NCBI GenBank assembly: GCA_963719495.1
Contig: CAVRCI010000004.1
Coordinates: 256,001-320,000, forward strand
Source: an uncultured Verrucomicrobiae bacterium
GTDB lineage: Bacteria > Verrucomicrobiota > Verrucomicrobiia > Chthoniobacterales > JAATET01
Length of the DNA: 64,000 nucleotides
Direction of reading: 5' to 3'
Of the stretch, positions 1 to 64,000 are shown piece after piece; within the stretch, counting starts at the first letter, position 1; each line of letters starts with the position of its first letter. The translations under genes and the position numbers were made by a program. Under the pieces are notes generated by a model that saw nothing but the letters and a program-made list of their open reading frames with translations, was not told the origin of the DNA and ran no database searches.

Positions 1-16
1 ACTGCTCACTGAGCTG

Positions 17-1618
17 ATGGCCAAATTGGACGAGATCTACGGGGCGTCGAGCGATCCGGTGAACGCCGAGCTCAAGCGCTTCGAGGAGGACGAGAGCGCG
101 CCGCTCGTGGCTTTGGCGACCTATTACCTCGCCCGCAACGACGAGCGGCAGGGGAAGTCGGATCGGGCGGAGAAAACGTATCGCGAGTTCCTGGCCCGGC
201 ATCCGAATCACGCACTCCGGGGCGAAGCGACGATCCGGTTGGCGAGTCTGTTGCTGGATGGCGGCAGGTTGGAGGGCGCGGTGCGGATCCTTGCCGACGC
301 GGAAGGCGTGCCCTTCGACGCCGCCGAATCGGCCCGGCTCGCCTATCTGCGCGGCGCGACTAATTTCCGGGCAGGCAACTTTGCCGCGGCCGCCGGATTC
401 TATCGGACCGCGGCGGAGGGGCCGGGATGGCTGCGCGAGGCGGCGTTGGCGAATGCGGCTCTGTCGGCGGGATACGCTCCGGGCGGCGGGATGGCTGATT
501 TGATTGCGCTGCGCGAGGTCGATCCGCTGGGCGCGGAGCGCATCGAGCTGGCCGTCGCCCTCGACGCCGAAGGGGCAAGCCGCGGTCGGACTCTGCAGAC
601 GCTGCGAAGGTTGAGCCGCGAGGCGACCAATCCGGCGGTTCGCAATCGGGCCGGCCTGGGCATCGCGGAATGGAACTGGGTGAGCGGGGATCGCGAGCGG
701 GCGCGGTCGAACTTTCAGAAAATTGCAAACGGCAACGGCAACGGCGGCGAGCAGGCCGATTACTTCACGATCTACACGGCGGACGACGGGACACCCGCGG
801 GTGGTGAGGAATCGAGAGCGGCGGCTGAGCGTTTCGTGGCGGACTACCCCGAGTCCGAACACCTCGCGGAAGCGCGAATGAAGTGGGGCGAGATCCTGGC
901 GCGGACCGGGGATTTTCGCGGGGCTCGGGGTCAATTCGAGCGGGCGGCCGAGCTGGCGCGGTCTGATGCCGGCCGGGCTGGGGCGTTGTTTCTGGCGGCG
1001 CGGTCGGCGGCGCAATTGATCGATCCGGCGATGCTGGAGCAGGCCGTCGAATTGTTCGAGCGGGTGCGCCAGATCGGGGGACCGCTGGCGGTGCGGGCCC
1101 TGCTGGAGCAGGCGTTGTTGTTCAACGCGCTCGACCGGAGCGAGGAGGCGTTGGGGCTGCTCGATCAGGTGGCGGGGACGACGAGTGATCCGCGCCTGCG
1201 GATCGCGGCCCGGCTCAAGCAGGGCGACACGTTGAGCGGAATGGCCGGCGAAGGTGGGGAGCGCGCCCGGGAGGCGATCGAGGTGTGGCGTGCCGTCGCG
1301 GGAGCACCGGATGCCTCGGCCTCCGAGCGGAACGAAGCGCTGGCCAAGGCGGCGTCGGTGAGCGAGCGGCTGGGGGACATCGACGCGGCGCTGGCCGGCT
1401 ACTACGAAGTGCTGAATTCGCCGCGGGACGACGAGCCGGAGTTCTTCTGGTATTATCGGGCGGGATTCGATGCGGCGAGGTTGCTCGGGGAGCGGGATCA
1501 ACTCGACGAGGCAAGCGCGATCTACGAGAAGATGGCGGCGACCGAGGGGCCGCGTTCGGTCGAAGCCGCGGATCTCGTAAAGCGCTTGCGGCTGGAGAAC
1601 TTTATCTGGGACAACTAG
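17..1618 (+). CDS. Tetratricopeptide repeat protein (probably 5'-truncated by the window edge)
   Basis: Repeated TPR-like helical motifs (e.g. FLARHPNHALRGEA, FVADYPESEHLAEA); frame is open back to the window start. Confidence 0.8.
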   Translation: MAKLDEIYGASSDPVNAELKRFEEDESAPLVALATYYLARNDERQGKSDRAEKTYREFLARHPNHALRGEATIRLASLLLDGGRLEGAVRILADAEGVPFDAAESARLAYLRGATNFRAGNFAAAAGFYRTAAEGPGWLREAALANAALSAGYAPGGGMADLIALREVDPLGAERIELAVALDAEGASRGRTLQTLRRLSREATNPAVRNRAGLGIAEWNWVSGDRERARSNFQKIANGNGNGGEQADYFTIYTADDGTPAGGEESRAAAERFVADYPESEHLAEARMKWGEILARTGDFRGARGQFERAAELARSDAGRAGALFLAARSAAQLIDPAMLEQAVELFERVRQIGGPLAVRALLEQALLFNALDRSEEALGLLDQVAGTTSDPRLRIAARLKQGDTLSGMAGEGGERAREAIEVWRAVAGAPDASASERNEALAKAASVSERLGDIDAALAGYYEVLNSPRDDEPEFFWYYRAGFDAARLLGERDQLDEASAIYEKMAATEGPRSVEAADLVKRLRLENFIWDN

Positions 1619-1625
1619 CGGTCTC

Positions 1626-2711
1626 ATGCCAATCACCGAAGACCACGTCAAACTATTCATCCCGGGCCCCGTTGAGATCTCGGAAAAAACCTACGCCGCT
1701 TTCTGCACTCCGATGATCGGACACCGGAGCGGGGATTTCAAAAAGCTCTACGGCGGGATTCAGCCGCGTCTCCAGGAACTCGTCGGGACGAAGCAGCCGG
1801 TCTTCATCTCGACCTCGTCAGCTTGGGGAGTGATGGAGGGCGCGATCCGCAACCTTGTCGCGAAGAAGGTGCTCAACTGCATGTGCGGCGCGTTTTCCGA
1901 CAAATGGTTCGACGTCAGCAAGCGCTGCGGCAAGCGGGCCGAGGCGCTTCGGGTCGAGTGGGGGGAGGCGATCTCGCCCGACGCCGTGGACGCCGCGCTG
2001 GCGACGGGTGAGTTCGACGCGATCACGCTCATCCACAACGAGACGTCGTGTGGCGTGAAGAATCCTCTGCGCGAGATCGCGGAGGTCGTGCGGAAATACC
2101 CGGACGTGATGTTCGTTGTCGACACGGTTTCTTCGTTTTCGACCGAGGCGATTCCGATGGACGAGCTCGGGATCGACGTTCTGCTCACGGGCAGCCAGAA
2201 GGCGTTGGCGCTGCCGCCCGGGATGGGGTTGTTCAGCGTGTCGGAGGCCGCGTTCGAGCGGGCGGCGACGATGGACGATCGGGGGTATTACTTCGACTTC
2301 CTCGAGTTCCGGAAAAACCAGGAAAGCGACATGACCCCGAGCACACCGGTCATTTCGCACATTTATGCCCTTCGCTCGAAGCTCGACGACATTTTCACCG
2401 AGGGGTTGGAAAACCGTTACGCGCGGCACGCGGAGCTGAACGCTATGGTCCACGCGTGGGTGCGCAAACACGGGTTCGAATTCTTCGCGCCGGATGGGCG
2501 GCGGTCGATTTCGTTGACCTGCGTGAAGAACAATCTCGAAGTCGACACGGCGGCTTGGATCGCCCGGTTGAAGGAGCGGTTCCATTGCGTGATCGACGGC
2601 GGCTACGGCAAGATCAAGGGCAAGACGTTCCGAATCTCGAACATGGGCGACGAGACGGTGGAGACGATGACGGAACTGCTCGGGTGGCTGGACGAGACGC
2701 TGGAGGGGTAG
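1626..2711 (+). CDS. Class V PLP-dependent aminotransferase (alanine-glyoxylate/serine-pyruvate family)
   Basis: LFIPGP, HNETS, VDTVSS, GSQKAL (PLP lysine), FRISNMG. Confidence 0.9.
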   Translation: MPITEDHVKLFIPGPVEISEKTYAAFCTPMIGHRSGDFKKLYGGIQPRLQELVGTKQPVFISTSSAWGVMEGAIRNLVAKKVLNCMCGAFSDKWFDVSKRCGKRAEALRVEWGEAISPDAVDAALATGEFDAITLIHNETSCGVKNPLREIAEVVRKYPDVMFVVDTVSSFSTEAIPMDELGIDVLLTGSQKALALPPGMGLFSVSEAAFERAATMDDRGYYFDFLEFRKNQESDMTPSTPVISHIYALRSKLDDIFTEGLENRYARHAELNAMVHAWVRKHGFEFFAPDGRRSISLTCVKNNLEVDTAAWIARLKERFHCVIDGGYGKIKGKTFRISNMGDETVETMTELLGWLDETLEG

Positions 2712-2716
2712 TTTTT

Positions 2717-2770
2717 TGGTGAATGGTGAATGGTGAATGGTGAATGGTGAATGGTGAATGGTGAATGGTG
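2717..2770 (+). repeat. Heptamer tandem repeat (TGGTGAA)x7.7
   Basis: Seven perfect copies plus TGGTG, read directly. Confidence 0.95.
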
Positions 2771-2816
2771 GCTGATTCGTCGGGTTGGATTGTTCATCCG
2801 GCGGAGCCTCGTTGAC

Positions 2817-2974
2817 CTGTCATGTTGAGCGGAGCGAAACATCTCTGGCTTCTCACCGCATCTGGGATGGCGGGTGGGCGGTCGTGGGTTTTCCTATGCC
2901 GTGAGTTTCGGGCAGCCGTGGGCTTCTTCGTTTTAGTGTCAGCCAGAGATCTTTCGCTCCGCTCAAGATGACAG
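2817..2974. repeat. REP-like inverted pair, family A (TGTCATGYTGAGCG...CGCTCARSATGACA)
   Basis: ~34-bp arms at 2817-2850 and 2941-2974 between convergent genes; related copies elsewhere in the window. Confidence 0.85.
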
Positions 2975-2994
2975 GGTTTGGATGGCGGTGCCGT

Positions 2995-3657
2995 TTACGC
3001 CGACTTGATCTCGAGCGATGATAGGTTGCGCTCGAGGACCCTCCCCGCTTCATTGGCGACTTCTTCGACGGTCGGCGTGTGCTTCGTCTCCTGTTCGATT
3101 GACGTCATTCTGACGTTGGCGATGCCGCAGGGGGTGATGCTGGCGAAGCCGTCGAGTTCGCCGGAGACGTTGAGGGCGAAGCCGTGCATGGTGATCCAAT
3201 GGCGGACGCCGACGCCGATCGAGGCGATTTTTCGGTCGCCGACCCAGACTCCGGTCAGGCCTCCGGAGCGGGTCGCCTCGATGTCGTAGTTCGCGAGGAC
3301 GTCGATGATGACGCCTTCGAGGAAGCGGAGGTAGCGGTGCAGGTCGCGACCGTATGGGTGGAGGTCGAGGATCGGGTAGCCGACGAGTTGGCCGGGCCCG
3401 TGGTAGGTGGCCTGGCCGCCGCGGTTGGTCTCGCGGACCGGATAAGGCAGGGATTCGATGGCGCGGAGGCTGGATTGGTCGCGGGTGCGACCGATGGTGA
3501 AGACGGGTTCGTGCTCGAGGAGCAGGAGGGTCGGCGGTGCGGCGTCGGCGCGGATCGCGGCGACGGTTTTTTCCTGGATCGCGAGACCCTCGTCGTAGGT
3601 GACGCGGCCCAGCCAGGTGGTGTGGAGCGGGGGGGCGGGTTGAGGATCAGAGAACAT
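2995..3657 (-). CDS. lipB: Lipoyl(octanoyl) transferase LipB
   Basis: LEHEPVFTIG, RGGQATYHGPGQLVGYP, KIASIG, HGFALN, PCG. Confidence 0.95.
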   Translation of the reverse strand: MFSDPQPAPPLHTTWLGRVTYDEGLAIQEKTVAAIRADAAPPTLLLLEHEPVFTIGRTRDQSSLRAIESLPYPVRETNRGGQATYHGPGQLVGYPILDLHPYGRDLHRYLRFLEGVIIDVLANYDIEATRSGGLTGVWVGDRKIASIGVGVRHWITMHGFALNVSGELDGFASITPCGIANVRMTSIEQETKHTPTVEEVANEAGRVLERNLSSLEIKSA

Positions 3658-3678
3658 GGTTCGCTGTGATGCCTACTC

Positions 3679-3778
3679 TGTCATGCTGAGCGAGGCGAAG
3701 CATCTCTGACTTGCACTGTACCCGATCGACGTCGTGAGGTGAGAAGCCAGAGATGCTTCGCTTTCGCTCAGCATGACA
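3679..3778. repeat. REP-like inverted pair, family A
   Basis: TGTCATGCTGAGCGAGGCGAAGCATCTCTG ... CAGAGATGCTTCGCTTTCGCTCAGCATGACA. Confidence 0.85.
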
Positions 3779-3822
3779 ACGGGGGGACACGCTCTCGCGG
3801 CTTTCTGGCACGTTTTCTTTGT

Positions 3823-4344
3823 CTAAACTCGTTTGAGGACTTCGCGGCGGTGTTTGGCGGCGTCGGCGGCCTGGCAGTGGGCGAGGGCTACGGCGAGGGC
3901 GTCGGCGGCGTCGGGGGGTGGGGTTTGGGTGAGGGCCAGGGTGGCGCGGATCATGAAGGCGACCTGCTCCTTTTGGGCTCCGCCCCGGCCGACGACGGCT
4001 TGTTTGACGCTGCGGGGGGCGTATTCGTGGATGGCGAGGCCGCGTTCGGCTGCGGCGAGGATGACGGCTCCACGGGCGGCCCCGAGGGTGATGGCGGTGC
4101 GGAAACTTTGGACGTAGATCGTGCTCTCGATGGCCATGACCGAGGGCTGCCAGGTGGAGATGAGGTCGGCGAGTTGCTGGCGGATTTCGAGGAGGCAGGT
4201 CGAGAGCGGGAGGCTGGCGACGTTGCGAATGGTGCCGAAGTGGAGGCAACGTTGGCCGCGTGGTTGGCGTTCGATGAGGCCGAAGCCGGTGCCGCGGAGG
4301 GAGGGGTCGACGCCGAGGATGCGTTCGGGTTCAGGCTCGGGCAT
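3823..4344 (-). CDS. ruvC: Crossover junction endodeoxyribonuclease RuvC
   Basis: ILGVDPS, AIES, VKQAVVGRGGAQKEQV, DAADALAVA; start placed at MPEPE. Confidence 0.95.
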   Translation of the reverse strand: MPEPEPERILGVDPSLRGTGFGLIERQPRGQRCLHFGTIRNVASLPLSTCLLEIRQQLADLISTWQPSVMAIESTIYVQSFRTAITLGAARGAVILAAAERGLAIHEYAPRSVKQAVVGRGGAQKEQVAFMIRATLALTQTPPPDAADALAVALAHCQAADAAKHRREVLKRV

Positions 4345-5284
4345 TGGGGATGAGAGCATTGGCGGCGACGACGACGGAATCGAGCGCAATGTCTTCGGGA
4401 CGTCCGCTGGCGGCGTGAATCACGCGGACGAATTCGTTTCGCGGCGACCAGATCGCGGGGTCGGTTGGTCCGAAGAGGAGGAGGCACGGGCATTCGGCGG
4501 CGGCGGCGAGGTGGGAAATGCCGCTGTCGTGCCCCAGGAAGACGTCGCATTTCGTGAAGACGGCTCCGAGCACGGGGAGCGGGAGGTCGGTCAGGAAGTC
4601 GATTCTTTCGATGCCGCCGCGGGTGGAGCGGAGGTGGGCGAGCGGGGTCGCGTCGGCCTCGCCGCCGACGATCAGGAAATGGGCCGTCGGATGGTCGGCG
4701 GAGAGTCGGGCAACGAGTTCGGTCCAGCGACCGATGGGCCAATTCTTACGCGCGCCGCCGCTGCCGGGATGGAGGGCAACGATGGGGTGGGCTCCGCGCG
4801 GGAGGTGATCGCGGGCGGCTTCGAGATCGGCGTCGGAGGGGAAGAACTGAGCGGCGGGTTCTTCGAGGAAGAGGGCCAGCCGTTGGAGCGGGGCGGCGAG
4901 TTGGTGGGCGGCGTGAAGGTGATCGCCGACGCGCGGATCGGCGACGAGGAGGTTGGTGACGCCGGCGCGTTCGAGGTTGCCTTTGAAGAATCCGTCGGGG
5001 TCGAAGAGGTAGCTGACGACTTGGTCGAAGCCGGCGAAGTAGGCGCAGAGTTCGGGGTCGAGGTCGGCCTTGGGGTTGAAGAACCCGGCGAGCGGGGCGT
5101 ATTCGATGCTGCGGATTTCGTCAGCGTAAAAGCGGCCTTCGGCGATCGCCAGGATGTGACGATAACCGAGGATCTCGAGGTGGGCGTCGGGGAAGGCGTC
5201 GCGGAGGAGCGCGATGGCCGGGAGCGTGAGGATGAAGTCGCCGATGGCTCCTCCCCGGATGACTAGGATTCTAGGTTGCGTGAT
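4331..5284 (-). CDS. Glycosyltransferase family 9 (LPS heptosyltransferase-like); start uncertain
   Basis: ILVIRGGAIGDF, HPGSGG..KNWP, GHDSGISHLAAA, LFGPTDP..W; the 5' end is obscured by repeats. Confidence 0.85.
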   Translation of the reverse strand: MTQPRILVIRGGAIGDFILTLPAIALLRDAFPDAHLEILGYRHILAIAEGRFYADEIRSIEYAPLAGFFNPKADLDPELCAYFAGFDQVVSYLFDPDGFFKGNLERAGVTNLLVADPRVGDHLHAAHQLAAPLQRLALFLEEPAAQFFPSDADLEAARDHLPRGAHPIVALHPGSGGARKNWPIGRWTELVARLSADHPTAHFLIVGGEADATPLAHLRSTRGGIERIDFLTDLPLPVLGAVFTKCDVFLGHDSGISHLAAAAECPCLLLFGPTDPAIWSPRNEFVRVIHAASGRPEDIALDSVVVAANALIPNARA

Positions 5285-5338
5285 TGGTGACTTGTGAGTG
5301 GTGATTGGTGGCTGAAGGGGTGAGGCTTCGCCTTTGGG

Positions 5339-5368
5339 TTGGTTCGGCGATTGCAAATCGCCGCTCCT
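5339..5368. repeat. REP-like palindrome, family C (TTGGTTCGGCGATTGCAAATCGCCGCTCCT)
   Basis: 30-bp identical copy at 63028-63057; internal hairpin CGGCGATT..AATCGCCG. Confidence 0.85.
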
Positions 5369-5424
5369 TGAAGCTGCTCTTGACCAAGGACTCTCGACTC
5401 GCAGCCGGGAGCAAGGGTCACCAA

Positions 5425-5607
5425 CTACTGTCCGTTGATGGCGGAGCCGTAGACTCCGGGGCCTTCCCATTCAGCCGGGCTGTTCCAGGGGATCGAGGAT
5501 GGGCGGGACTGGCCGGTCGCGGTCCGTTCTTCGGTGACGCAGCCGGTGAGCGAGAGAATGGTGGCGAGCGCAAAGGTCGCGACGAAGACGCGGGAGGTGG
5601 CCAGCAT
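5425..5607 (-). CDS. Small putative lipoprotein
   Basis: Signal peptide with lipobox LTGC; SSIPWNSPAEWEG. Confidence 0.65.
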   Translation of the reverse strand: MLATSRVFVATFALATILSLTGCVTEERTATGQSRPSSIPWNSPAEWEGPGVYGSAINGQ

Positions 5608-5614
5608 CCGGCGG

Positions 5615-6397
5615 TTAGTTGCTCGACTGGTAGATGACGCTGTCTCCGGGCTGCACGGCGACGCCGGCGGGAACGGAGTTGGCGACGATGTCGGCGATGG
5701 AGGTCTGCGGCTCGACGGAGGTGATGCGGACCTTGCCGAGGTAGCGGCCATTGCGCTTGAGGAGAAGCTCGGCGTTGTTCACGACGCCGCGGTTGTCGCC
5801 GATGCTGAGGACGACGAAGTTCCAAGCGGGGTTGACGGCGAGGACCTGGCCTTCGAGGCCGTCCCGCATGATCTGCTGTTTCCGGTCGTCTTCCTTCTGA
5901 GCGAAGGTCTGGTTCTCGCTGCGGAGTTCGGTGTTCTTTTCTTCGAGGCTGGAGACGAGGGCTTCGAGTTCCTTCTCACGAGGGCTTGGGCCGGCGGTCT
6001 CGGTCTCGTCGGTGGGCGTCGTGCCGGGGACGGTAAGTTGAGCGATCGTCTTGTCGCGGTCGGCGACCGTGGCGGTGAGCGACTCGATCTCGCTGTCCTT
6101 CGTGGAGATCTGACCCTTGACGTCGGACAGTTCGGATTCGGTCGTCGCCAGAGTGGACTGGGTGGTGGCGAGGTTGGCTTCGACGGCCTGCTTCTCGGCG
6201 GTGGTCGTCTCGAGGGCGGTGGTGGTCTCGGCGAGCTCCTTGGTCTTGCCGGCAAGGTCGTTGCGGGCCGTGGAGAGGGTCGCGGTGGTGGAGGCGAGGT
6301 CGGCGGTGGTCTCGTCGAGTTTCGTTTTGTTCATCCAGCCGAGGCCGGCGGTGACAAGGGAAATGACGATGGCGACGATGAGCAGAATTTTAGCCAT
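5615..6397 (-). CDS. Membrane-anchored coiled-coil protein with C-terminal beta domain
   Basis: N-terminal TM helix, long Thr/Glu coiled coil, GQVLAVNPAWNFVVLSIG. Confidence 0.75.
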   Translation of the reverse strand: MAKILLIVAIVISLVTAGLGWMNKTKLDETTADLASTTATLSTARNDLAGKTKELAETTTALETTTAEKQAVEANLATTQSTLATTESELSDVKGQISTKDSEIESLTATVADRDKTIAQLTVPGTTPTDETETAGPSPREKELEALVSSLEEKNTELRSENQTFAQKEDDRKQQIMRDGLEGQVLAVNPAWNFVVLSIGDNRGVVNNAELLLKRNGRYLGKVRITSVEPQTSIADIVANSVPAGVAVQPGDSVIYQSSN

Positions 6398-6658
6398 GGA
6401 GAGGGAGTCGGAGAGAGACGGTTAAGGATTGAGGGGTTGCAATTACGGATTTCCCAAAATGATTGCAAGCGGCAAAACGCAAATTGGTTACGTTGCTGAC
6501 GCGGACGGAATCCTGGGAGAAAACCTGATCGACGGCCGTTTCTTTAGCCCGGATATCGCGAAATTGGCAATGTCGGCGTTGAAAAAACGTGCGGCGGGAA
6601 TTTTCGAAATATTGGTGGAATGGGGTTGATCGGGTTGCGCGTGGGGGTAGGGTTCGCG

Positions 6659-6752
6659 GTGCCAGGGGCTATGGATTGCGGACGGGTGAACCCCGCCAGG
6701 GCAGGAATGCAGCAACGGTAACTCGCTCCTCTTTGCCGTAGTCCTCTGGCAC
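6659..6752 (+). ncRNA. ffs: Signal recognition particle RNA (small bacterial 4.5S type)
   Basis: Long hairpin GTGCCAGGGGCTATGG...CCGTAGTCCTCTGGCAC with the domain IV motif CAGG-GCA-GGAA-TGC-AGCA. Confidence 0.85.
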
Positions 6753-6789
6753 TTTTCCTCTTCTTGACTCCCCCGGGGGACGTCCTACC

Positions 6790-7272
6790 GTGGCGCGCGT
6801 GGAAACCTCCTTTCGCGAAACCGTTTATAGTTATCTCGCTGATCGTGGCTTGAGGCGCACGGCGCAGCGGGAAGCGATCATCGAAGCGGTGATGGGGACG
6901 AAGGATCACTTCCACGCCGAGGAGCTGCTCCTCATGGCGAAACGAATCGATCGCTCGGTGTCGCGGGCGACGGTGTATCGGACGATTCCGTTGCTGGTGG
7001 CGAGTGGGCTGTTGCGGGAGTTGGATCTGGGGCGGGAGGTCAAATACTACGACCCGAATTTTCTGGAGCACCCTACGCACAATCATCTCATTTGCACGGA
7101 CTGCGACAAGATCATCGAGTTCGAGGATACGAACATGGAACTGTTGGAGAATTGCATCACGCGGCGGCTGGGCTTTTCTCCGGCCAACAAAATGGTGCGG
7201 ATCGAGGGGAGCTGCGACGAATTGAAAATGAACGGGACGTGCGCGAAGGCGGACGTGGCTCCGTCGCATTGA
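6790..7272 (+). CDS. Fur-family transcriptional regulator
   Basis: LRRTAQR, HFHAEEL, SRATVYRT, HNHLICTDC, C-terminal Cys pair. Confidence 0.9.
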   Translation: MARVETSFRETVYSYLADRGLRRTAQREAIIEAVMGTKDHFHAEELLLMAKRIDRSVSRATVYRTIPLLVASGLLRELDLGREVKYYDPNFLEHPTHNHLICTDCDKIIEFEDTNMELLENCITRRLGFSPANKMVRIEGSCDELKMNGTCAKADVAPSH

Positions 7273-7323
7273 GCGGGCTCGGCCGGATCGGGCGGGCGGT
7301 TGGGCGCGGAAGGTAAATTGATC

Positions 7324-8688
7324 ATGTGGAAGGGACGTTTTGAGGAGGAGCAGTCGGATCGGCTGCGGAGATTCAGCGAGTCGGTATCGTTCGATTGGCG
7401 GCTGTATGCGTGTGACGTCGAGGGGAGTCTGGCTTACGCGGCGGCGCTGGAGCGGGCGGGGGTGCTGACGGAGGCGGAGCGAGTGGCGATCTCCGACGGG
7501 CTCTCGGAGATCCGGGGGGAGATCGAGCGGGGGGAATTCGAGTTCCGGGTCGAGCTCGAGGACATTCACATGAACGTCGAGGCCGAATTGACGCGGCGGA
7601 TCGGTGCGCCGGGGGCGAAATTGCACACGGGGCGCAGTCGGAACGACCAGGTGGCGGTGGATATTCGGTTGTATTTGCGCGGGGCGATTGACGAGCTGAT
7701 TGGCGGGGTCGCGGGGCTGCAGCGGGCGCTGGTCGGTCTGGCGGGGCGGCACGCGGGGGTGATCATCCCCGGGTACACTCATTTGCAGCGGGCGCAGCCG
7801 GTGCCGGTCGCGCACCATCTGCTGGCTTACGTCGAAATGCTGGCGCGGGACGCGGGGCGGCTGGCGGATTGCCGGAACCGGATGAACGTGCTGCCGCTTG
7901 GGTCGGGGGCGATCGCGGGGTCGACGATCGTGGTGGACCGGGCGTTTCTCGCGGAGCGGCTGGGGTTCGATGGGGTGACGCAGAACAGCATGGATGCCGT
8001 GTCGGACCGGGATTTTGCGTGCGAGCTGCTGGCGGACATTGCGATTTGCGGGATGCACGTGTCGCGGCTGAGCGAGGACGTGGTGCTGTGGGCGTCGGCG
8101 GAGTTCGGGTTTCTCAAACTGAGCGACCGGCACACGACGGGATCGAGTTTGATGCCGCAGAAAAAAAATCCCGACGTCGCGGAGCTGGCGCGGGGGAAGA
8201 CGGGGCGACTCTACGGAAATCTGGTGGCGCTGCTGACCGTGCTGAAGGGGCTGCCGATGACTTACAATCGGGACATGCAGGAGGACAAGGAGCCGGTGTT
8301 CGACTCGGTGGACACGCTGGGGCCGACGCTGGAGCTGTTCGCCGAGATGCTGGACGGTGCGGAGTTCGACGCGGCGCGGGCGGCGGAGGCGGTGAGCGAT
8401 CCGCTGCTGTTGGCGACGGATCTGGCGGATCACCTGGTGCGGGGCGGGGTGCCGTTTCGCGAGGCGCACGAGGTGGTCGGGCGGTTGGTGGGGGAAGCGG
8501 CGCGGGCCGGGGTGCCGCTCGATGAGTTGCCGGACGAGACGTTCGCAGCGGCTTCGGAGCATTTTGCGGCTGGCGTGGCGGACCTTTTCGACATTCCGAC
8601 GGCGTTGGCGGCACGGAAGGCGCCGGGGGCGCCTTCGCCCGAAAACGTCGCGGCGCGGCTGGCGCATTGGCGGGAGCAACTCGGGTGA
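7324..8688 (+). CDS. argH: Argininosuccinate lyase
   Basis: MWKGRF, EDIH, LHTGRSRNDQ, GYTHLQRAQP, GSSLMPQKKNPD, YNRDMQEDK. Confidence 0.97.
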   Translation: MWKGRFEEEQSDRLRRFSESVSFDWRLYACDVEGSLAYAAALERAGVLTEAERVAISDGLSEIRGEIERGEFEFRVELEDIHMNVEAELTRRIGAPGAKLHTGRSRNDQVAVDIRLYLRGAIDELIGGVAGLQRALVGLAGRHAGVIIPGYTHLQRAQPVPVAHHLLAYVEMLARDAGRLADCRNRMNVLPLGSGAIAGSTIVVDRAFLAERLGFDGVTQNSMDAVSDRDFACELLADIAICGMHVSRLSEDVVLWASAEFGFLKLSDRHTTGSSLMPQKKNPDVAELARGKTGRLYGNLVALLTVLKGLPMTYNRDMQEDKEPVFDSVDTLGPTLELFAEMLDGAEFDAARAAEAVSDPLLLATDLADHLVRGGVPFREAHEVVGRLVGEAARAGVPLDELPDETFAAASEHFAAGVADLFDIPTALAARKAPGAPSPENVAARLAHWREQLG

Positions 8689-9251
8689 GCGGCTGGCGGG
8701 ACATGGGGCGCGAGACCCTGGCGGACACGCCGTATCTGCGGGTGAACGTCGAGACGGTGGCGACGCCGTCGCGGCCGGAGGGGGTGGAGTGGCTGGTCGT
8801 GCGGCGGAAGCAGGCGGCGGTGATCGCGGCGCGGACGGTGGCGGGCGAGTATCTGCTGGTGCGGCAGGAGCGGGTGGCGGCGCGGCGGGCCTTCTGGGAA
8901 TTTGCGGCGGGTCAGGTGGACGCGCCGGCGGTGGACGCGGCGGCGATTCGCGAGACGGCGGTGCGGGAGCTGGGCGAGGAGACGGGGTATGAGATCGGGG
9001 CCGGGGGTGAGTTGGTGGAGCTGGGGTCCTATTATTCGTCGCCGGGGTTCACCGATGAACTCTGCCATTTGTTCCTGGCGAGCGGGGTGGTGCCGAGGGC
9101 GGCGGGCATGACGTTGGACGCGAACGAGGGGATCGTGGAGTGCCGGGCGTTTTCGCGGGCGGATTTGGCGTTGATGATCGCGGACGGGGAAATCTGCGAC
9201 GCGAATACGCTTTGCTCGGTGGCGCGGTTGATGTTGCGGGGGTTGTTTTAG
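8685..9251 (+). CDS. NUDIX hydrolase (ADP-ribose pyrophosphatase-like)
   Basis: Nudix box AVRELGEETG, YSSPGFTDE; GTGA overlap with the argH stop. Confidence 0.9.
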   Translation: MSGWRDMGRETLADTPYLRVNVETVATPSRPEGVEWLVVRRKQAAVIAARTVAGEYLLVRQERVAARRAFWEFAAGQVDAPAVDAAAIRETAVRELGEETGYEIGAGGELVELGSYYSSPGFTDELCHLFLASGVVPRAAGMTLDANEGIVECRAFSRADLALMIADGEICDANTLCSVARLMLRGLF

Positions 9252-9460
9252 GCCGCAAAGAGGCGCAGAAGTCGCAAAGATGGTGAATGGTGGTGAGGTG
9301 GTGAAAGTTGGTGGGATCGGCGAGTTGGTTTTGGAATCGACGGTTTTTAGGGACGAGTCAGAGATGCTTCGCTTCGCTCAGCATGACAGGGTGGGGCGGG
9401 GGGCTTCGTCTTTTGCGAAGACGGCATTTCTTTTGCGCCCTTTTGCGCCTTTTTGCGGCC
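9251..9460. repeat. Nested palindromic repeats: GGCCGCAAAGAGGCGCA...TGCGCCTTTTTGCGGCC enclosing a single family A arm (9359-9389)
   Basis: Inverted outer arms and the internal REP arm read directly. Confidence 0.75.
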
Positions 9461-9476
9461 AAACGCATTCGTTCTA

Positions 9477-10313
9477 ATGGCGCGGCGGTGGAAACAGCGG
9501 TTCTTCGAGTTCCGGGAGTTGGCGGATGAGCCGAAGCCCTTTCTCGATCACATCGACGATCTGCGGACGATGGTCATTCGGATGGCGATCGCGCTCGGGT
9601 CGGCGATGGTCCTGAGCTTCCTTGCGCGGACCTGGCTCTTCGCGGCGATTCAGCGGCCGTTGACGGACGTGGATCCGGTGGAGCTGGGGAATCTGCGGTC
9701 GCTGGGGGTGGTGGACTCGTTTTCGATCTCGCTCGAATTGGCTTTCTACGCCGGGTTCGTGTTGTCGTTTCCCTTTCTCATCTACTTTCTGTCGCAGTTC
9801 GTGCTGCCGGCTCTGACGAAGAAGGAGCGGAGCTACGTGCTGCCGGCGGCGGGGTTTGGGTTTGGGCTTTTTCTGGTGGGAGTGACGTTTGCCTACGAGT
9901 TCGTGCTGCCGCAGGCTCTGCAGTTTTTTTACAAGGACGCGCAGTCGTTGGGGTGGCGGCCGGAGTGGACGGTGCGGGAGTATTATTCGTTCACGACGCA
10001 GTTCATCATCGCGTTCGGGCTGGCTTTCGAGTTGCCGCTGGTGGTGCTGCTGCTCGTGAAGTTGGGGCTGATCGAGGCGGCGGATTTGCGGCGGATTCGG
10101 CCGCAGGCGTTCGTGGCGGTGATGGTCTTCTCGGCGGTGCTGACGCCGACGACGGACATGGTCACGATGGCGATGATGGGGGTGCCGATGTATCTGCTCT
10201 ACGAGATTTGCATCGTGATCGCTTCGTTCTCGAAGCCGAAGGAAGTGGTCGGCACGGCGCACGATGAACCCGAGGTGTTGGCGGATCGGGAGGATGGGGA
10301 CGGGGACGTGTAG
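9477..10313 (+). CDS. tatC: Twin-arginine translocase subunit TatC
   Basis: PFLDHIDDLR, FVLPAL, FGLAFELP, AVLTP, PMYLLYE. Confidence 0.95.
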   Translation: MARRWKQRFFEFRELADEPKPFLDHIDDLRTMVIRMAIALGSAMVLSFLARTWLFAAIQRPLTDVDPVELGNLRSLGVVDSFSISLELAFYAGFVLSFPFLIYFLSQFVLPALTKKERSYVLPAAGFGFGLFLVGVTFAYEFVLPQALQFFYKDAQSLGWRPEWTVREYYSFTTQFIIAFGLAFELPLVVLLLVKLGLIEAADLRRIRPQAFVAVMVFSAVLTPTTDMVTMAMMGVPMYLLYEICIVIASFSKPKEVVGTAHDEPEVLADREDGDGDV

Positions 10314-10383
10314 TTCAACCGGGCGACGGGGCCGGAACGAATCCCGGCTTTACGAACGTTTCGCGGATTGGAAATAGTGGGGG

Positions 10384-12066
10384 ATGCGTTGTTCCCTCGG
10401 ATTGGATTACGGCACGAATTCCGTTCGTGCGCTCATCGTGGATTGTGCGGATGGCCGCGAGGTCGGGGTCGCCGTTTTTCATTACCCGAGCGGGCGGCAG
10501 GGAATATTGCTCGATCCCAAAGATCCGAATCTGGCCCGGCAGCATCCGGGCGATTATTTGCTGGGCGCTGAGGAATCGGTGAAGGCGGCGATCGCCGACG
10601 CGCGGAGCCGGGACGCGGCGTTCGATCCGAAGGACGTGATCGGAGTCGGCGTGGATGCGACGGGGTCGAGTCCGATCCCGGTCGACGCGGCAAATGTGGC
10701 GATTGGGACGAAGGCGGAGTTCCGCGATTCGCTCGCGGCGCAGTGCTGGCTGTGGAAAGACCACACGAGCTGGCGCGAGGCGGATCAGATCACGAGCATC
10801 GCGGGGCGGATGCGGGCGCAATACTTCGCGAAGTGCGGGAATACGTATTCGTCGGAGTGGTTCTGGGCGAAGATCTGGAAGTGCGCGCTCGAAGCGCCGG
10901 AGGTGTTCGAGGCGGCGCACAGTTGGGTGGAGCTGACGGATTGGGTGCCGTCGCAGTTGGCGGGGATCGGCGACCCGGCGGCTGTGGCGCGGGGGATCTG
11001 CACGGCGGGGCACAAGGCACTTTATTGCGACGAGTGGGGGGGGCTGCCGGACGAGGAATTTCTCACGGAGCTGGATCCGCGGCTGGCGGCGCTTCGCGGC
11101 CGGCTCTACGAAAAGGCGCTGGACGCCTCGCACGCGGCGGGGGTTTTGTCCGCCGATTGGGCGAGCCGACTGGGGTTGCGCGAGGGCATTCCGATCGCGA
11201 TGGGCGAGATGGACGTTCACTACGGCGCGATCGGGTCGGGGATCGCGGAGGGGACGTTGGTCAAGGTGATCGGGACTTCGACGTGTGATTGCTGCGTGGT
11301 GGACGCTTCGCGGGAGATCGCGGACATCCCGGGGATTTGCGGGATCGTCGACGGGGCAATTTTGCCCGGGTTCTTCGGGATCGAGGCGGGTCAGTCGGCG
11401 GTGGGGGACATTTTTCGGTGGTGGGTCGAGGACGTGTGCGAGGGCGACGGGGAACTGCACGGAAGGCTCACGGACGAAGCGGCGGGTCTCGCGCCGGGCG
11501 AGAGCGGATTGCTGGCGCTGGATTGGAACAACGGGAATCGGACGATCCTGGTCGATCAGCGGCTCACGGGTTTGCTGCTCGGGCAGACGCTTCACACGAG
11601 CCGGGCGGAAATTTATCGCGCGCTCATCGAGGCAACGGCCTTCGGCGCGCGGATGATCATCGAGCGGATCGTGAAATACGGCGTGCCGATCGAACGGGTC
11701 GTGTGCGCGGGCGGGATCGCGGAGAAGAATCCGATGCTGATGCAGATTTATGCCGACGTGACGGGACGCGAGATGCGGATCGCGGCGTCGACGCAGGCTT
11801 GCGCGCTCGGGGCGGCGGTGTCGGCGGCCGTGCTGGCGGGCGTGGACGCCGGGGGGCACCCCGACTTCCCGACCGCGCAGGCGGCGATGACGTCGCTCAA
11901 GGACGAGGTGTATAAGCCGAATCCGGAGGCTTCGGCGGTCTACGAAGAAATCTTCGGACTTTATCGGGAGGTGCACGATGCGTTCGGCGGTGTGGCGGTG
12001 AGGGATCTCGGTGGGGTCATGAAAGGGTTGCTGGAAATCCGCGAGCGACAAACGTCCGTCGGCTGA
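10384..12066 (+). CDS. araB: Ribulokinase
   Basis: [42 protein letters not shown]. Confidence 0.95.
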
Positions 12067-12083
12067 TTGGCCGCTATTTTTTT

Positions 12084-13610
12084 ATGAAAACACCCATCCA
12101 TTCCAATCCGGATCTCGAAATCTGGTTCGCGACCGGCAGTCAGCACCTCTACGGCGAGGCGACGCTGCGGGAGGTCGCGGCGAACAGCAGAGCGATCGTC
12201 GAAGGTCTCGCGGGCGCGATGCCGCTGCGGGTTGTTTTCAAGGACGTGCTTACCGGGCCGGACGCGATCCGCGAGCTGGCGCTGGAGGCGAATCGTGCTC
12301 CGAATTGCGCGGGTCTCGTCTTCTGGATGCACACGTTCTCGCCGGCGAAAATGTGGATCGGCGGGTTGAGCGTGCTGGCGAAGCCATTTCTGCACCTGCA
12401 CACGCAATTCAACCGCGACCTGCCGTGGGGCGAGATCGACATGGACTTCATGAACACGAACCAGGCCGCGCACGGCGACCGGGAGTTTGGGTTCATCGGC
12501 GCGCGGATGCGGATCGAGCGGAAGGTCGTGGTCGGGCATTGGAGCGACGAGCGGGTGCGCGGCGAGATCGCGACGTGGATGCGGGCGGCGCGGGCTTGGA
12601 GTGACTGGCAGGGCGCGAAATTTGCGCGGATCGGCGACAATATGCGGCAGGTCGCCGTGACCGAAGGCAACAAGGTGTCGGCGGAAATTCAATTTGGGTT
12701 CTCCGTGAACACGCACGGAGTCGGCGACGTCGTCGCGCACGTCGACGCGGTGAGCGACGCCGACCTCGACGCCTTGATGACGGAATACGCCGACACCTAC
12801 ACGCTCGGCGCGGATTTGCGGCGCGGCGGGGACCGGCACGGATCGGTGCGCGACGCCGGGCGGATCGAGCTCGGGCTGCGGGCGTTTCTCGAGGCGGGGG
12901 GATTCAAGGGATTCACCGATACGTTCGAGGATCTGCACGGGCTGAAACAGTTGCCCGGGATCGCGACGCAGCGATTGATGGCGGATGGCTACGGTTTTGG
13001 TGGCGAGGGGGATTGGAAGACGGCGGCGCTCGTGCGGGCGATGAAGCTGATGGCGACCGACCTGCCCGGCGGCGTGTCGTTCATGGAGGATTACACCTAC
13101 CACTTGGAGCCCGGGTCGGAATTGGTGCTCGGGTCGCACATGCTGGAGATCTGCCCGTCCATCGCGGCGGGCAGACCGTCGCTCGAAGTGCATCCGCTCG
13201 GGATCGGCGGGAAGGGGGATCCGGCGCGGTTGGTCTTCGATTCGCCCGCCGGGATGGGTCTCAACGCGTCGCTGATCGATCTCGGGAATCGTTTTCGCCT
13301 CGTCGTGAACACGGTCGAAGCCGTCGAGCCGCCGGAGCCGCTGCCGCACCTGCCGGTCGCGCGGGTCGTCTGGAAGCCGCTGCCCGACTTCGCCACCGCT
13401 TGCGCCGCTTGGATCACCGCGGGCGGCGCGCACCACACGGGATACAGTTGCGTCGTGACGCCGGAGCACCTCGACGATTTTGCGGCGATGGCCGGGATTG
13501 AATTGGTGTCGATCGACGCGCGGACGACGCTCCGGGAGTTTCGGCGCGAGCTGAAGTGGAGCGAGGTGTATCATCACCTCTCGGGTGGCTTCGGGGGAAA
13601 GGCGTTATGA
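12084..13610 (+). CDS. araA: L-arabinose isomerase
   Basis: [39 protein letters not shown]. Confidence 0.97.
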
Positions 13611-13628
13611 ATGCCGCTACGGGATCCG

Positions 13629-13721
13629 CTGTAGCGGCGGTCTGTGACCGCCGAGGTCGTCGAGTTTGGGTTGGGGCGTCTCGCGAGACGATCAGCGGCG
13701 GTCATAGACTCGCCGCTACAG
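13629..13721. repeat. REP-like inverted pair, family B (CTGTAGCGGCGGTCTGTGACCGCCG...GGCGGTCATAGACTCGCCGCTACAG)
   Basis: Between araA and araD; the same motif pair occurs inside both MITE copies. Confidence 0.85.
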
Positions 13722-13737
13722 GTGGGGCGGGAGGGAA

Positions 13738-14433
13738 GTGAGCCGTTTTACCGCGATTCGCGAAGAATGTTGCGAGGCAAACCGGGCGCTGCCCGCGTCG
13801 GGTCTCGTCGATCTGACCTTCGGCAACGTGAGCGTGCTCGACGCGGACGCCGGGGTGCTGGCGATCAAGCCGAGTGGGGTGTCCTACGCGGAGCTGCGGC
13901 CGGAGGACATGGTGCTCGTCGATCTCGATGGCGTCGTGGTCGAAGGGGAATTGCGAGCGTCGTCGGACACGCCGACGCACCGGCATTTGTTGCGGGATTT
14001 CGCAGGGGTGCGGTCGGTCGTTCACACGCACTCGCGTCGGGCGGTGGCTTTCGCGCAGGCCGGGCGGGAGATCCCGTGCCTTGGCACGACGCACGCCGAT
14101 TATTTTCACGGCCCGGTGCCAGTGACGCGGGCGCTCACCCCGGAGGAAATCGGGTCGGATTACGAATGGAACACCGGGGCGGTGATCGTCGAGACCTTTG
14201 CGAAGATCGCGCCGCTCGACATCCCGGCGGTGCTGGTGCGTGGGCACGGACCGTTCACTTGGGGCGCAAGCGCGGCGAAGGCGGTGGAGAACGCGGTGGC
14301 GTTGGAGATCATCGCGCAGATGGCGCGGGACACTTTGCTCCTCGATCCGGGGGCGGATCCGCTGCCGCGGGTCCTGCACGACAAACACTTTCGACGGAAG
14401 CACGGGGCCGGAGCGTATTACGGTCAACGGTAG
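13738..14433 (+). CDS. araD: L-ribulose-5-phosphate 4-epimerase
   Basis: FGNVS, IKPSGV, SSDTPTH, VHTHS, GTTHADYF, RKHG..AYYGQ. Confidence 0.95.
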   Translation: MSRFTAIREECCEANRALPASGLVDLTFGNVSVLDADAGVLAIKPSGVSYAELRPEDMVLVDLDGVVVEGELRASSDTPTHRHLLRDFAGVRSVVHTHSRRAVAFAQAGREIPCLGTTHADYFHGPVPVTRALTPEEIGSDYEWNTGAVIVETFAKIAPLDIPAVLVRGHGPFTWGASAAKAVENAVALEIIAQMARDTLLLDPGADPLPRVLHDKHFRRKHGAGAYYGQR

Positions 14434-14480
14434 GATTGACCGTTTCCGGTGTCCCGGGCATTAAGGAGCGGACGCCACCT

Positions 14481-14933
14481 ATGAAAATCGCATCCTCGCT
14501 CGTTCTCACCAGTCTCTTCGCTTTTGCTGTCGGTTGTTCGACCGGTCCCGGCACCTATCCCGAGCCGCCGAGCCTGCGGGCGCAATTCGAAAAAGCCGAT
14601 GCGAACGACGACGGCAAGGTCTCGCGGGCGGAATTCGGCGTGCTGCGCGTCGAGGATGCTTTCAAACTGTTCGACGACAACGAAAACGGCGTCATCACCG
14701 AGAACGAATTCGTTTCGTCGGGTGGATCGCAGAGCGCATTCGTGAAACTGGACAAGAGCGGTGACGGCGAGATCACGCTCGAGGAGGCGATGGGCAGCCG
14801 CGTGGTGATGGATTCGATGCTCACCGCATTCTACGAGGCCGACACCGACGACGACGGCTATGTGACCTTGGGTGAGGCGCTGGCCTACCGTCAGGCCGTG
14901 CGCGAATACACCGGCAACAATCCGCAGATCTAG
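14481..14933 (+). CDS. EF-hand lipoprotein
   Basis: Lipobox AVGC; four EF-hand loops DANDDGKVS, DDNENGVIT, DKSGDGEIT, DTDDDGYVT. Confidence 0.85.
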   Translation: MKIASSLVLTSLFAFAVGCSTGPGTYPEPPSLRAQFEKADANDDGKVSRAEFGVLRVEDAFKLFDDNENGVITENEFVSSGGSQSAFVKLDKSGDGEITLEEAMGSRVVMDSMLTAFYEADTDDDGYVTLGEALAYRQAVREYTGNNPQI

Positions 14934-14954
14934 ATTCGAAGCGGGAGCCGTCCG

Positions 14955-15368
14955 ATGTGCGCCCGGTTCGAATTGAACGACACCCGGCTGATGCCCGGGA
15001 AGTCGATCGGCGTTTGGCTTGGGCCTGGTCGCGGGGATCGCTTCGTCTGGGCGGGTTTTGCGCGGCGCGAGTCCCTTGGCTGGTGGAAACGCAAAGGCGG
15101 CGAGCTCGTCGACGTCCCGGCCAGCCGCTACGCCGAACGGTCCCGGAAAGACGGGCGGCTTGTCTGGGCGGACCTGACCGCCGGGCACGTCATTCGCGGT
15201 CTGGTCGATCCCAACGATGGCAAGCCGCTCGTCAAAATTGTGACCCGGGCGTGTGAGCCGGAGGAGGCCGCCTTCTTCGGACACGACCGGATTTGTCTGA
15301 CCGAAGAGGCGCGGTATTCGACCGAGCCGCCGCCGGCCGCGGACGACCCCGAGGCGACGTTGTTTTGA
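14955..15368 (+). CDS. Compact SRAP (SOS response-associated peptidase)-like protein
   Basis: N-terminal MCARF, then FARRES, PASRYAE, IVT and HDR in SRAP motif order. Confidence 0.55.
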   Translation: MCARFELNDTRLMPGKSIGVWLGPGRGDRFVWAGFARRESLGWWKRKGGELVDVPASRYAERSRKDGRLVWADLTAGHVIRGLVDPNDGKPLVKIVTRACEPEEAAFFGHDRICLTEEARYSTEPPPAADDPEATLF

Positions 15369-16639
15369 AACGACCGACCAGCGCCGCGCTGGCCCTCGCC
15401 CTGGCGATTTTCGTCGGTGCTTGTGCGCACGTTCCGCCTCGCGCCGACGAACGCCCGTTTCTGGACCGGATCGAAACCCGGAGCGACTCGGTGGTCACCG
15501 TCTCGGCGGCGGTGCTGAGTGATCGCGAGACCAAACGGGTCATGGGGTCGGGCTTGGCAGCCCAAGGCGTGCAACCGCTCTGGCTCGAGATCGAGAACGC
15601 CGGCGACGAGGAGTTGTTGCTCATGCTTGTCTCCATTGATTCCGACTACTTTTCGGCGGCGGAAGCGGCCTGGAAGGGCCGTCGATTTCTGGAGCGCCGG
15701 AGGTCCGACCGGATGAAAGCCTTCGCGGACTTGCAGGTGCCTTTCGTCGTGCCGCCCGAGCGCCGGGTGGCGGGCTACGTCTTCACGAACCGGGATCCGG
15801 GGGTGAAGGCTTTTGCGGTGGAATTGATCGGGGATCAGGAGAGCCATAACTTCAACTTCGAACAGGTGATTCCCGGCCTGCGAACCGATCTCGACGCGTC
15901 CGGGGTGCTCGCGGGAGGAGGCGGTCCCGCGGAGTCGAATTTGAGTTCGGCGGGGCTGCGATCCTACCTCGAAACGGTTCCCGGCGTGGCGTCCGGCGGG
16001 AAGCGGCGCCTGCCCGCCGATCCGCTGAATTTCGTGATCGTCGGCGACGCGCCGCTCGTTCTGGCGACCTTTGCGAGGCGGGGCTGGGACGTGACCGAGG
16101 CGCTGACCCTTGGGAGCGCCTGGCGCACGGTTGCTTCGACGCTGTTCAAATCCGCTTACCGGACATCTCCCATTTCGCCGTTGTTCCTGTTTGGCCGGAG
16201 GCAGGATTTCGCGTTGCAAAAGACGCGGGGCAACGTCGACGAGCGAAATCACCTTCGGCTCTGGCGGGCTCCCGTCGATTGCGAGGGCGAGCCCGTCTGG
16301 ATCGGGCAGATCAGCCGCGACATCGGCGTCAAGCTGACCCGCCGCACGATCGTGACGCACCGGATCGACCCCGACGTCGACGACGCCCGAATCTACCTGC
16401 TCCAGGATCTCATCGGCTCATCGTCGGTCGACGCGGTTGGATTCGTCGGAGGCGTCGGGGAGTCGACCCGGGAGGCTCCGCGGAAAAACTACACCCACGA
16501 CCCGTATCACACCGACGGCTACAGGCTCGTCGTCTTCCTCACGCCGGACCCGACCGCCACGGATGAGATCGACTGGCTGGATTGGGAATGGCCGACGGTC
16601 GCGTCGCCTGGGGTGGTGAACGAGGCCCTCCTTCGATAG
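15365..16639 (+). CDS. LssY C-terminal domain-containing lipoprotein
   Basis: Lipobox VGAC; DPLNF, YRTSPISPLFLFGRRQD, RNHLRLW, THRIDPDVD. Confidence 0.8.
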   Translation: MKRPTSAALALALAIFVGACAHVPPRADERPFLDRIETRSDSVVTVSAAVLSDRETKRVMGSGLAAQGVQPLWLEIENAGDEELLLMLVSIDSDYFSAAEAAWKGRRFLERRRSDRMKAFADLQVPFVVPPERRVAGYVFTNRDPGVKAFAVELIGDQESHNFNFEQVIPGLRTDLDASGVLAGGGGPAESNLSSAGLRSYLETVPGVASGGKRRLPADPLNFVIVGDAPLVLATFARRGWDVTEALTLGSAWRTVASTLFKSAYRTSPISPLFLFGRRQDFALQKTRGNVDERNHLRLWRAPVDCEGEPVWIGQISRDIGVKLTRRTIVTHRIDPDVDDARIYLLQDLIGSSSVDAVGFVGGVGESTREAPRKNYTHDPYHTDGYRLVVFLTPDPTATDEIDWLDWEWPTVASPGVVNEALLR

Positions 16640-16648
16640 AGGTTGTTG

Positions 16649-16666
16649 CCCCCCCAATTTGGGGGG
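16649..16666. promoter_or_regulatory. Palindromic C-run/ATTT/G-run site (CCCCCCCAATTTGGGGGG)
   Basis: Near copy at 19142-19160; function inferred only. Confidence 0.4.
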
Positions 16667-16815
16667 TGGACGAAATTCGCTCGATCCGCGAAGAAACATC
16701 CTCTCGTGCACCGGCTGGACTGTGAAATTCGCTCTGGCGAGAAAACCGTCCTGTCCGTAATGTCAGGAACCCCCCGGGGCAGGAAACCTAATTCAACCAA
16801 AAGCATTTGACCGTC

Positions 16816-17091
16816 ATGTCGAACCTGATTGCCTTGTCCCGCTTCCTACCCGCCACCATTGCTTCGGTGGTTCTCGTCGTTCTAATCTGGCCCTTCGAAC
16901 TCCTTCTGGGGATCGTATTTTTCCCCATCAAAGCGATGTTTCAGCCCCACCAACTGGTCGAAAACGACTACGCCGGTTGGCCGTGCAACACGCTGCACAC
17001 CATTCAGGCGATTTGGATGTGGGCGAAACTCGACCCTGATCCGCGCGATGCGAATCGGGGCGTTTTCAATTTCCTCGGCAATCTGCTGTAG
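16816..17091 (+). CDS. Small hypothetical membrane protein
   Basis: Hydrophobic N-terminal half, plausible codon usage. Confidence 0.6.
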   Translation: MSNLIALSRFLPATIASVVLVVLIWPFELLLGIVFFPIKAMFQPHQLVENDYAGWPCNTLHTIQAIWMWAKLDPDPRDANRGVFNFLGNLL

Positions 17092-17459
17092 AGGATTGCC
17101 CCGGGCCGGATCCGGTTGATTAGCAGCGCCGCAGCCCAGCCGATCAACACCGAATCCGGGGGGAACCCTTTCGGGGAGCTCTCGCATTTGGATCAGCTTG
17201 GCGAACGGTGTCTCGTCGGATCATTTGCGTGCCGCCAGATGCTTTCTGCTGCCATTGGCGGGTGGAATCGCGCTTTACGGGAGACCGGACGAGCCGTTGC
17301 TCCCCGACCGGGAGGCGCGGATCGGGCGAAAGCTTTTCGTCCGCCGGTGGCCGCGGGCATCACGTTGCGAGCCTCGATTTGAGCGCGGGGCGATGAAATC
17401 CGGATCGACAGCGAGTTTCATTGAAGCTAGGTCCATGCAATACGGTGCCAGAATCGAAG

Positions 17460-18248
17460 ATGGATGATCAATTGGAAGGGGGTGATCTGGCTGAAGACGA
17501 CGTGCGGGCGGTCGTGAATTTGTTGGGGCGAGTCGCGGCGGCCAGCGGCGGTCGGGTCGCGCAGCGGCGGGAGCTGATGGATGGATTGGCGGTGTTGGTC
17601 GGGGCGAATTGCTGGGTCTGGGGGCGATTTGGGGCGGTCGAGCCGGGGACGCTACCGGTTTTTGCGCTCGAGCAGCACGGAGGATTCAGCGAGGACCGGT
17701 TGGCCCGCTACGTTCAGGCGCAGGAACACCCTGACCTGGGTGCGTTGACGGCTCCGGCGTTTGCGGTGATGGCGGAGCGGGGTTCGCCGGTGACGCGGTT
17801 GCGACAGCAGACCGATCCGGAGGATCGTTTTCGATCCAGTGGGGCCTACGAAGCCTGGGCGGCTGCCGACGCCGCACCGGGGATTCTTTCGCTGCGACCG
17901 TTGGACGCGTTGACGGTCGGGGTGGTGGCGATTCATCGACGGATCGATGCGAGACTCTTCAGCGAGCGGGAATCGTTGATCGCGCACGTCGTGCTGACCG
18001 GGGTGGCGTGGCTCTACGAGGAGGGCGACGCGGAGCGGGACGGGGTGTGGGTGGAGCTGGGACCGCGGTTGATCACGGTCATGAATCTGCTGCTCCAGGG
18101 CGTGGCGCGGAAGGACATTGCGGAGCACCTGCGGATCTCGCCGCACACGGTGAACGATTACGTGAAGACGGTGTATCGAAGGTTCGGGGTGCGGTCGCAG
18201 CCTGAGTTGATGCGGCGGTTCTTTCGCGGCGATGGTGGGGATCGGTAG
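17460..18248 (+). CDS. LuxR-family HTH regulator with a non-receiver N-terminal domain (paralogue 1)
   Basis: C-terminal LLQG..RKDIA..L.ISPHTV..YVK..YRRFGV.SQ.EL. Confidence 0.9.
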   Translation: MDDQLEGGDLAEDDVRAVVNLLGRVAAASGGRVAQRRELMDGLAVLVGANCWVWGRFGAVEPGTLPVFALEQHGGFSEDRLARYVQAQEHPDLGALTAPAFAVMAERGSPVTRLRQQTDPEDRFRSSGAYEAWAAADAAPGILSLRPLDALTVGVVAIHRRIDARLFSERESLIAHVVLTGVAWLYEEGDAERDGVWVELGPRLITVMNLLLQGVARKDIAEHLRISPHTVNDYVKTVYRRFGVRSQPELMRRFFRGDGGDR

Positions 18249-19121
18249 ATGGAACGAAGCGGGAAAGAGGCGCATCGCTCCCGCGGGCGCGAGCTGAGGA
18301 GACTGCCGGACGCTCGGACTCTCGAGGAGGTCGACGTGCGGGCGGTGGTGCGGTTGCTGGGGGACGTGGCGGCGGTGGCGGGTGGGAGGCCCGCGCAGGT
18401 GCGAAGGCTGATGGAGGGGATGACGGGATTGGTCGGGGCGGAGGCTTGGTCGTGGTCCTTGATCGTGAATCCGGATCCCGAAGTGCTTCCGACCTGGGTG
18501 ATTCAGGTTCACGGGGGTTTCGACGATGGGAGATTTGCGAGGTTCATGCGGGCGCAGGAGCACGTGGGGATGAGGGAGTTGACGGCGGGATTTGCGGAGG
18601 TGTTGTTGCGGGAGGGACGTCACCTCACGGCGCTGCGGCAATACGCGGATCCGGATAACCGGTTTCCCGACAGCGCTGCCGGGAAGCTGTGGCGGGAGGC
18701 GGATTTGATGCCGGGCATCCTGTCGGCAGTGCCGTTGCGTCCCGGGGTCGTGCGGGCAATCACGGTGCATCGGCGGGCGGACGCGCCGCTGTTTTCGGAT
18801 CGCGACGCGCGCATCGCGCACATCCTGCTCACGGAGGTGGCTTGGTTGCACGCGGAGGCGGAGGGAGGGCCGCAGTCGGGGGTGGCCGCGCTGTCGCCGC
18901 GCTTGCGGACGGCGTTGAATTTGCTGCTCCAGGGATTCGCCCGGGCGACGGTGGCAGAGCATTTGGGCGTATCGCCGCACACGGTCAACGGTTACGTGAA
19001 GGAAATTCACCGGCAATTCGGAGTGAGTTCGCAGGCGGAACTGATGCGGAAATTTTTCCAGAGTAACGGCGGCGATGCTCGCCCGCCGCCCGTCCAAGGC
19101 ACGGAGCGGCGGTCGGCGTAA
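18249..19121 (+). CDS. LuxR-family HTH regulator (paralogue 2)
   Basis: Same architecture: DVRAVVRLLG N-terminus, SPHTVNGYVKEIHRQFGV. Confidence 0.9.
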   Translation: MERSGKEAHRSRGRELRRLPDARTLEEVDVRAVVRLLGDVAAVAGGRPAQVRRLMEGMTGLVGAEAWSWSLIVNPDPEVLPTWVIQVHGGFDDGRFARFMRAQEHVGMRELTAGFAEVLLREGRHLTALRQYADPDNRFPDSAAGKLWREADLMPGILSAVPLRPGVVRAITVHRRADAPLFSDRDARIAHILLTEVAWLHAEAEGGPQSGVAALSPRLRTALNLLLQGFARATVAEHLGVSPHTVNGYVKEIHRQFGVSSQAELMRKFFQSNGGDARPPPVQGTERRSA

Positions 19122-19141
19122 TGATCGACGCAAAACGACCT

Positions 19142-19160
19142 CCCCCCCTGATTTGGGGGG
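19142..19160. promoter_or_regulatory. Palindromic site CCCCCCCTGATTTGGGGGG
   Basis: 21 bp after the LuxR2 stop; near copy at 16649. Confidence 0.4.
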
Positions 19161-19197
19161 TAGGCAATCGCAGACTGATTGCGCACGCTGTTTTCCC

Positions 19198-19407
19198 GTG
19201 AGCACGCCATTTGAAACCGATGGAACGAGAGAAGGGGGCTTCGTCGTCTCGACTGGGGCGAAAAGTCCGACCGTTTCAGTCGAAGCGGGTCCCGTGTCGA
19301 GCGATTGGTCGTTGGTTGTGCTCGTCGGGTTCGGGACACTGGTGGCACTCGCGCGTCGCCGGCGTCTCTCCGGGTCGACCGCGGGAAGTTGGGGCCGTTG
19401 CCGATGA
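19198..19407 (+). CDS. Small ORF with a TM helix plus RRRR (PEP-CTERM-like tail, possible remnant)
   Basis: GPVSSDWSLVVLVGFGTLVALARRRR; stop overlaps the response regulator ATG (ATGA). Confidence 0.4.
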   Translation: MSTPFETDGTREGGFVVSTGAKSPTVSVEAGPVSSDWSLVVLVGFGTLVALARRRRLSGSTAGSWGRCR

Positions 19408-20093
19408 GCGTGACCGCCGAAACTTTATCGGGTCGGGGGAAGGGTCCGATCTCGGTCGGATTGATCGACGATCATCCCGTTGTTCTCGATGGGCTGAAGG
19501 TGTTTCTCGGGCAAGCGGTCGATTTTCGAGTGTTGGGGGCGGCGTTGAATTGGGCGGACTTCGAGCGGCAGATCGACGTCGAAACCCCGGAGGTCGTGGT
19601 GGTCGATCTCGATCTGCGGAAGGACGACGGGTTGCGCGTGATTCGGGCGATTCGGTCCAGATCGCGCCGGATTCGAACCGTCGCTTTCTCCATGTTCGAC
19701 GAGGAGAATCACGGTCCGCGGGCGCTGCGGGCGGGGGCTCGAGGTTACGTCGAAAAGGACGGACCGCCCGAGCGGTTACTCGAAGCGATTCGGTGGGTTC
19801 GGAGTGGGGGCGTCTTCGCTTCGGCCGCGAGCGTGCGGCGTTGGAAAAACGCGGGAGACGAGAACGTTTCGCCGACTGGCGGGGTCGACCGGCTGAGCGA
19901 TCAGGAATTCCGCGTCTTCAAGCTGATTGGCCGGGGATGCACTCGGAACGCCATCGCGAGTCAGTTGTTCGTGAGCGTCAAAACGGTGGAAGCGCACCGG
20001 GAGAACATCAAGCGCAAGCTCAGAGTCGATGGGGCGAGTCGGTTGGTGTGCGAGGCGGCGTATTTTTTGCAATCGGGGCAGGATCGTGGGTGA
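19404..20093 (+). CDS. NarL/FixJ-family response regulator
   Basis: IDDHPVV, phospho-Asp VDLDL, GARGYVEK, LSDQE..V..LIG, SVKTVEAHRENIKRKL. Confidence 0.9.
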   Translation: MSVTAETLSGRGKGPISVGLIDDHPVVLDGLKVFLGQAVDFRVLGAALNWADFERQIDVETPEVVVVDLDLRKDDGLRVIRAIRSRSRRIRTVAFSMFDEENHGPRALRAGARGYVEKDGPPERLLEAIRWVRSGGVFASAASVRRWKNAGDENVSPTGGVDRLSDQEFRVFKLIGRGCTRNAIASQLFVSVKTVEAHRENIKRKLRVDGASRLVCEAAYFLQSGQDRG

Positions 20094-20097
20094 ACGG

Positions 20098-20874
20098 ATG
20101 ATGGGTGGGGGGACGGGTGCCGTGGTGAGCGGAACGAACGGATCGAGGCAGGCGGTGGGTTGCGCCGACGGGGTTCGGCGAGAGCGGCGGCGCGTGGCGG
20201 GATTGCTGCACGACCCGATGGGTTGTCTGTTGGTGGGGTTGCGGATGCGGACCGCGTGCTTGGCTGGTCGGTGTTCGGAATCGCCGGAGGTGGTGCGGGA
20301 ACTCGAGCGGATGAACGAAATCATCGACGAAGTTCGGGGGCAGTTCCGGGCGATGGCCCGGGGGATCGCGGGGTTCGACGTCGCGCGTGAAGCGTGGTCG
20401 TCGGCCCTGCGGCAGTTGGTCGACGATCTGAGTCGGGTCAGCGGGATCGAGATCGCGCTCATCGGCGCGGAGAGCTGGACGCCGCCGTCGGATTTCGTGG
20501 CGACGGAGTCTTACCTGATCGTGCAGGAGGCTCTTTTCAACGTGATCGAACATTCATCGGCGGACGCGGCGACGGTGAGCATTCGGGGCGGTCGGGCTGG
20601 GGTGACGATGGTCGTTCGGGATGACGGGACGGAGGGTGGCGGCGGGAAAGCGGTTTGCGACGAAGGGGGCGGATTGGGCCTTCGGCTGATCCGGGAGCGG
20701 GCGGAGGGTTGCGGTGGCGAGGTGACGGTGGGTTGGATCGCGGGGGTGGGGTTCGAGATGAGTCTGCGCTTGCCGGTCGGAACGGCCCGCGGCGGGCCGC
20801 TGGTGGGAGCGATTGACCACGTCGGCGTGGGCCAGACGAGGCTTGACCGGAAGGCGCTCGGTAGTTTGGAATAG
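20098..20874 (+). CDS. NarX-like histidine kinase core without a sensor domain
   Basis: H-box RRVAGLLHD, N-box QEALFNV, VRDDG, GLGLRLIRERA. Confidence 0.8.
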   Translation: MMGGGTGAVVSGTNGSRQAVGCADGVRRERRRVAGLLHDPMGCLLVGLRMRTACLAGRCSESPEVVRELERMNEIIDEVRGQFRAMARGIAGFDVAREAWSSALRQLVDDLSRVSGIEIALIGAESWTPPSDFVATESYLIVQEALFNVIEHSSADAATVSIRGGRAGVTMVVRDDGTEGGGGKAVCDEGGGLGLRLIRERAEGCGGEVTVGWIAGVGFEMSLRLPVGTARGGPLVGAIDHVGVGQTRLDRKALGSLE

Positions 20875-20897
20875 AAGTAGCTACGCGTTGGTCGGCG

Positions 20898-21647
20898 ATG
20901 AAAAACGGCAGATCTTTGGACCTCGAATTTGCGGAACCGGACGAACCGGGAAATCGGATTGCGGAAGAGGATGCGCGGGCGTTGGTGCGTTTGCTGGGGG
21001 CGGTCTGCACGCAGAGCGACGAGCACTTGGCGCGGAAAGTTTTTTTGCTCAACGGACTCTGCGAGTTGATCGGGGCGTCGGCCTGGGTGTCGAATCCGCA
21101 CGGGTCGTCGGAGGGGGCGACGGGCGAAGTGACGGCTCGAGAGGTGGTTTTTCAGAATACGAACCTTGCGCGGTTGCGGGGCGGGGCGGAGGACCCGGGC
21201 CAGGGCGAGGGGATGGTCGGGAGGTGGGGGGAGATCGGACCCGCGATTTTTTCGGTTTGGGAGCTGGGGGAGAATCGGTTCAGTGCCGTTGTGATCTATC
21301 GGGCCGAGGGGGCAGCAATTTTTTCGGAGCGAGAAGCGCGGCTGGTTCACATCGTCCTCTCCGAGGTGCCGTGGCTGCACGAGACGGGGTGGTCCGTGGG
21401 TCGGAGTGAGGAACCGGTGAGGCTCCCGGCGCGCGAGTTGGTGGTCCTGAATCTGCTGCTGCGGGGGGAGAGTCGGAAGGCGATCTCGGACGCCCTGGCG
21501 ATCTCGGTGAACACGGTGGCCAGTTACGCCCGCGACACGTATCGGCGCTTTGGGGTGCGGTCGCAGGCGGAGTTGATCCATCGCTTCAAAGGGCGGGTGC
21601 CGATGAACGTGAGGAATAGCGTCGTGACCTCCGCTTCGACTGGCTAG
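20898..21647 (+). CDS. LuxR-family HTH regulator (paralogue 3, shorter central region)
   Basis: [49 protein letters not shown]. Confidence 0.85.
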
Positions 21648-23497
21648 AGGCGGGAGATGAGGAGTTCTCTCTGGAAGACGAGTTCTTTGGGGAGGTGGGC
21701 GTAGAGGCGCATGAAGAGTTCGTCCTGGAGAACGAGTTCGCGGTGCCAATCCTCGGGGCTGATCGTTTGGATCTCGGTGAAGGCGTCCTCGGTCATTTCG
21801 TCCTCGAGGCCGCGGAGGTCGAGGTCCTTGTATTCGGGGACCCAGCCGATGGAGGTCTCGAGCGCGTGGGCGCCGAAGCCGCAGCGCTGGACGATCCACT
21901 TGAGGACGCGCATGTTGTCGCCGAAGCCGGGCCACATGAATTCACCTTCGGGATTCTTGCGGAACCAATTGACGTGGAAGATGCGGGGAATGTGTTTCAC
22001 GGTGCCGCGCATCTCGAGCCAGTGGGCGAAGTATTCGCCCATGTTGTAGCCGCAGAAGGGGAGCATCGCCATGGGGTCGCGGCGGACGGAGCCGGCGGTG
22101 CCCTCGGCGGCGGCGGTCATTTCGGAGCCGACGGTGGCTCCGAGGTAGACGCCGTGGACCCAGTTGAAAGACTGGAAGACGAGCGGCATGGTGGTGGCGC
22201 GGCGTCCGCCGAAGATCATGGCGCTGATCGGGACGCCGTCGGGGTTTTCCCAATCGGGGTCGATGATCGGGCAATTGGAGGCCGGGGCGGTGAAGCGGCT
22301 GTTTGGGTGGCTGGAGAGAATTTTTTTGCCGGCGTCGTCGGTGCGGCCGGGCGTCCAGTCGTTGCCGTGCCAGTCGACGAGGTGGGCGGGAGCTTCTTTG
22401 GTCATTCCCTCCCACCAGACGTCGCCATCGTCGGTGAGCGCGACGTTCGTGAAGATCGTGCCGCTCTTGATGGAATCCATCGCCATGGGGTTAGACGAAT
22501 ACGAGGTGCCGGGGGCGACGCCGAAGAAGCCGGCTTCGGGATTGATGGCGTGGAAGCGGCCGTCGGCGGCGGGTTTGATCCAGGCGATGTCGTCGCCGAC
22601 GCAACTGATTTCCCAGCCTTCGTCCGCGAGTTCCTTCGGCGGGATGAGCATCGCGAAATTGGTCTTGCCGCAGGCGCTCGGGAAGGCGGCGGTGACGTAG
22701 GTCTTCGTGCCGGACGGGTCTTTCACTCCGAGGATGAGCATGTGCTCGGCCATCCAGCCTTCGTCGCGGGCCATGACGCTGGCGATGCGGAGCGCGAAGC
22801 ATTTTTTACCGAGGAGGGCATTGCCGCCGTAGCCGGAGCCGTAGCTCATGATGAGGCGTTCTTCGGGGAAGTGGGTGATGTGGGTGTCGGCTGGGTTGCA
22901 GGGCCAGGGGACGTCGGTGTCGCCGGGGGCGAGCGGGGCGCCGACGGAGTGGAGGCATTTGACGAAAAACCCGTCGGTGCCGATGTGCTCGAGCACGGCG
23001 GCGCCCATGCGGGTCATGATGCGCATGTTCGCGACGACGTAGGGGCTGTCGCTGATCTCGACGCCGTATTGCGCGATGGGCGAGCCGAGCGGGCCCATGC
23101 AGAACGGGACGACGTAGAGGGTGCGTCCGCGCATGCAGCCTTGGAAAAGGCCGTGGAGCTTGGTCTTCATCGTCGAGGGTTCCTCCCAATTATTGGTCGG
23201 GCCGGCGTCCTTTGCCGTGCGGGAGCAGATGAAGGTGCGGCTCTCGACGCGGGCGACGTCGCGGGGGTCGGAGCGGACGAGGACGGAATCGGGGCGCTTG
23301 GTTTCGTCGAGCCAGACGGCGGCTCCGGAGTCGACGAGGAGCTGGCGCATGCGCTTGTCCTCCTCGGGCGATCCGTCGCAGAGGACGACGTCGGCGGGCT
23401 CGGTGAGCGTGGCGATTTCGGCGACCCAGGCTTGGAGGTGCGGGTGGGCGGGGCAGAGGGTCTGGAGTTTTTCGACGAGGGAGAGGCTGGAATTCAT
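21644..23497 (-). CDS. pckG: Phosphoenolpyruvate carboxykinase (GTP)
   Basis: [47 protein letters not shown]. Confidence 0.97.
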
Positions 23498-23720
23498 TGG
23501 GGCGGGCGTGGGTTTGGAGCCGACCAGTTCACTGGGCGGGGGGCGGGGGGGCAAGGAAGTTCGGGGGAAGTGCCGCCTTCGGCGGATAGGTTTGGTGTCT
23601 CGGGCGGGACGCCCTCGACGGCAGGCGGGACGCCCGCCGCTCCCCAGCTCCCGTCCGCGGGATTCGTTCATGCTTCGACTTGTGCGAAGGCTCTGGCGCG
23701 GATACTTTTTTGCTCTTACG

Positions 23721-24584
23721 ATGATCGGTGGACAAAACTCTGAGGATTACTATCCGATCACTTGGGTCGGGCGGTTTCCCGTTTATCTGACGACCCTGCT
23801 GGTCGCGGTGCACGCGGCGTGTTTGGTGGCGACGGCTTTGCTGCTGGGCTTTGGCGGGGAGGGGCTGGTGCGGGCGCTGACGTTTTCGAGTGTCAGCGTG
23901 CTCGCGGATTTCACGATCTGGCAGTTCGTGACTTACGCGTTCGTCAGCGATCCTCGGGGGGCGATCTGGTTTCTTGTCGGGTTGTATTTCCTGTTCGTCT
24001 TCGGACGGGAGGTGGAGAAATTTCTCGGGCGGAAGGCTTTCATTTATCTCTACCTTGCGTTGCTGTTGGCGGCGCCATTGGTGCTGATGGCGGCGGGGGC
24101 TCTCGGGTATCCGCAGGTTTATCAGGGGGCCAGCGCGATTCATTTTGGGATCTTCATCGCGTTCGTCGTGATCTACCCGAGCGCGGAGATTTTTTTCGGG
24201 ATCCAAGCCAAGTGGGTTGCGCTCGTGCTGCTCGGCATCAATTCGCTGCAATACCTGCCGGTTAATGATTGGGCCGGGCTGAGCGTGCTCTGGGTCGAGG
24301 TCGGCTGCGCCTACGGGATGATGCGATTGCGCGGGGTGAGTGGTTTTGGGATGCCGTTCGAGACTTGGGAAATGCCGCGCGAGCGGCCGGTGAAGCGGGG
24401 TCCGGCGAAGTCGGCGCGATCCGCGAGGGCCGCGAAAACGGAGGAGGAGGATCCCTACGCTTCGATCGATCCGCTGTTGGAAAAAATCTCCCGGGCGGGC
24501 ATCGGCAGCCTGACGAAGCGGGAGCGCGAGCGGCTGGAAAAGGCGCGCGAGGTGTTGCTCGAGCGGGAGAAGAAGGTCTCGTGA
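23721..24584 (+). CDS. Rhomboid-family membrane protein with a C-terminal [13 protein letters not shown] domain
   Basis: [19 protein letters not shown]. Confidence 0.8.
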
Positions 24585-25309
24585 GCGACGGAGGCGAGGA
24601 AGCCAAGCCGAGAATGCGCGAGGCGGGTTCCAGCGGGATGCCGCTGCCGAGCTTGAAAGATCCGTGCTACGTGAATGCGATGATTCACCTATATCGCGGG
24701 GAGTTGGGGCGAATCATGATCTGGCGTCAGCGCCTGGACGTGACGACGACGTGGGCGATCACGAGCACGACGACGATCGTGACGGTGGCGTATTCGTTCC
24801 CGTCGATCCCGCACATCATCTTCTTTTTCAACATCGCGCTCGTGTCGGTGATGTTGTGGATCGAGGCGCGACGGTTTCGGTTTTACGACGCGTTTCGCGG
24901 GCGGGTGCGGATGCTCGAGTCGCACTTCATGATGCCGATGATCGCGCAGAGCGACCGGTTGCTCGAAGGGGAGTGGCGGCGGTTGGTGTGTCAGGATCTG
25001 GTGTTGCCGTGCTTCAAGATTTCGAAACTCGAGGCGGTGGGGCGGCGGATGAAGCGGAATTACGTCTTCATCTACGCGATCATCATGGTCGCGTGGCTCG
25101 GCAAGGTCTTCATGCACGCGGACCCGCCGATCACGGGAATCGGGAGTTTTTACGACGCGTTGGCGGTGCAGGCGCTGCCGGCGTGGTTGGCGGCGGTGAT
25201 CTTTGGGACGACGGTGCTGGGCGTGTCGGCGCTGACGATTTACGTGATTGGGCGGACGCCGGAGGAAGTGTCGGAATTCGGTGGCAAGGCGTCGTTGTGG
25301 CGGACGTGA
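24581..25309 (+). CDS. DUF2270-like integral membrane protein
   Basis: HLYRGE..R...WRQRLD.TT.WA, IEARRFRFY. Confidence 0.85.
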   Translation: MSDGGEEAKPRMREAGSSGMPLPSLKDPCYVNAMIHLYRGELGRIMIWRQRLDVTTTWAITSTTTIVTVAYSFPSIPHIIFFFNIALVSVMLWIEARRFRFYDAFRGRVRMLESHFMMPMIAQSDRLLEGEWRRLVCQDLVLPCFKISKLEAVGRRMKRNYVFIYAIIMVAWLGKVFMHADPPITGIGSFYDALAVQALPAWLAAVIFGTTVLGVSALTIYVIGRTPEEVSEFGGKASLWRT

Positions 25310-26079
25310 GCGGATCGGTCGCCCGGCTGCGGGAGATTTGCGCGCGATTGCGCGCGCCGGACGGGTGCGCGTGGGATCGCGAGCAGACGCACGCGTCGCT
25401 CAAGTCGGCGCTGGTCGAAGAGTGCTACGAAGTGATCGATGCGATCGACGCGGGGGACGACGTGAATTTCTGCGAGGAACTCGGCGACCTGCTGCTGCAC
25501 GTCGTGATGCACTCCGAGATGGCGGCGGAGCGGGAGGCGTTCGCGTTCGACGCGGTGGTGGACGGGATTTGTGAGAAATTGATCCGGCGGCATCCGCACG
25601 TTTTCGGCGACGCGACGGCGTCGGGATCGGACGAGGTGCTGCGGCAGTGGGAGCAAATCAAACGCGCCGAGAAGGGCGACGGAGCGTCCGTGATGGATGG
25701 ACTGCCGAAGGCGCTGCCGGCGCTGATGCGGGCGCAGAAAGTTCAGAAGAAGGCGGCGCGAGTGGGCTTCGATTGGGATGGGGTCGGGCCGGTCTTCGGG
25801 AAGGTGGCCGAGGAAAGCGAGGAGGTGCGGATGGCCGCCGAGTCGGGCGACGCGGACGCCGTGCGCGAGGAATTGGGCGATCTGCTCTTCAGCGTCGTGA
25901 ATTTGTCGCGGAAGCTGGGCGTCGACGCCGAACTCGCTCTGACGGAAGCGACGAACAAATTCGCGCGCCGCTTCCGCGGCGTCGAGTCGGCGGTGCGGGC
26001 GACGGGGCGAGCCGTCGAAGATTGTTCGTTGGTGGAGCTCGACGCGCATTGGGACGCCGGGAAAGCGGCTCGAGGGTAA
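25306..26079 (+). CDS. mazG: Nucleoside triphosphate pyrophosphohydrolase MazG
   Basis: LR..GC.WDREQT, EE.YEV, EELGDLL, KLIRRHPHVF, GFDW. Confidence 0.95.
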   Translation: MSGSVARLREICARLRAPDGCAWDREQTHASLKSALVEECYEVIDAIDAGDDVNFCEELGDLLLHVVMHSEMAAEREAFAFDAVVDGICEKLIRRHPHVFGDATASGSDEVLRQWEQIKRAEKGDGASVMDGLPKALPALMRAQKVQKKAARVGFDWDGVGPVFGKVAEESEEVRMAAESGDADAVREELGDLLFSVVNLSRKLGVDAELALTEATNKFARRFRGVESAVRATGRAVEDCSLVELDAHWDAGKAARG

Positions 26080-26082
26080 ACC

Positions 26083-27084
26083 GTGTTTGCGGTGTTGAAT
26101 CCCCGGGGGCGCGACCCCGAGCAGCTGTTTGCGGAAGGCGCGGGAGTGCCGGACGACGACGCGCACCCACCGGTGAATTACCACGGATACGCGGCGTGCC
26201 TGCGGGGTGGATTTTACCGCAGCGTGGACCGCGTGCCGGAGTCGGCGACGGACGTGCTGGTGTTGCTGCGGAAAAAAAACCTGCGCGCCGCGCTCGGGTC
26301 GATCGCCACGATCCGGGCGCGCGGTGGGCGGGCCTGGGTGTCGCTCAAGGAATCGGGACAGCACCAGATCGCGGATTTTCTCGACGACCCGGTGCGGCTG
26401 GAATTGTTCTTTGAGATCGCGGAGCGGGCGACCGGCTACGTGTCCAGCACGGGTCCGGCGCAGACCGTGTATCGGAACGCGGGGTTCGCGCGCGGGGCTT
26501 TCGTTCCGACGCCGTATCCGGTCGCGGAGGATGCGTGGGATTTTGGGATTCCTCTGGGGGAGCGGAACGGGATTTTCATTGGGACGCGGGAGTTCGACGT
26601 GCCGAGCCGACGGCACGCGGAGACGCTACTGGCGGCCGAGCGGCTTTCGCGGCGGCTTGAAGTGCCGGTGGCCGTGGTCAACTTGGTCGGGCGAACGGGC
26701 GGGATGCGGCTCAACCGGATCCGGCGGGATAATCCGCTGTTTTTCATCATCGACGGGCCACTGGATTATCCGATGTATCTGCGGCTGATGGCGTCGCACC
26801 GGGTGGCGTTTCAGCTCGATCGGAGCGCGGTGCCGGGGCAGGTCGCGGGCGACGCGTTGCTGGCCCGGATGCCGTGCGTCGGCGGGAACGGGGCGATCGA
26901 CGAGTTGGTCTTTGGCGACGACGCCGGGCTGGACACGAAGGCGGCCGTGGCGAGGGTCGAGGAGCTTCTCGCCGACGATGCGGCTCACGCCCGCGCGGTC
27001 GGGGCGGCGTTGGACCGGGCGGCGGAGAGCGTGTCGTTCGCGGCGGGGGCGGCGCGTCTGCGGGCGCTATTCGACGGGGAGTGA
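26083..27084 (+). CDS. Hypothetical protein, glycosyltransferase (GT-B)-like C-terminus
   Basis: Long ORF in operon; LDRS.VPGQVAGDALL..MPCVGG resembles a GT donor-binding segment. Confidence 0.6.
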   Translation: MFAVLNPRGRDPEQLFAEGAGVPDDDAHPPVNYHGYAACLRGGFYRSVDRVPESATDVLVLLRKKNLRAALGSIATIRARGGRAWVSLKESGQHQIADFLDDPVRLELFFEIAERATGYVSSTGPAQTVYRNAGFARGAFVPTPYPVAEDAWDFGIPLGERNGIFIGTREFDVPSRRHAETLLAAERLSRRLEVPVAVVNLVGRTGGMRLNRIRRDNPLFFIIDGPLDYPMYLRLMASHRVAFQLDRSAVPGQVAGDALLARMPCVGGNGAIDELVFGDDAGLDTKAAVARVEELLADDAAHARAVGAALDRAAESVSFAAGAARLRALFDGE

Positions 27085-28272
27085 CTCGCCGCGAAGATCG
27101 AGGACGCGGACGATCGTCTCTTCGATGAGGTTGTTCGGGCAGGAGGCTCCGGCGGTGATGCCGACGGTGAGGGGACCGTCGATCGGCAGCCAGGCGGAGC
27201 GGGTCCGCTCGGTGTGCGACCGGAGGTCGAAGCAGTCGATGAGGTCGGCGGAGTGCAGGCACCCGGAGTTGCGGACGAAGTAGGTCGGCACCGAGCGCTC
27301 GCCGATTTCCGCGAGGTGGGTGGTGTTCGAGCTGTTGTAACCGCCCACGACGAGGAGGAGGTCGAGTCGGTCGTCGAGCAGCCCGAAGAGGGCGTCCTGA
27401 CGGTCCTGGGTCGCGCCGCAGATCGTGTCGAAGAAGCGAAAATTATCCGCCGCGCCCGCGTCGCGCTCTTCGATGGCGGCGCGGAGGCGCCGCTGGACCT
27501 CTTCGGTTTCGCTGCGGAGCATCGTGGTCTGATTCGCCACGCCGACGCGTTGCAGGTGGAGGTCGGGGTCGAAGCCCGGCGACGTGGCGTTTGCAAAGTG
27601 CTCGAGGAACGCGGTCCGGTCGCCGCGACCGCGGATGTAGTCGCCGACCAGCTCGGTCTCCGCGAGATCGAGAACGACGAGGTAGTGGCCCTTCCCGTCG
27701 CCGAGCGCGCGCGAGGCGGTGGCCCGGGTCTCCTCGTGGGCGGATTTGCCGTGGATGATCGAGGTGACGTCCTCGCGGGAATTCTGGCGCACGCGTTTCC
27801 ACACGCTCATCACGTCGCCGCAGGTCGTGTCGACGATCTGGCAGCCGATCTGCTTGATGCCGTTGATGATCTGAATCTCGCTGCCGAAGGCCGGGACGAT
27901 CACGACGTCGTCCGGCGTGAGGGTCGCGAGGTCGGCCTCGGCGTTGGTCCCAATGAGGTTGAGAATGCCCATGGCGGCGATCTGCTGATTGACGTCGGGG
28001 TTGTGGATGATCTCGCCGAGGATGAAGATCCGGCGTTCGGGGAAGACCTTGCGCGCGGCGTAAGCGAGGTCGATCGCGCGTTCGACTCCGTAGCAAAATC
28101 CAAACTCCTTCGCGAGCCGCACGGTGGTCGCGCCGACCTTCATCGAGCCGGCCTCGGCGCGAATTCGTTCGACGAGCGAGCTGCGGTAGTGGCGTTCCAC
28201 CTCGGCCTGGACGCGCTCCATGACTTCGGGGGTGCGGAGGTTCACGCGGGGTGGCTTGACGGGTGCGGACAC
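27067..28272 (-). CDS. ispH: 4-hydroxy-3-methylbut-2-enyl diphosphate reductase
   Basis: FGFCYGVERA, EIIHN, DTTC, HEE, NQTT, TICGATQDRQ, SSNT, AGASCP; start placed at GTG 28272. Confidence 0.95.
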   Translation of the reverse strand: MSAPVKPPRVNLRTPEVMERVQAEVERHYRSSLVERIRAEAGSMKVGATTVRLAKEFGFCYGVERAIDLAYAARKVFPERRIFILGEIIHNPDVNQQIAAMGILNLIGTNAEADLATLTPDDVVIVPAFGSEIQIINGIKQIGCQIVDTTCGDVMSVWKRVRQNSREDVTSIIHGKSAHEETRATASRALGDGKGHYLVVLDLAETELVGDYIRGRGDRTAFLEHFANATSPGFDPDLHLQRVGVANQTTMLRSETEEVQRRLRAAIEERDAGAADNFRFFDTICGATQDRQDALFGLLDDRLDLLLVVGGYNSSNTTHLAEIGERSVPTYFVRNSGCLHSADLIDCFDLRSHTERTRSAWLPIDGPLTVGITAGASCPNNLIEETIVRVLDLRGESLPVE

Positions 28273-28388
28273 GGCTCTGAGGAACGGCAAATTGGCGATT
28301 TTGTCAAACGTGAGGCTTTCGCCCGATCTGGCTTTGAACTGAGAAAACGACTGGAAACGGCGATGATTCGTGGCCATCTTCTCCCCGT

Positions 28389-29963
28389 ATGTCCGAAGAG
28401 CCAAATTCTCCCGCCCGCTTTCCCATCTGGATCATTGGAGTCGTCATCGGCGTTGTCGTGGGTGGCGCGCTGATCTTCGGCCTGAGCCGATCGTCGGCGC
28501 CGATGGATGAGACGCTCGCAGTGCCCGTGGCCGACGGAGCCGCGCCCTTGGCGCCGGCCATGACCGTCGGGCCGACGGGTGCCGTCGCTCCCGCCATGAT
28601 CGTCGACGACGGGGCCACGATCGAGGAATGGGAGGCGCGAATCGCCGCGGCGACGCCGGAGAAATACGCCGATCTGATGGCGCAGGCGGTCAAGATCGGC
28701 GACGCCGGGGTGCGCCAGCAAGCTGTCCAGAAATTACTCCTCACGTGGTTGAACGCCGACCAGCCCGGTTTCCTGGACTTCCTCGACGACGCGGAGTTCA
28801 GCGAATCCGAGGGCAGCGAATTCTGGCCCGCGCTCGTCCCGGCCGCCGCCGAGGTGCTGCCGAGTGTGAGCGAGGCCGCGGCGGGTCAGCCCGATCTCGA
28901 CGAGATCGTGCAGTGGATGGTCGAATACTACGCCGAGATGGATCCCGCGCAGGCCGCCGAGTGGGCGAACAAATGGCTGCTCGACGATTCGAAGAACTAC
29001 GCGCTGGCGACCATCGCCGGCGAGCTGGCGACCCAATCGCTCGCCGACGCCGAGACTCTCCTGGCGGGAATCGAATCGCCCGACGCGCGACTCGAGGCCG
29101 TGATGAACATCGGGGCGACTCTGGCGCAATCCGACAGCGACGCCGCCCTCGAGTGGGCGCGGAGCCTGCCGAACGAAGAGGAGCGATCCTCCGCGCTCGA
29201 GGAGGTTCTCTGGAGCATGTCGGAGACCGATCCGAGTGAGGCCGCGGCGCAAATCGTGGCATCCGGCGATCCGGGTCAGCTCGACGCGGTGAGCGGATCG
29301 ATCGCCGAGGAATGGGCGATCAAGGAGCCGAAGAAAGCGGTGGACTGGGCCGAGACCCTCCCGGCGGGAGCGGCGCGCGAAGAGGCGATTCAAGGTGCGC
29401 TCGCGGGCTGGGCGGAGAACGACCCCAAGGCCGCGTTCGCCTATTATCAGCAGAACTACGGGACGAACCTCGAGACCGCTGAGTGGATTTTCGATTCCTG
29501 GGCCTTCAACGATCCGCAGACCGCCGCGACCGAGGTGCTCAAAATTTCGAACCCGCGGATGCGGGAGCGCGCCGTCTCCGGAGTCGTCAGCGGCTGGCTG
29601 GACGAGGGGTCGACCACGGAGGCGGTCGAGCGCTGGGTCGACGCCTTGCCTCCGGGCCGCGAGCGGGACCAGGCCTCCTTCGCGATCGTCGACATGCTGA
29701 GCTTCGACTCGCCGAACGAGGCGTGGACGCGGGCGGCGACCATCCGCGAACCCGAAGTCCGGAGCGAAGCGATCCAGTCGGCTTTCGCCGGGTTGGTCGA
29801 CGTCGATCCGGCCCGGGCCCGCACCGTGCTGAACAATTCGAACCTGTCGCCGGACGAGATCCGGCAGCTCGAGGGCCAGCTCGAGGGCGGATCGATCGGC
29901 GGACCGACCCCGGGCGCGCAGACGCAGCCGCCGACGGCCCCGAGCATTCCCCAGGCACCCTGA
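28389..29963 (+). CDS. Membrane-anchored acidic alpha-helical repeat protein
   Basis: N-terminal TM; repeated W...DP..A..W...LP....R motifs. Confidence 0.7.
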   Translation: MSEEPNSPARFPIWIIGVVIGVVVGGALIFGLSRSSAPMDETLAVPVADGAAPLAPAMTVGPTGAVAPAMIVDDGATIEEWEARIAAATPEKYADLMAQAVKIGDAGVRQQAVQKLLLTWLNADQPGFLDFLDDAEFSESEGSEFWPALVPAAAEVLPSVSEAAAGQPDLDEIVQWMVEYYAEMDPAQAAEWANKWLLDDSKNYALATIAGELATQSLADAETLLAGIESPDARLEAVMNIGATLAQSDSDAALEWARSLPNEEERSSALEEVLWSMSETDPSEAAAQIVASGDPGQLDAVSGSIAEEWAIKEPKKAVDWAETLPAGAAREEAIQGALAGWAENDPKAAFAYYQQNYGTNLETAEWIFDSWAFNDPQTAATEVLKISNPRMRERAVSGVVSGWLDEGSTTEAVERWVDALPPGRERDQASFAIVDMLSFDSPNEAWTRAATIREPEVRSEAIQSAFAGLVDVDPARARTVLNNSNLSPDEIRQLEGQLEGGSIGGPTPGAQTQPPTAPSIPQAP

Positions 29964-30006
29964 TGCGGGGGGGAATTCTGTTGCTTCGGATGGCTCGCGG
30001 ACTACG

Positions 30007-30543
30007 GTGCCCCGCCTGATGATCCGCGAAGACGATTTTCACTACGCCCTAGAGAACACTCGCGTCGTTCGGCAGCCGAATCAGAAGATTCAGACCTTCG
30101 GCACGACGAGCTTCCGCTTTCATCTCGTGACCGAGCTGATGGATCAGATCGACCGGGTCCGCGTGCGGGGCGGCCGCATCGAGGCCCAGAAGCCGACCAT
30201 CGTCTCGCCGCATAACATGTCGAAGCTGATGCTCGACGGCTTCGGCGACGAAGCGAGGGAGTATGCCGATTGGCTGGAGTCGCAGGGGAGGCCGTTGCAA
30301 TTTCTCAAGTACGGTTTCGAGTTTCGGAAGACCAACGTCACCGAGGAGATCGTCCACGCGCCCAAGGAAGAGATCCTGAACCGGATCGCGGCGGAGATGG
30401 ATTCGCGCGACGATCCGATGGAAGCCCTCATCGACGGCGTGGACGACACCTGGGAAGTGTGTCTGCTGAAATTCACCGTCGATCTCATCGCGGAGTCGTC
30501 CGGCGAGAACGTGGAGGACTGGAAGCGGCGCGGCTTGTTGTGA
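30007..30543 (+). CDS. Conserved hypothetical protein
   Basis: Strong coding bias; QTFGTT.F, GVDD.WEV.LLKF. Confidence 0.75.
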   Translation: MPRLMIREDDFHYALENTRVVRQPNQKIQTFGTTSFRFHLVTELMDQIDRVRVRGGRIEAQKPTIVSPHNMSKLMLDGFGDEAREYADWLESQGRPLQFLKYGFEFRKTNVTEEIVHAPKEEILNRIAAEMDSRDDPMEALIDGVDDTWEVCLLKFTVDLIAESSGENVEDWKRRGLL

Positions 30544-30606
30544 GCGGCGCGGCGTGAAGGAGTTAGGCCTTTTCAGCCAGCCCTCCGTTCGGCAGTCTTT
30601 CCGGCA

Positions 30607-31455
30607 ATGAGGCTCGTCAAGGTTGTCGTATTGCTGCTCGTGGTGCTCGGTGTTTTCGGGGGCGCGGCTTTCTTCGCCTACAAGATGTTCGTCGAGCCGG
30701 CGGAGCTCGACCGGGAAGCTGAGATCCGGCAGGAGAACGCACCCGCGCCGACCCCGCTACCCGACTACAGTATCCCACGTTTTGAAGAGGCGCTCGCGAA
30801 AGCGAAGGCCGGGACCGTGCCCGAGGCGCAGGAAACGTTGCGGAATTTCATCGCCGCCTACCCGAAGTCGACCAGGTTGCCGGACGCGAAGGCCGAGCTG
30901 GGGCGAATCAACGTCCAGGAGATTTTCGCGGTGGGCGAGTCGCCCAAGAAGACGATCTATACGGTGCTCAGCGGCGATTCGCTGCTCAAGATCGCGGGCA
31001 AGACCGACTCGAATGGCGAACTGATCATGCGGGCGAACAATCTGCTCTCAATCGATCTGCGGATCGGCCAGACGCTCGTCGTGCCCAAGGTCGCGATGAG
31101 CATCTTCGTCGACCGGGAGGCGAAGACGCTCACGCTGCTCGACGGGGGGAACTTTTTTAAGGAATACCCGGTGCTTTCGCTCAAGGCGAGCGGCTCGGTC
31201 GGGACGCCGGTCGACGCGACCGTGAGCGACCGGCTGGCCATGCGGGAGTCGGACCGGGTGGCCTTCGGCAGCGGCGGCTACGCGGGCTCCGAGCGCTGGT
31301 TGATGTTGAGCGGCGGCGACGTCATCCGCGGCGTGAAGCGCGAAGCCGACGGGAGCATGCCATCGCCGCCGCCGCCCGGCATCGTCCTGGCGAACGAGGA
31401 TATGACCGAGATTTTTCCGTTGGTCGGCCGTGGGGCCGCCGTCACCATCCAGTAG
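30607..31455 (+). CDS. LysM domain protein with TPR-like and YkuD-like regions
   Basis: YTVLSGDSLLKIA...IMRAN...LRIGQTL.VP; C-terminal YkuD-like fold pattern. Confidence 0.8.
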   Translation: MRLVKVVVLLLVVLGVFGGAAFFAYKMFVEPAELDREAEIRQENAPAPTPLPDYSIPRFEEALAKAKAGTVPEAQETLRNFIAAYPKSTRLPDAKAELGRINVQEIFAVGESPKKTIYTVLSGDSLLKIAGKTDSNGELIMRANNLLSIDLRIGQTLVVPKVAMSIFVDREAKTLTLLDGGNFFKEYPVLSLKASGSVGTPVDATVSDRLAMRESDRVAFGSGGYAGSERWLMLSGGDVIRGVKREADGSMPSPPPPGIVLANEDMTEIFPLVGRGAAVTIQ

Positions 31456-31458
31456 ATC

Positions 31459-32427
31459 ATGAAAGTTCAGCCCTTGGAATTCGAGAAGCCGATCAGCGAA
31501 CTCGAGAACAAACTCGAAGACATCAAGAAGCACCTGAACGGGCAGGCCATTGACAGCGATCCCGAGGTGCAAAAGATCGCGGCCAAGATCGAGGAGACCC
31601 GCCGCGAGGTGTACGCGAACCTCACGTCCTGGCAGCGCGTTCAGATCGCGCGCCACACCCAGCGCCCCTATTTCCTGGATTACGTGAAGCACGTCTGCAC
31701 CGATTTTGTCGAGCTGCACGGCGACCGCCTCTACGGCGACGACGCCTCGATGCCCGCCGGGCTCGCGACGATCGGTGGCGAGCGCTGCGTGATTATCGGC
31801 CAACAGAAGGGCCGCGACGTGAAGGAGAATCTGCTGCGTAATTTCGGCAGTCCGCACCCGGAGGGCTACCGCAAGGCGCTGCGGCTGATGAAGCTGGCCG
31901 AGAAATTCGGCCTCCCGGTCGTCTGCCTCATCGACACGCCGGGTGCCTACCCGGGCGTCGGGGCCGAGGAGCGGCACATCGGCGAGTCCATCGCCGTGAA
32001 TCTGCGGGAGATGATGGTGCTCGAGACGCCGATCATTTCGGTCGTGATCGGGGAGGGGGGGTCCGGCGGGGCGCTCGGGATCGGAGTTGCCGACCGGGTG
32101 CTCATTCTCGAGAACGCGTATTATTCCGTGATCAGTCCCGAGGGCTGCGCGGCCATCCTCTGGAAGCACCGCAAGCACGCGCCCGAGGCGGCGGAGGCGC
32201 TCAAGCTGAATTCCCGCGAGTTGCTGAAAATGGGCATCGTCGACGGCATCATCGAAGAACCCCTCGGCGGAGCGCACCACGACCACGCCGCCACGGCGAA
32301 AACGCTCGAGGAGACGCTCGTTCGCGAGATGTCCGCGCTGAAGAAGATCAAGACGTCGGAGTTGCTCGAGGCGCGCTATCGGAAATTTCGCGCGATGGGC
32401 GTGATTGCGGAAGACGTCACGGCCTAA
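31459..32427 (+). CDS. accA: Acetyl-CoA carboxylase carboxyltransferase alpha subunit
   Basis: LEFEKP, ELHGDR, PEGYRKA, IDTPGAYPG, GEGGSGGA, ISPEGCA. Confidence 0.97.
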   Translation: MKVQPLEFEKPISELENKLEDIKKHLNGQAIDSDPEVQKIAAKIEETRREVYANLTSWQRVQIARHTQRPYFLDYVKHVCTDFVELHGDRLYGDDASMPAGLATIGGERCVIIGQQKGRDVKENLLRNFGSPHPEGYRKALRLMKLAEKFGLPVVCLIDTPGAYPGVGAEERHIGESIAVNLREMMVLETPIISVVIGEGGSGGALGIGVADRVLILENAYYSVISPEGCAAILWKHRKHAPEAAEALKLNSRELLKMGIVDGIIEEPLGGAHHDHAATAKTLEETLVREMSALKKIKTSELLEARYRKFRAMGVIAEDVTA

Positions 32428-32692
32428 TAGGCCGTAACGTGATAATCTTCGCGTCTGCTGCGGGTTGAGCCGGAAAAGTCTCGTGGGAGATCCCTGGGTA
32501 GCGGCGCTCCGGGTGGGGAGCCAGTGATTGCCTTTTTAGAAAAGCTCTGAAGTGAAGGCTGTCTCGCTGCGCTCGATCCTTCATTGCATTCAGGATGACA
32601 GGCCGGGACGAGGGCGCGCTTTGCAACGATGACGGCACCGCCCCTTGCTGTCATTCCGAGGTCGTCCGAAGCTTCCTGTCGTCGGGTTCTTC

Positions 32693-35104
32693 CTAGTCTT
32701 TTGGTTGGTGGTAGCGGGCGGGGAGTTTGGGCGTGGATTTGTCTTGGTGGGTGAGGGTCAGGAGGGCTTCGGCCGCGGCCTTTTGGAGGGTGGCGAAGCG
32801 GGCGTTGTTTGGGTTGGGGGCGTGGATGATGTGACGGAGGAGACTTTGCCACTCGAGGATGGCTCGCTCGACGTCCCCTCGGCGGATCAGTGCATCGGCG
32901 GGGAGTGAGCGGATGCCGCCGCCGCGGTAGCGGGCCACGACGTCGGCGGTGCCTTCGCCGTAGCCGAGGCTCAGGCCGGTTTCGAGGTAACCTTCGTGGT
33001 CGACGTGGCCGTAGGCCGTGCGCGAGGCGATGGCGAGGCGGTCGGATTCGCCGGTCGCCAGGTCGGCGAAGCGGTGGCCGCCCCGGAGGTTCGCCAGGTG
33101 TGGGATGATCTCGTCGATGGGATAAGTTTCATCCTCGAGCGCAGCGGCGATGACGAGGCCTTCGCCGGCTTGGAAGCGGGCGGCGACGCGGCCGCGCGGC
33201 GTGGGGGTTCCGTCCGCTTCGATGAGGCCGAGCTTGCGCCAGGCGTGGGCGGCGGACCCGGGGGGCGGATCGAAGGTCGCGGCCTCGGCGGTGGCGAGGT
33301 GGGTGTCGGTGTGCAACTCGATCCGGCGACGGGGCGGGTGGAGGAGCGCTCGCCCGGCGGGGTCGATCGTCGCGGGCGTGGGGTGGTGGGTGAGCGGGAG
33401 CTGGATCGCGACGACGCTGCCGTGGTGGGCGAGGGGGAGGATTGCGGATTGCGGATTGCGGATTGCGGATTGGAGGAGGAGCGGGGCGACCGTTTGGAGG
33501 AATTCGGTTTCGGTGAAGGTCTCGGTTTTGGTGAGGTGGAGCTTTTTGCGGACCCAGGGGAGGGGTTGGAGGTCGCCGGTTTCCGTGAGTTTGGCGGCGG
33601 CGAATTCTTTGCCGTATTGGATCGTGCCGTCGGGGGTTTTGATTTTGCAGATTCGACCGGGGCCGTGGGTTTCCGCGATGGTGGGGACGCGGAGGGCGGG
33701 GTGCCATTTGTCTTTGTGCCAGGCCAGGCACTCGCCGAGGGGGCGGGGTTCGGTGACGGCGTTCTTGGCGGGTTGCCAAACGTTATTGCTGTCGAGGTAT
33801 TCCTCCCGGGTTGGGGCGAGAGAAAAGCCTTCGGCGTGATTGGTGACTGGTGAATGGTGATTGGTGGGGGTGAGGCCGAGGGTGGGCGGTTGAGGGCTGA
33901 AGAGATTTTTGCAGGCCTCGCGGGCGGCTTCGAACGGGTTGCGGCCCTGGTCGGCGGCGGTTTCCATGACGCGGAGGAGGCTGGGCCAATCAATTTCGTT
34001 GACGCGGCGGAGTTGGCGCTGGCCGGCGTTGCCGAGGCGGGGGCTGTCGCGGGTGACGATGAGGGTGCCTTCGGTGTCGAGGCCGCGGCGACCGGCTCGA
34101 CCGAACATTTGGAGGAGTTCGTCGGAGCGGAGTTCGCGCTGGGCGAGCCCGTCCTGGTAGGTGGTGCCGGCGATGGCGACGGAGCGGACCGAGAAGTTGA
34201 TGCCGGCGGCGAGGCCGGTGGTGGCGACGATGAAGTGGAGGTGGCCGTTCTTGGCGAGGGGTTCGATCCAGTGAGCGCGGGCGGCGTAGGGGAGGCCGCT
34301 GTGGTGGAAGGCGGTGCGGCGGGCGAGGAGACGGGAGAGGTCCTTGCCGAGGAGCGTCTGGGCTTCGGGCGGGATGGGGATGGCGTCCTGGAGCGGGAGG
34401 GCTTCGCTGATGTGGCGGGCGATCTTCTCGGCGTCGGCGCGGCGGGGGGCGAAGATGAGGAGGGGGGTGAGCCGGGCGAGGTGGGCGGCGGCGGCGAGGC
34501 GGGGCCAGGTGCCGCGGACGCTGTCGGGCACGCGGGGGAGATTTTCGACGGGGACTTCGTTGAGGGGGACGGGGCGGTCGCGGACGCGGATGATCTCGGT
34601 GGTGCGACCGAGGCGCTGGAACCAGTCGGCGACGTGCTCGGGGTTGCGGACGCTCCCGCTGAGGAGGAGGAGTTGGGTGGTGGGGGGAACGAGGGCGAGG
34701 GCGAGTTCGTAGTTGAGGCCGCGGCGGGGGTCGGCGAGCATTTGGTATTCGTCGATGACGAGGGTGCCGGGGGCTTCGCCGGAGAGGATGCGCTCGCGTT
34801 GCGTCTCGAGGGTGGCGACGAGGATGGGGGCGCGGGTGTTCTCGGCGAGGTCGCCGGTGGCGATGCCGACGTCCCAGCCGCGGCGTTGCCATTCGGTCCA
34901 CTTGTCGTTGGCGAGGGCGCGGGTCGGGACGGTGTAGACGGCCTGGCCGCGGCGGGCGGCGGCGCCGGACTCGACGTGGAGTTCGAAGATGCGGGTCTTA
35001 CCCGCGCCCGTTGGGGCGTCGACGATGACGTCGTGGCCGGCTTTGAGCGCGCGGACGGCTTGCTGCTGCCAGAGATCGGGGACGTCGAGGGCGATCTGGA
35101 GCAC
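32693..35104 (-). CDS. Ski2-like DEAD/DEAH-box helicase
   Basis: APTGAGKT, PTRALAN, IDEYQ, FHHSGL, QMFGRAGRRG. Confidence 0.9.
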   Translation of the reverse strand: MLQIALDVPDLWQQQAVRALKAGHDVIVDAPTGAGKTRIFELHVESGAAARRGQAVYTVPTRALANDKWTEWQRRGWDVGIATGDLAENTRAPILVATLETQRERILSGEAPGTLVIDEYQMLADPRRGLNYELALALVPPTTQLLLLSGSVRNPEHVADWFQRLGRTTEIIRVRDRPVPLNEVPVENLPRVPDSVRGTWPRLAAAAHLARLTPLLIFAPRRADAEKIARHISEALPLQDAIPIPPEAQTLLGKDLSRLLARRTAFHHSGLPYAARAHWIEPLAKNGHLHFIVATTGLAAGINFSVRSVAIAGTTYQDGLAQRELRSDELLQMFGRAGRRGLDTEGTLIVTRDSPRLGNAGQRQLRRVNEIDWPSLLRVMETAADQGRNPFEAAREACKNLFSPQPPTLGLTPTNHHSPVTNHAEGFSLAPTREEYLDSNNVWQPAKNAVTEPRPLGECLAWHKDKWHPALRVPTIAETHGPGRICKIKTPDGTIQYGKEFAAAKLTETGDLQPLPWVRKKLHLTKTETFTETEFLQTVAPLLLQSAIRNPQSAILPLAHHGSVVAIQLPLTHHPTPATIDPAGRALLHPPRRRIELHTDTHLATAEAATFDPPPGSAAHAWRKLGLIEADGTPTPRGRVAARFQAGEGLVIAAALEDETYPIDEIIPHLANLRGGHRFADLATGESDRLAIASRTAYGHVDHEGYLETGLSLGYGEGTADVVARYRGGGIRSLPADALIRRGDVERAILEWQSLLRHIIHAPNPNNARFATLQKAAAEALLTLTHQDKSTPKLPARYHQPKD
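33440..33472. repeat. Heptamer repeat (GATTGCG)x4.7 inside the helicase CDS
   Basis: Translates as QSAIRNPQSAI. Confidence 0.9.
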
Positions 35105-35188
35105 GCTCGAGGGTAATGAGAAATGAGGGAATGCGGAATTAGAAATGGAGTGCGGCTTCGCCGGCGGGGGGGCGGCTGGCAGCCGATT

Positions 35189-35431
35189 TCACGGGTTGGG
35201 TCGCTTTCGCTCCGGGGACTTTGCGAGGAGCCCGACCACGAGCTGGGTGGCGGAGAGGGCGGCGAGGTGGAGGAAACTGGTTTCGGTGAAGCCGTTGGAG
35301 TAGAGGCCGATGCCGAGGAGGTTGGTTCCGAACCAACTGAGGGCGGTGACGGTGTTGCCGAGGACGGCGAGGATCGCGAGGCCGCGGGGTTGGACGAGGC
35401 CGCCCAATCGGGCGTGGAGGATGATCCTCAC
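35189..35431 (-). pseudogene. ccsA: C-terminal fragment of cytochrome c biogenesis protein CcsA
   Basis: ILHARLGG...GN.VT..SWFGTNLLGIGLYSNG matches the CcsA C-terminus (consensus GLHSYG); WWD domain absent. Confidence 0.7.
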
Positions 35432-35666
35432 GGGGAAAATGGAGAATGGCTTCCCGGCCTGCCGCCCGACGCCGCCGTGCGACTTAGCGGATGAAAATCC
35501 TCCGTCTCCTCACTCTTTGATCTTCGATCTCGACCATTTTCCTTTTGAGGTTGAGGGCAACTGGCTCGCTTGGCCGAATTTCCGGGCAGGATTGACAATT
35601 TCGCAACCGGATTGTAGGGGTCATTTATCTCGTCGCTCGCCAGGCCTTCCTCGTTTGGACCGCCGT

Positions 35667-36218
35667 ATGACCATGAAACTCCGAGTTCCCTTCATTCTCG
35701 GTTCTCTCGCTACGGCTTGCGCTGCATTCGCTCAAGTGACCATCCATTGGTTCCCGGTCGGCGACCCGGGTAATCCCGCCGACGAAGTTTCCGCTTCGAA
35801 TTCCTACGGCGCCGTTCCCTACGGGTTCCACATTTCGAAGTTCGAGACGACCATCGCCCGATACACGGCGTTTCTCGACGCGGTCGCCGCTTCCGATCCC
35901 CACGGACTCTGGAAATCCCGACAGCAGGACGTTCGCAACGTTGCCGGCATCGCCGGCTCCGGCCCCGACGAGGCCTACACCTACAGCGTGATCGGCTCGC
36001 GAAGTCGCTCCATCGCTTACACGACCTACGTCGATGCCACCCGCTTCACGAATTGGCTGCAAAACGGACAAAGCTCCGGGGACACCGAGACCGGTGCCTA
36101 CACGCTCCGCTCCGCGACGATCATCGGCTTTAAACGCAGTTCTTCCACCGCCCCGTGCACACCCCGTTTTCGTTGCGAAACGGGTAGGCAACCCAACCTA
36201 CAGCCCCATTTCATCTGA
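35667..36218 (+). pseudogene. Truncated FGE-sulfatase/SUMF1-like secreted protein (N-terminal half only)
   Basis: Signal peptide, VGDPGNPAD, YGAV.Y...ISKFE.T, RF.NWL.NGQ..GDTETGAYTL, then loses family character. Confidence 0.65.
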
Positions 36219-38152
36219 ATGAAAACAGCCCCAAACCTCGGTTCACTCGGACGCCGCCTCACCCTCGGCCTCGCCGCGATCGCGACACTGCTCGCCGCCC
36301 CGCGCGGTTCCGCCCAGACGCCACCCGCCACGCAGATCCTTCTCTTTGCCGGCGACACCGTGCCCGATGGCAATGGCACTTATTCCCTGTTTTTCTCGGG
36401 CGCCGCGCTCAACGACGCCGAGCAGATCGGGTTTCGGGATTTTGCCGGAAACACCACCGGCGGCTCCGCCGACAACACCGTCCTGGTCCGAGCAGGCGGC
36501 TCGACTCCGCCGGTCGTGCTCGCCCGGGAAGGCCAGCCCGCGCCGAATGGCAACGGCAGTTTTCTCTTTATCCAAAATCCGGCCTTCAGTGTCGTGGGCG
36601 CGATGGCGTTCAACGCGGTCACCGAGCGTGCCGAGCCAACTGACGAGACCGCTCTCTTCCGCGTCGACGGCTCCGGCTCGATCGTCGAGATCGTCCGCTT
36701 CGGCGAGGCGGCGCCCGACTCGAGCGGAAACTTTACCGCCTTCGACGATATCCCCGCTCTCAATGAACTGGGACAACTCGCATTCCGCGCGGATATCGAC
36801 CTCGGCGACGGGGGCTCGCGCCTCGATGAAGCCGGCATCTTCATCGGGGAGGGATCGGCTGGACCCGTCCGAATGGCCCGCGATGGCCAGACGGCTCCGG
36901 ACGGCAATGGAGTTTTCACGTCCTTTCACGGCCGAGTTGGGTTGAATGGCCCCGGCCAGGTCGCGTTCGCGGGGTTCGTGACCAGTGGGGGAGCCGATGA
37001 GGACACCGCGATCTTTCGTGGGATCGGAAGCTCCGCCGGACTGACTCAAATCGCCCGAACCGGCGGCCTGGCCCCCGACGGCACCAGTGTTTACCAAATC
37101 GTCCACGGCTCTCCGGCTCTGAACGACGCTGGGAGTGTCGCTTTTTCCTCCTCGTTTGCTGGTGGTGCCGGTGCCGAAGGTCTTTTCCGATCCGACGCCG
37201 CTGGTGGCATCGTCACGATCGCCCGCACGAACGACCCCTCGCCGGGTCGGAACGGCAGCATCGCCGGGATCGAGGGCGACCCCGCCCTGAGCGAGCGGAC
37301 GCCAGAGCAGTTTCGTGGCGCGCTCAATTCGTCCGGGCAGGTGGCATTCGTCGCCTCGCTCACCGGTACGGTTGGCGGGACGAGCGACGACACCGCCGTC
37401 CTCCGGGGCGACGGCGCGGCGGGCAGTCTGCTCGAGATCGCCCGCGAAGGCGGGACGGCACCCGACGGCAACGGAACGTTCGTCGATTTGAGTGGGCGCA
37501 CTTCGCTCCTCGGTTTTCTGGTGAAACCGCTCATCAACGACGCCGGGCGGTGGCGTTCGTCGCCAACTTGGAGAACACCGCCGGAGGAACCAACGACGAC
37601 CGGGGAATTTTCTTCTTCGACGACGCGGCGGGCCTTCTCCAGGTCGTGCGCGAAGGAGACGCCTTCCTCGGCAGCACCATCGTCTCCCTGGGCTTGCTCA
37701 GCGACTCCGGGGGACGGGATGGATTCAACAATTCGGGCCAGGTCGCCTACTCCTTCGGCCTGGCCGACGACCGTCGTGGCTTCGCCCGATGGAACAGCGA
37801 CGGGGCACCACCCACGCCAACGCCCACGCCGAACCCGGCACCCGCGACGCCCCCGGCTCCGTCGGCCGACACAATCCCGCCCGAACTCGCGATCCGCGGA
37901 CGCAAAACCATCGAAACCCTCCGCAAGCGCGTTGTCATCCGCGGCACCGCGAGCGACGCGTCGGGCATCGCGAAGCTCGACGTCAAAGCTCGCGGGGCCA
38001 AGGTCCAGAAGGCCAAAGTGCTCAGCGGAGACCGTTTCAAGGTCGTCCTCCGCGTCTCCAAGGACCGTGGCCGCGTCATCGTGAAGCTCCGCGCTATCGA
38101 CGACGCCAACAACCGCTCGAAATCATCCAAACTCCGCATTCTTCGCCGCTGA
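36219..38152 (+). pseudogene. Secreted NxxGxxAF tandem-repeat protein with a basic C-terminal domain; frameshift at ~37548
   Basis: LNELGQLAF, LNGPGQVAF, LNDAGSVAF, LNSSGQVAF; GGG-C(A)G-GTG-GCG-TTC lacks one base, and restoring it joins ORFs 36219 and 37550. Confidence 0.8.
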
Positions 38153-38207
38153 TCCCCCTCTCACCGGACACCTCATCCGCAAACCCCACTCCGACGCGCC
38201 CACCGAA

Positions 38208-40073
38208 ATGAAATCATCGATCCCCGCCCTGGCCGCCCTGCTCCTTCTTCCCGCGTTGCTGGTGCCGACGTCGCTTCCCGCGCAATCCGCTGCCGCCGGG
38301 AGCATCATCGTCCTCAGCGGTGACCCCGTTCCGGGTGGCGGCACCGTCGAAAGTGTCTTCGAATTCACAGCACCCTCCCTCAACGACGTGGACCAGGTCG
38401 CGCTGAGGCTCGATCTCACCGGCACCCCAGGCGGGGATTCCGACAACGTCGGCATCTATCGGGCCGACGGCGCCTCGCCGCTGGTCGAGATCGCGCGGAA
38501 GGGGCAGACCGCCCCTCGCGGCGACGTGCAATTTGAAAACTTCTTCGGCTTTCTCCCCATCAATAGCGCTGGCCAGATCGCGTTATTCGCCCGACCGTTC
38601 ACTCTTGGGGACAGCAATCTCATCGGTGACGGGACGACCCTGGTCGAGATCGCGCGCACGGGGGATCCGGTGCCCGGCGGAGACGGACAGGTTGGTCTTT
38701 TGTCTACGCCTCTGATCAACAACCTGGGACAGACCGGCGTGGGGGTCTTCCTCAGGAACGCTACTTTCGGAGATCGAGGTGCCTTATACCGCGGCGAGGG
38801 CACGGCGCTCACTCAGATCGTGCGGGACGGGCAGACGGTCCCCGGCGGCAACGGCAGATTCTTTTGCAGGTCTACCCCCTCATTCGTTGGGCCGAATGAT
38901 CTCGGCCAGTTCGCGTTCGAGATCGCGATTGCGGTGGCCACCGGAGGAGCCGATCGCGGGATCTTCCGCGGTGATGGCACGACGCTGGTGAAAATTGCCC
39001 TCGCCAGCGAACCCGTGCCGACCGGCGTCGGACAGTTCATCAGCTTCTCCGAGACGCCGGCACTCGACGAGACCGGACGCACGGCCTTCCCCGCTCGTCT
39101 GACCGGCACCTCGGGCAACGGCGACAATACGGGAATCTACTTCGGAGACGAAAACGGCCTCATCCAGATTGTCCGCGAAGGCCAGGTCGCGCCGACGGGC
39201 AACGGTGCTTTTGGCGACGTGGCATTGACCACGGTCGCATTGAACGAGAACGCTTAGATCGCGTTTCGGTCGGATCTCACCGGCACCGCGCTGGGTGCCG
39301 CCGACGGTCAAGGTGTTTACCGGGCCGATGGCTCCACGCTGCGCGAGATCGTCCGCGCCGGGCAGACGGTGCCCGAGGGGAACGGCACGTTTGCCACCTT
39401 CGAGCGGGACGGCGCTCTTGCGTTCAACAACGCGGGCCAGATGGTCTTCGAGGCCACACTGGTCGGCACCCCCGGCGGCAGCGCCGACGACCGCGGTCTG
39501 TATTTTCACGACGACTCGTTGGGTTTGCGTAAGATCGTGCGCGCAGGCGACGCCCTTCTGGGCAGCACGGTGAGTGATTTTCGCTTTCGCGGCAACTACG
39601 GGAGCTTCGACTCGCCCCACGGCAACGTGGTCAGCGGATTCAACAACTCCGGGAAGGTCGCCTACCGATTCTCTCTCGCCGACGGGCGCAGCGGAGTCGT
39701 GCTCTGGACCCAGTCGGCCGTGCCTCCCACGCCGACGCCAACTCCCTCCCCGAGCCCGGCACCCGCGCCCAACCCGGCCCCGTCGGCCGACGCGATCCCG
39801 CCCGAAATCAGAATCCGCGGACGCAAATCCGTAGAGACCCTCCGCAAACGCGTCGTCGTTCGCGGCAACGCGAGCGACGCATCGGGCATCGCGAAGCTCG
39901 ACGTCAAAGCCCGCGGGGCCAAGGTCCGGAAGGCCAAAGTGCTCAGCGGAGACCGTTTCAAGGTCGTCCTCCGCGTCTCCAAGACCAGCGGCCGCGTCAT
40001 CGTCAAAATCCGCGCCATCGACAACGCCGGCAACCGCTCGAAAAAATCCAAACTCCGCGTCCTCCGCCGTTGA
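38208..40073 (+). pseudogene. Second NxxGxxAF tandem-repeat protein with a basic C-terminal domain; in-frame TAG at 39255-39257
   Basis: INSAGQIAL, NDLGQFAF, NENA*IAF, NNAGQMVF; downstream ORF 39369 is in the same frame. Confidence 0.8.
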
Positions 40074-40125
40074 TCCCCGAATCCGACCGACCTCCTCGCA
40101 CCATCACCAGCCAGCAACCCAACCC

Positions 40126-42051
40126 ATGAAAAAACACCTCGCCTACCTCACCGCCAGCCTTCTCCTGCATTCGCTGCCCGCTTCCGCGCAGACCACCAAC
40201 TGGACCGGCCTCAGCCCCGCCGACGGCAACTGGACCACGGCTGCCAACTGGAACCCGGGCGTCCCGACCACGGGCGATGCCGTCGTCTTCGGTGCCTCGC
40301 CCCGGACCGCGACCACGGTCAACACCAGCTTCTCGCTGGCGTCCCTGAGTTACCTCGCCGCCGCGCCTTCCTACACGACCACGTTCATCTCGAGCCTGAC
40401 GTTTACCGGCGCGGGCGTGAGTAACCTCTCCGGCACAACCCAGAATTTCGACGTGGCCAATTCCCTCCGCTTCAGCAACAGCTCGACCGCTTCCGACGCC
40501 CTTCTCACCGCGCGCGGCTCCGGCTCCGGCGTCGGGCAGTCCGGGTTGATCCGCTTCACGGAAGGGGCCACCGCCGCCTCAGCCAGCATCAGCAACCTTG
40601 GCTCGGCGTCTTTCGGATTCGGCGGTCGGACGAACTTCGGCGGAACGTCCACCGCCGAGAACGCCGTCATCATGAACCAAACCGGTAGCGCCAACGGCGG
40701 CCGCGGCGGGATCACGAACTTCCTCGAGGATTCCACGGCCGGGAATGCGACCCTGACCAACGCGGGGAGCCTCGTCTTTGGCACGGGCGGCGGCAACACC
40801 ACTTTCTCGGGAAATGCCACCGCCAGCACTGCCGCCATCACCAACCAAGCCGCTGTCGGCAGTTCAGCCGTCGCCGCCGGCTTCACCACTTTCTCGGGCA
40901 CGTCCACGGCCGGCAGTGCCAGCATCACCAGCGGCGGAGGCACGGGTGGCAACGAAGGCGGCTTCACGAGCTTCACCGCCACATCCTCCGCGGGGAACGC
41001 TACGATCGTCGCCAATGGCGTCACCGATGCCGGCACGAGCGCGGACAGCAACGGTCGCACCATTTTTCAAGACGACGCCACGGCGGCGAACGCCACGCTC
41101 ATCGCCAACGGGCCGGGCGCGGCGGGCGGACTCGGTGGCGCTATTGTCTTTCGCGACAACGCCACCGGCGGCACCGCCCGCGTAATCGTGAATGCGGGCG
41201 GCGCCTTCGACCTCGACGACGCGAACGCCGCCGTGAGCGTGGGCTCGATCGAGGGAGCGGGGAACTTCCTGCTCTTCACAAACTCCCTCACGACCGGCAG
41301 CAACGGCGTCAGCACCACCGTCTCCGGAATCATCAGCAGCAACGGCCCGGCTACCACCGGAGCCCTCGTCAAGACCGGCACCGGCACCTTGCGATTGACC
41401 GCCAACAACACCTACCGCGGCGGCACGACCGTGTCCGGCGGCACCCTGCTCGTCAGTAATCCGGGAGTCCTCACCGTCGATTCCGGCACCGGCACGGGAG
41501 ACGTGAGCGTGCTCGCCGGCGCCACGCTGGGCGGCACCGGGCGCATCGCTGGAAGCGTGAGCACCACCGGTGCCGCCATCCTCGCACCGGGCGAATCGGC
41601 CGGCCAGCTCAGGATCCAGGGCAATCTCACCCTCTCCTCCGACACGATGTTCGTGATGGAACTCGGTGGGCGCACTCAGGGCGTGGATTACGACTTTCTG
41701 CTCGAGGGCGGCAACGTCGCGCTGATGCTCGACGGCCTGCTCGCCGTCAGTTTCATCGATGGTTTCGAGGCCGGAGTGAATGGCGCCGACACGTTCACCA
41801 TCATCGGCTCGAACCAGACCATCGGCGGAGCATTCGCCAACGTCGCCAACGGCGACCGGCTCGCCACGACCGACGGCCTGGGCAGTTTCCTCGTCACCTA
41901 CGGCGCGACCAACGGCGTCGTCCTGAGCGACTTCCTCCCCGTCCCCGAGCCCTCCAGCGTCCTGCTCATCGGTCTGAGTGCCGTTGCCCTGGGCGCGGGT
42001 GCCTTCCGGCGCAAGCTCGCAACCTGCGGGAAGCCCGCTCGATACTCCTGA
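40126..42051 (+). CDS. PEP-CTERM protein with autotransporter-associated beta-strand repeat
   Basis: Signal peptide; LVKTGTGTLRLTANNTYRGGTTVSGGTL; VPEPSS+TM+RRK. Confidence 0.9.
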   Translation: MKKHLAYLTASLLLHSLPASAQTTNWTGLSPADGNWTTAANWNPGVPTTGDAVVFGASPRTATTVNTSFSLASLSYLAAAPSYTTTFISSLTFTGAGVSNLSGTTQNFDVANSLRFSNSSTASDALLTARGSGSGVGQSGLIRFTEGATAASASISNLGSASFGFGGRTNFGGTSTAENAVIMNQTGSANGGRGGITNFLEDSTAGNATLTNAGSLVFGTGGGNTTFSGNATASTAAITNQAAVGSSAVAAGFTTFSGTSTAGSASITSGGGTGGNEGGFTSFTATSSAGNATIVANGVTDAGTSADSNGRTIFQDDATAANATLIANGPGAAGGLGGAIVFRDNATGGTARVIVNAGGAFDLDDANAAVSVGSIEGAGNFLLFTNSLTTGSNGVSTTVSGIISSNGPATTGALVKTGTGTLRLTANNTYRGGTTVSGGTLLVSNPGVLTVDSGTGTGDVSVLAGATLGGTGRIAGSVSTTGAAILAPGESAGQLRIQGNLTLSSDTMFVMELGGRTQGVDYDFLLEGGNVALMLDGLLAVSFIDGFEAGVNGADTFTIIGSNQTIGGAFANVANGDRLATTDGLGSFLVTYGATNGVVLSDFLPVPEPSSVLLIGLSAVALGAGAFRRKLATCGKPARYS

Positions 42052-42177
42052 CCTTGGCGCATTTCACCACCGACCCATTCCAATTTCCTTCGGGTCCCTG
42101 GATTGCGCTGGTATTTCAAGCTAGGAGGGGCCAAATGGATTGAGGACGTATCATCAGTTCAGAACCGGACAATGCTC

Positions 42178-44027
42178 ATGAAAAAACTCATCTTCTCCTT
42201 AACGACCGCAGCGCTGGCTTCGACGGTCACACCTTCGGTTCGAGCGGCGGAAATCTGGGACGGCGGCGGCAATGATTCCAATTGGTCGACGGCGCTCAAC
42301 TGGGACGAGGGCGTTCCCGATCCGGGAGACAGCGTCACGTTCGGAACAGCTTTTACGAACGTGGGAACTGACAATATCTCTCTTGCCGGGGATCGTTCGG
42401 TCGGAACCCTCACGTTCGATAGTGGTCCCACGAACGTCATTCTTTCGTCCTCGAATCTCACGGTCAACGCCGGCATCAATCGAATCTCGCCCGCTGACAC
42501 GGAGTCGATCGTGCTCAGCACGGTGACTTTGCCTTCGGACATTGTCGTCAACAACGCCGGTGGTTCGCTGGATCTGTTCGGAGCGATTTCCGGGGTTGGT
42601 CGGATCACCCAGAACGCGACCTCGGCGACGCCGATCAATTTGCTGTTCGGAGGGAACAACTCAGCCTGGACCGGCGGGCTGACCCTGGGTGCCGCTCCGG
42701 GAGGGAGTATCGTCAACGTCAACGCGAATGGACTCGGCACCGGCAGCGTCATCTGGGAGGCGGGGGCGAGCGGACCTACGGTCAGTTTTTCGGCAACGCC
42801 GACCAGGCGATCGGCAATGATTTCACGGTGAACGGCGACCGAACGATCATTCCGTTCAACAACAATAGCACCGGAAAGACCGTCGCATTCAACGGCGACA
42901 TTGGCGGCACCTCCATCTCGACGATTCGGTTCAACGCTCGCCAGGGCGGCATCAGCGGGATCACGACGGAACTCAATGGAGTGAATACCAACGCCGTAGC
43001 TGGCAGCCAAATGGTCTTCCAAGGCTCGAACGACGACGGTTCCGGGCTGGGAAACACCTACGTGATCGGCAACAGCGCCGCGCTCGGCTGGGACCGCATC
43101 ATTTTGGGGGAAGCTTCGACGACTTCGGACGAGGTGGCATTTCTCTACAAGGACGGCGTCGACATCGCGAACGCAATCGAATTGAACGAAGCCGATCCGG
43201 GACGCGTGACCATGGGGGTCACGGGCACCGGTGCTGCGGCGACTCAGAGCGGCGGGATCATTCTCGGCAACTTCGGCCTTGATCTCTCCAAGGATTACCA
43301 GATCACGGCGGGCAGCGACAGCACCTTCACGGTCTCGGGCACCATCACGACCGCCGACGCTGGCGACACGCTCAACGTCACAAAAATCGGCGACGGCACG
43401 GTCGCTCTCACCAGCGCGACCGGCAATGATTACCGCGGGACGACGACCATCTCGGCGGGGACGCTTCTCGTGAACAACACGACGAATTCCGGCACCGGCA
43501 CCGGCGCGGTAATTGTCGCATCCGGCGCGACCTTCGCCGGGAGCAACCTCATCGCTCCGACCGCGGACAACGACGTGACCGTCAACGGCACGCTGGCTCC
43601 CGGGGCGCTCGACAACGGCGCTGGCAGAATGGAGTTCGATCTGAGCGGTGCGTCGAAGCTCGCGTTTGGCGGCGGTTCGGTCCTTGCCTTCGACCTCGGC
43701 ACGACGAGCGATCTGATCGACTTCACCCTCGCGGGGGATTGGCTGACCGGATCGGGTGACGCCACGCTGGCTCTGACGCTCGGCGCTGGGTTCGATTACT
43801 CGCTGACCTACACCGTTTTCTCCGATGTGACGACGACGGGCTTCACCTTCGCGGCGATCACGGGATACGACACGGCGAACTTCGACGCGGACTTTGCGAA
43901 GATCGGCAACGACTACCGAGTCTCGTTCACCGCGGTCCCCGAGCCCAGCCCGGCGATGCTCGGTGCCTGCGGCCTCCTGATCCTGCTCGGCGTCGCCCGC
44001 GCGCGCCGTCGGTCGCGGATGGCGTGA
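42178..44027 (+). pseudogene. PEP-CTERM beta-strand repeat protein, frameshifted near 42762-42790
   Basis: Signal peptide; KIGDGTVAL..NDYRGTTTISAGTL; VPEPS+TM+RRR; one extra G in the G5 run at 42762-42766 would join the two ORFs. Confidence 0.8.
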
Positions 44028-44059
44028 GGTTGCCTCGGCCAGCGCGAGAGCTACCGGGG

Positions 44060-44634
44060 GCAGGGGTGAGATATTGAAAGACGACGCGAGGTCTGATCGT
44101 CCCTTCGCCCGCGTGGTGGAAGAGTGCGACGTAGGTGTGGAGCTGATTGTCGAGGGCGAGGATCGCGCGTTGATACGGGTCGGTGTCGGGGAGGTCGGCG
44201 GCTTGCGTGGTTTCGGCGGCGGCGCGGATGGCGTCGAGGTGCGGGCGGAGGTCGTCGAAGCTGAGGCGGGTGGGCTTCTCGGTCGGCTGCCCGGCGAGCG
44301 CGAGCACCTGCGGGTGGACGATGCGAATGACGGGGAGGGTGTCGGCGGTCGCCGGATCGGTTAGGTGGGTGACGAGCCAGTGGAGGGGTTGAAAGTCGAA
44401 AGTCGAAAGTTGAAAGTTGAGAAGTGGATTGCGGTTTCGCCGGGAGAGTGAGGGTGGCTTTGCCGCTGAGGAGCGTGAGGGTATTGCGAGCGAGGGTGTC
44501 GAGGGGCTGGAGGCGGCCCCCGGCTTGAATCGGGATCTCGGCGAGCGGGGTGGGGGCGGGGACGCGGAGAGCAGGATGAAGGCGGTCGCGAGCAGCGCGA
44601 CGGCGGTGAGGGCTGACGTGGGGGAGCGGAGCAT
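44060..44634 (-). pseudogene. ccsA: N-terminal fragment of CcsA-type cytochrome c biogenesis protein with two frame changes
   Basis: TM start, then LAEIPIQAGGRLQPLDTLARNTLTLLSGK in one frame and WL...TDPATADTLPVIRI.HP...RLSFDDL in another. Confidence 0.6.
44390..44425. repeat. Heptamer repeat (GAAAGTY)n within the ccsA fragment
   Basis: TGAAAGTCGAAAGTCGAAAGTTGAAAGTTGAGAAGT. Confidence 0.85.
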
Positions 44635-44738
44635 GACGAACCTGACGGGAACGAGGTTGTTCCAAATCGGGCGGAGAGAGTCGATCCAGCGTGAACCCGT
44701 TTGAGCAGTGACCCGGCGTTCGCTGGATTCTCGGAAAC

Positions 44739-45383
44739 CTATTCCTCGACCCGGTCGCCAGTGATCGCGACCTCGTCGAATTCAGCGGTGTCGTTGAACG
44801 ATCCGAAGCCCAGGCACCCGACCGGATAGCGCGTGTCGTTTGCCGTCAGCACGGGCTTTTCCTGATCATCCACCCAGACCGAGATCGCGCCGTTGGCTTC
44901 GTGGGACAACCGGATCGTCTGCCAGCCGACCCCGAGAGCTGGTTTGGGCGACTCTTCGAGTTGGATCGGGGTTCGGCCGGTGGCTTCGACTCGCATGATG
45001 ACGCTGTGCGTCTTCCCGTCGGAATCGTTGGACACGTGGGCGTAGTAGAAATGTTCTGGATCCTCGTAGCCAAAGATCAGCACGAGATCCCGACCCACTT
45101 TGCTGGTTGGCTCCAGTGATCGCGCAATGACCTCGAGCGTCGCGTTTTCCCAATGTCCGGGGGCGAGGGCATACGTGGTTGGTCCACGAACGGGGCCTTT
45201 GATTTGACCCGCCTTCGTGATGCGGAGAATCCCGTCGCGCTGCTCCCAGTGTCCCGCCGGAACCAGCTCCAGGTCGCTTTTTCCCTCGAAATCGGAACGC
45301 CATTCCGCCGCCGATGCCAACGGCCCGAGGATCACGGCTACCGCGATGGCCAAGATTGCAAGCGGGCTACGCAATGCGACCAT
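44739..45383 (-). CDS. Secreted beta-sandwich (DUF1080/ConA-like) protein
   Basis: Signal peptide; LIFGYED..HFYYAH, G.LGFGSFND..EFD. Confidence 0.65.
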   Translation of the reverse strand: MVALRSPLAILAIAVAVILGPLASAAEWRSDFEGKSDLELVPAGHWEQRDGILRITKAGQIKGPVRGPTTYALAPGHWENATLEVIARSLEPTSKVGRDLVLIFGYEDPEHFYYAHVSNDSDGKTHSVIMRVEATGRTPIQLEESPKPALGVGWQTIRLSHEANGAISVWVDDQEKPVLTANDTRYPVGCLGFGSFNDTAEFDEVAITGDRVEE

Positions 45384-46323
45384 CCTCGTAGCCTGGCACG
45401 TTCCACGGGGCAATTGTCCCCGTCAGCGAGCTCCGAACTTCGTTGCTCATGGCCGCTTGCGAAACGGACTCCATCGGTTGGAAATTCGAGGCCATGGCCA
45501 CGTTTTCGGAAAGATGAGCCTCGGTATCCAATCCCACGATCACCGACGACACCCCGGTGAGGCTCAAGGCGTATCGGATGAGGTCGGTGCCGCGCAGGTC
45601 GGAGTTCCGCGCGTGCCGGACGGTCTTCATGCCGACGATGCCGAGATTTCGCTCAATGGCCAGGGGCAGGAGCTCGTCTTCGTAGGATCCACCATCCGGG
45701 CGATCGGCTGGGAAGATTGTCAGCAGAGCATCGGGGTCGAATCTCTCGATCGCTTCCATGAGAACGCGGGCTCCAGAGTGGCCGGTCACTCCGTAGGCTC
45801 CGATGAGGCCCTCTTCCTTCGCCCGACGCGCGGCCCGGCAGGCACCGGTTTCGATGGCGGCGAGATCGTCCGTGGGTTTGAGATTGTGGAGATGATAGAG
45901 GTCGATGCGGTCCGTCTTCAATCGGTGCAGACTGCTCTCCAATTCTCGGCGAAACCCCTCGTAGGATCGCTCGGCGGATTTACTGACGAGAAAGATGCGG
46001 TCGCGGTGTCTCTCCACGACCGGAGCGATCGTTATTTCACTGCCAGCGTAATTGTGCGACGTGTCCCAGTAATTGATGCCAGCGTCGAGGGCCTGCTTGA
46101 GAAGGGCATGGCCGCGTTCGGCTTCGCCGACAAAAGGTCGGGTGAAGGCGCTCCCCAGGCCAAGGCCTAGAATGGAGACTTCAACACCAATCCTTCCCAG
46201 CTTCCGCCGGTTCACGGTTGGAACCGATTGCGCCCGCGCCGTTCGACCGCCCAAGCCGATCCCATTGAGACCAGCCAAGCCCGCAGCGCTTCTGGCGACA
46301 AATTGACGGCGGGATGTTTTCAT
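45367..46323 (-). CDS. Aldo/keto reductase with a Tat signal peptide
   Basis: SRRQFV; VS.LGLG, GINYWDTS..Y, SL.RLKTD.IDLY.LH. Confidence 0.9.
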   Translation of the reverse strand: MKTSRRQFVARSAAGLAGLNGIGLGGRTARAQSVPTVNRRKLGRIGVEVSILGLGLGSAFTRPFVGEAERGHALLKQALDAGINYWDTSHNYAGSEITIAPVVERHRDRIFLVSKSAERSYEGFRRELESSLHRLKTDRIDLYHLHNLKPTDDLAAIETGACRAARRAKEEGLIGAYGVTGHSGARVLMEAIERFDPDALLTIFPADRPDGGSYEDELLPLAIERNLGIVGMKTVRHARNSDLRGTDLIRYALSLTGVSSVIVGLDTEAHLSENVAMASNFQPMESVSQAAMSNEVRSSLTGTIAPWNVPGYEDGRIA

Positions 46324-46491
46324 TCTTCAGTTCTACCGCCGCTTCAACTCGGAATCAACTCCACCGGGACAATCGGAGTTCCTCGAGTTCCTCGACGTGG
46401 CGGACAGGCCGACCCGAACCGGATGGACCGATCCGATCCGGGGCGAGCCCGGTGTTCAGCGGCCAAGCGGAATGCTCCGGGCCCTCGCCGC

Positions 46492-47037
46492 TCACCCGGC
46501 CAAATCTCGGAAGGCGTCCCAAAGATTCCGCCGCTTCAGTTCGTCCCGGAGGACGTCGTGATCGATCACGGCAGAGGAGATTTCCAGCATTCGCCGAATA
46601 TCGCGAACGTGCTTCTCGCCGCCGCCCTCCGAGAAGTAGGTCACTTTCCAGAGGATGACGTATTCGGGTGGCGCGAAGTGGATCTCGGTGACCGTTCGTC
46701 GATTCCGCCAGGCCCAAGGGAAAAACGCGTCGTTCTGCGAAGGATAGAAGTCCGCCTTCAGCCCCGACGGAACGTGGATCACTTTGAAATGAGCCCGGCA
46801 CTCCCGGGCGTTTTCCGCGGAGATGACTTCAACGGGAGGCGTGTAAGATTCCGGCTCCGGGAAGAGGCTGGGCAGTCTTCGCACGTCGTCTGACGACAGG
46901 GCGACCGCGAGATCGATGTCGATCGTCAAGCGCGGTTCGCTGTAGAGCATCGAGCCGACTGATCCAGCAACGAGGTAGCGGGTTTCAACCGCGTGGAGTG
47001 GGCGGGCAAATAACGCTAGAAGGTCAGGTTCTTGCAC
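46492..47037 (-). CDS. Nucleotidyltransferase-fold protein (MenT1/DUF1814-like putative toxin)
   Basis: GSVGSMLYSEPRLTIDIDL; EYVILWK...KHVRDI. Confidence 0.7.
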   Translation of the reverse strand: MQEPDLLALFARPLHAVETRYLVAGSVGSMLYSEPRLTIDIDLAVALSSDDVRRLPSLFPEPESYTPPVEVISAENARECRAHFKVIHVPSGLKADFYPSQNDAFFPWAWRNRRTVTEIHFAPPEYVILWKVTYFSEGGGEKHVRDIRRMLEISSAVIDHDVLRDELKRRNLWDAFRDLAG

Positions 47038-47224
47038 AGGCGGTCTCCCGGGCCAGCTCGCGTTCGACCTCGCCCGCACTCCAATCCGGATGGGCGAGTT
47101 GGATGGCCGCCGACCGGACGCGACGCGCCGTTGCCAGCAGCCCACGGGCGACGGCAAATTTCTCCTCCGGCGTCATCGCGCGGAATCGCTCGATCTGGAT
47201 CGGATGGAGAGGCTCCAGTAACAC
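47024..47224 (-). CDS. Small helical protein, putative antitoxin (MenA1-like)
   Basis: RAMTPEEK...HPDWS..EV; overlaps the start of the NTase gene. Confidence 0.6.
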   Translation of the reverse strand: MLLEPLHPIQIERFRAMTPEEKFAVARGLLATARRVRSAAIQLAHPDWSAGEVERELARETACART

Positions 47225-47394
47225 GCCGGGAGTGAACCAAAAGCCGCCGTTGATTCAAATCCGAAAAGGCTGGAGGGCGCTGAAAGTGATCGCTTCAGAT
47301 GGCATCGCGCTCCCCGCTTGTCGGGTTCATTCGTGTTTCGCACACTGTCTCCCATGTCCTCGGTCCATACCTCCCGTGCATTTGGCTCCGACTC

Positions 47395-47661
47395 GAATGG
47401 CACTGTTTTAAGCGAATCGTCGGCACGACTGTAGCGGCGGTCTGTGACCGCCGGAGCCATCAAACTCGGGTGCGCAAAACCCAGCGAGATGGTTTGGCGG
47501 CGGTCACAGACGCGCCGCTACAACTTCGCGCTCACCCCACCAACACCGCCAGCGTCGATCGAAAAGACCCCGGTCGCCGATGATCTCGCGCGGGACGGCC
47601 TCCAAGCCGTCCTCACCGCCTTGCGCTCTTCACCGAAAATCGGCTGAAAACAGTGCCATTC
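47395..47661. mobile_element. MITE copy 1 (267 bp) with terminal inverted repeats and an 11-bp TSD
   Basis: GAATGGCACTGTTTT...AAAACAGTGCCATTC; GGCTCCGACTC at 47384-47394 and 47662-47672. Confidence 0.9.
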
Positions 47662-48384
47662 GGCTCCGACTCCATAACCTACGGACTTCTCTGGTCGATT
47701 CCCGCGCCGACCCTGACGCAGGAGTCAATCGGCCAAGTCGGGTCCTTGGCTAACACCTTTGAAAATCGTCGTGAATTTCAGCGGGCTCTCCCGATCAACG
47801 ATTTTCTGAACGAGCCTCATTCTCTTCTGACTTCCGCGACCAGTGACGCGGACCTTCGTCCTGGCGCTGAAATTGACCTGCGAAAACACCTGTTTGATCC
47901 GAATGGTCCGTCGATTGGAGGTGTAGAGAGCGTTTGAGGCCGGATCGCCAACGATCAGAGGATCCGCTGAGTTGATCTGCACGCGACCGTTCTTCTGAAA
48001 ATTGAAGTTTAGCCGGACGTTCAGCCGACTGTCGTCGCTGAGAGTGAAGTTTTGAATCATTCGCATTTTCGCGCTGAGACCTCCGCGCCTGATCTGGAAG
48101 CGCACCTGGCCTTCTCCGGAGGATTCTGGAGGATTGGATTCTTCATCGATGACCTACACCGTTCCGTCGAAAACTCCTTTGAATCTGGAGAGATCGGTTT
48201 CGTTCGCCTTGGCGAGAACTCTCGAGCCGCCATCCGTACTGCCGGAGGGGACCTTGCTTTCGATCTTGTAGCTTGCGAGACCGGCCTCGAGGACGCCGGT
48301 CAGGGAGTTCGACGGGGTCTGGCGGTCGGTTTCCTCTCCGGCCGATTGAAGGCCCATCTCGTCAACATAAATGGTGATGATGGC

Positions 48385-49647
48385 CAGGGCCGACGCATCT
48401 AAAAATTGAGGAGGTGCAGGAGGAAGTCGTGATCCCAGGCTGCGACGAGTTGTTTGGTCTTGATGCTGCGTTTTTTGGACTTTTCGCGAGAGAGCAGGTT
48501 TAGGGCGAGGCGGCGCAGGGTGGCGAGATTCTCGGCGGCGTGAGCGGTTCGAGCGCGGGAACCATCTTCGCGCAGGATGACGTCCAAGACCCAGTGGCAG
48601 GAGTTTTCCACGCCCCAATGTCCACGGACGGCTTGAGCGAAAAGTCCGACGTCGAGGGGCAGGCTGCTCAGGAAGTAGCGTCTTTCCACGCTGATTTGAC
48701 CTTTGATTTCGCGGCTGGATTCGACCATTCCGACGCTCTGCAGCCCTTCCCATTGGCTGATGTCTGCGAACCAGTCGATGGCGACGCTTTGGAAATAGCG
48801 CCGGATTTCCAAGCGCCCGTGGCCTTTGTCGACGGTTTCCAGGAATGCGAAAGTGGGAGCGCTTGGTGGTTTCTTCGTGGATGGTTTGGGCACTGGAGGG
48901 CTCTGGAGCTCGCGATCAAATTCGGCATCGAGGAAGCTTTTGACTTCCTCATGGACGGTTTGGTGATTGCCTTTGAGAGCGAGAACGTAATCGGCGTCGG
49001 CCTCGATGATTTCTCGGGCGATCTCTTTCTGGCACCCCATCGCGTCGGTGCTCACGATGCAGCCACGCAGTTCCAACGCTCGCAGCAGCGTGGGAACCGC
49101 CGTGATTTCGTTGGTTTTGTCGGGCACTTCGAGCTGCCCCAGGACAAGTCGATTGCTGGTTGCCCAAGCATTGACGATGAAGCGCACATTCCCGCCGTCC
49201 TGGCAGGCTGCGCGGAGGGCTTTGCCGTCGACGGCGACGATTTCCCGGTCGATGTGTTCGCGCACGCTCTGCGTCCACCTCATGAAGCACTCGTGAAAAC
49301 TCGCCGGATTGATCAGCGAAAACACGCGATTGAACGTGTCGTGGCTGGGGATGCCGTTGGGCAACTTCAGAAACGTTCGGAACCATTTTTCCTTGGCCCG
49401 ACCGAACTCTTCCATGTCGTAGAAAGACGTGCCCGCGCACAAAAGCGTCGAGATCGCGATCACTAGAATGTCGCTCAACTCATGGTAGCGAGTGCGCGAT
49501 ACTCGCGGATCTTCTATGCGTTTGAACTCTTCGATCAGGCTTTTTTGGATGGGATGCGTTTCGGGCATCTCCTCCATCTACGCACGGGAAAATATAGTAC
49601 CAGCCCAAACTTCCTCCATCGCGATCTTTTTTGATGCGTCGGCCCTG
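48385..49647 (-). mobile_element. ISAs1-family insertion sequence
   Basis: Perfect 15-bp TIR CAGGGCCGACGCATC; 10-bp TSD TGATGATGGC at 48375-48384 and 49648-49657. Confidence 0.95.
48399..49577 (-). CDS. ISAs1-family transposase
   Basis: DPR, GIPSHDTF, AVDGK, NEI, DAMGCQ, LKGNH, RGHWGVENSCHWVLDV..ED. Confidence 0.95.
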   Translation of the reverse strand: MEEMPETHPIQKSLIEEFKRIEDPRVSRTRYHELSDILVIAISTLLCAGTSFYDMEEFGRAKEKWFRTFLKLPNGIPSHDTFNRVFSLINPASFHECFMRWTQSVREHIDREIVAVDGKALRAACQDGGNVRFIVNAWATSNRLVLGQLEVPDKTNEITAVPTLLRALELRGCIVSTDAMGCQKEIAREIIEADADYVLALKGNHQTVHEEVKSFLDAEFDRELQSPPVPKPSTKKPPSAPTFAFLETVDKGHGRLEIRRYFQSVAIDWFADISQWEGLQSVGMVESSREIKGQISVERRYFLSSLPLDVGLFAQAVRGHWGVENSCHWVLDVILREDGSRARTAHAAENLATLRRLALNLLSREKSKKRSIKTKQLVAAWDHDFLLHLLNF

Positions 49648-50057
49648 TGATGATGGCCGCGCCGAGAATCCCGGCGAGTACGATGACTATGACCAATTCG
49701 ATGAGGGTGAACGCGCGATTGCCAACGTGATGGGAAGGGCCTCTGCGGTTCATGAAAGAGAGTTTTCCGGGGAACTCCCCGAATTCCGATGACTATGTGA
49801 CCGTCGGTGTTCGCCGGAGAATCGCTGGCGAAGCGCTGGTGAGGATCGCGCGTGATGATCGCGCGCGAGCTGGACACGGGGACGGTCATGGATATGAATG
49901 TAAGGTGCCTCACGTGGGATGCTTTGAGAGCAGGAATATTCTCCTGACCCCTCCGCCTGCCTCTGCCTGATCCCCCCGCTGCTTGTCTGCGGCGATTGGG
50001 ACATAACGCCGACGGCTTCGAGTCAACAGTCGGAATTCATCGGCTGACCTCTTCCGC

Positions 50058-50245
50058 TGACCCCCGGTTCCGAAAAGAGTGTTCCGAAAAGAGTTGCGTT
50101 TTGCACACTGACCCCCGGTTCGTGACCTGACCCCCGGTTCGTGACCCCCGGTTCGCCCGTTTTGCACACTGACCCCCGGTTCGCCCCACCCTGATCTGTC
50201 ACCCATGTCCTCGGTCAATCTGTCACCCATGTCCTCGGTTCATAC
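50058..50245 (+). repeat. Cluster of short direct repeats: TGACCCCCGGTTC x5, GTTCCGAAAAGAGT x2, ATCTGTCACCCATGTCCTCGGT x2
   Basis: Read directly; irregular spacing. Confidence 0.85.
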
Positions 50246-50331
50246 CCCGCTATTTCTTCGATATTTGCCCGCCACACTATTCCAGATAGGCTTGATTAAA
50301 CTCCACCATCTGGCTGACCAACCCCAAAAAA

Positions 50332-52893
50332 ATGCACACTCAACGCGTCCTGAAACCGCTTTCCTACTTCGTTCTCCCGGCACTCATTACGCTGATTATC
50401 TACGGAGCACCCGCTCGCGAGATCGCCCTACCCGAGAAAATGGCGGGACCGTGGAGCACGACAATCGACGTATTCCGCTCGAACGGGGCGCTTTGGTATC
50501 AGGAAGATCTAATCTTGAAGTTCAAACCCACCCGCGATGCCGGTTTCTCGATCCGCTTTATCGCCCCCGCCGCCAAAGGAAAGGGCACTTTCGACGACCG
50601 CGGTCGTTTCCGGCAATCCACCCGGGCGCTGGTTCTCACGGAAACGGACGGCTCCGAGATGTCGAAAGTCGTCACGACCGGCAGATGGAAGCAGCGAGGC
50701 AGGACTCTCGCCCTGCGCGGCAAACGAAAGGTCACCACCGAGTCCGGAGAGAAATGGACCGAAAAATTCACCCAGCGTTTCATCGTCAAAGGAAAGCGTC
50801 TCTTCCGAATCGACAAAATCTCGGGCAACCCGCCCACCAAAATCGTGTTTCGCAAGGGCAAACGCCGAACCGCCAATGGCCGCGGCGGAGCGACCGATCC
50901 CGGAATCTCCAAGATCCTCGCGGTCTCGCCCGCGCCAAACGACTTCGGCGTCAGCCCGACCACCCAGGTGCTCATCGCCATCGATAATGTCGCCGCGATT
51001 GATCCGTCCACGCTCGTTCTCAGCGTCGGCAACCAAGTCGTCACCCGGTCCAGCAATCCGCCGCTGACATTCGTCGGCAACCAAGCCCGTTTCACCCCGG
51101 CCACCGCGCTCGACTCTCCCGCACAAACCATCCAAGCCGAGATCACCTACCAGGACTATTCCGGTCGTATTCACTCGCTCTCTTGGGAATTTGAGCTGGC
51201 CCGAACGCCCGAGGTCGCGCCGAATGTCACCGTATTCGGGTCTCCGCAGACTCAGGCCTCCGGTCAGGCGCTCTCTCCCGCCGCCACCGCGGTCGCCGCC
51301 CGAGCCGCGTTTCCACCCGCGACGGCGAAAGCCGTCTTGGCTCCGGGCACCTCGTGGGAACTGACCTCGATCAGCGCCAACGAAATCGAGATCAGCTACA
51401 CCGGCACCCCTCCCGTATTCGCCGTGGACGGTCTGATCTGCAACGGCGCGCCTCCGACCGCCAACGAGATATTCTACCGCCGCATCACCGCCACCAGCGA
51501 CAATGGAGTCGGCACGATCACGCTCACAACCGTCGACGTCCCGCTGACCGACTTCATCATCAACGGATCACTCCATCTCACCGGTGATGGATTCATCGTG
51601 CTCGATTCGACCGTCGCGTCTTCGTCCGCGCTGCTGCCACCCAATACAAAACATAGCGCGCTACTCGGCTCTTTCGACCTCTCCGGTTCCTTCGGCTGGG
51701 ACGCGGGCACCTTCGGAGAGATTTACCGGGACGTCACACTCGCCGATGTCGGCGTGGCTCGGGCATCTCTGGCCGAAGCCGGATACGAGATTTCACCCTA
51801 CCTCCGCGTTTCCTTCGACATTGAGGACAGCCAACTCGAACGCCTCACCGCAATGGCCGCCGCCGGTGTCCGTGCCAGTCTGATTCCGCGATTGCAGTAT
51901 TCCGCATCGTCGAGCCTCTCCGACTCACGCGAACTCCACAATCGGGACGTATTTCGCCTGATCGGTTTCATTGGAATCGTACCGATCTGGATCGAACTCG
52001 ATTTCACCCTCACCGCCAATCTCGCCGCAACCATCAGCGGAAGCGGAGACTTCCGCACCGGCTTCTCGCGCCGAGGTTCCCTTCGAACGTCCGTGACCTA
52101 CATCCGCGGCATCGAACCGATCTGGACGTCCTCCGCTCGGGGCACTCTTTTCGAGGAAGCCCTCGGATTCGATTCGTCGGAATACCAGGTCGACGGCGAC
52201 GGCACGATCGATTTGGGCCTTGAGGGTCGACTCGACGTTCTGCTCGACAGCCTCGCCGGCGTGTTCGTTTCCACCGAGCCGACCGTTGGGACCACCACGA
52301 AATGGAAAATCGAGAACGGAGACCTCGAAGGAATAATCTGGGAAAACCACGCATTTGCGCGCCTGTCCGCCGGACTCTCCATCGCTTTCACCACCATTGA
52401 CAACGGCTTCCCGAAAGCTGATCTCAGCCTTTTCGAAAGGAACTGGTGCGAAGCGTTCCCCAACCCCGCTCCCGAAGAACTCATTATCAGCCCAATAGAG
52501 CTGTCGGATCGCTCGGGAATTCATCTGGGACCGGACGGACCCGGTCGCGGGATTTCTTATCCTGGCGAATACGTCGGTGATCTTTTTGTCGATGTCTGTC
52601 CGATTCAGGACGCAACCTACCAATGGTTCGATGCGCTTGGAGCAATTCCCGGCGAAACGAATTTATCCTATCGGCTTCCGCCGCGCGACCAACGGCGAAC
52701 CGGCGATGCTCCAGCAAGAATACACGTCGAAATCTCAACTTCCGATGAAGAATTCGCAGAGCCTTTCCGCGAAAACGAGCCTACCGGCCCGGGAAGCGGT
52801 GGCGGAAGGCCCGGCGATGAATTCGCAGAGCCCTTTCGCGAAGACGAGCCTACCGGCCCGGGAAGCAGTGGCGGGAACCAAGGCGAGGGATGA
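50332..52893 (+). CDS. Large secreted multi-domain protein (basic N-terminal domain, Ig-like domain, acidic C-terminal repeats)
   Basis: Signal-like N-terminus; ILAVSPAPN..GV Ig-like start; two (D/E)EFAEPFRE.EPTGPGS repeats. Confidence 0.7.
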   Translation: MHTQRVLKPLSYFVLPALITLIIYGAPAREIALPEKMAGPWSTTIDVFRSNGALWYQEDLILKFKPTRDAGFSIRFIAPAAKGKGTFDDRGRFRQSTRALVLTETDGSEMSKVVTTGRWKQRGRTLALRGKRKVTTESGEKWTEKFTQRFIVKGKRLFRIDKISGNPPTKIVFRKGKRRTANGRGGATDPGISKILAVSPAPNDFGVSPTTQVLIAIDNVAAIDPSTLVLSVGNQVVTRSSNPPLTFVGNQARFTPATALDSPAQTIQAEITYQDYSGRIHSLSWEFELARTPEVAPNVTVFGSPQTQASGQALSPAATAVAARAAFPPATAKAVLAPGTSWELTSISANEIEISYTGTPPVFAVDGLICNGAPPTANEIFYRRITATSDNGVGTITLTTVDVPLTDFIINGSLHLTGDGFIVLDSTVASSSALLPPNTKHSALLGSFDLSGSFGWDAGTFGEIYRDVTLADVGVARASLAEAGYEISPYLRVSFDIEDSQLERLTAMAAAGVRASLIPRLQYSASSSLSDSRELHNRDVFRLIGFIGIVPIWIELDFTLTANLAATISGSGDFRTGFSRRGSLRTSVTYIRGIEPIWTSSARGTLFEEALGFDSSEYQVDGDGTIDLGLEGRLDVLLDSLAGVFVSTEPTVGTTTKWKIENGDLEGIIWENHAFARLSAGLSIAFTTIDNGFPKADLSLFERNWCEAFPNPAPEELIISPIELSDRSGIHLGPDGPGRGISYPGEYVGDLFVDVCPIQDATYQWFDALGAIPGETNLSYRLPPRDQRRTGDAPARIHVEISTSDEEFAEPFRENEPTGPGSGGGRPGDEFAEPFREDEPTGPGSSGGNQGEG

Positions 52894-53039
52894 ATTCGCC
52901 GAGAGATTCGTGGAACTCCCGAATGGCCTGGAAACCGGTGGAAGCGGGGGTGGGGACACTGGTTAGACTCTTCCCACGAACAATGAACCCGCCAAATCCT
53001 TCCTTGCCCCACTCCACTTTCGGCTCGAAGCTTTCAAAG

Positions 53040-53264
53040 ATGGACTGTCGCGGAATCATCACCATCGAGCCGGGCAAGCGGGGCGGGAAGTCTTGCGTTC
53101 GCGGGATGCGGATCACCGTTTACGACGTGCTCGGCTGGCTCTCCGCCGGAATGTGTCACGCCGAAATCCTCGAGGATTTCCCCGACCTGAACGCCGACGA
53201 CATTCGTGCCTGCCTCGCGTTTGTCGCCGATCGTGACCAACACCTCGTTGGAGGCGTCGCTTGA
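53040..53264 (+). CDS. DUF433 antitoxin-like protein
   Basis: ITIEPGKRGGKSCVRGMRITVYDVL..L..G...EIL.DFP.L...DI.ACL. Confidence 0.9.
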   Translation: MDCRGIITIEPGKRGGKSCVRGMRITVYDVLGWLSAGMCHAEILEDFPDLNADDIRACLAFVADRDQHLVGGVA

Positions 53265-53597
53265 AGATCCTCTTCGATCAATCATAATCTCAGCCACCGC
53301 CTCATCCAACGACTGGGCGACATCTTCCCGGATTCCACTCACGTCCGACAGATCGGCATGGAGAGCGAAGATGATCTCACGATCTGGGAATACGCGCGCG
53401 AACATGGCTACATCATCGCTACGCAGGACTCAGATTTCGCAGACTTTAACCGCTTACGGGGCGCACCACCAAAGATTCTTTGGCTTCGCTGTGGCAACCA
53501 GACGGTGACGGAAATCGAACGCCGAATCCGCACCTACTTTCCCCGAATCCAATTTCTGGAAACCGACCCGAAGATCGATGTCGTTGAAGTCTGGTAG
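53261..53597 (+). pseudogene. DUF5615 PIN-like toxin, frameshifted by a 4-bp duplication
   Basis: Repaired read MKILFDHNLSHRL...HV...DD..IWEYA....IIATQDSDF...PPKILWLRCGN; ATCA-ATCA at 53277-53284. Confidence 0.85.
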
Positions 53598-53736
53598 ATC
53601 CCCCACCTGCCTCCTCAGCCGATGCCTGTTAATCGGAACTTCACTGGAGTAAAAAGGCAGGGAAGCGCATGAATAGTAGGTTTGCAGCGATTTTTGGCTT
53701 CCAGCTACTGGCTACAGCGTGAATGGGGTCAGTCGA

Positions 53737-54001
53737 GAATGGCATTGTTTTAAGCGGAACGTCGGCAGGGCTGTAGCGGCGGTCTGTGACCGCCGGTGCC
53801 GTCAGACTCGGGTGCGCAAACCCAGCGAGATGGTTGGCGGCGGTCACAGACGCGCCGCCACAACTTCGCGCTCACCCCACCAACACCGCCAGCGTTGATC
53901 GAAAAGACCCCGGTTGCCAATGATCTCGCGCGGAACGGCCTCCAAGCCGTCCTCACCTCCTTGCGCTCTTCGCCGAAATTCCGCTTAAAACAGTGCCATT
54001 C
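53737..54001. mobile_element. MITE copy 2 (265 bp)
   Basis: GAATGGCATTGTTTTAAGCGGA...TCCGCTTAAAACAGTGCCATTC; highly similar to copy 1; TSD GGGTCAGTCGA with its right copy split by IS110. Confidence 0.9.
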
Positions 54002-54089
54002 GGGTCAGGCGGCATGAAAGGCTGATGAATAGAGCTTTGCTGGGAAGTGGGGCCCGGAGAGCCTGATAAAATGGATGGTGTAAGTTGGG

Positions 54090-55301
54090 GTGATGAAAAC
54101 CCAACGAAAAAGCCTACCGACGGAATCGAGCTTCATTGGCATCGATTATCACAAGAGATACAGCGTCTATTGCGTGGTCGATAGCCACGGCGAGGTGCTC
54201 GGCCAAGGGCGCATCGAGCACGCGATCAGCGGAGATTTTGGGCGGCTCGTCGAGCGGTGGCCGGGCTGCCGGATCGTCTTCGAAGCGAGCATGAACTGGC
54301 ACTGGCTCTACGAGATTCTCGAGCAGGTGATGCCCGCCGAGAACATCGTGTTGGCCAACCCGTTCAAGACGCGGATCATCGCCGAGGCTCAAATCAAGAC
54401 CGATAAGATCGACGCCCGAGCGTTGGCCAATCTGTTGCGGGCCAATTTGATTTCGAGCGTCCACATCCCCAGTCGCGAGACCCGCGACATCAAGAACGTG
54501 CTGCGCCAGCGTTGTTTCTTCGTGCGCCAACGCACGATGCTGCGCAACCGCATCCACCGCTTACTTGGTGGGCAGCACGAACTCAAACTTCCTGTCTGCA
54601 GCGATCTCTTCGGCAAGAAGGGGCTGAGTTTTCTGGAAAATCTCGAACTCCCGGAACCAGCCGGAATGCTGCTCACCCAGCAACTCGCCCTCCACAACGA
54701 GTTGGCCGCTCGCATCCGCCAAGACGAGGCAGCGCTCAAAGATCTCATGAGCCAAAGCCCCGAGCTCACCCACGTCTGCAGTCTCCCCGGGATGGGACCC
54801 ATCCTCGCAGCGGTTGTCGTCGCCGAGATCGACGACATCTCGCGCTTTGCCCCCGCGCAGAAGCTCTGCGGCTACGCGGGACTCTGCCCGGCGACGAGCA
54901 GCAGCGGCGGTAAGACCTACCACGGACGCCTGCTGCCCCAGTGCAACAAATGGCTGCGTTGGGCCTTCGTCGAGGCTGCCTGGGTAGCCGTTGGCTGCTC
55001 GCCCTACTTCGGCGACTACTACAAAAACAAACGCGCTCACGGCAAGAAAGCCAACACCGCCATTCTGGCCACCGCCCGCCGGATGGCCCGCATCACCTGG
55101 AGCCTCTTGACCCAGGGGCGTTCCTACACGAACTTTCCTGAATCCCAAAAGCTCCGAAGCCAGCGCCGTGACGCGGACGGGCAAACGCCTTCCCGATCCG
55201 GCCTGGCCAAGGAAAAAATTGAAGACATGAAAACCCCGAAAACACGCCAGGGACGCAAACGTCGATCTTCTCGAAAACAATTTCCCCAGCCGCTCCAATG
55301 A
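54090..55301 (+). CDS. IS110-family transposase/recombinase
   Basis: DEDD: GIDYHK, VFEAS, KTDKIDA; Tnp20 region SLPGMG, YAGL.P..SSSGG. Confidence 0.95.
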   Translation: MMKTQRKSLPTESSFIGIDYHKRYSVYCVVDSHGEVLGQGRIEHAISGDFGRLVERWPGCRIVFEASMNWHWLYEILEQVMPAENIVLANPFKTRIIAEAQIKTDKIDARALANLLRANLISSVHIPSRETRDIKNVLRQRCFFVRQRTMLRNRIHRLLGGQHELKLPVCSDLFGKKGLSFLENLELPEPAGMLLTQQLALHNELAARIRQDEAALKDLMSQSPELTHVCSLPGMGPILAAVVVAEIDDISRFAPAQKLCGYAGLCPATSSSGGKTYHGRLLPQCNKWLRWAFVEAAWVAVGCSPYFGDYYKNKRAHGKKANTAILATARRMARITWSLLTQGRSYTNFPESQKLRSQRRDADGQTPSRSGLAKEKIEDMKTPKTRQGRKRRSSRKQFPQPLQ

Positions 55302-55570
55302 ACGACTGGTTGGTCGCTAAGTCTTAGCACTTAGTCGGCGCACCTTGGGTCAGGATGGAGGGCTGGGGATCTGATCGCCACAATGGATGGGGGCCAGAAG
55401 TGCCCGCCCCGCAGAGAAGTGTGATTCCAGCATCGCTATCGTCCCAAGTTTACAGGCTCCTTCCCTCGATGTAAGAGCCCGCGCTTTTCCCTGCCCTGAT
55501 GGTCACCCATTGGGCGCTTTCTTCTGCGTTCCCCGCCCCACTCGGGCCAAGAACCCTCTAAATTAGACCG
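55302..55570 (+). ncRNA. Candidate bridge/seek RNA of the IS110 element (boundaries approximate)
   Basis: Contains GGGTCAG (55347-55353, left target+core) and CAGAGAAG (55412-55419, left donor+core). Confidence 0.6.
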
Positions 55571-55953
55571 TTGACAGCCCTTCGACCCTTTTTTCAGAGA
55601 AGTCGATCATTCGTGACCAGTTTGCGAACAGGGTTGCTCCTTCATGGTGAGGCTTCGCCAGGACGGGGTCGCTCTTTTTGCAATAGCACAGCATTGGCCG
55701 GACAAATCCGCGGAATGACCAAGCGATCCCACCCCCTGACCTCCCAATCCTTCGCGATAACCAGGCGAATCCTCGTGCAGAACTCAGGAATCCACGCTCA
55801 GTGATCTAAGGTGACCGACCCCCGTCACCGGAATCGGAGCGGACTTGTCGAAATCGATCGACTTCCTCCCTTATGCTCGGAGTAAACCAAACGCTCTCTG
55901 CGATTCAAACCGGAAAGAGGTCGGGGTGCGCGCGAGACGACCAGGTTCTCCGT

Positions 55954-58308
55954 TTAGCGACGAATGATGCGGAGTCTGAGGGTCTTGGAGCGGTTGCCTG
56001 ACGGGTCGAAGGCGCGGACTTTGATGAGGTTTTTTCGTTTGTTCTTCCTGGGGCGAACGATGGCTTTCCAGCGGTCGGTTCCGCGGGTTTTCTTGAATCC
56101 GCGTTTGCCGGGCACTTTGAATTCGACCCGCGTGATGCCCGATGCGTCGGTGGCGGTGCCGCGGAACACAATGCGGCGTCGGGTCGACTCGACGCGGCGG
56201 CGACCTTTTACGCGAACAATCGGGCGGGTGACGTCGGGGGTGGGTGCGATGATGGCGGTGGGCGGGAGGACGAAGACGTAGGCGGCTCCGGAGTCGGTCG
56301 CGGTGTTGTCATTGATGGCGAGGGGATTGTTGACGCCGATGGCGTTGCTGTCCTCTTCGGCGGCGCCGACGATGGCGGTCGTGCCCGAGATGGCGACGGC
56401 TCCCCCGAAGCGGTCGTCGGGGTCGGTGTTGGCGGATTTGAGATAAGTTTGTTGGGACCAGGTCGAGCCGGAGCGCACGAAGAGGTAGGCGGCACCGGAC
56501 TCGGGGTCGGTGTTGTCGAGTTGATTCCCGTCGATGCCGACGGCATTGCTGTCCTCGAAGATGCTGCCGACTATGAGATTCCCGCCCGAGAGTGCGAGGG
56601 AGCGGGCGAATTGGTCGCCATCCCCGGCGTTCGACGCTTTGAGATAAGCCTCGGGGAACCAGGTCGGGCCACTTCGGACGAACGTGTAGGCCGCGCCGGC
56701 GGCTTCGGCGCTGTTGTCGGTCTGGTTGCCGTTGATGGCGGTCGCGGTGCTGTCCTCGAAGGGAGCCCCGACGACGAGAAGATTGCCCGAGATGGAGAGC
56801 GAGGTGCCGAACTGATCACCCTGGCCGGAATTGGAGGCTTTGGCGTAGGCTTGCTGGACCCAGTTGGTGCCGTTGCGGGTGAAAATGTAGACTGCTCCGG
56901 CTCCGGGAGCGGTGTTGTCGGTCTGGTCACCGCCGATTCCGGTGGCTCCGCTGTCTTCGAGGGGGGCGGCGACGGCGAGGATGTCGCCGGAGATTGCGAC
57001 CGTGCTGCCGAAGCGGTCGTTGGCGGCGGGATTCGACGCTTTGAGGTAGGCTTGCTGACTCCAGGCGGCGCCATTGCGAACGAAAACGTAGGCCGCTCCG
57101 CTGCTGGCGGCGGAATTGTCGTTCGGGTTGCCGTTGACATCGGTTGCGTTGCTGGCCTCGAAGCGCGCGCCGACGACGATGGTGTCGCCGGAGATGGCGA
57201 CGGATTGACCGAATTCGTCGCCGCCGTCGGAATTAGACGCTTTGAGGTAGGCCTGTTGGGACCAGGCGGCTCCGTCGCGAACGAAGACGTAGGCGGCTCC
57301 GGCGGCGGACGCGCCACTGTTGTTTTGATTGCCGTCGATGATGTCCGCGTCGCTGTCTTCGAGATTTGCTCCGACGACGGAGGTGTTGCCGGAGATGGCC
57401 ACCGAAGCGCCGAATAGATCGGTGTCGTCGGTGTTCGAGGCCTTGAGGTAGGCCTGCTGGGTCCAGGTCGTGCCGTTTCGGACGAAAACGTAGACCGCAC
57501 CGGCAGAATTCAGACCGTTGTCGGTCTGGTCGCCACCGATCCCTTCGGCGTTACTTTCCTCGCCGACGGCAGCGACGATGGCGGTGTTGCCCGAGATTGC
57601 GACGGAACCGCCGAAAAGGTCGCCTGAGTCGGGGTTGGAGGCTTTGAAGAGGGCCTGCTGAGCGACGGGGTCGATGGTGATGGGGTAGCGGGCGGAGCGG
57701 TCGTCGACTTCGATGGCGAAGCCGGCGGGGTGGGCGATGAATCGGGTCGGCAGCGTCCGGCCTTCGGCGTCCCAGGCGAGGAGGCCGGAGTAACTGAGGA
57801 CGGGGGCCCCGGAGTCGTTGGTGAATTGGACCGAGTCGGTGGCGACGAGCGGCGTGAGGTTGCCGCGGGTGGAGAGGGCAAGGATGAGCGGGCGACCGGT
57901 GGCGTCGTCGTCGGTGCGCTCGGTGAGGGTCCAGCCTTGCTGCAGGCCGTGGGGGTGGTTGACGAACCACTCGGCGAGGGTGTCGGAGTGGCGGCGGGCC
58001 AGTCGATTTTCGTCGGCGGCGGCGGCGGGTTCGGGTTGTGAGCCGACGAGTGCGAGGCCCCAGGTCCAGTCACCCCGGTCGGGCTTCGCGAGGAAGCCGT
58101 GTTCGTCAAAGGTGAGGGTCCAGCCTTGAGCGGGATTGCGAGCCGCGTGAGAGCCGTCGGATTCGGAGGTCATGCGGTGCCGCCAGAGGTCGTGGGCGGA
58201 GCGGAGGCCCGACAAGTCGGTGGGGGTGACGTGGGTGGCTGCGAAAGCCGCCGGGAGGCAGGCCAACATAATGAGCGGGAAGATTATCTGCATGGCGGGG
58301 AGGGGCAT
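55954..58308 (-). CDS. Secreted FG-GAP (integrin-like beta-propeller) repeat protein with a basic C-terminal domain
   Basis: YPITIDP, seven D.FG.SVAISG...VGA..E..GAAYVF..W.QQAYLKASN repeats; ends NRSKTLRLRIIRR. Confidence 0.9.
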   Translation of the reverse strand: MPLPAMQIIFPLIMLACLPAAFAATHVTPTDLSGLRSAHDLWRHRMTSESDGSHAARNPAQGWTLTFDEHGFLAKPDRGDWTWGLALVGSQPEPAAAADENRLARRHSDTLAEWFVNHPHGLQQGWTLTERTDDDATGRPLILALSTRGNLTPLVATDSVQFTNDSGAPVLSYSGLLAWDAEGRTLPTRFIAHPAGFAIEVDDRSARYPITIDPVAQQALFKASNPDSGDLFGGSVAISGNTAIVAAVGEESNAEGIGGDQTDNGLNSAGAVYVFVRNGTTWTQQAYLKASNTDDTDLFGASVAISGNTSVVGANLEDSDADIIDGNQNNSGASAAGAAYVFVRDGAAWSQQAYLKASNSDGGDEFGQSVAISGDTIVVGARFEASNATDVNGNPNDNSAASSGAAYVFVRNGAAWSQQAYLKASNPAANDRFGSTVAISGDILAVAAPLEDSGATGIGGDQTDNTAPGAGAVYIFTRNGTNWVQQAYAKASNSGQGDQFGTSLSISGNLLVVGAPFEDSTATAINGNQTDNSAEAAGAAYTFVRSGPTWFPEAYLKASNAGDGDQFARSLALSGGNLIVGSIFEDSNAVGIDGNQLDNTDPESGAAYLFVRSGSTWSQQTYLKSANTDPDDRFGGAVAISGTTAIVGAAEEDSNAIGVNNPLAINDNTATDSGAAYVFVLPPTAIIAPTPDVTRPIVRVKGRRRVESTRRRIVFRGTATDASGITRVEFKVPGKRGFKKTRGTDRWKAIVRPRKNKRKNLIKVRAFDPSGNRSKTLRLRIIRR

Positions 58309-58534
58309 GGCGGGGAGGGTGCCGGAAACGTCGGGCCAGAAGCGGGAAGACGTGCTCTCACGAATTTTCAGTGTTCACGGTGTCGGCGGAAGGGTTGGAC
58401 TTCAGGTGATAGTTGGTCGATTGCCAGTGTCGATTGCCAGTTGCAAAACAATTGCTTGGGTCGCAAGAATGGTCCCGGTCGTGGGAGCGGGGGATGGATT
58501 CGAGAAAAATTGACCCTGACCGCTTGCTGGCTTG

Positions 58535-59350
58535 TCAGGAAACCGTGGATATTCTGATCCTGCGGAGAGCAATCAGGCCGATCACGCCGAGCGAGATCAG
58601 GGCCGTGGCAGCTGGCTCAGGAACGGCCGTCGCGTCGAGGCGCACGTTGTCGAAATCGACCTCCAGATCCGCTCCGGGAGCCGACGGATCGGTCACGTTG
58701 AGATTCACCAGTCGAATCGCGAGATTCTCGCCCAGATTGGTGTGGACGGCACCGGTGGTGAAGGTCACGGTGGAGAGGGCAAACTCCCCCTCAGCGATGC
58801 TGCCCGCGAGAGTATTGTTGTCGGATGCCAGGATCGTCGAGCCGGCCATCAGGTCGACCCGGTAACCGGGAAACCCGTCGAGATTGAAGAACGAGCCATT
58901 CGATGCGGTCCCCGATGCGATGTTTCCGATGTCGATTTGCAGGGTGTATTGCCGGTTTGCCAACAGCGTATCGCCGAGGATCTGGGAGAGTCCGTATTCG
59001 AGCCCTCCGCCGGTATCGGTCCGGCCCGCGAAATTGAAGGCGATGCCGACCCGGTTGCCCTCGGAGGCACCGCCCGGGAAGAAGGAAAAATCGCCCGGCT
59101 CAGGGGTGTCGGCGTTGAGTTGTGGAGTGAGAGTGCCGATGAAGAAATCCGGCCCGTTTCCGCCGCTGGTATCCAAGCCCGCCTCTTCGTAAAGTGCCCA
59201 TCCATTCAAGGGTCCGAAGGTAAATTCGTTGGAAGGAGTTTCGCCCGAGATGTCCTCGAATCCGGCGTTGACGACCGTAAGAGGCGCGGTGTGCGAGGCC
59301 GACGTTCCGACAAGGGCGAAAAACAGAGGGAGCAGATGGGCAATTTTCAT
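58535..59350 (-). CDS. PEP-CTERM secreted protein
   Basis: Signal peptide, VVNAGFE, FDNVRLDATAVPEPA+TM+RR. Confidence 0.9.
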   Translation of the reverse strand: MKIAHLLPLFFALVGTSASHTAPLTVVNAGFEDISGETPSNEFTFGPLNGWALYEEAGLDTSGGNGPDFFIGTLTPQLNADTPEPGDFSFFPGGASEGNRVGIAFNFAGRTDTGGGLEYGLSQILGDTLLANRQYTLQIDIGNIASGTASNGSFFNLDGFPGYRVDLMAGSTILASDNNTLAGSIAEGEFALSTVTFTTGAVHTNLGENLAIRLVNLNVTDPSAPGADLEVDFDNVRLDATAVPEPAATALISLGVIGLIALRRIRISTVS

Positions 59351-59639
59351 GAGGCGAAGAATCGGACGGTGGCAGATGGTCGCGCTTTCGATGCGGTTAC
59401 GCTAGCTCGTAAATTATTTGGAATCAACATTTGGTCCGAGGCGATGGCGATGAGGGGTGGAAGGTGTTGGACGCGGACGGTTTCGGCAGGTCAGCGGGAG
59501 TGAACGAGTTTTGTGGCGTGCGTGGGATTTGAAGCTTCGCTTTCGGGTTGGGGCGCCGGGCTGGATGCCCGGCGCGACAGGCAGGGATGCCTGTTCTACC
59601 CTTGATTGGATCGATGCGAGCGGTTTCGTGGGTGGTGAG

Positions 59640-60127
59640 GATTTCGATCGTTCCGGCGGGGAGGGGATTTTCTGGCCGGGGGACAGGTCGGCGAAGGGGA
59701 TGATTTGCTGGCCGATGACGAATTCGGTTTCGCGGGGGGATTCGGAGAAGTCGGCGCTTTGACCGACGTCGAGGGTCAGGCGCGATTCTTTGGCGAGGTA
59801 GTCCGTGGCGAATTGGCTGAGGATGAGGAGGCCGACGTGGATGACGTGGATGCCGAGCTTGGACCACGTGAGTCGGAAGCGGGTGAGGTGGGCGGCCCGG
59901 AGGTTGACGATGAGGATCGCGCCGAGGAGGTGGCCACCGGGGAGGAGCGGGACTTGAAGGCCGCCGATGTCGAAGAAGACGATCGAGCTCTGGAAGTAGC
60001 GCTAATGGGCGAGGTCGAGGCCTTCGCTGACCTGGGCGAAGGTGCCGGGGAGGCTGAGGACCATCGCCAAGCCGAGGCAGCCGATGGTCAGGCGAAGGGA
60101 GGACTGGACGCGGATGAGAGGTCTCAA
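59640..60127 (-). pseudogene. 5' fragment of a ResB/CcsB-type cytochrome c biogenesis protein; in-frame TAG at 60002-60004; 3' part missing
   Basis: Own translation: SSLRLTIGCLGLAMVL..GTFAQV..GL..AH*RYFQS...PGG.LLG..L.VNL..AH..RF...KLGI.VIH.GL...ES; not in the ORF track. Confidence 0.65.
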
Positions 60128-60129
60128 TG

Positions 60130-60206
60130 GACAGGATTAACGGGATTCACAGGTTTGGGATGAAAGGCAGCTTCCGAAAAATCCTGTTCATCCCGTAAAT
60201 CCTGTC
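60130..60206. repeat. Palindromic repeat GACAGGATTAACGGGATT...ATCCCGTAAATCCTGTC
   Basis: Inverted arms built from 9-bp subunits. Confidence 0.75.
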
Positions 60207-60445
60207 TCACTCATTCTCGCGCATCGATTTCGAGGTCGGTTTTGGGGAGGGAGTGGGCAGAGAGAGCGAGGGAACGCGCGGCGCGACGTTCCCTACCCGA
60301 CTGGGTGGGGCTGGTCGCGCCGCGCCAGCCGTCCTCGATCTCCGCGGTGCCACTTTCTTCGTCTCGCCCCTTTGACCCTTTTTGCAATCCCACCCGGCTT
60401 CGGTTGGAAGCCGATGGCACGGTCGTCAGAGATACTTCGCTTCGC

Positions 60446-61588
60446 TCAGCGCGACAGATTTAGGATGACGGATTTGGCGTTTTGTCTCGCCCAGCTGTCG
60501 GCGGCCAGGAGGGTGGGGAGGTTGGGGTTTTTGGTGACCTCGTGGGCGGTCATGGTGGTCTCGACGGTTTGCCAGATTTCTTGGAATGGGATCTTTTCCT
60601 CTAGAAACGCGGCGGCGGCGATTTCGTTGGCGGCGTTGAGGACGGCGGGGAGGGTGCCGCCGGTGCGGCCGGCTTCGCGGGCTAGGCGGAGGGCGGGGAA
60701 ATCGTTTTCGCGGGGGGCGGAGAATTCCAATGAGCCGAGGGTGGCGAGGTCGAGGGGTTGGAGCGCTCCCGGGACTCGGTCGGGGTAGGTGAGGGCGTAT
60801 TGGATGGGGAACGCCATGTCGGAATGGCTGAGCTGGGCGAGGAGGGAACCGTCGACGAATTCGACGAGGGAATGTACGACGCTCTGCGGGTGGATGACGA
60901 CGTCGATGCGGTCGATGGAGACGTCGAAGAGCCAGCGGGCCTCGATCATTTCGAGGGCTTTGTTGAAGAGGGTGGCGGAGTCGAGGGAGATCTTGCGGCC
61001 CATGTCCCAGGTGGGGTGGCGGAGGGCTTGGGCGGGGGTGACTTGGGGAAGATCGGCGGCGGGGGTCTCGCGGAAGGGACCGCCGGAGCAGGTGAGGATG
61101 AGGCGGGCGACGTGGTCGGAGGGGCGGCCTTCGAGGCACTGGAAGATGGCGTTGTGCTCGCTGTCGACGGGAAGGACGCGGACGTTTTTTCGCCGGGCGG
61201 CGGCCATGAGGATGCCGCCGGCGAGGACGAGGATCTCCTTGCTGGCGACGGCGATGTCCTTGCCGGCTTCGATGGCGGCGAGGGCGGGGGCAAGGCCGGC
61301 GGTGCCGACGATGGCGATGAGGACGAGGTCGGCGTCGGGGTGGGTAGCAAGCTCGAGGAGACGGTCCGGGCCGTCGGGGCCGTTGGTCCGGGCGGTGCTG
61401 GCGTCGGGGAAGGCGGCGGCTGCGGTGGCGAGGCCCTCGCTGTTTTCGTGGGCGGAGAGGCCGACGATTTGGATGCGATCGGGGAGTGCGCGCGCGACGC
61501 GTTGAGCGCTTTGGCCGATGGAGCCGGTCGCACCGAGCAAGGAGACCTTGCGGGTCGAAGGTCGAAGGTCGGAAGGTTCGAAGGTCAA
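60446..61588 (-). CDS. dxr: 1-deoxy-D-xylulose-5-phosphate reductoisomerase
   Basis: LGATGSIG, ASKE, PVDSEH, SGGPF, HPTWDMG.KIS.DSAT..NK.LE, NAANE. Confidence 0.97.
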   Translation of the reverse strand: MTFEPSDLRPSTRKVSLLGATGSIGQSAQRVARALPDRIQIVGLSAHENSEGLATAAAAFPDASTARTNGPDGPDRLLELATHPDADLVLIAIVGTAGLAPALAAIEAGKDIAVASKEILVLAGGILMAAARRKNVRVLPVDSEHNAIFQCLEGRPSDHVARLILTCSGGPFRETPAADLPQVTPAQALRHPTWDMGRKISLDSATLFNKALEMIEARWLFDVSIDRIDVVIHPQSVVHSLVEFVDGSLLAQLSHSDMAFPIQYALTYPDRVPGALQPLDLATLGSLEFSAPRENDFPALRLAREAGRTGGTLPAVLNAANEIAAAAFLEEKIPFQEIWQTVETTMTAHEVTKNPNLPTLLAADSWARQNAKSVILNLSR

Positions 61589-61655
61589 AGTGTGGGTACG
61601 CCCGCTGCAATCGCGCCAGCGATTCTTAAATGACTTTCGACCTCGGACCTTCGAC

Positions 61656-62537
61656 TCACGTCAGCTTGAGCACGAGGCGCATGTAGAAGTAGAGGAGGGG
61701 GGCGGTGAAGAGGAGGCTGTCGATCAGATCGAGGGTGCCGCCGATACCGGGGAGGGCTCCGCTGCTGTCTTTGATGGCGGTGCTGCGCTTGACGATGGAC
61801 TCCGCCAGGTCGCCGACGATGGCGGCAAATCCGAGGCCGATTCCGAGGATGGCGTAGTCGATGACGGAGAAGGCGGGGAGTTTTTCCGGGATCAGCCAGT
61901 AGAGAATGAAGGCGGCGGCGGCGGAGGTGATGAGGGCGCCGAAGAAGCCTTCCCAGGTTTTTTTCGGGCTGATGTGGGGGACGAGCGGGTGTTTGCCGAA
62001 GAGGCTGCCGAAGAGGTAGGCACCCATGTCACTGAATTTGGTGACCATGAGAAGGAAGAGGACGTACCACTGGCCGGTGGGGTCGCCGTCGAGGGTGCGC
62101 GGGGGGATGAAGAGGATCTTGGTGATGAAATTGAAGAGCCAGGGGATGTAGAGGAGGCCGAAGAGGGTATACGCCATCGTCTGGAGCGGGCGGCGGTCGC
62201 GGAGGGGGGCGAACATTTGCCGGGCGAACATGACGACCAGGAAAAGAACGAGGATGGCGAGTTCGAAGTCGAGCGCTTGGGCGGGGCCCCAGGTGGCGAA
62301 GTAGTAGAAGCTGCCAACCAGAAAAATCGCGGCGGTGACCAGGCCGGTGAGCTGGAAATTTGGGATGCCGTCGTGGTCGAGCATCCGGAAGTATTCCCAG
62401 AGCGCGGTGAGGGCCATGAAGCCGATGACGACGAAGTAGGCGATCTCGCGGCCGGAGAAGATGGCGGCTAGGATGAGGGTCCAGAGGGCCAGCGTGCTGC
62501 CGAGGCGGAGGAAAAAGGTGGCTCGTCGGCTGCTCAT
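61656..62537 (-). CDS. cdsA: Phosphatidate cytidylyltransferase
   Basis: SDMGAY..G..FGK, ISPKKTWEG, GDLAES..KR....KDS...PG.GG.LD..DS. Confidence 0.95.
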   Translation of the reverse strand: MSSRRATFFLRLGSTLALWTLILAAIFSGREIAYFVVIGFMALTALWEYFRMLDHDGIPNFQLTGLVTAAIFLVGSFYYFATWGPAQALDFELAILVLFLVVMFARQMFAPLRDRRPLQTMAYTLFGLLYIPWLFNFITKILFIPPRTLDGDPTGQWYVLFLLMVTKFSDMGAYLFGSLFGKHPLVPHISPKKTWEGFFGALITSAAAAFILYWLIPEKLPAFSVIDYAILGIGLGFAAIVGDLAESIVKRSTAIKDSSGALPGIGGTLDLIDSLLFTAPLLYFYMRLVLKLT

Positions 62538-62607
62538 CGGAAACTGGGGAGGGTAGGGAGTGATTTTGGATTTTGGAATTCGGATTTTGGACTGGTAGGT
62601 TTCGGCG

Positions 62608-62964
62608 GTGGTTGTTGAACGATTCAAGGCGGTGATCTGGGCGGCGGATGTGGCTCGGGCAGTGAAGTTTTACGGCGACGTTCTGGGTGCTACGGTGGCT
62701 CGGGATATCGGCGTGATCGTGGAGCTGGAGATCGCCGGGGTGGCGGTGTCGGTTCACACGGGGGGGGAGGGGTCTTTTGCTAAACGAACCTGGACGGCGA
62801 TGAGTTTTCAGGTCGCTGACGTGATCGTCGGGGCCGCCGAGGTGCGGGCGGCGGGTGGGCTGGTCGAGCGCGAACCTCAGCCGGAGGATGGGGAGCCGCC
62901 GCACCTGGCGATGTGCGTGGATCCGGAGGGGAACGAATTCATGCTGACTCGAAAGCGCTCGTGA
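62608..62964 (+). CDS. VOC/glyoxalase family protein
   Basis: DVARAVKFYGDVLG, F.VADV, DPEGN. Confidence 0.85.
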   Translation: MVVERFKAVIWAADVARAVKFYGDVLGATVARDIGVIVELEIAGVAVSVHTGGEGSFAKRTWTAMSFQVADVIVGAAEVRAAGGLVEREPQPEDGEPPHLAMCVDPEGNEFMLTRKRS

Positions 62965-63027
62965 GCCGAGGCCGGGAGCCTTCCGCTGACGGCGTGGAGT
63001 CTCGAGGGGAGTGATCCGCCTCGCGGA

Positions 63028-63057
63028 TTGGTTCGGCGATTGCAAATCGCCGCTCCT
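63028..63057. repeat. REP-like palindrome, family C
   Basis: Identical to 5339-5368. Confidence 0.85.
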
Positions 63058-63261
63058 CGAGCGGGAAGGCTCCCCGGCTTTTGCCCCGCTGTCTTGTCGA
63101 GAGGACCTTTGCCTGGGTCGGCAGATGCCACCGATTGTCCAATGACTACGGGGTCACGATCTTCGACTCCGAAACCTTCGTTTACGGAGCCGTCTGCCGC
63201 GCGCCGCTTTGGCGTCAGACGCCTCGGCAAATCCACCGCCTGACGGTTTTTTGACGCGCTG

Positions 63262-63891
63262 TTAGAAGTTGTAGAGCTTGCCTTGGCGGATGTCGGCCAT
63301 GGCTTGGCGGCTTTGCATGTAGGAATCGGGAGGGTTCGGGAGGGGGCCGTCGTCGAGGATGGGGAGGGTCTTGCCGATGGTCTCATCCCAAGGCTGGGTG
63401 GTGGCGACGTTGATCGGGGTGCCAACGCTGACGAGGTCAAAGACCTTTTTGGCGGACTTGAGCGGCATGCGGACGCAACCCATCGTGGATGGCTGGGGCT
63501 TCACGAAGCCCCAATGCATTCCGTAGGCCGGGCCGTAGAATTCGATCCAGTAGGGCATTGGATAGCCGGCTCCGGGGCTGCTGACGCGGCGGCGTTCGGC
63601 GACCTTGGCGCGAACCGGGAAGGTGCCTTTCGGGGTCGGGGTGGCGGCGGTGCCGACGGACACGGGTGTCGCGAGGAGAACCTTGTCGCCCTCGACGACG
63701 TAGAGCTTCTGCGCGGAGGTGCTGAGTTTGACCTTCACGTTGGAGCGATTGGTCGGCTGCGTGACGGGTGGGTCGAATTGGAAGGCGTTCGAGCGGCTGC
63801 CGCTCGTCGGCATCGTGGTGCAGGCTCCGAGGGCGAGGGTGGCGGCGGCGAGGGCGGCGGTGGCGAGGAGACGGGTGATGGAAAATTTCAT
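63262..63891 (-). CDS. L,D-transpeptidase (YkuD) lipoprotein
   Basis: Lipobox LGAC; TPKG.F, MPY, GMH.G, STMGCVRM. Confidence 0.9.
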   Translation of the reverse strand: MKFSITRLLATAALAAATLALGACTTMPTSGSRSNAFQFDPPVTQPTNRSNVKVKLSTSAQKLYVVEGDKVLLATPVSVGTAATPTPKGTFPVRAKVAERRRVSSPGAGYPMPYWIEFYGPAYGMHWGFVKPQPSTMGCVRMPLKSAKKVFDLVSVGTPINVATTQPWDETIGKTLPILDDGPLPNPPDSYMQSRQAMADIRQGKLYNF

Positions 63892-64000
63892 GGCGTGCGG
63901 TTGGTGAAGTGCGGCGAATGTGGTGGAAGCGGGTTGCGGGGGCAAGTGGGAAGATGCGGGGTGTGGGTCGTTGATCTGCGGCGTGTCGGTCTTAGATTTG

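Follow-up and report, generated by a model that had tools for sequence, protein, structure and literature searches.

A basic Ig-like domain at the C-terminus of unrelated signal-peptide proteins in a Verrucomicrobial genome: a charged variant of a common repeat and a candidate surface anchor

Why do otherwise unrelated proteins end in the same strongly basic domain, and what might that domain do there? The question is raised by the window, a stretch of 64,000 nucleotides from an uncultured Verrucomicrobiae bacterium, in which a first-pass annotation had recognized three copies of a C-terminal domain (hereafter, the tail) and proposed a new sorting or anchoring signal. The copies are found at 37868..38152 and 39789..40073 on the + strand and at 55954..56235 on the − strand, each ending at a stop codon and showing the residue pattern that had been quoted. 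Copy 1 has 94 residues plus stop (27 Lys and Arg, net charge +18, pI ~11.7), copy 2 has 94 residues plus stop (29 Lys and Arg, net +22), and copy 3, which was folded and searched, has 93 residues plus stop (33 Lys and Arg, net +27). Identity to copy 1 is 84% for copy 2 and 42% for copy 3. As described earlier, the passengers differ: gene 1 (36219..38152, +) and gene 2 (38208..40073, +) encode a signal peptide and NxxGxxAF repeats (TIGR05002/DUF7453), and the third gene (55954..58308, −) encodes an intact 784-aa signal-peptide protein with seven FG-GAP_2 repeats. However, both NxxGxxAF genes are broken as assembled. Gene 1, delimited by translation, profile matches, and two-frame alignment, changes frame at ~37549, where one base is missing; an intact 653-aa orthologue (genome G003) matches it first in one frame and then in another, the change falling at 37550, with 55% and 66% identity, and the site has almost no cover in sequencing run X1. 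Gene 2 contains an in-frame TAG at 39255..39257, which is also present in a contig of run X1; this is not independent support, because X1 may be the source sample itself. As context, the neighboring PATR-repeat protein (40126..42051, +) and HpiC1-like protein (58535..59350, −) end in the other common end tag, PEP-CTERM, as had been noted. The Pro/Thr linker ascribed to all three proteins is long in the translations before copy 1 (37808..37867, +; 14 of 20 residues) and copy 2 (39714..39788, +, also containing Ser; 12 of 20), but it is short before copy 3 (6 of 20) and nearly missing before many other genomic copies.

A profile built from the three window copies alone gave 40 further matches at E<0.02 among the reading frames of the genome, and its iteration converged on 49 reading frames at E≤7e-9, with the next match at E 0.04, indicating that the domain is far beyond chance. 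The tail is terminal in all 49 copies, lying ≤23 residues from the stop; its last strand is flush with the protein end in 31 of the 49, and 27 of the 49 end in RR. The expectation of a strictly C-terminal position thus holds within the host genome, whereas in two relatives a further copy lies internally or in tandem. Net charge ranges from +11 to +27 in 49/49 copies (pI 10.4–12), and the last 95 residues reach net +11 in only 13 of 631 other signal-peptide-like proteins. The predicted association with signal peptides was borne out, since 35 of the 49 proteins passed a crude signal-peptide test compared with a background of 26%, and no recognizably cytoplasmic passenger was seen among the 49. 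Two proteins of the host genome (C9:206908 and C6:138088) consist of a signal peptide and the tail and nothing else. Some other exported proteins encoded in this genome carry basic end domains unrelated to the tail, with net charges of +21, +19, and +16.

The predicted model of copy 3 is all-beta (pLDDT 95.9), and its best matches are Ig-like domains, including domain B of glucodextranase (1ulv; TM 0.77, Z 10.8, rmsd 1.9 over 84 residues). This agrees with the earlier suggestion that the tail is Ig-like and TM-less; it is a soluble all-beta domain without a hydrophobic helix. At E≤0.01, Pfam Big_7 was matched by 18 of 48 members and Glucodextran_B by 11 of 48 (best E 1.3e-7), and the three window copies score under every Pfam cut-off. 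The tail profile matched 22,268 representatives in a protein search, with tandem-repeat proteins on top; ESM Atlas gave Big_7/Glucodextran_B clusters at 0.88–0.91 and unnamed clusters under 0.9. PF27194 is annotated on one tail-bearing homologue. Column by column, 121 tails were compared with 286 neutral repeats. Residues P5, G26, W56, A73, and G78 are the best conserved and are common to both sets, whereas Lys plus Arg number 23.8 per domain in tails against 3.3 in neutral repeats, and Ser plus Thr 12.4 against 26.7. The difference extends over every strand and involves 23 of 91 columns, Lys and Arg interchange at most of these columns, and no family-specific invariant motif or residue was found in this comparison. 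This replacement pattern suggests bulk charge rather than one recognized motif. In tandem-array proteins, repeats homologous to the tail have a neutral or acidic character; of 694, one reached net +8, and it is the last repeat of its protein. In fold, core residues, and sequence matches, the tail resembles bacterial Ig-like repeats, namely Big_7 (PF17957), Glucodextran_B (PF09136), Big_6, and Big_13 of Pfam and the structures of SiiE (2yn3), MpAFP RII (4p99), Bap (7dm0), and glucodextranase domain B (1ulv/1ug9). However, these are neutral or acidic, Ser/Thr-rich, mostly internal, and tandem, and the basic tail is nearly always single and last. The tail had not been recognized as a named family. 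This applies to the basic terminal variant, the only part without a named model; judged from sequence matches and the predicted model, the tail itself belongs to the widespread Ig-like repeats of bacteria (Big_7/Glucodextran_B), Lys/Arg having taken the place of surface Ser/Thr, and its fold is not new.

The 49 tails sit on many unrelated passengers, whose median net charge is −4.2 per 100 aa. Besides peptidases, a lipase, and a nucleotidase, they include a cyclophilin, a glucose/sorbosone dehydrogenase-like protein, a pectate-lyase-like/CBM96 protein, and an adhesive domain of the ice-binding-like kind; their site is probably extracellular. Tails are shuffled between passengers, and passenger homologues end instead in PEP-CTERM, SLH, dockerin, IPTL-like, or a Verrucomicrobial end domain finishing F-x-R-L (a descriptive name coined here). 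The tail is therefore interchangeable, as had been proposed, and occupies the slot of known anchors. In the host genome, one FG-GAP family occurs in both tail and PEP-CTERM forms, and one passenger has a tail-less paralogue. The F-x-R-L end domain, possibly the type on Amuc0953, is likewise last in exported Verrucomicrobial proteins and, on passengers of the FG-GAP and NxxGxxAF kinds, stands where the tail would. Unlike the tail, it is near-neutral and present in seven other families of the order. Profile comparison detected no homology between the two, and replacement of one by the other was rejected, as both coexist.

Among 16 relatives in the host's family, 14 carry 16–78 tail copies each, while other families of the order have 0–5 copies per genome among the matches listed, mostly near-neutral. 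A terminal copy with net 0 to +8 was present at 8 of 15 loci examined in other families, and some members within the host's family have only +5 to +7. The terminal position may thus predate the charge. One genome of another family, G345, has two basic terminal copies. The tail was probably gained in a single event. With the tail profile, a search of named genomes gave one Verrucomicrobial genome and one weak match, a plasmid search gave no match, and a word-indexed protein search, which is insensitive, gave 22 matches.

With fold, charge, terminal position, passenger diversity, shuffling, and family-level expansion observed, we judge the chances about even that the tail is a non-covalent electrostatic anchor, holding proteins on the cell's own anionic surface polymer. 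An ordinary Ig-like domain, with Lys/Arg in place of surface Ser/Thr, is joined to the C-terminal end of dozens of acidic proteins bearing signal peptides. These would be exported by Sec into the periplasm and from there take a general route across the outer membrane, a type II secretion operon being present in the genome; the uncleaved tail would then bind a polyanion in a salt-sensitive manner. LPS, capsule, or exopolysaccharide of the producer's surface would be the putative ligand class. Surface binding fits better than a sorting signal because of the bulk-charge conservation pattern. Also in its favor are the acidic passengers, the neutral homologous repeats, the passenger-less proteins, the unrelated basic end domains in the same genome, the SLH, dockerin, IPTL-like, and PEP-CTERM ends of homologous passengers, the G345 copies, with no machinery beside the one whose surroundings were read, and the extra internal or tandem copies, as in CBM37 (PMC4081043). 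Against it, near-neutral terminal copies exist, T9SS C-terminal domains are also basic, and flush and RR ends are expected of a signal read at the terminus; moreover, the Fibrobacter "basic terminal domain" was first discussed as an anchor and later proposed to be a T9SS signal (PMC6851124).

CBM37 of Ruminococcus albus is described as lineage-restricted, each genome having 51–102 copies on proteins with and without catalytic activity; it swaps with dockerin, is sometimes tandem, and reportedly fixes enzymes to the cell surface (PMC4081043). Its host is monoderm, whereas that of the tail is diderm. The tail profile gave no match to the end of R. albus RUMAL_RS21070, which we take to be the GH11-CBM22-GH10-CBM37 xylanase of PMC4300822; this single CBM37 copy compared has a net charge of only +5. 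As an anchor, the tail would be analogous rather than homologous to CBM37. PEP-CTERM/exosortase and other tripartite signals share with the tail a terminal position and a many-to-one pattern (PMC3237569), and the PEP-CTERM proteins of the host genome (44 by pattern, with two exosortases) are similar in number to the tails. Nevertheless, the tail is a folded ~90-residue domain without the combination of signature motif, transmembrane helix, and basic cluster that makes up such a signal.

The C-terminal domain of T9SS substrates has an Ig-like fold. Like the tail, this domain (Por_Secre_tail PF18962/TIGR04183) and that of Fibrobacter are basic, last, and carried by many unrelated Sec-signal proteins of diderms (PMC6851124 and PMC3079729). 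A comparable export address, with a receptor in the periplasm or a translocon in the outer membrane (of type II or a hypothetical kind) that would read the folded tail at the C-terminus, pass the protein out, and perhaps cut the tail off, appears unlikely but deserves some credence. One tail on many passengers, nearly always single and last, the flush RR end, the Fibrobacter precedent (PMC6851124), and a predicted end domain that led to the proposal of a T9SS-like system in Akkermansia (PMC13524802) argue for it. However, Por_Secre_tail, TIGR04183, and TIGR04131 were matched by 0 of 48 members at E≤0.01 (Pfam, NCBIfam), and PorV was not found in the 98.6% complete host genome, while its control search gave a match. 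Genome searches for SprA and Por_Secre_tail were blank, as were their controls, and a heuristic screen for large barrels gave no SprA-sized candidate. The best fold matches, the only ones listed, include the PPAD and PorU Ig-like domains amid many generic Ig folds; T9SS end-domain structures were not recognized among them, which does not count against such a match. No recurrent dedicated machinery was found beside the 49 copies or around seven low-copy loci of other families. None of four candidate transporters tracks the tail: secretins occur in 40 of 41 genomes, and a TpsB-like barrel, an N-domain-less secretin, and an orphan barrel are distributed differently from it. Charge complementarity would call for more acidic GspC and GspD in genomes that bear the tail, but no consistent shift of this kind was seen. 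The lack of a family-specific invariant residue and the occurrence of passenger-less proteins and internal copies also weigh against an address. The co-occurring transporter or protease sought was thus not found, and, of the two parts of the original proposal, surface binding fits the conservation pattern better than "sorting signal," which is still a conjecture. That the tail labels an undescribed, T9SS-like Verrucomicrobial route of outer-membrane export and display, built on an ordinary Ig repeat, with a family-specific receptor and ~16–80 substrates per genome, seems improbable.

The same charge evidence would serve a tail that attaches to anionic material in the surroundings (clay, humic matter, extracellular DNA, polysaccharide of uronic or sulfated type, or other cells), fixing released enzymes and propeller lectins to their substrate rather than to the producer. 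The peptidase, lipase, nucleotidase, pectate-lyase-like/CBM96, and ice-binding-like passengers suit this, and CBM37 is described as binding many polysaccharides as well as cells (PMC4081043). We nevertheless find it rather improbable: homologues fill the slot with modules that bind their own envelope (SLH, PEP-CTERM, IPTL-like), and a released polycation would first meet the producer's anionic surface. Lowest in our estimation is periplasmic retention on peptidoglycan or anionic lipid, or a tail that helps acidic passengers to fold or stay soluble and anchors nothing. A Sec-type signal by itself delivers to the periplasm only, and the cyclophilin, 5′-nucleotidase, and glucose/sorbosone dehydrogenase-like passengers presumably have periplasmic relatives; the tail-less paralogue points the same way. 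However, most of the passenger families carry surface anchors elsewhere, and adhesins outside the cell are where Ig repeats of bacteria are typically found.

By what means Verrucomicrobia, in which no T9SS has been recognized, bring soluble enzymes and adhesins to the cell surface is a question that has been raised for Akkermansia (PMC13524802). The tail is a small, foldable, and easily expressed module with a built-in control in the neutral repeats, and binding versus export is therefore directly testable. If the electrostatic anchor is true, non-covalent retention of the CBM37 kind would extend to diderm bacteria, and surface charge alone would have turned a spacer domain into an anchor; as an export tag, the tail would instead mark a new pathway. 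Either way, the tail profile flags ~16–80 likely exported proteins per genome in the host's family.

The three window copies of the basic terminal domain (hereafter, the tail), at 37868–38152 (+), 39789–40073 (+) and 55954–56235 (−), proved to be one domain of 93–94 residues with the stop codon directly after it, as the first-pass annotation had claimed; identity to copy 1 was 84% for copy 2 and 42% for copy 3. The passengers were also as named there, two proteins with TIGR05002/DUF7453 repeats and one with seven FG-GAP_2 repeats, and a domain search bore out the PEP-CTERM ends of secreted neighbors. Of the three tail genes, only the FG-GAP one (55954–58308, −) was intact. NxxGxxAF gene 1 (36219–38152, +) lacked one base near 37549; its alignment to the orthologue in a related genome (G003), which is intact (653 aa) and carries the same tail, needed two frames with a switch at 37550. 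NxxGxxAF gene 2 (38208–40073, +) contained an in-frame TAG at 39255–39257, which was spanned without difference by a contig of sequencing run X1, a run that may be the source sample. The region 35100–59400 was observed to be a variable island rich in genes for exported proteins. Several of its frames are broken, among them the PEP-CTERM gene at 42103–44027 and a fragment at 35736–36215, and it also contains an ISAs1-type transposase (48402–49577, −) and an IS110 transposase (54090–55301, +). A signal-peptide protein of 853 aa, Lys/Arg-rich in its N-terminal region and matched by no family in Pfam or NCBIfam, was found at 50332–52893 (+). Elsewhere in the window, a row of helix-turn-helix-like regulators, which we take to be LuxR-type, occupied 17460–21644 (+); they have an unusual N-terminal region in common and belong to a 17-member cluster of the genome.

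An iterated profile seeded with the three copies converged on 49 frames in the host genome (4.54 Mb, 98.6% complete), with an E-value gap from 7e-9 to 0.04. All 49 tails lay within 23 residues of the stop, in line with the C-terminal position described in the first-pass annotation; 31 were flush with the stop, and 27 had RR as the last residues. Every tail carried a net charge of +11 to +27 (pI 10.4–12.0 in the 16 computed), and +11 or more over the last 95 residues was reached by 13 of 631 other signal-peptide-like proteins of this genome. The suggested association with signal peptides held in a crude test, in which 35 of the 49 tail proteins were positive against 529 of 2,020 background proteins. 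Among the 14 misses, three show a signal peptide by eye, six are the back parts of broken genes, with the signal peptide on the front part, and the remaining five have passengers of the same exported kinds as the other tail proteins. As assembled, between 6 and 11 of the 49 genes contain a frameshift or stop. The 45 passengers scanned included propellers (NHL, FG-GAP, DUF7453, DUF4394, RCC1/DUF5122, BNR), enzymes (M10 and M12 peptidases, GDSL lipase, 5'-nucleotidase and a pectate-lyase-like/CBM96 protein) and an adhesive domain; a cyclophilin was a further passenger.

At E ≤ 1e-5, 14 of 16 relatives within the host family had 16–78 matches each; both genomes of genus g3 (97% and 81% complete) had none, likewise at E ≤ 1e-3. 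At the former threshold, 23 of 24 genomes from other families were without a match. A screen of 400 order genomes, of which 384 lie outside the family, gave matches at E ≤ 1e-7 in 24 of these 384, with 1–5 hits each among the 13 candidates scored per genome; one further genome among 300 of the phylum matched at E ≤ 1e-10, owing to neutral internal repeats. The terminal position was retained in relatives: 47 of 50 domain records in G006 (drawn from part of its 82 matches, the weakest among them; the others were one cut duplicate and two acidic internal repeats) and 32 of 33 in G010 (all 31 matches, with a few duplicate records from overlapping loci; one cut). In G008 and G013, 24 of 27 copies lay within 25 residues of the end and one at 29, with net charges of +5 to +18; two extra internal copies occurred in proteins also ending in the tail domain. 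Of 15 best-matching loci read outside the family, six were internal and neutral, eight terminal at 0 to +8, and one, in G345, terminal at +20.

The Ig-like fold guessed earlier was supported by a predicted all-beta sandwich (pLDDT 95.9), whose best structural matches were Ig-like domains: glucodextranase domain B (Z 10.8, rmsd 1.9, 84 residues), the sulfite-oxidase dimerisation domain and CbhA modules. By sequence, the profile reached SiiE, MpAFP RII and Bap repeats and matched 22,268 representatives, with tandem arrays on top. Big_7 matched 18 and Glucodextran_B 11 of 48 members (E ≤ 0.01); thus, the refuting case named in the first-pass annotation, a match to a characterised domain, applies by half: the domain belongs to a known clan, and this variant is without its own model. 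For the 694 repeats of the 150 top array proteins, the median of the net charge was −4, and +8 was reached once, in the last repeat of P0064, after neutral repeats. Set against 286 neutral repeats, 121 tails (49 own, unfiltered, and 72 from G006 and G010 chosen at net ≥ +8) showed the same conserved core, with Ser/Thr replaced by Lys/Arg at outward positions on every strand. K/R occupied 23 of 91 columns in at least half of the tails, and two columns in at least 80%. Going by standard Ig topology, both sheets would be charged. In three tandem Ig arrays (P0095, P0127, P0136), the last repeat is a variant of its own, marked by Trp-Trp-Asn and a terminal Phe-Arg/Cys-Trp, and may be a further specialised end repeat.

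The copy 1 tail shared 66–76% identity with those of NHL, FG-GAP, DUF7035 and unknown passengers, but 26% and 36% with the tails of the two other NxxGxxAF-type passengers. In the same genome, one FG-GAP passenger has a paralogue (44% over 296 aa) that ends in PEP-CTERM, and a paralogue of a dehydrogenase-like passenger lacks the tail. The 120 best homologues of the window FG-GAP passenger ended in the tail (2), the Verrucomicrobial F-x-R-L domain (~25), SLH (4), dockerin (1) or an IPTL-like membrane tail (2, one by eye); 91 were untagged by script, many with other lineage-specific end modules or none. NxxGxxAF proteins of relatives ended in the tail, PEP-CTERM (G030), an F-Y-R end domain (G021) or nothing. 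The F-x-R-L domain, near-neutral and ~110 aa long, ends five exported proteins of the host genome (C13:747588, C3:84005, C2:682846, C2:692219 and C13:40063; loci L030, L149, L150 and L151). In the order sample, 27 of 41 genomes carried it, in up to 40 copies, and it may be of the type that underlies the T9SS-like end domain reported on Amuc0953 of Akkermansia. A T9SS-like system has been suggested for Akkermansia (PMC13524802). Further basic end domains, without relation to the tail and with net charges of +21, +19 and +16 in the three measured, were observed on exported proteins at C2:356338–357789 (L146), C13:577069 (L145), C11:195717 (L154) and C3:159890 (L139), which suggests that basic ends were gained repeatedly.

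That the tail is an export tag we consider unlikely, and that it is the tag of a new export route less likely still. The host genome encodes a type II secretion operon, in which K, M, D, E, F and a pseudopilin were recognised, along with a TpsB-like barrel, BamA, two TamA-like Omp85 proteins and two exosortases. None of the four transporter candidates tested paralleled the tail distribution, and a dedicated partner may lie outside this targeted search; GspC/GspD charge did not track tail presence, and no helper gene recurred in the neighborhoods examined. PorV was not found in this genome, with a positive control search; SprA searches were blank, as were their controls. A 521-aa signal-peptide protein at C4:143101–144663 (L153) has two secretin-like stretches and lacks N domains; it is full-length in four genus g1 genomes and partial in G006 and G010.

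Most likely, though at no better than even odds, general routes would carry the proteins out, and the uncleaved tail would hold them on an anionic surface polymer through its bulk charge. Such anchoring is favored by a charge that follows no fixed motif, by tandem copies of the tail and copies lacking a passenger, by the unrelated basic ends in the same genome and by the slot in common with known anchors. Against it count the flush RR end, the terminal relatives of near-neutral charge outside the family and, as a precedent, the Fibrobacter basic terminal domain, which had been considered an anchor and was later proposed to be a T9SS signal (PMC6851124, PMC3079729). Binding of outside matter by the tail appears improbable, and a periplasmic or folding role about equally so. 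The literature searched, including work on CBM37 (PMC4081043, PMC4300822) and PEP-CTERM-type sorting signals (PMC3237569), yielded no description of the tail family, which subscription papers or supplements could mention. The tail itself is real, family-wide and, in the sources searched, an undescribed form of a very common domain.
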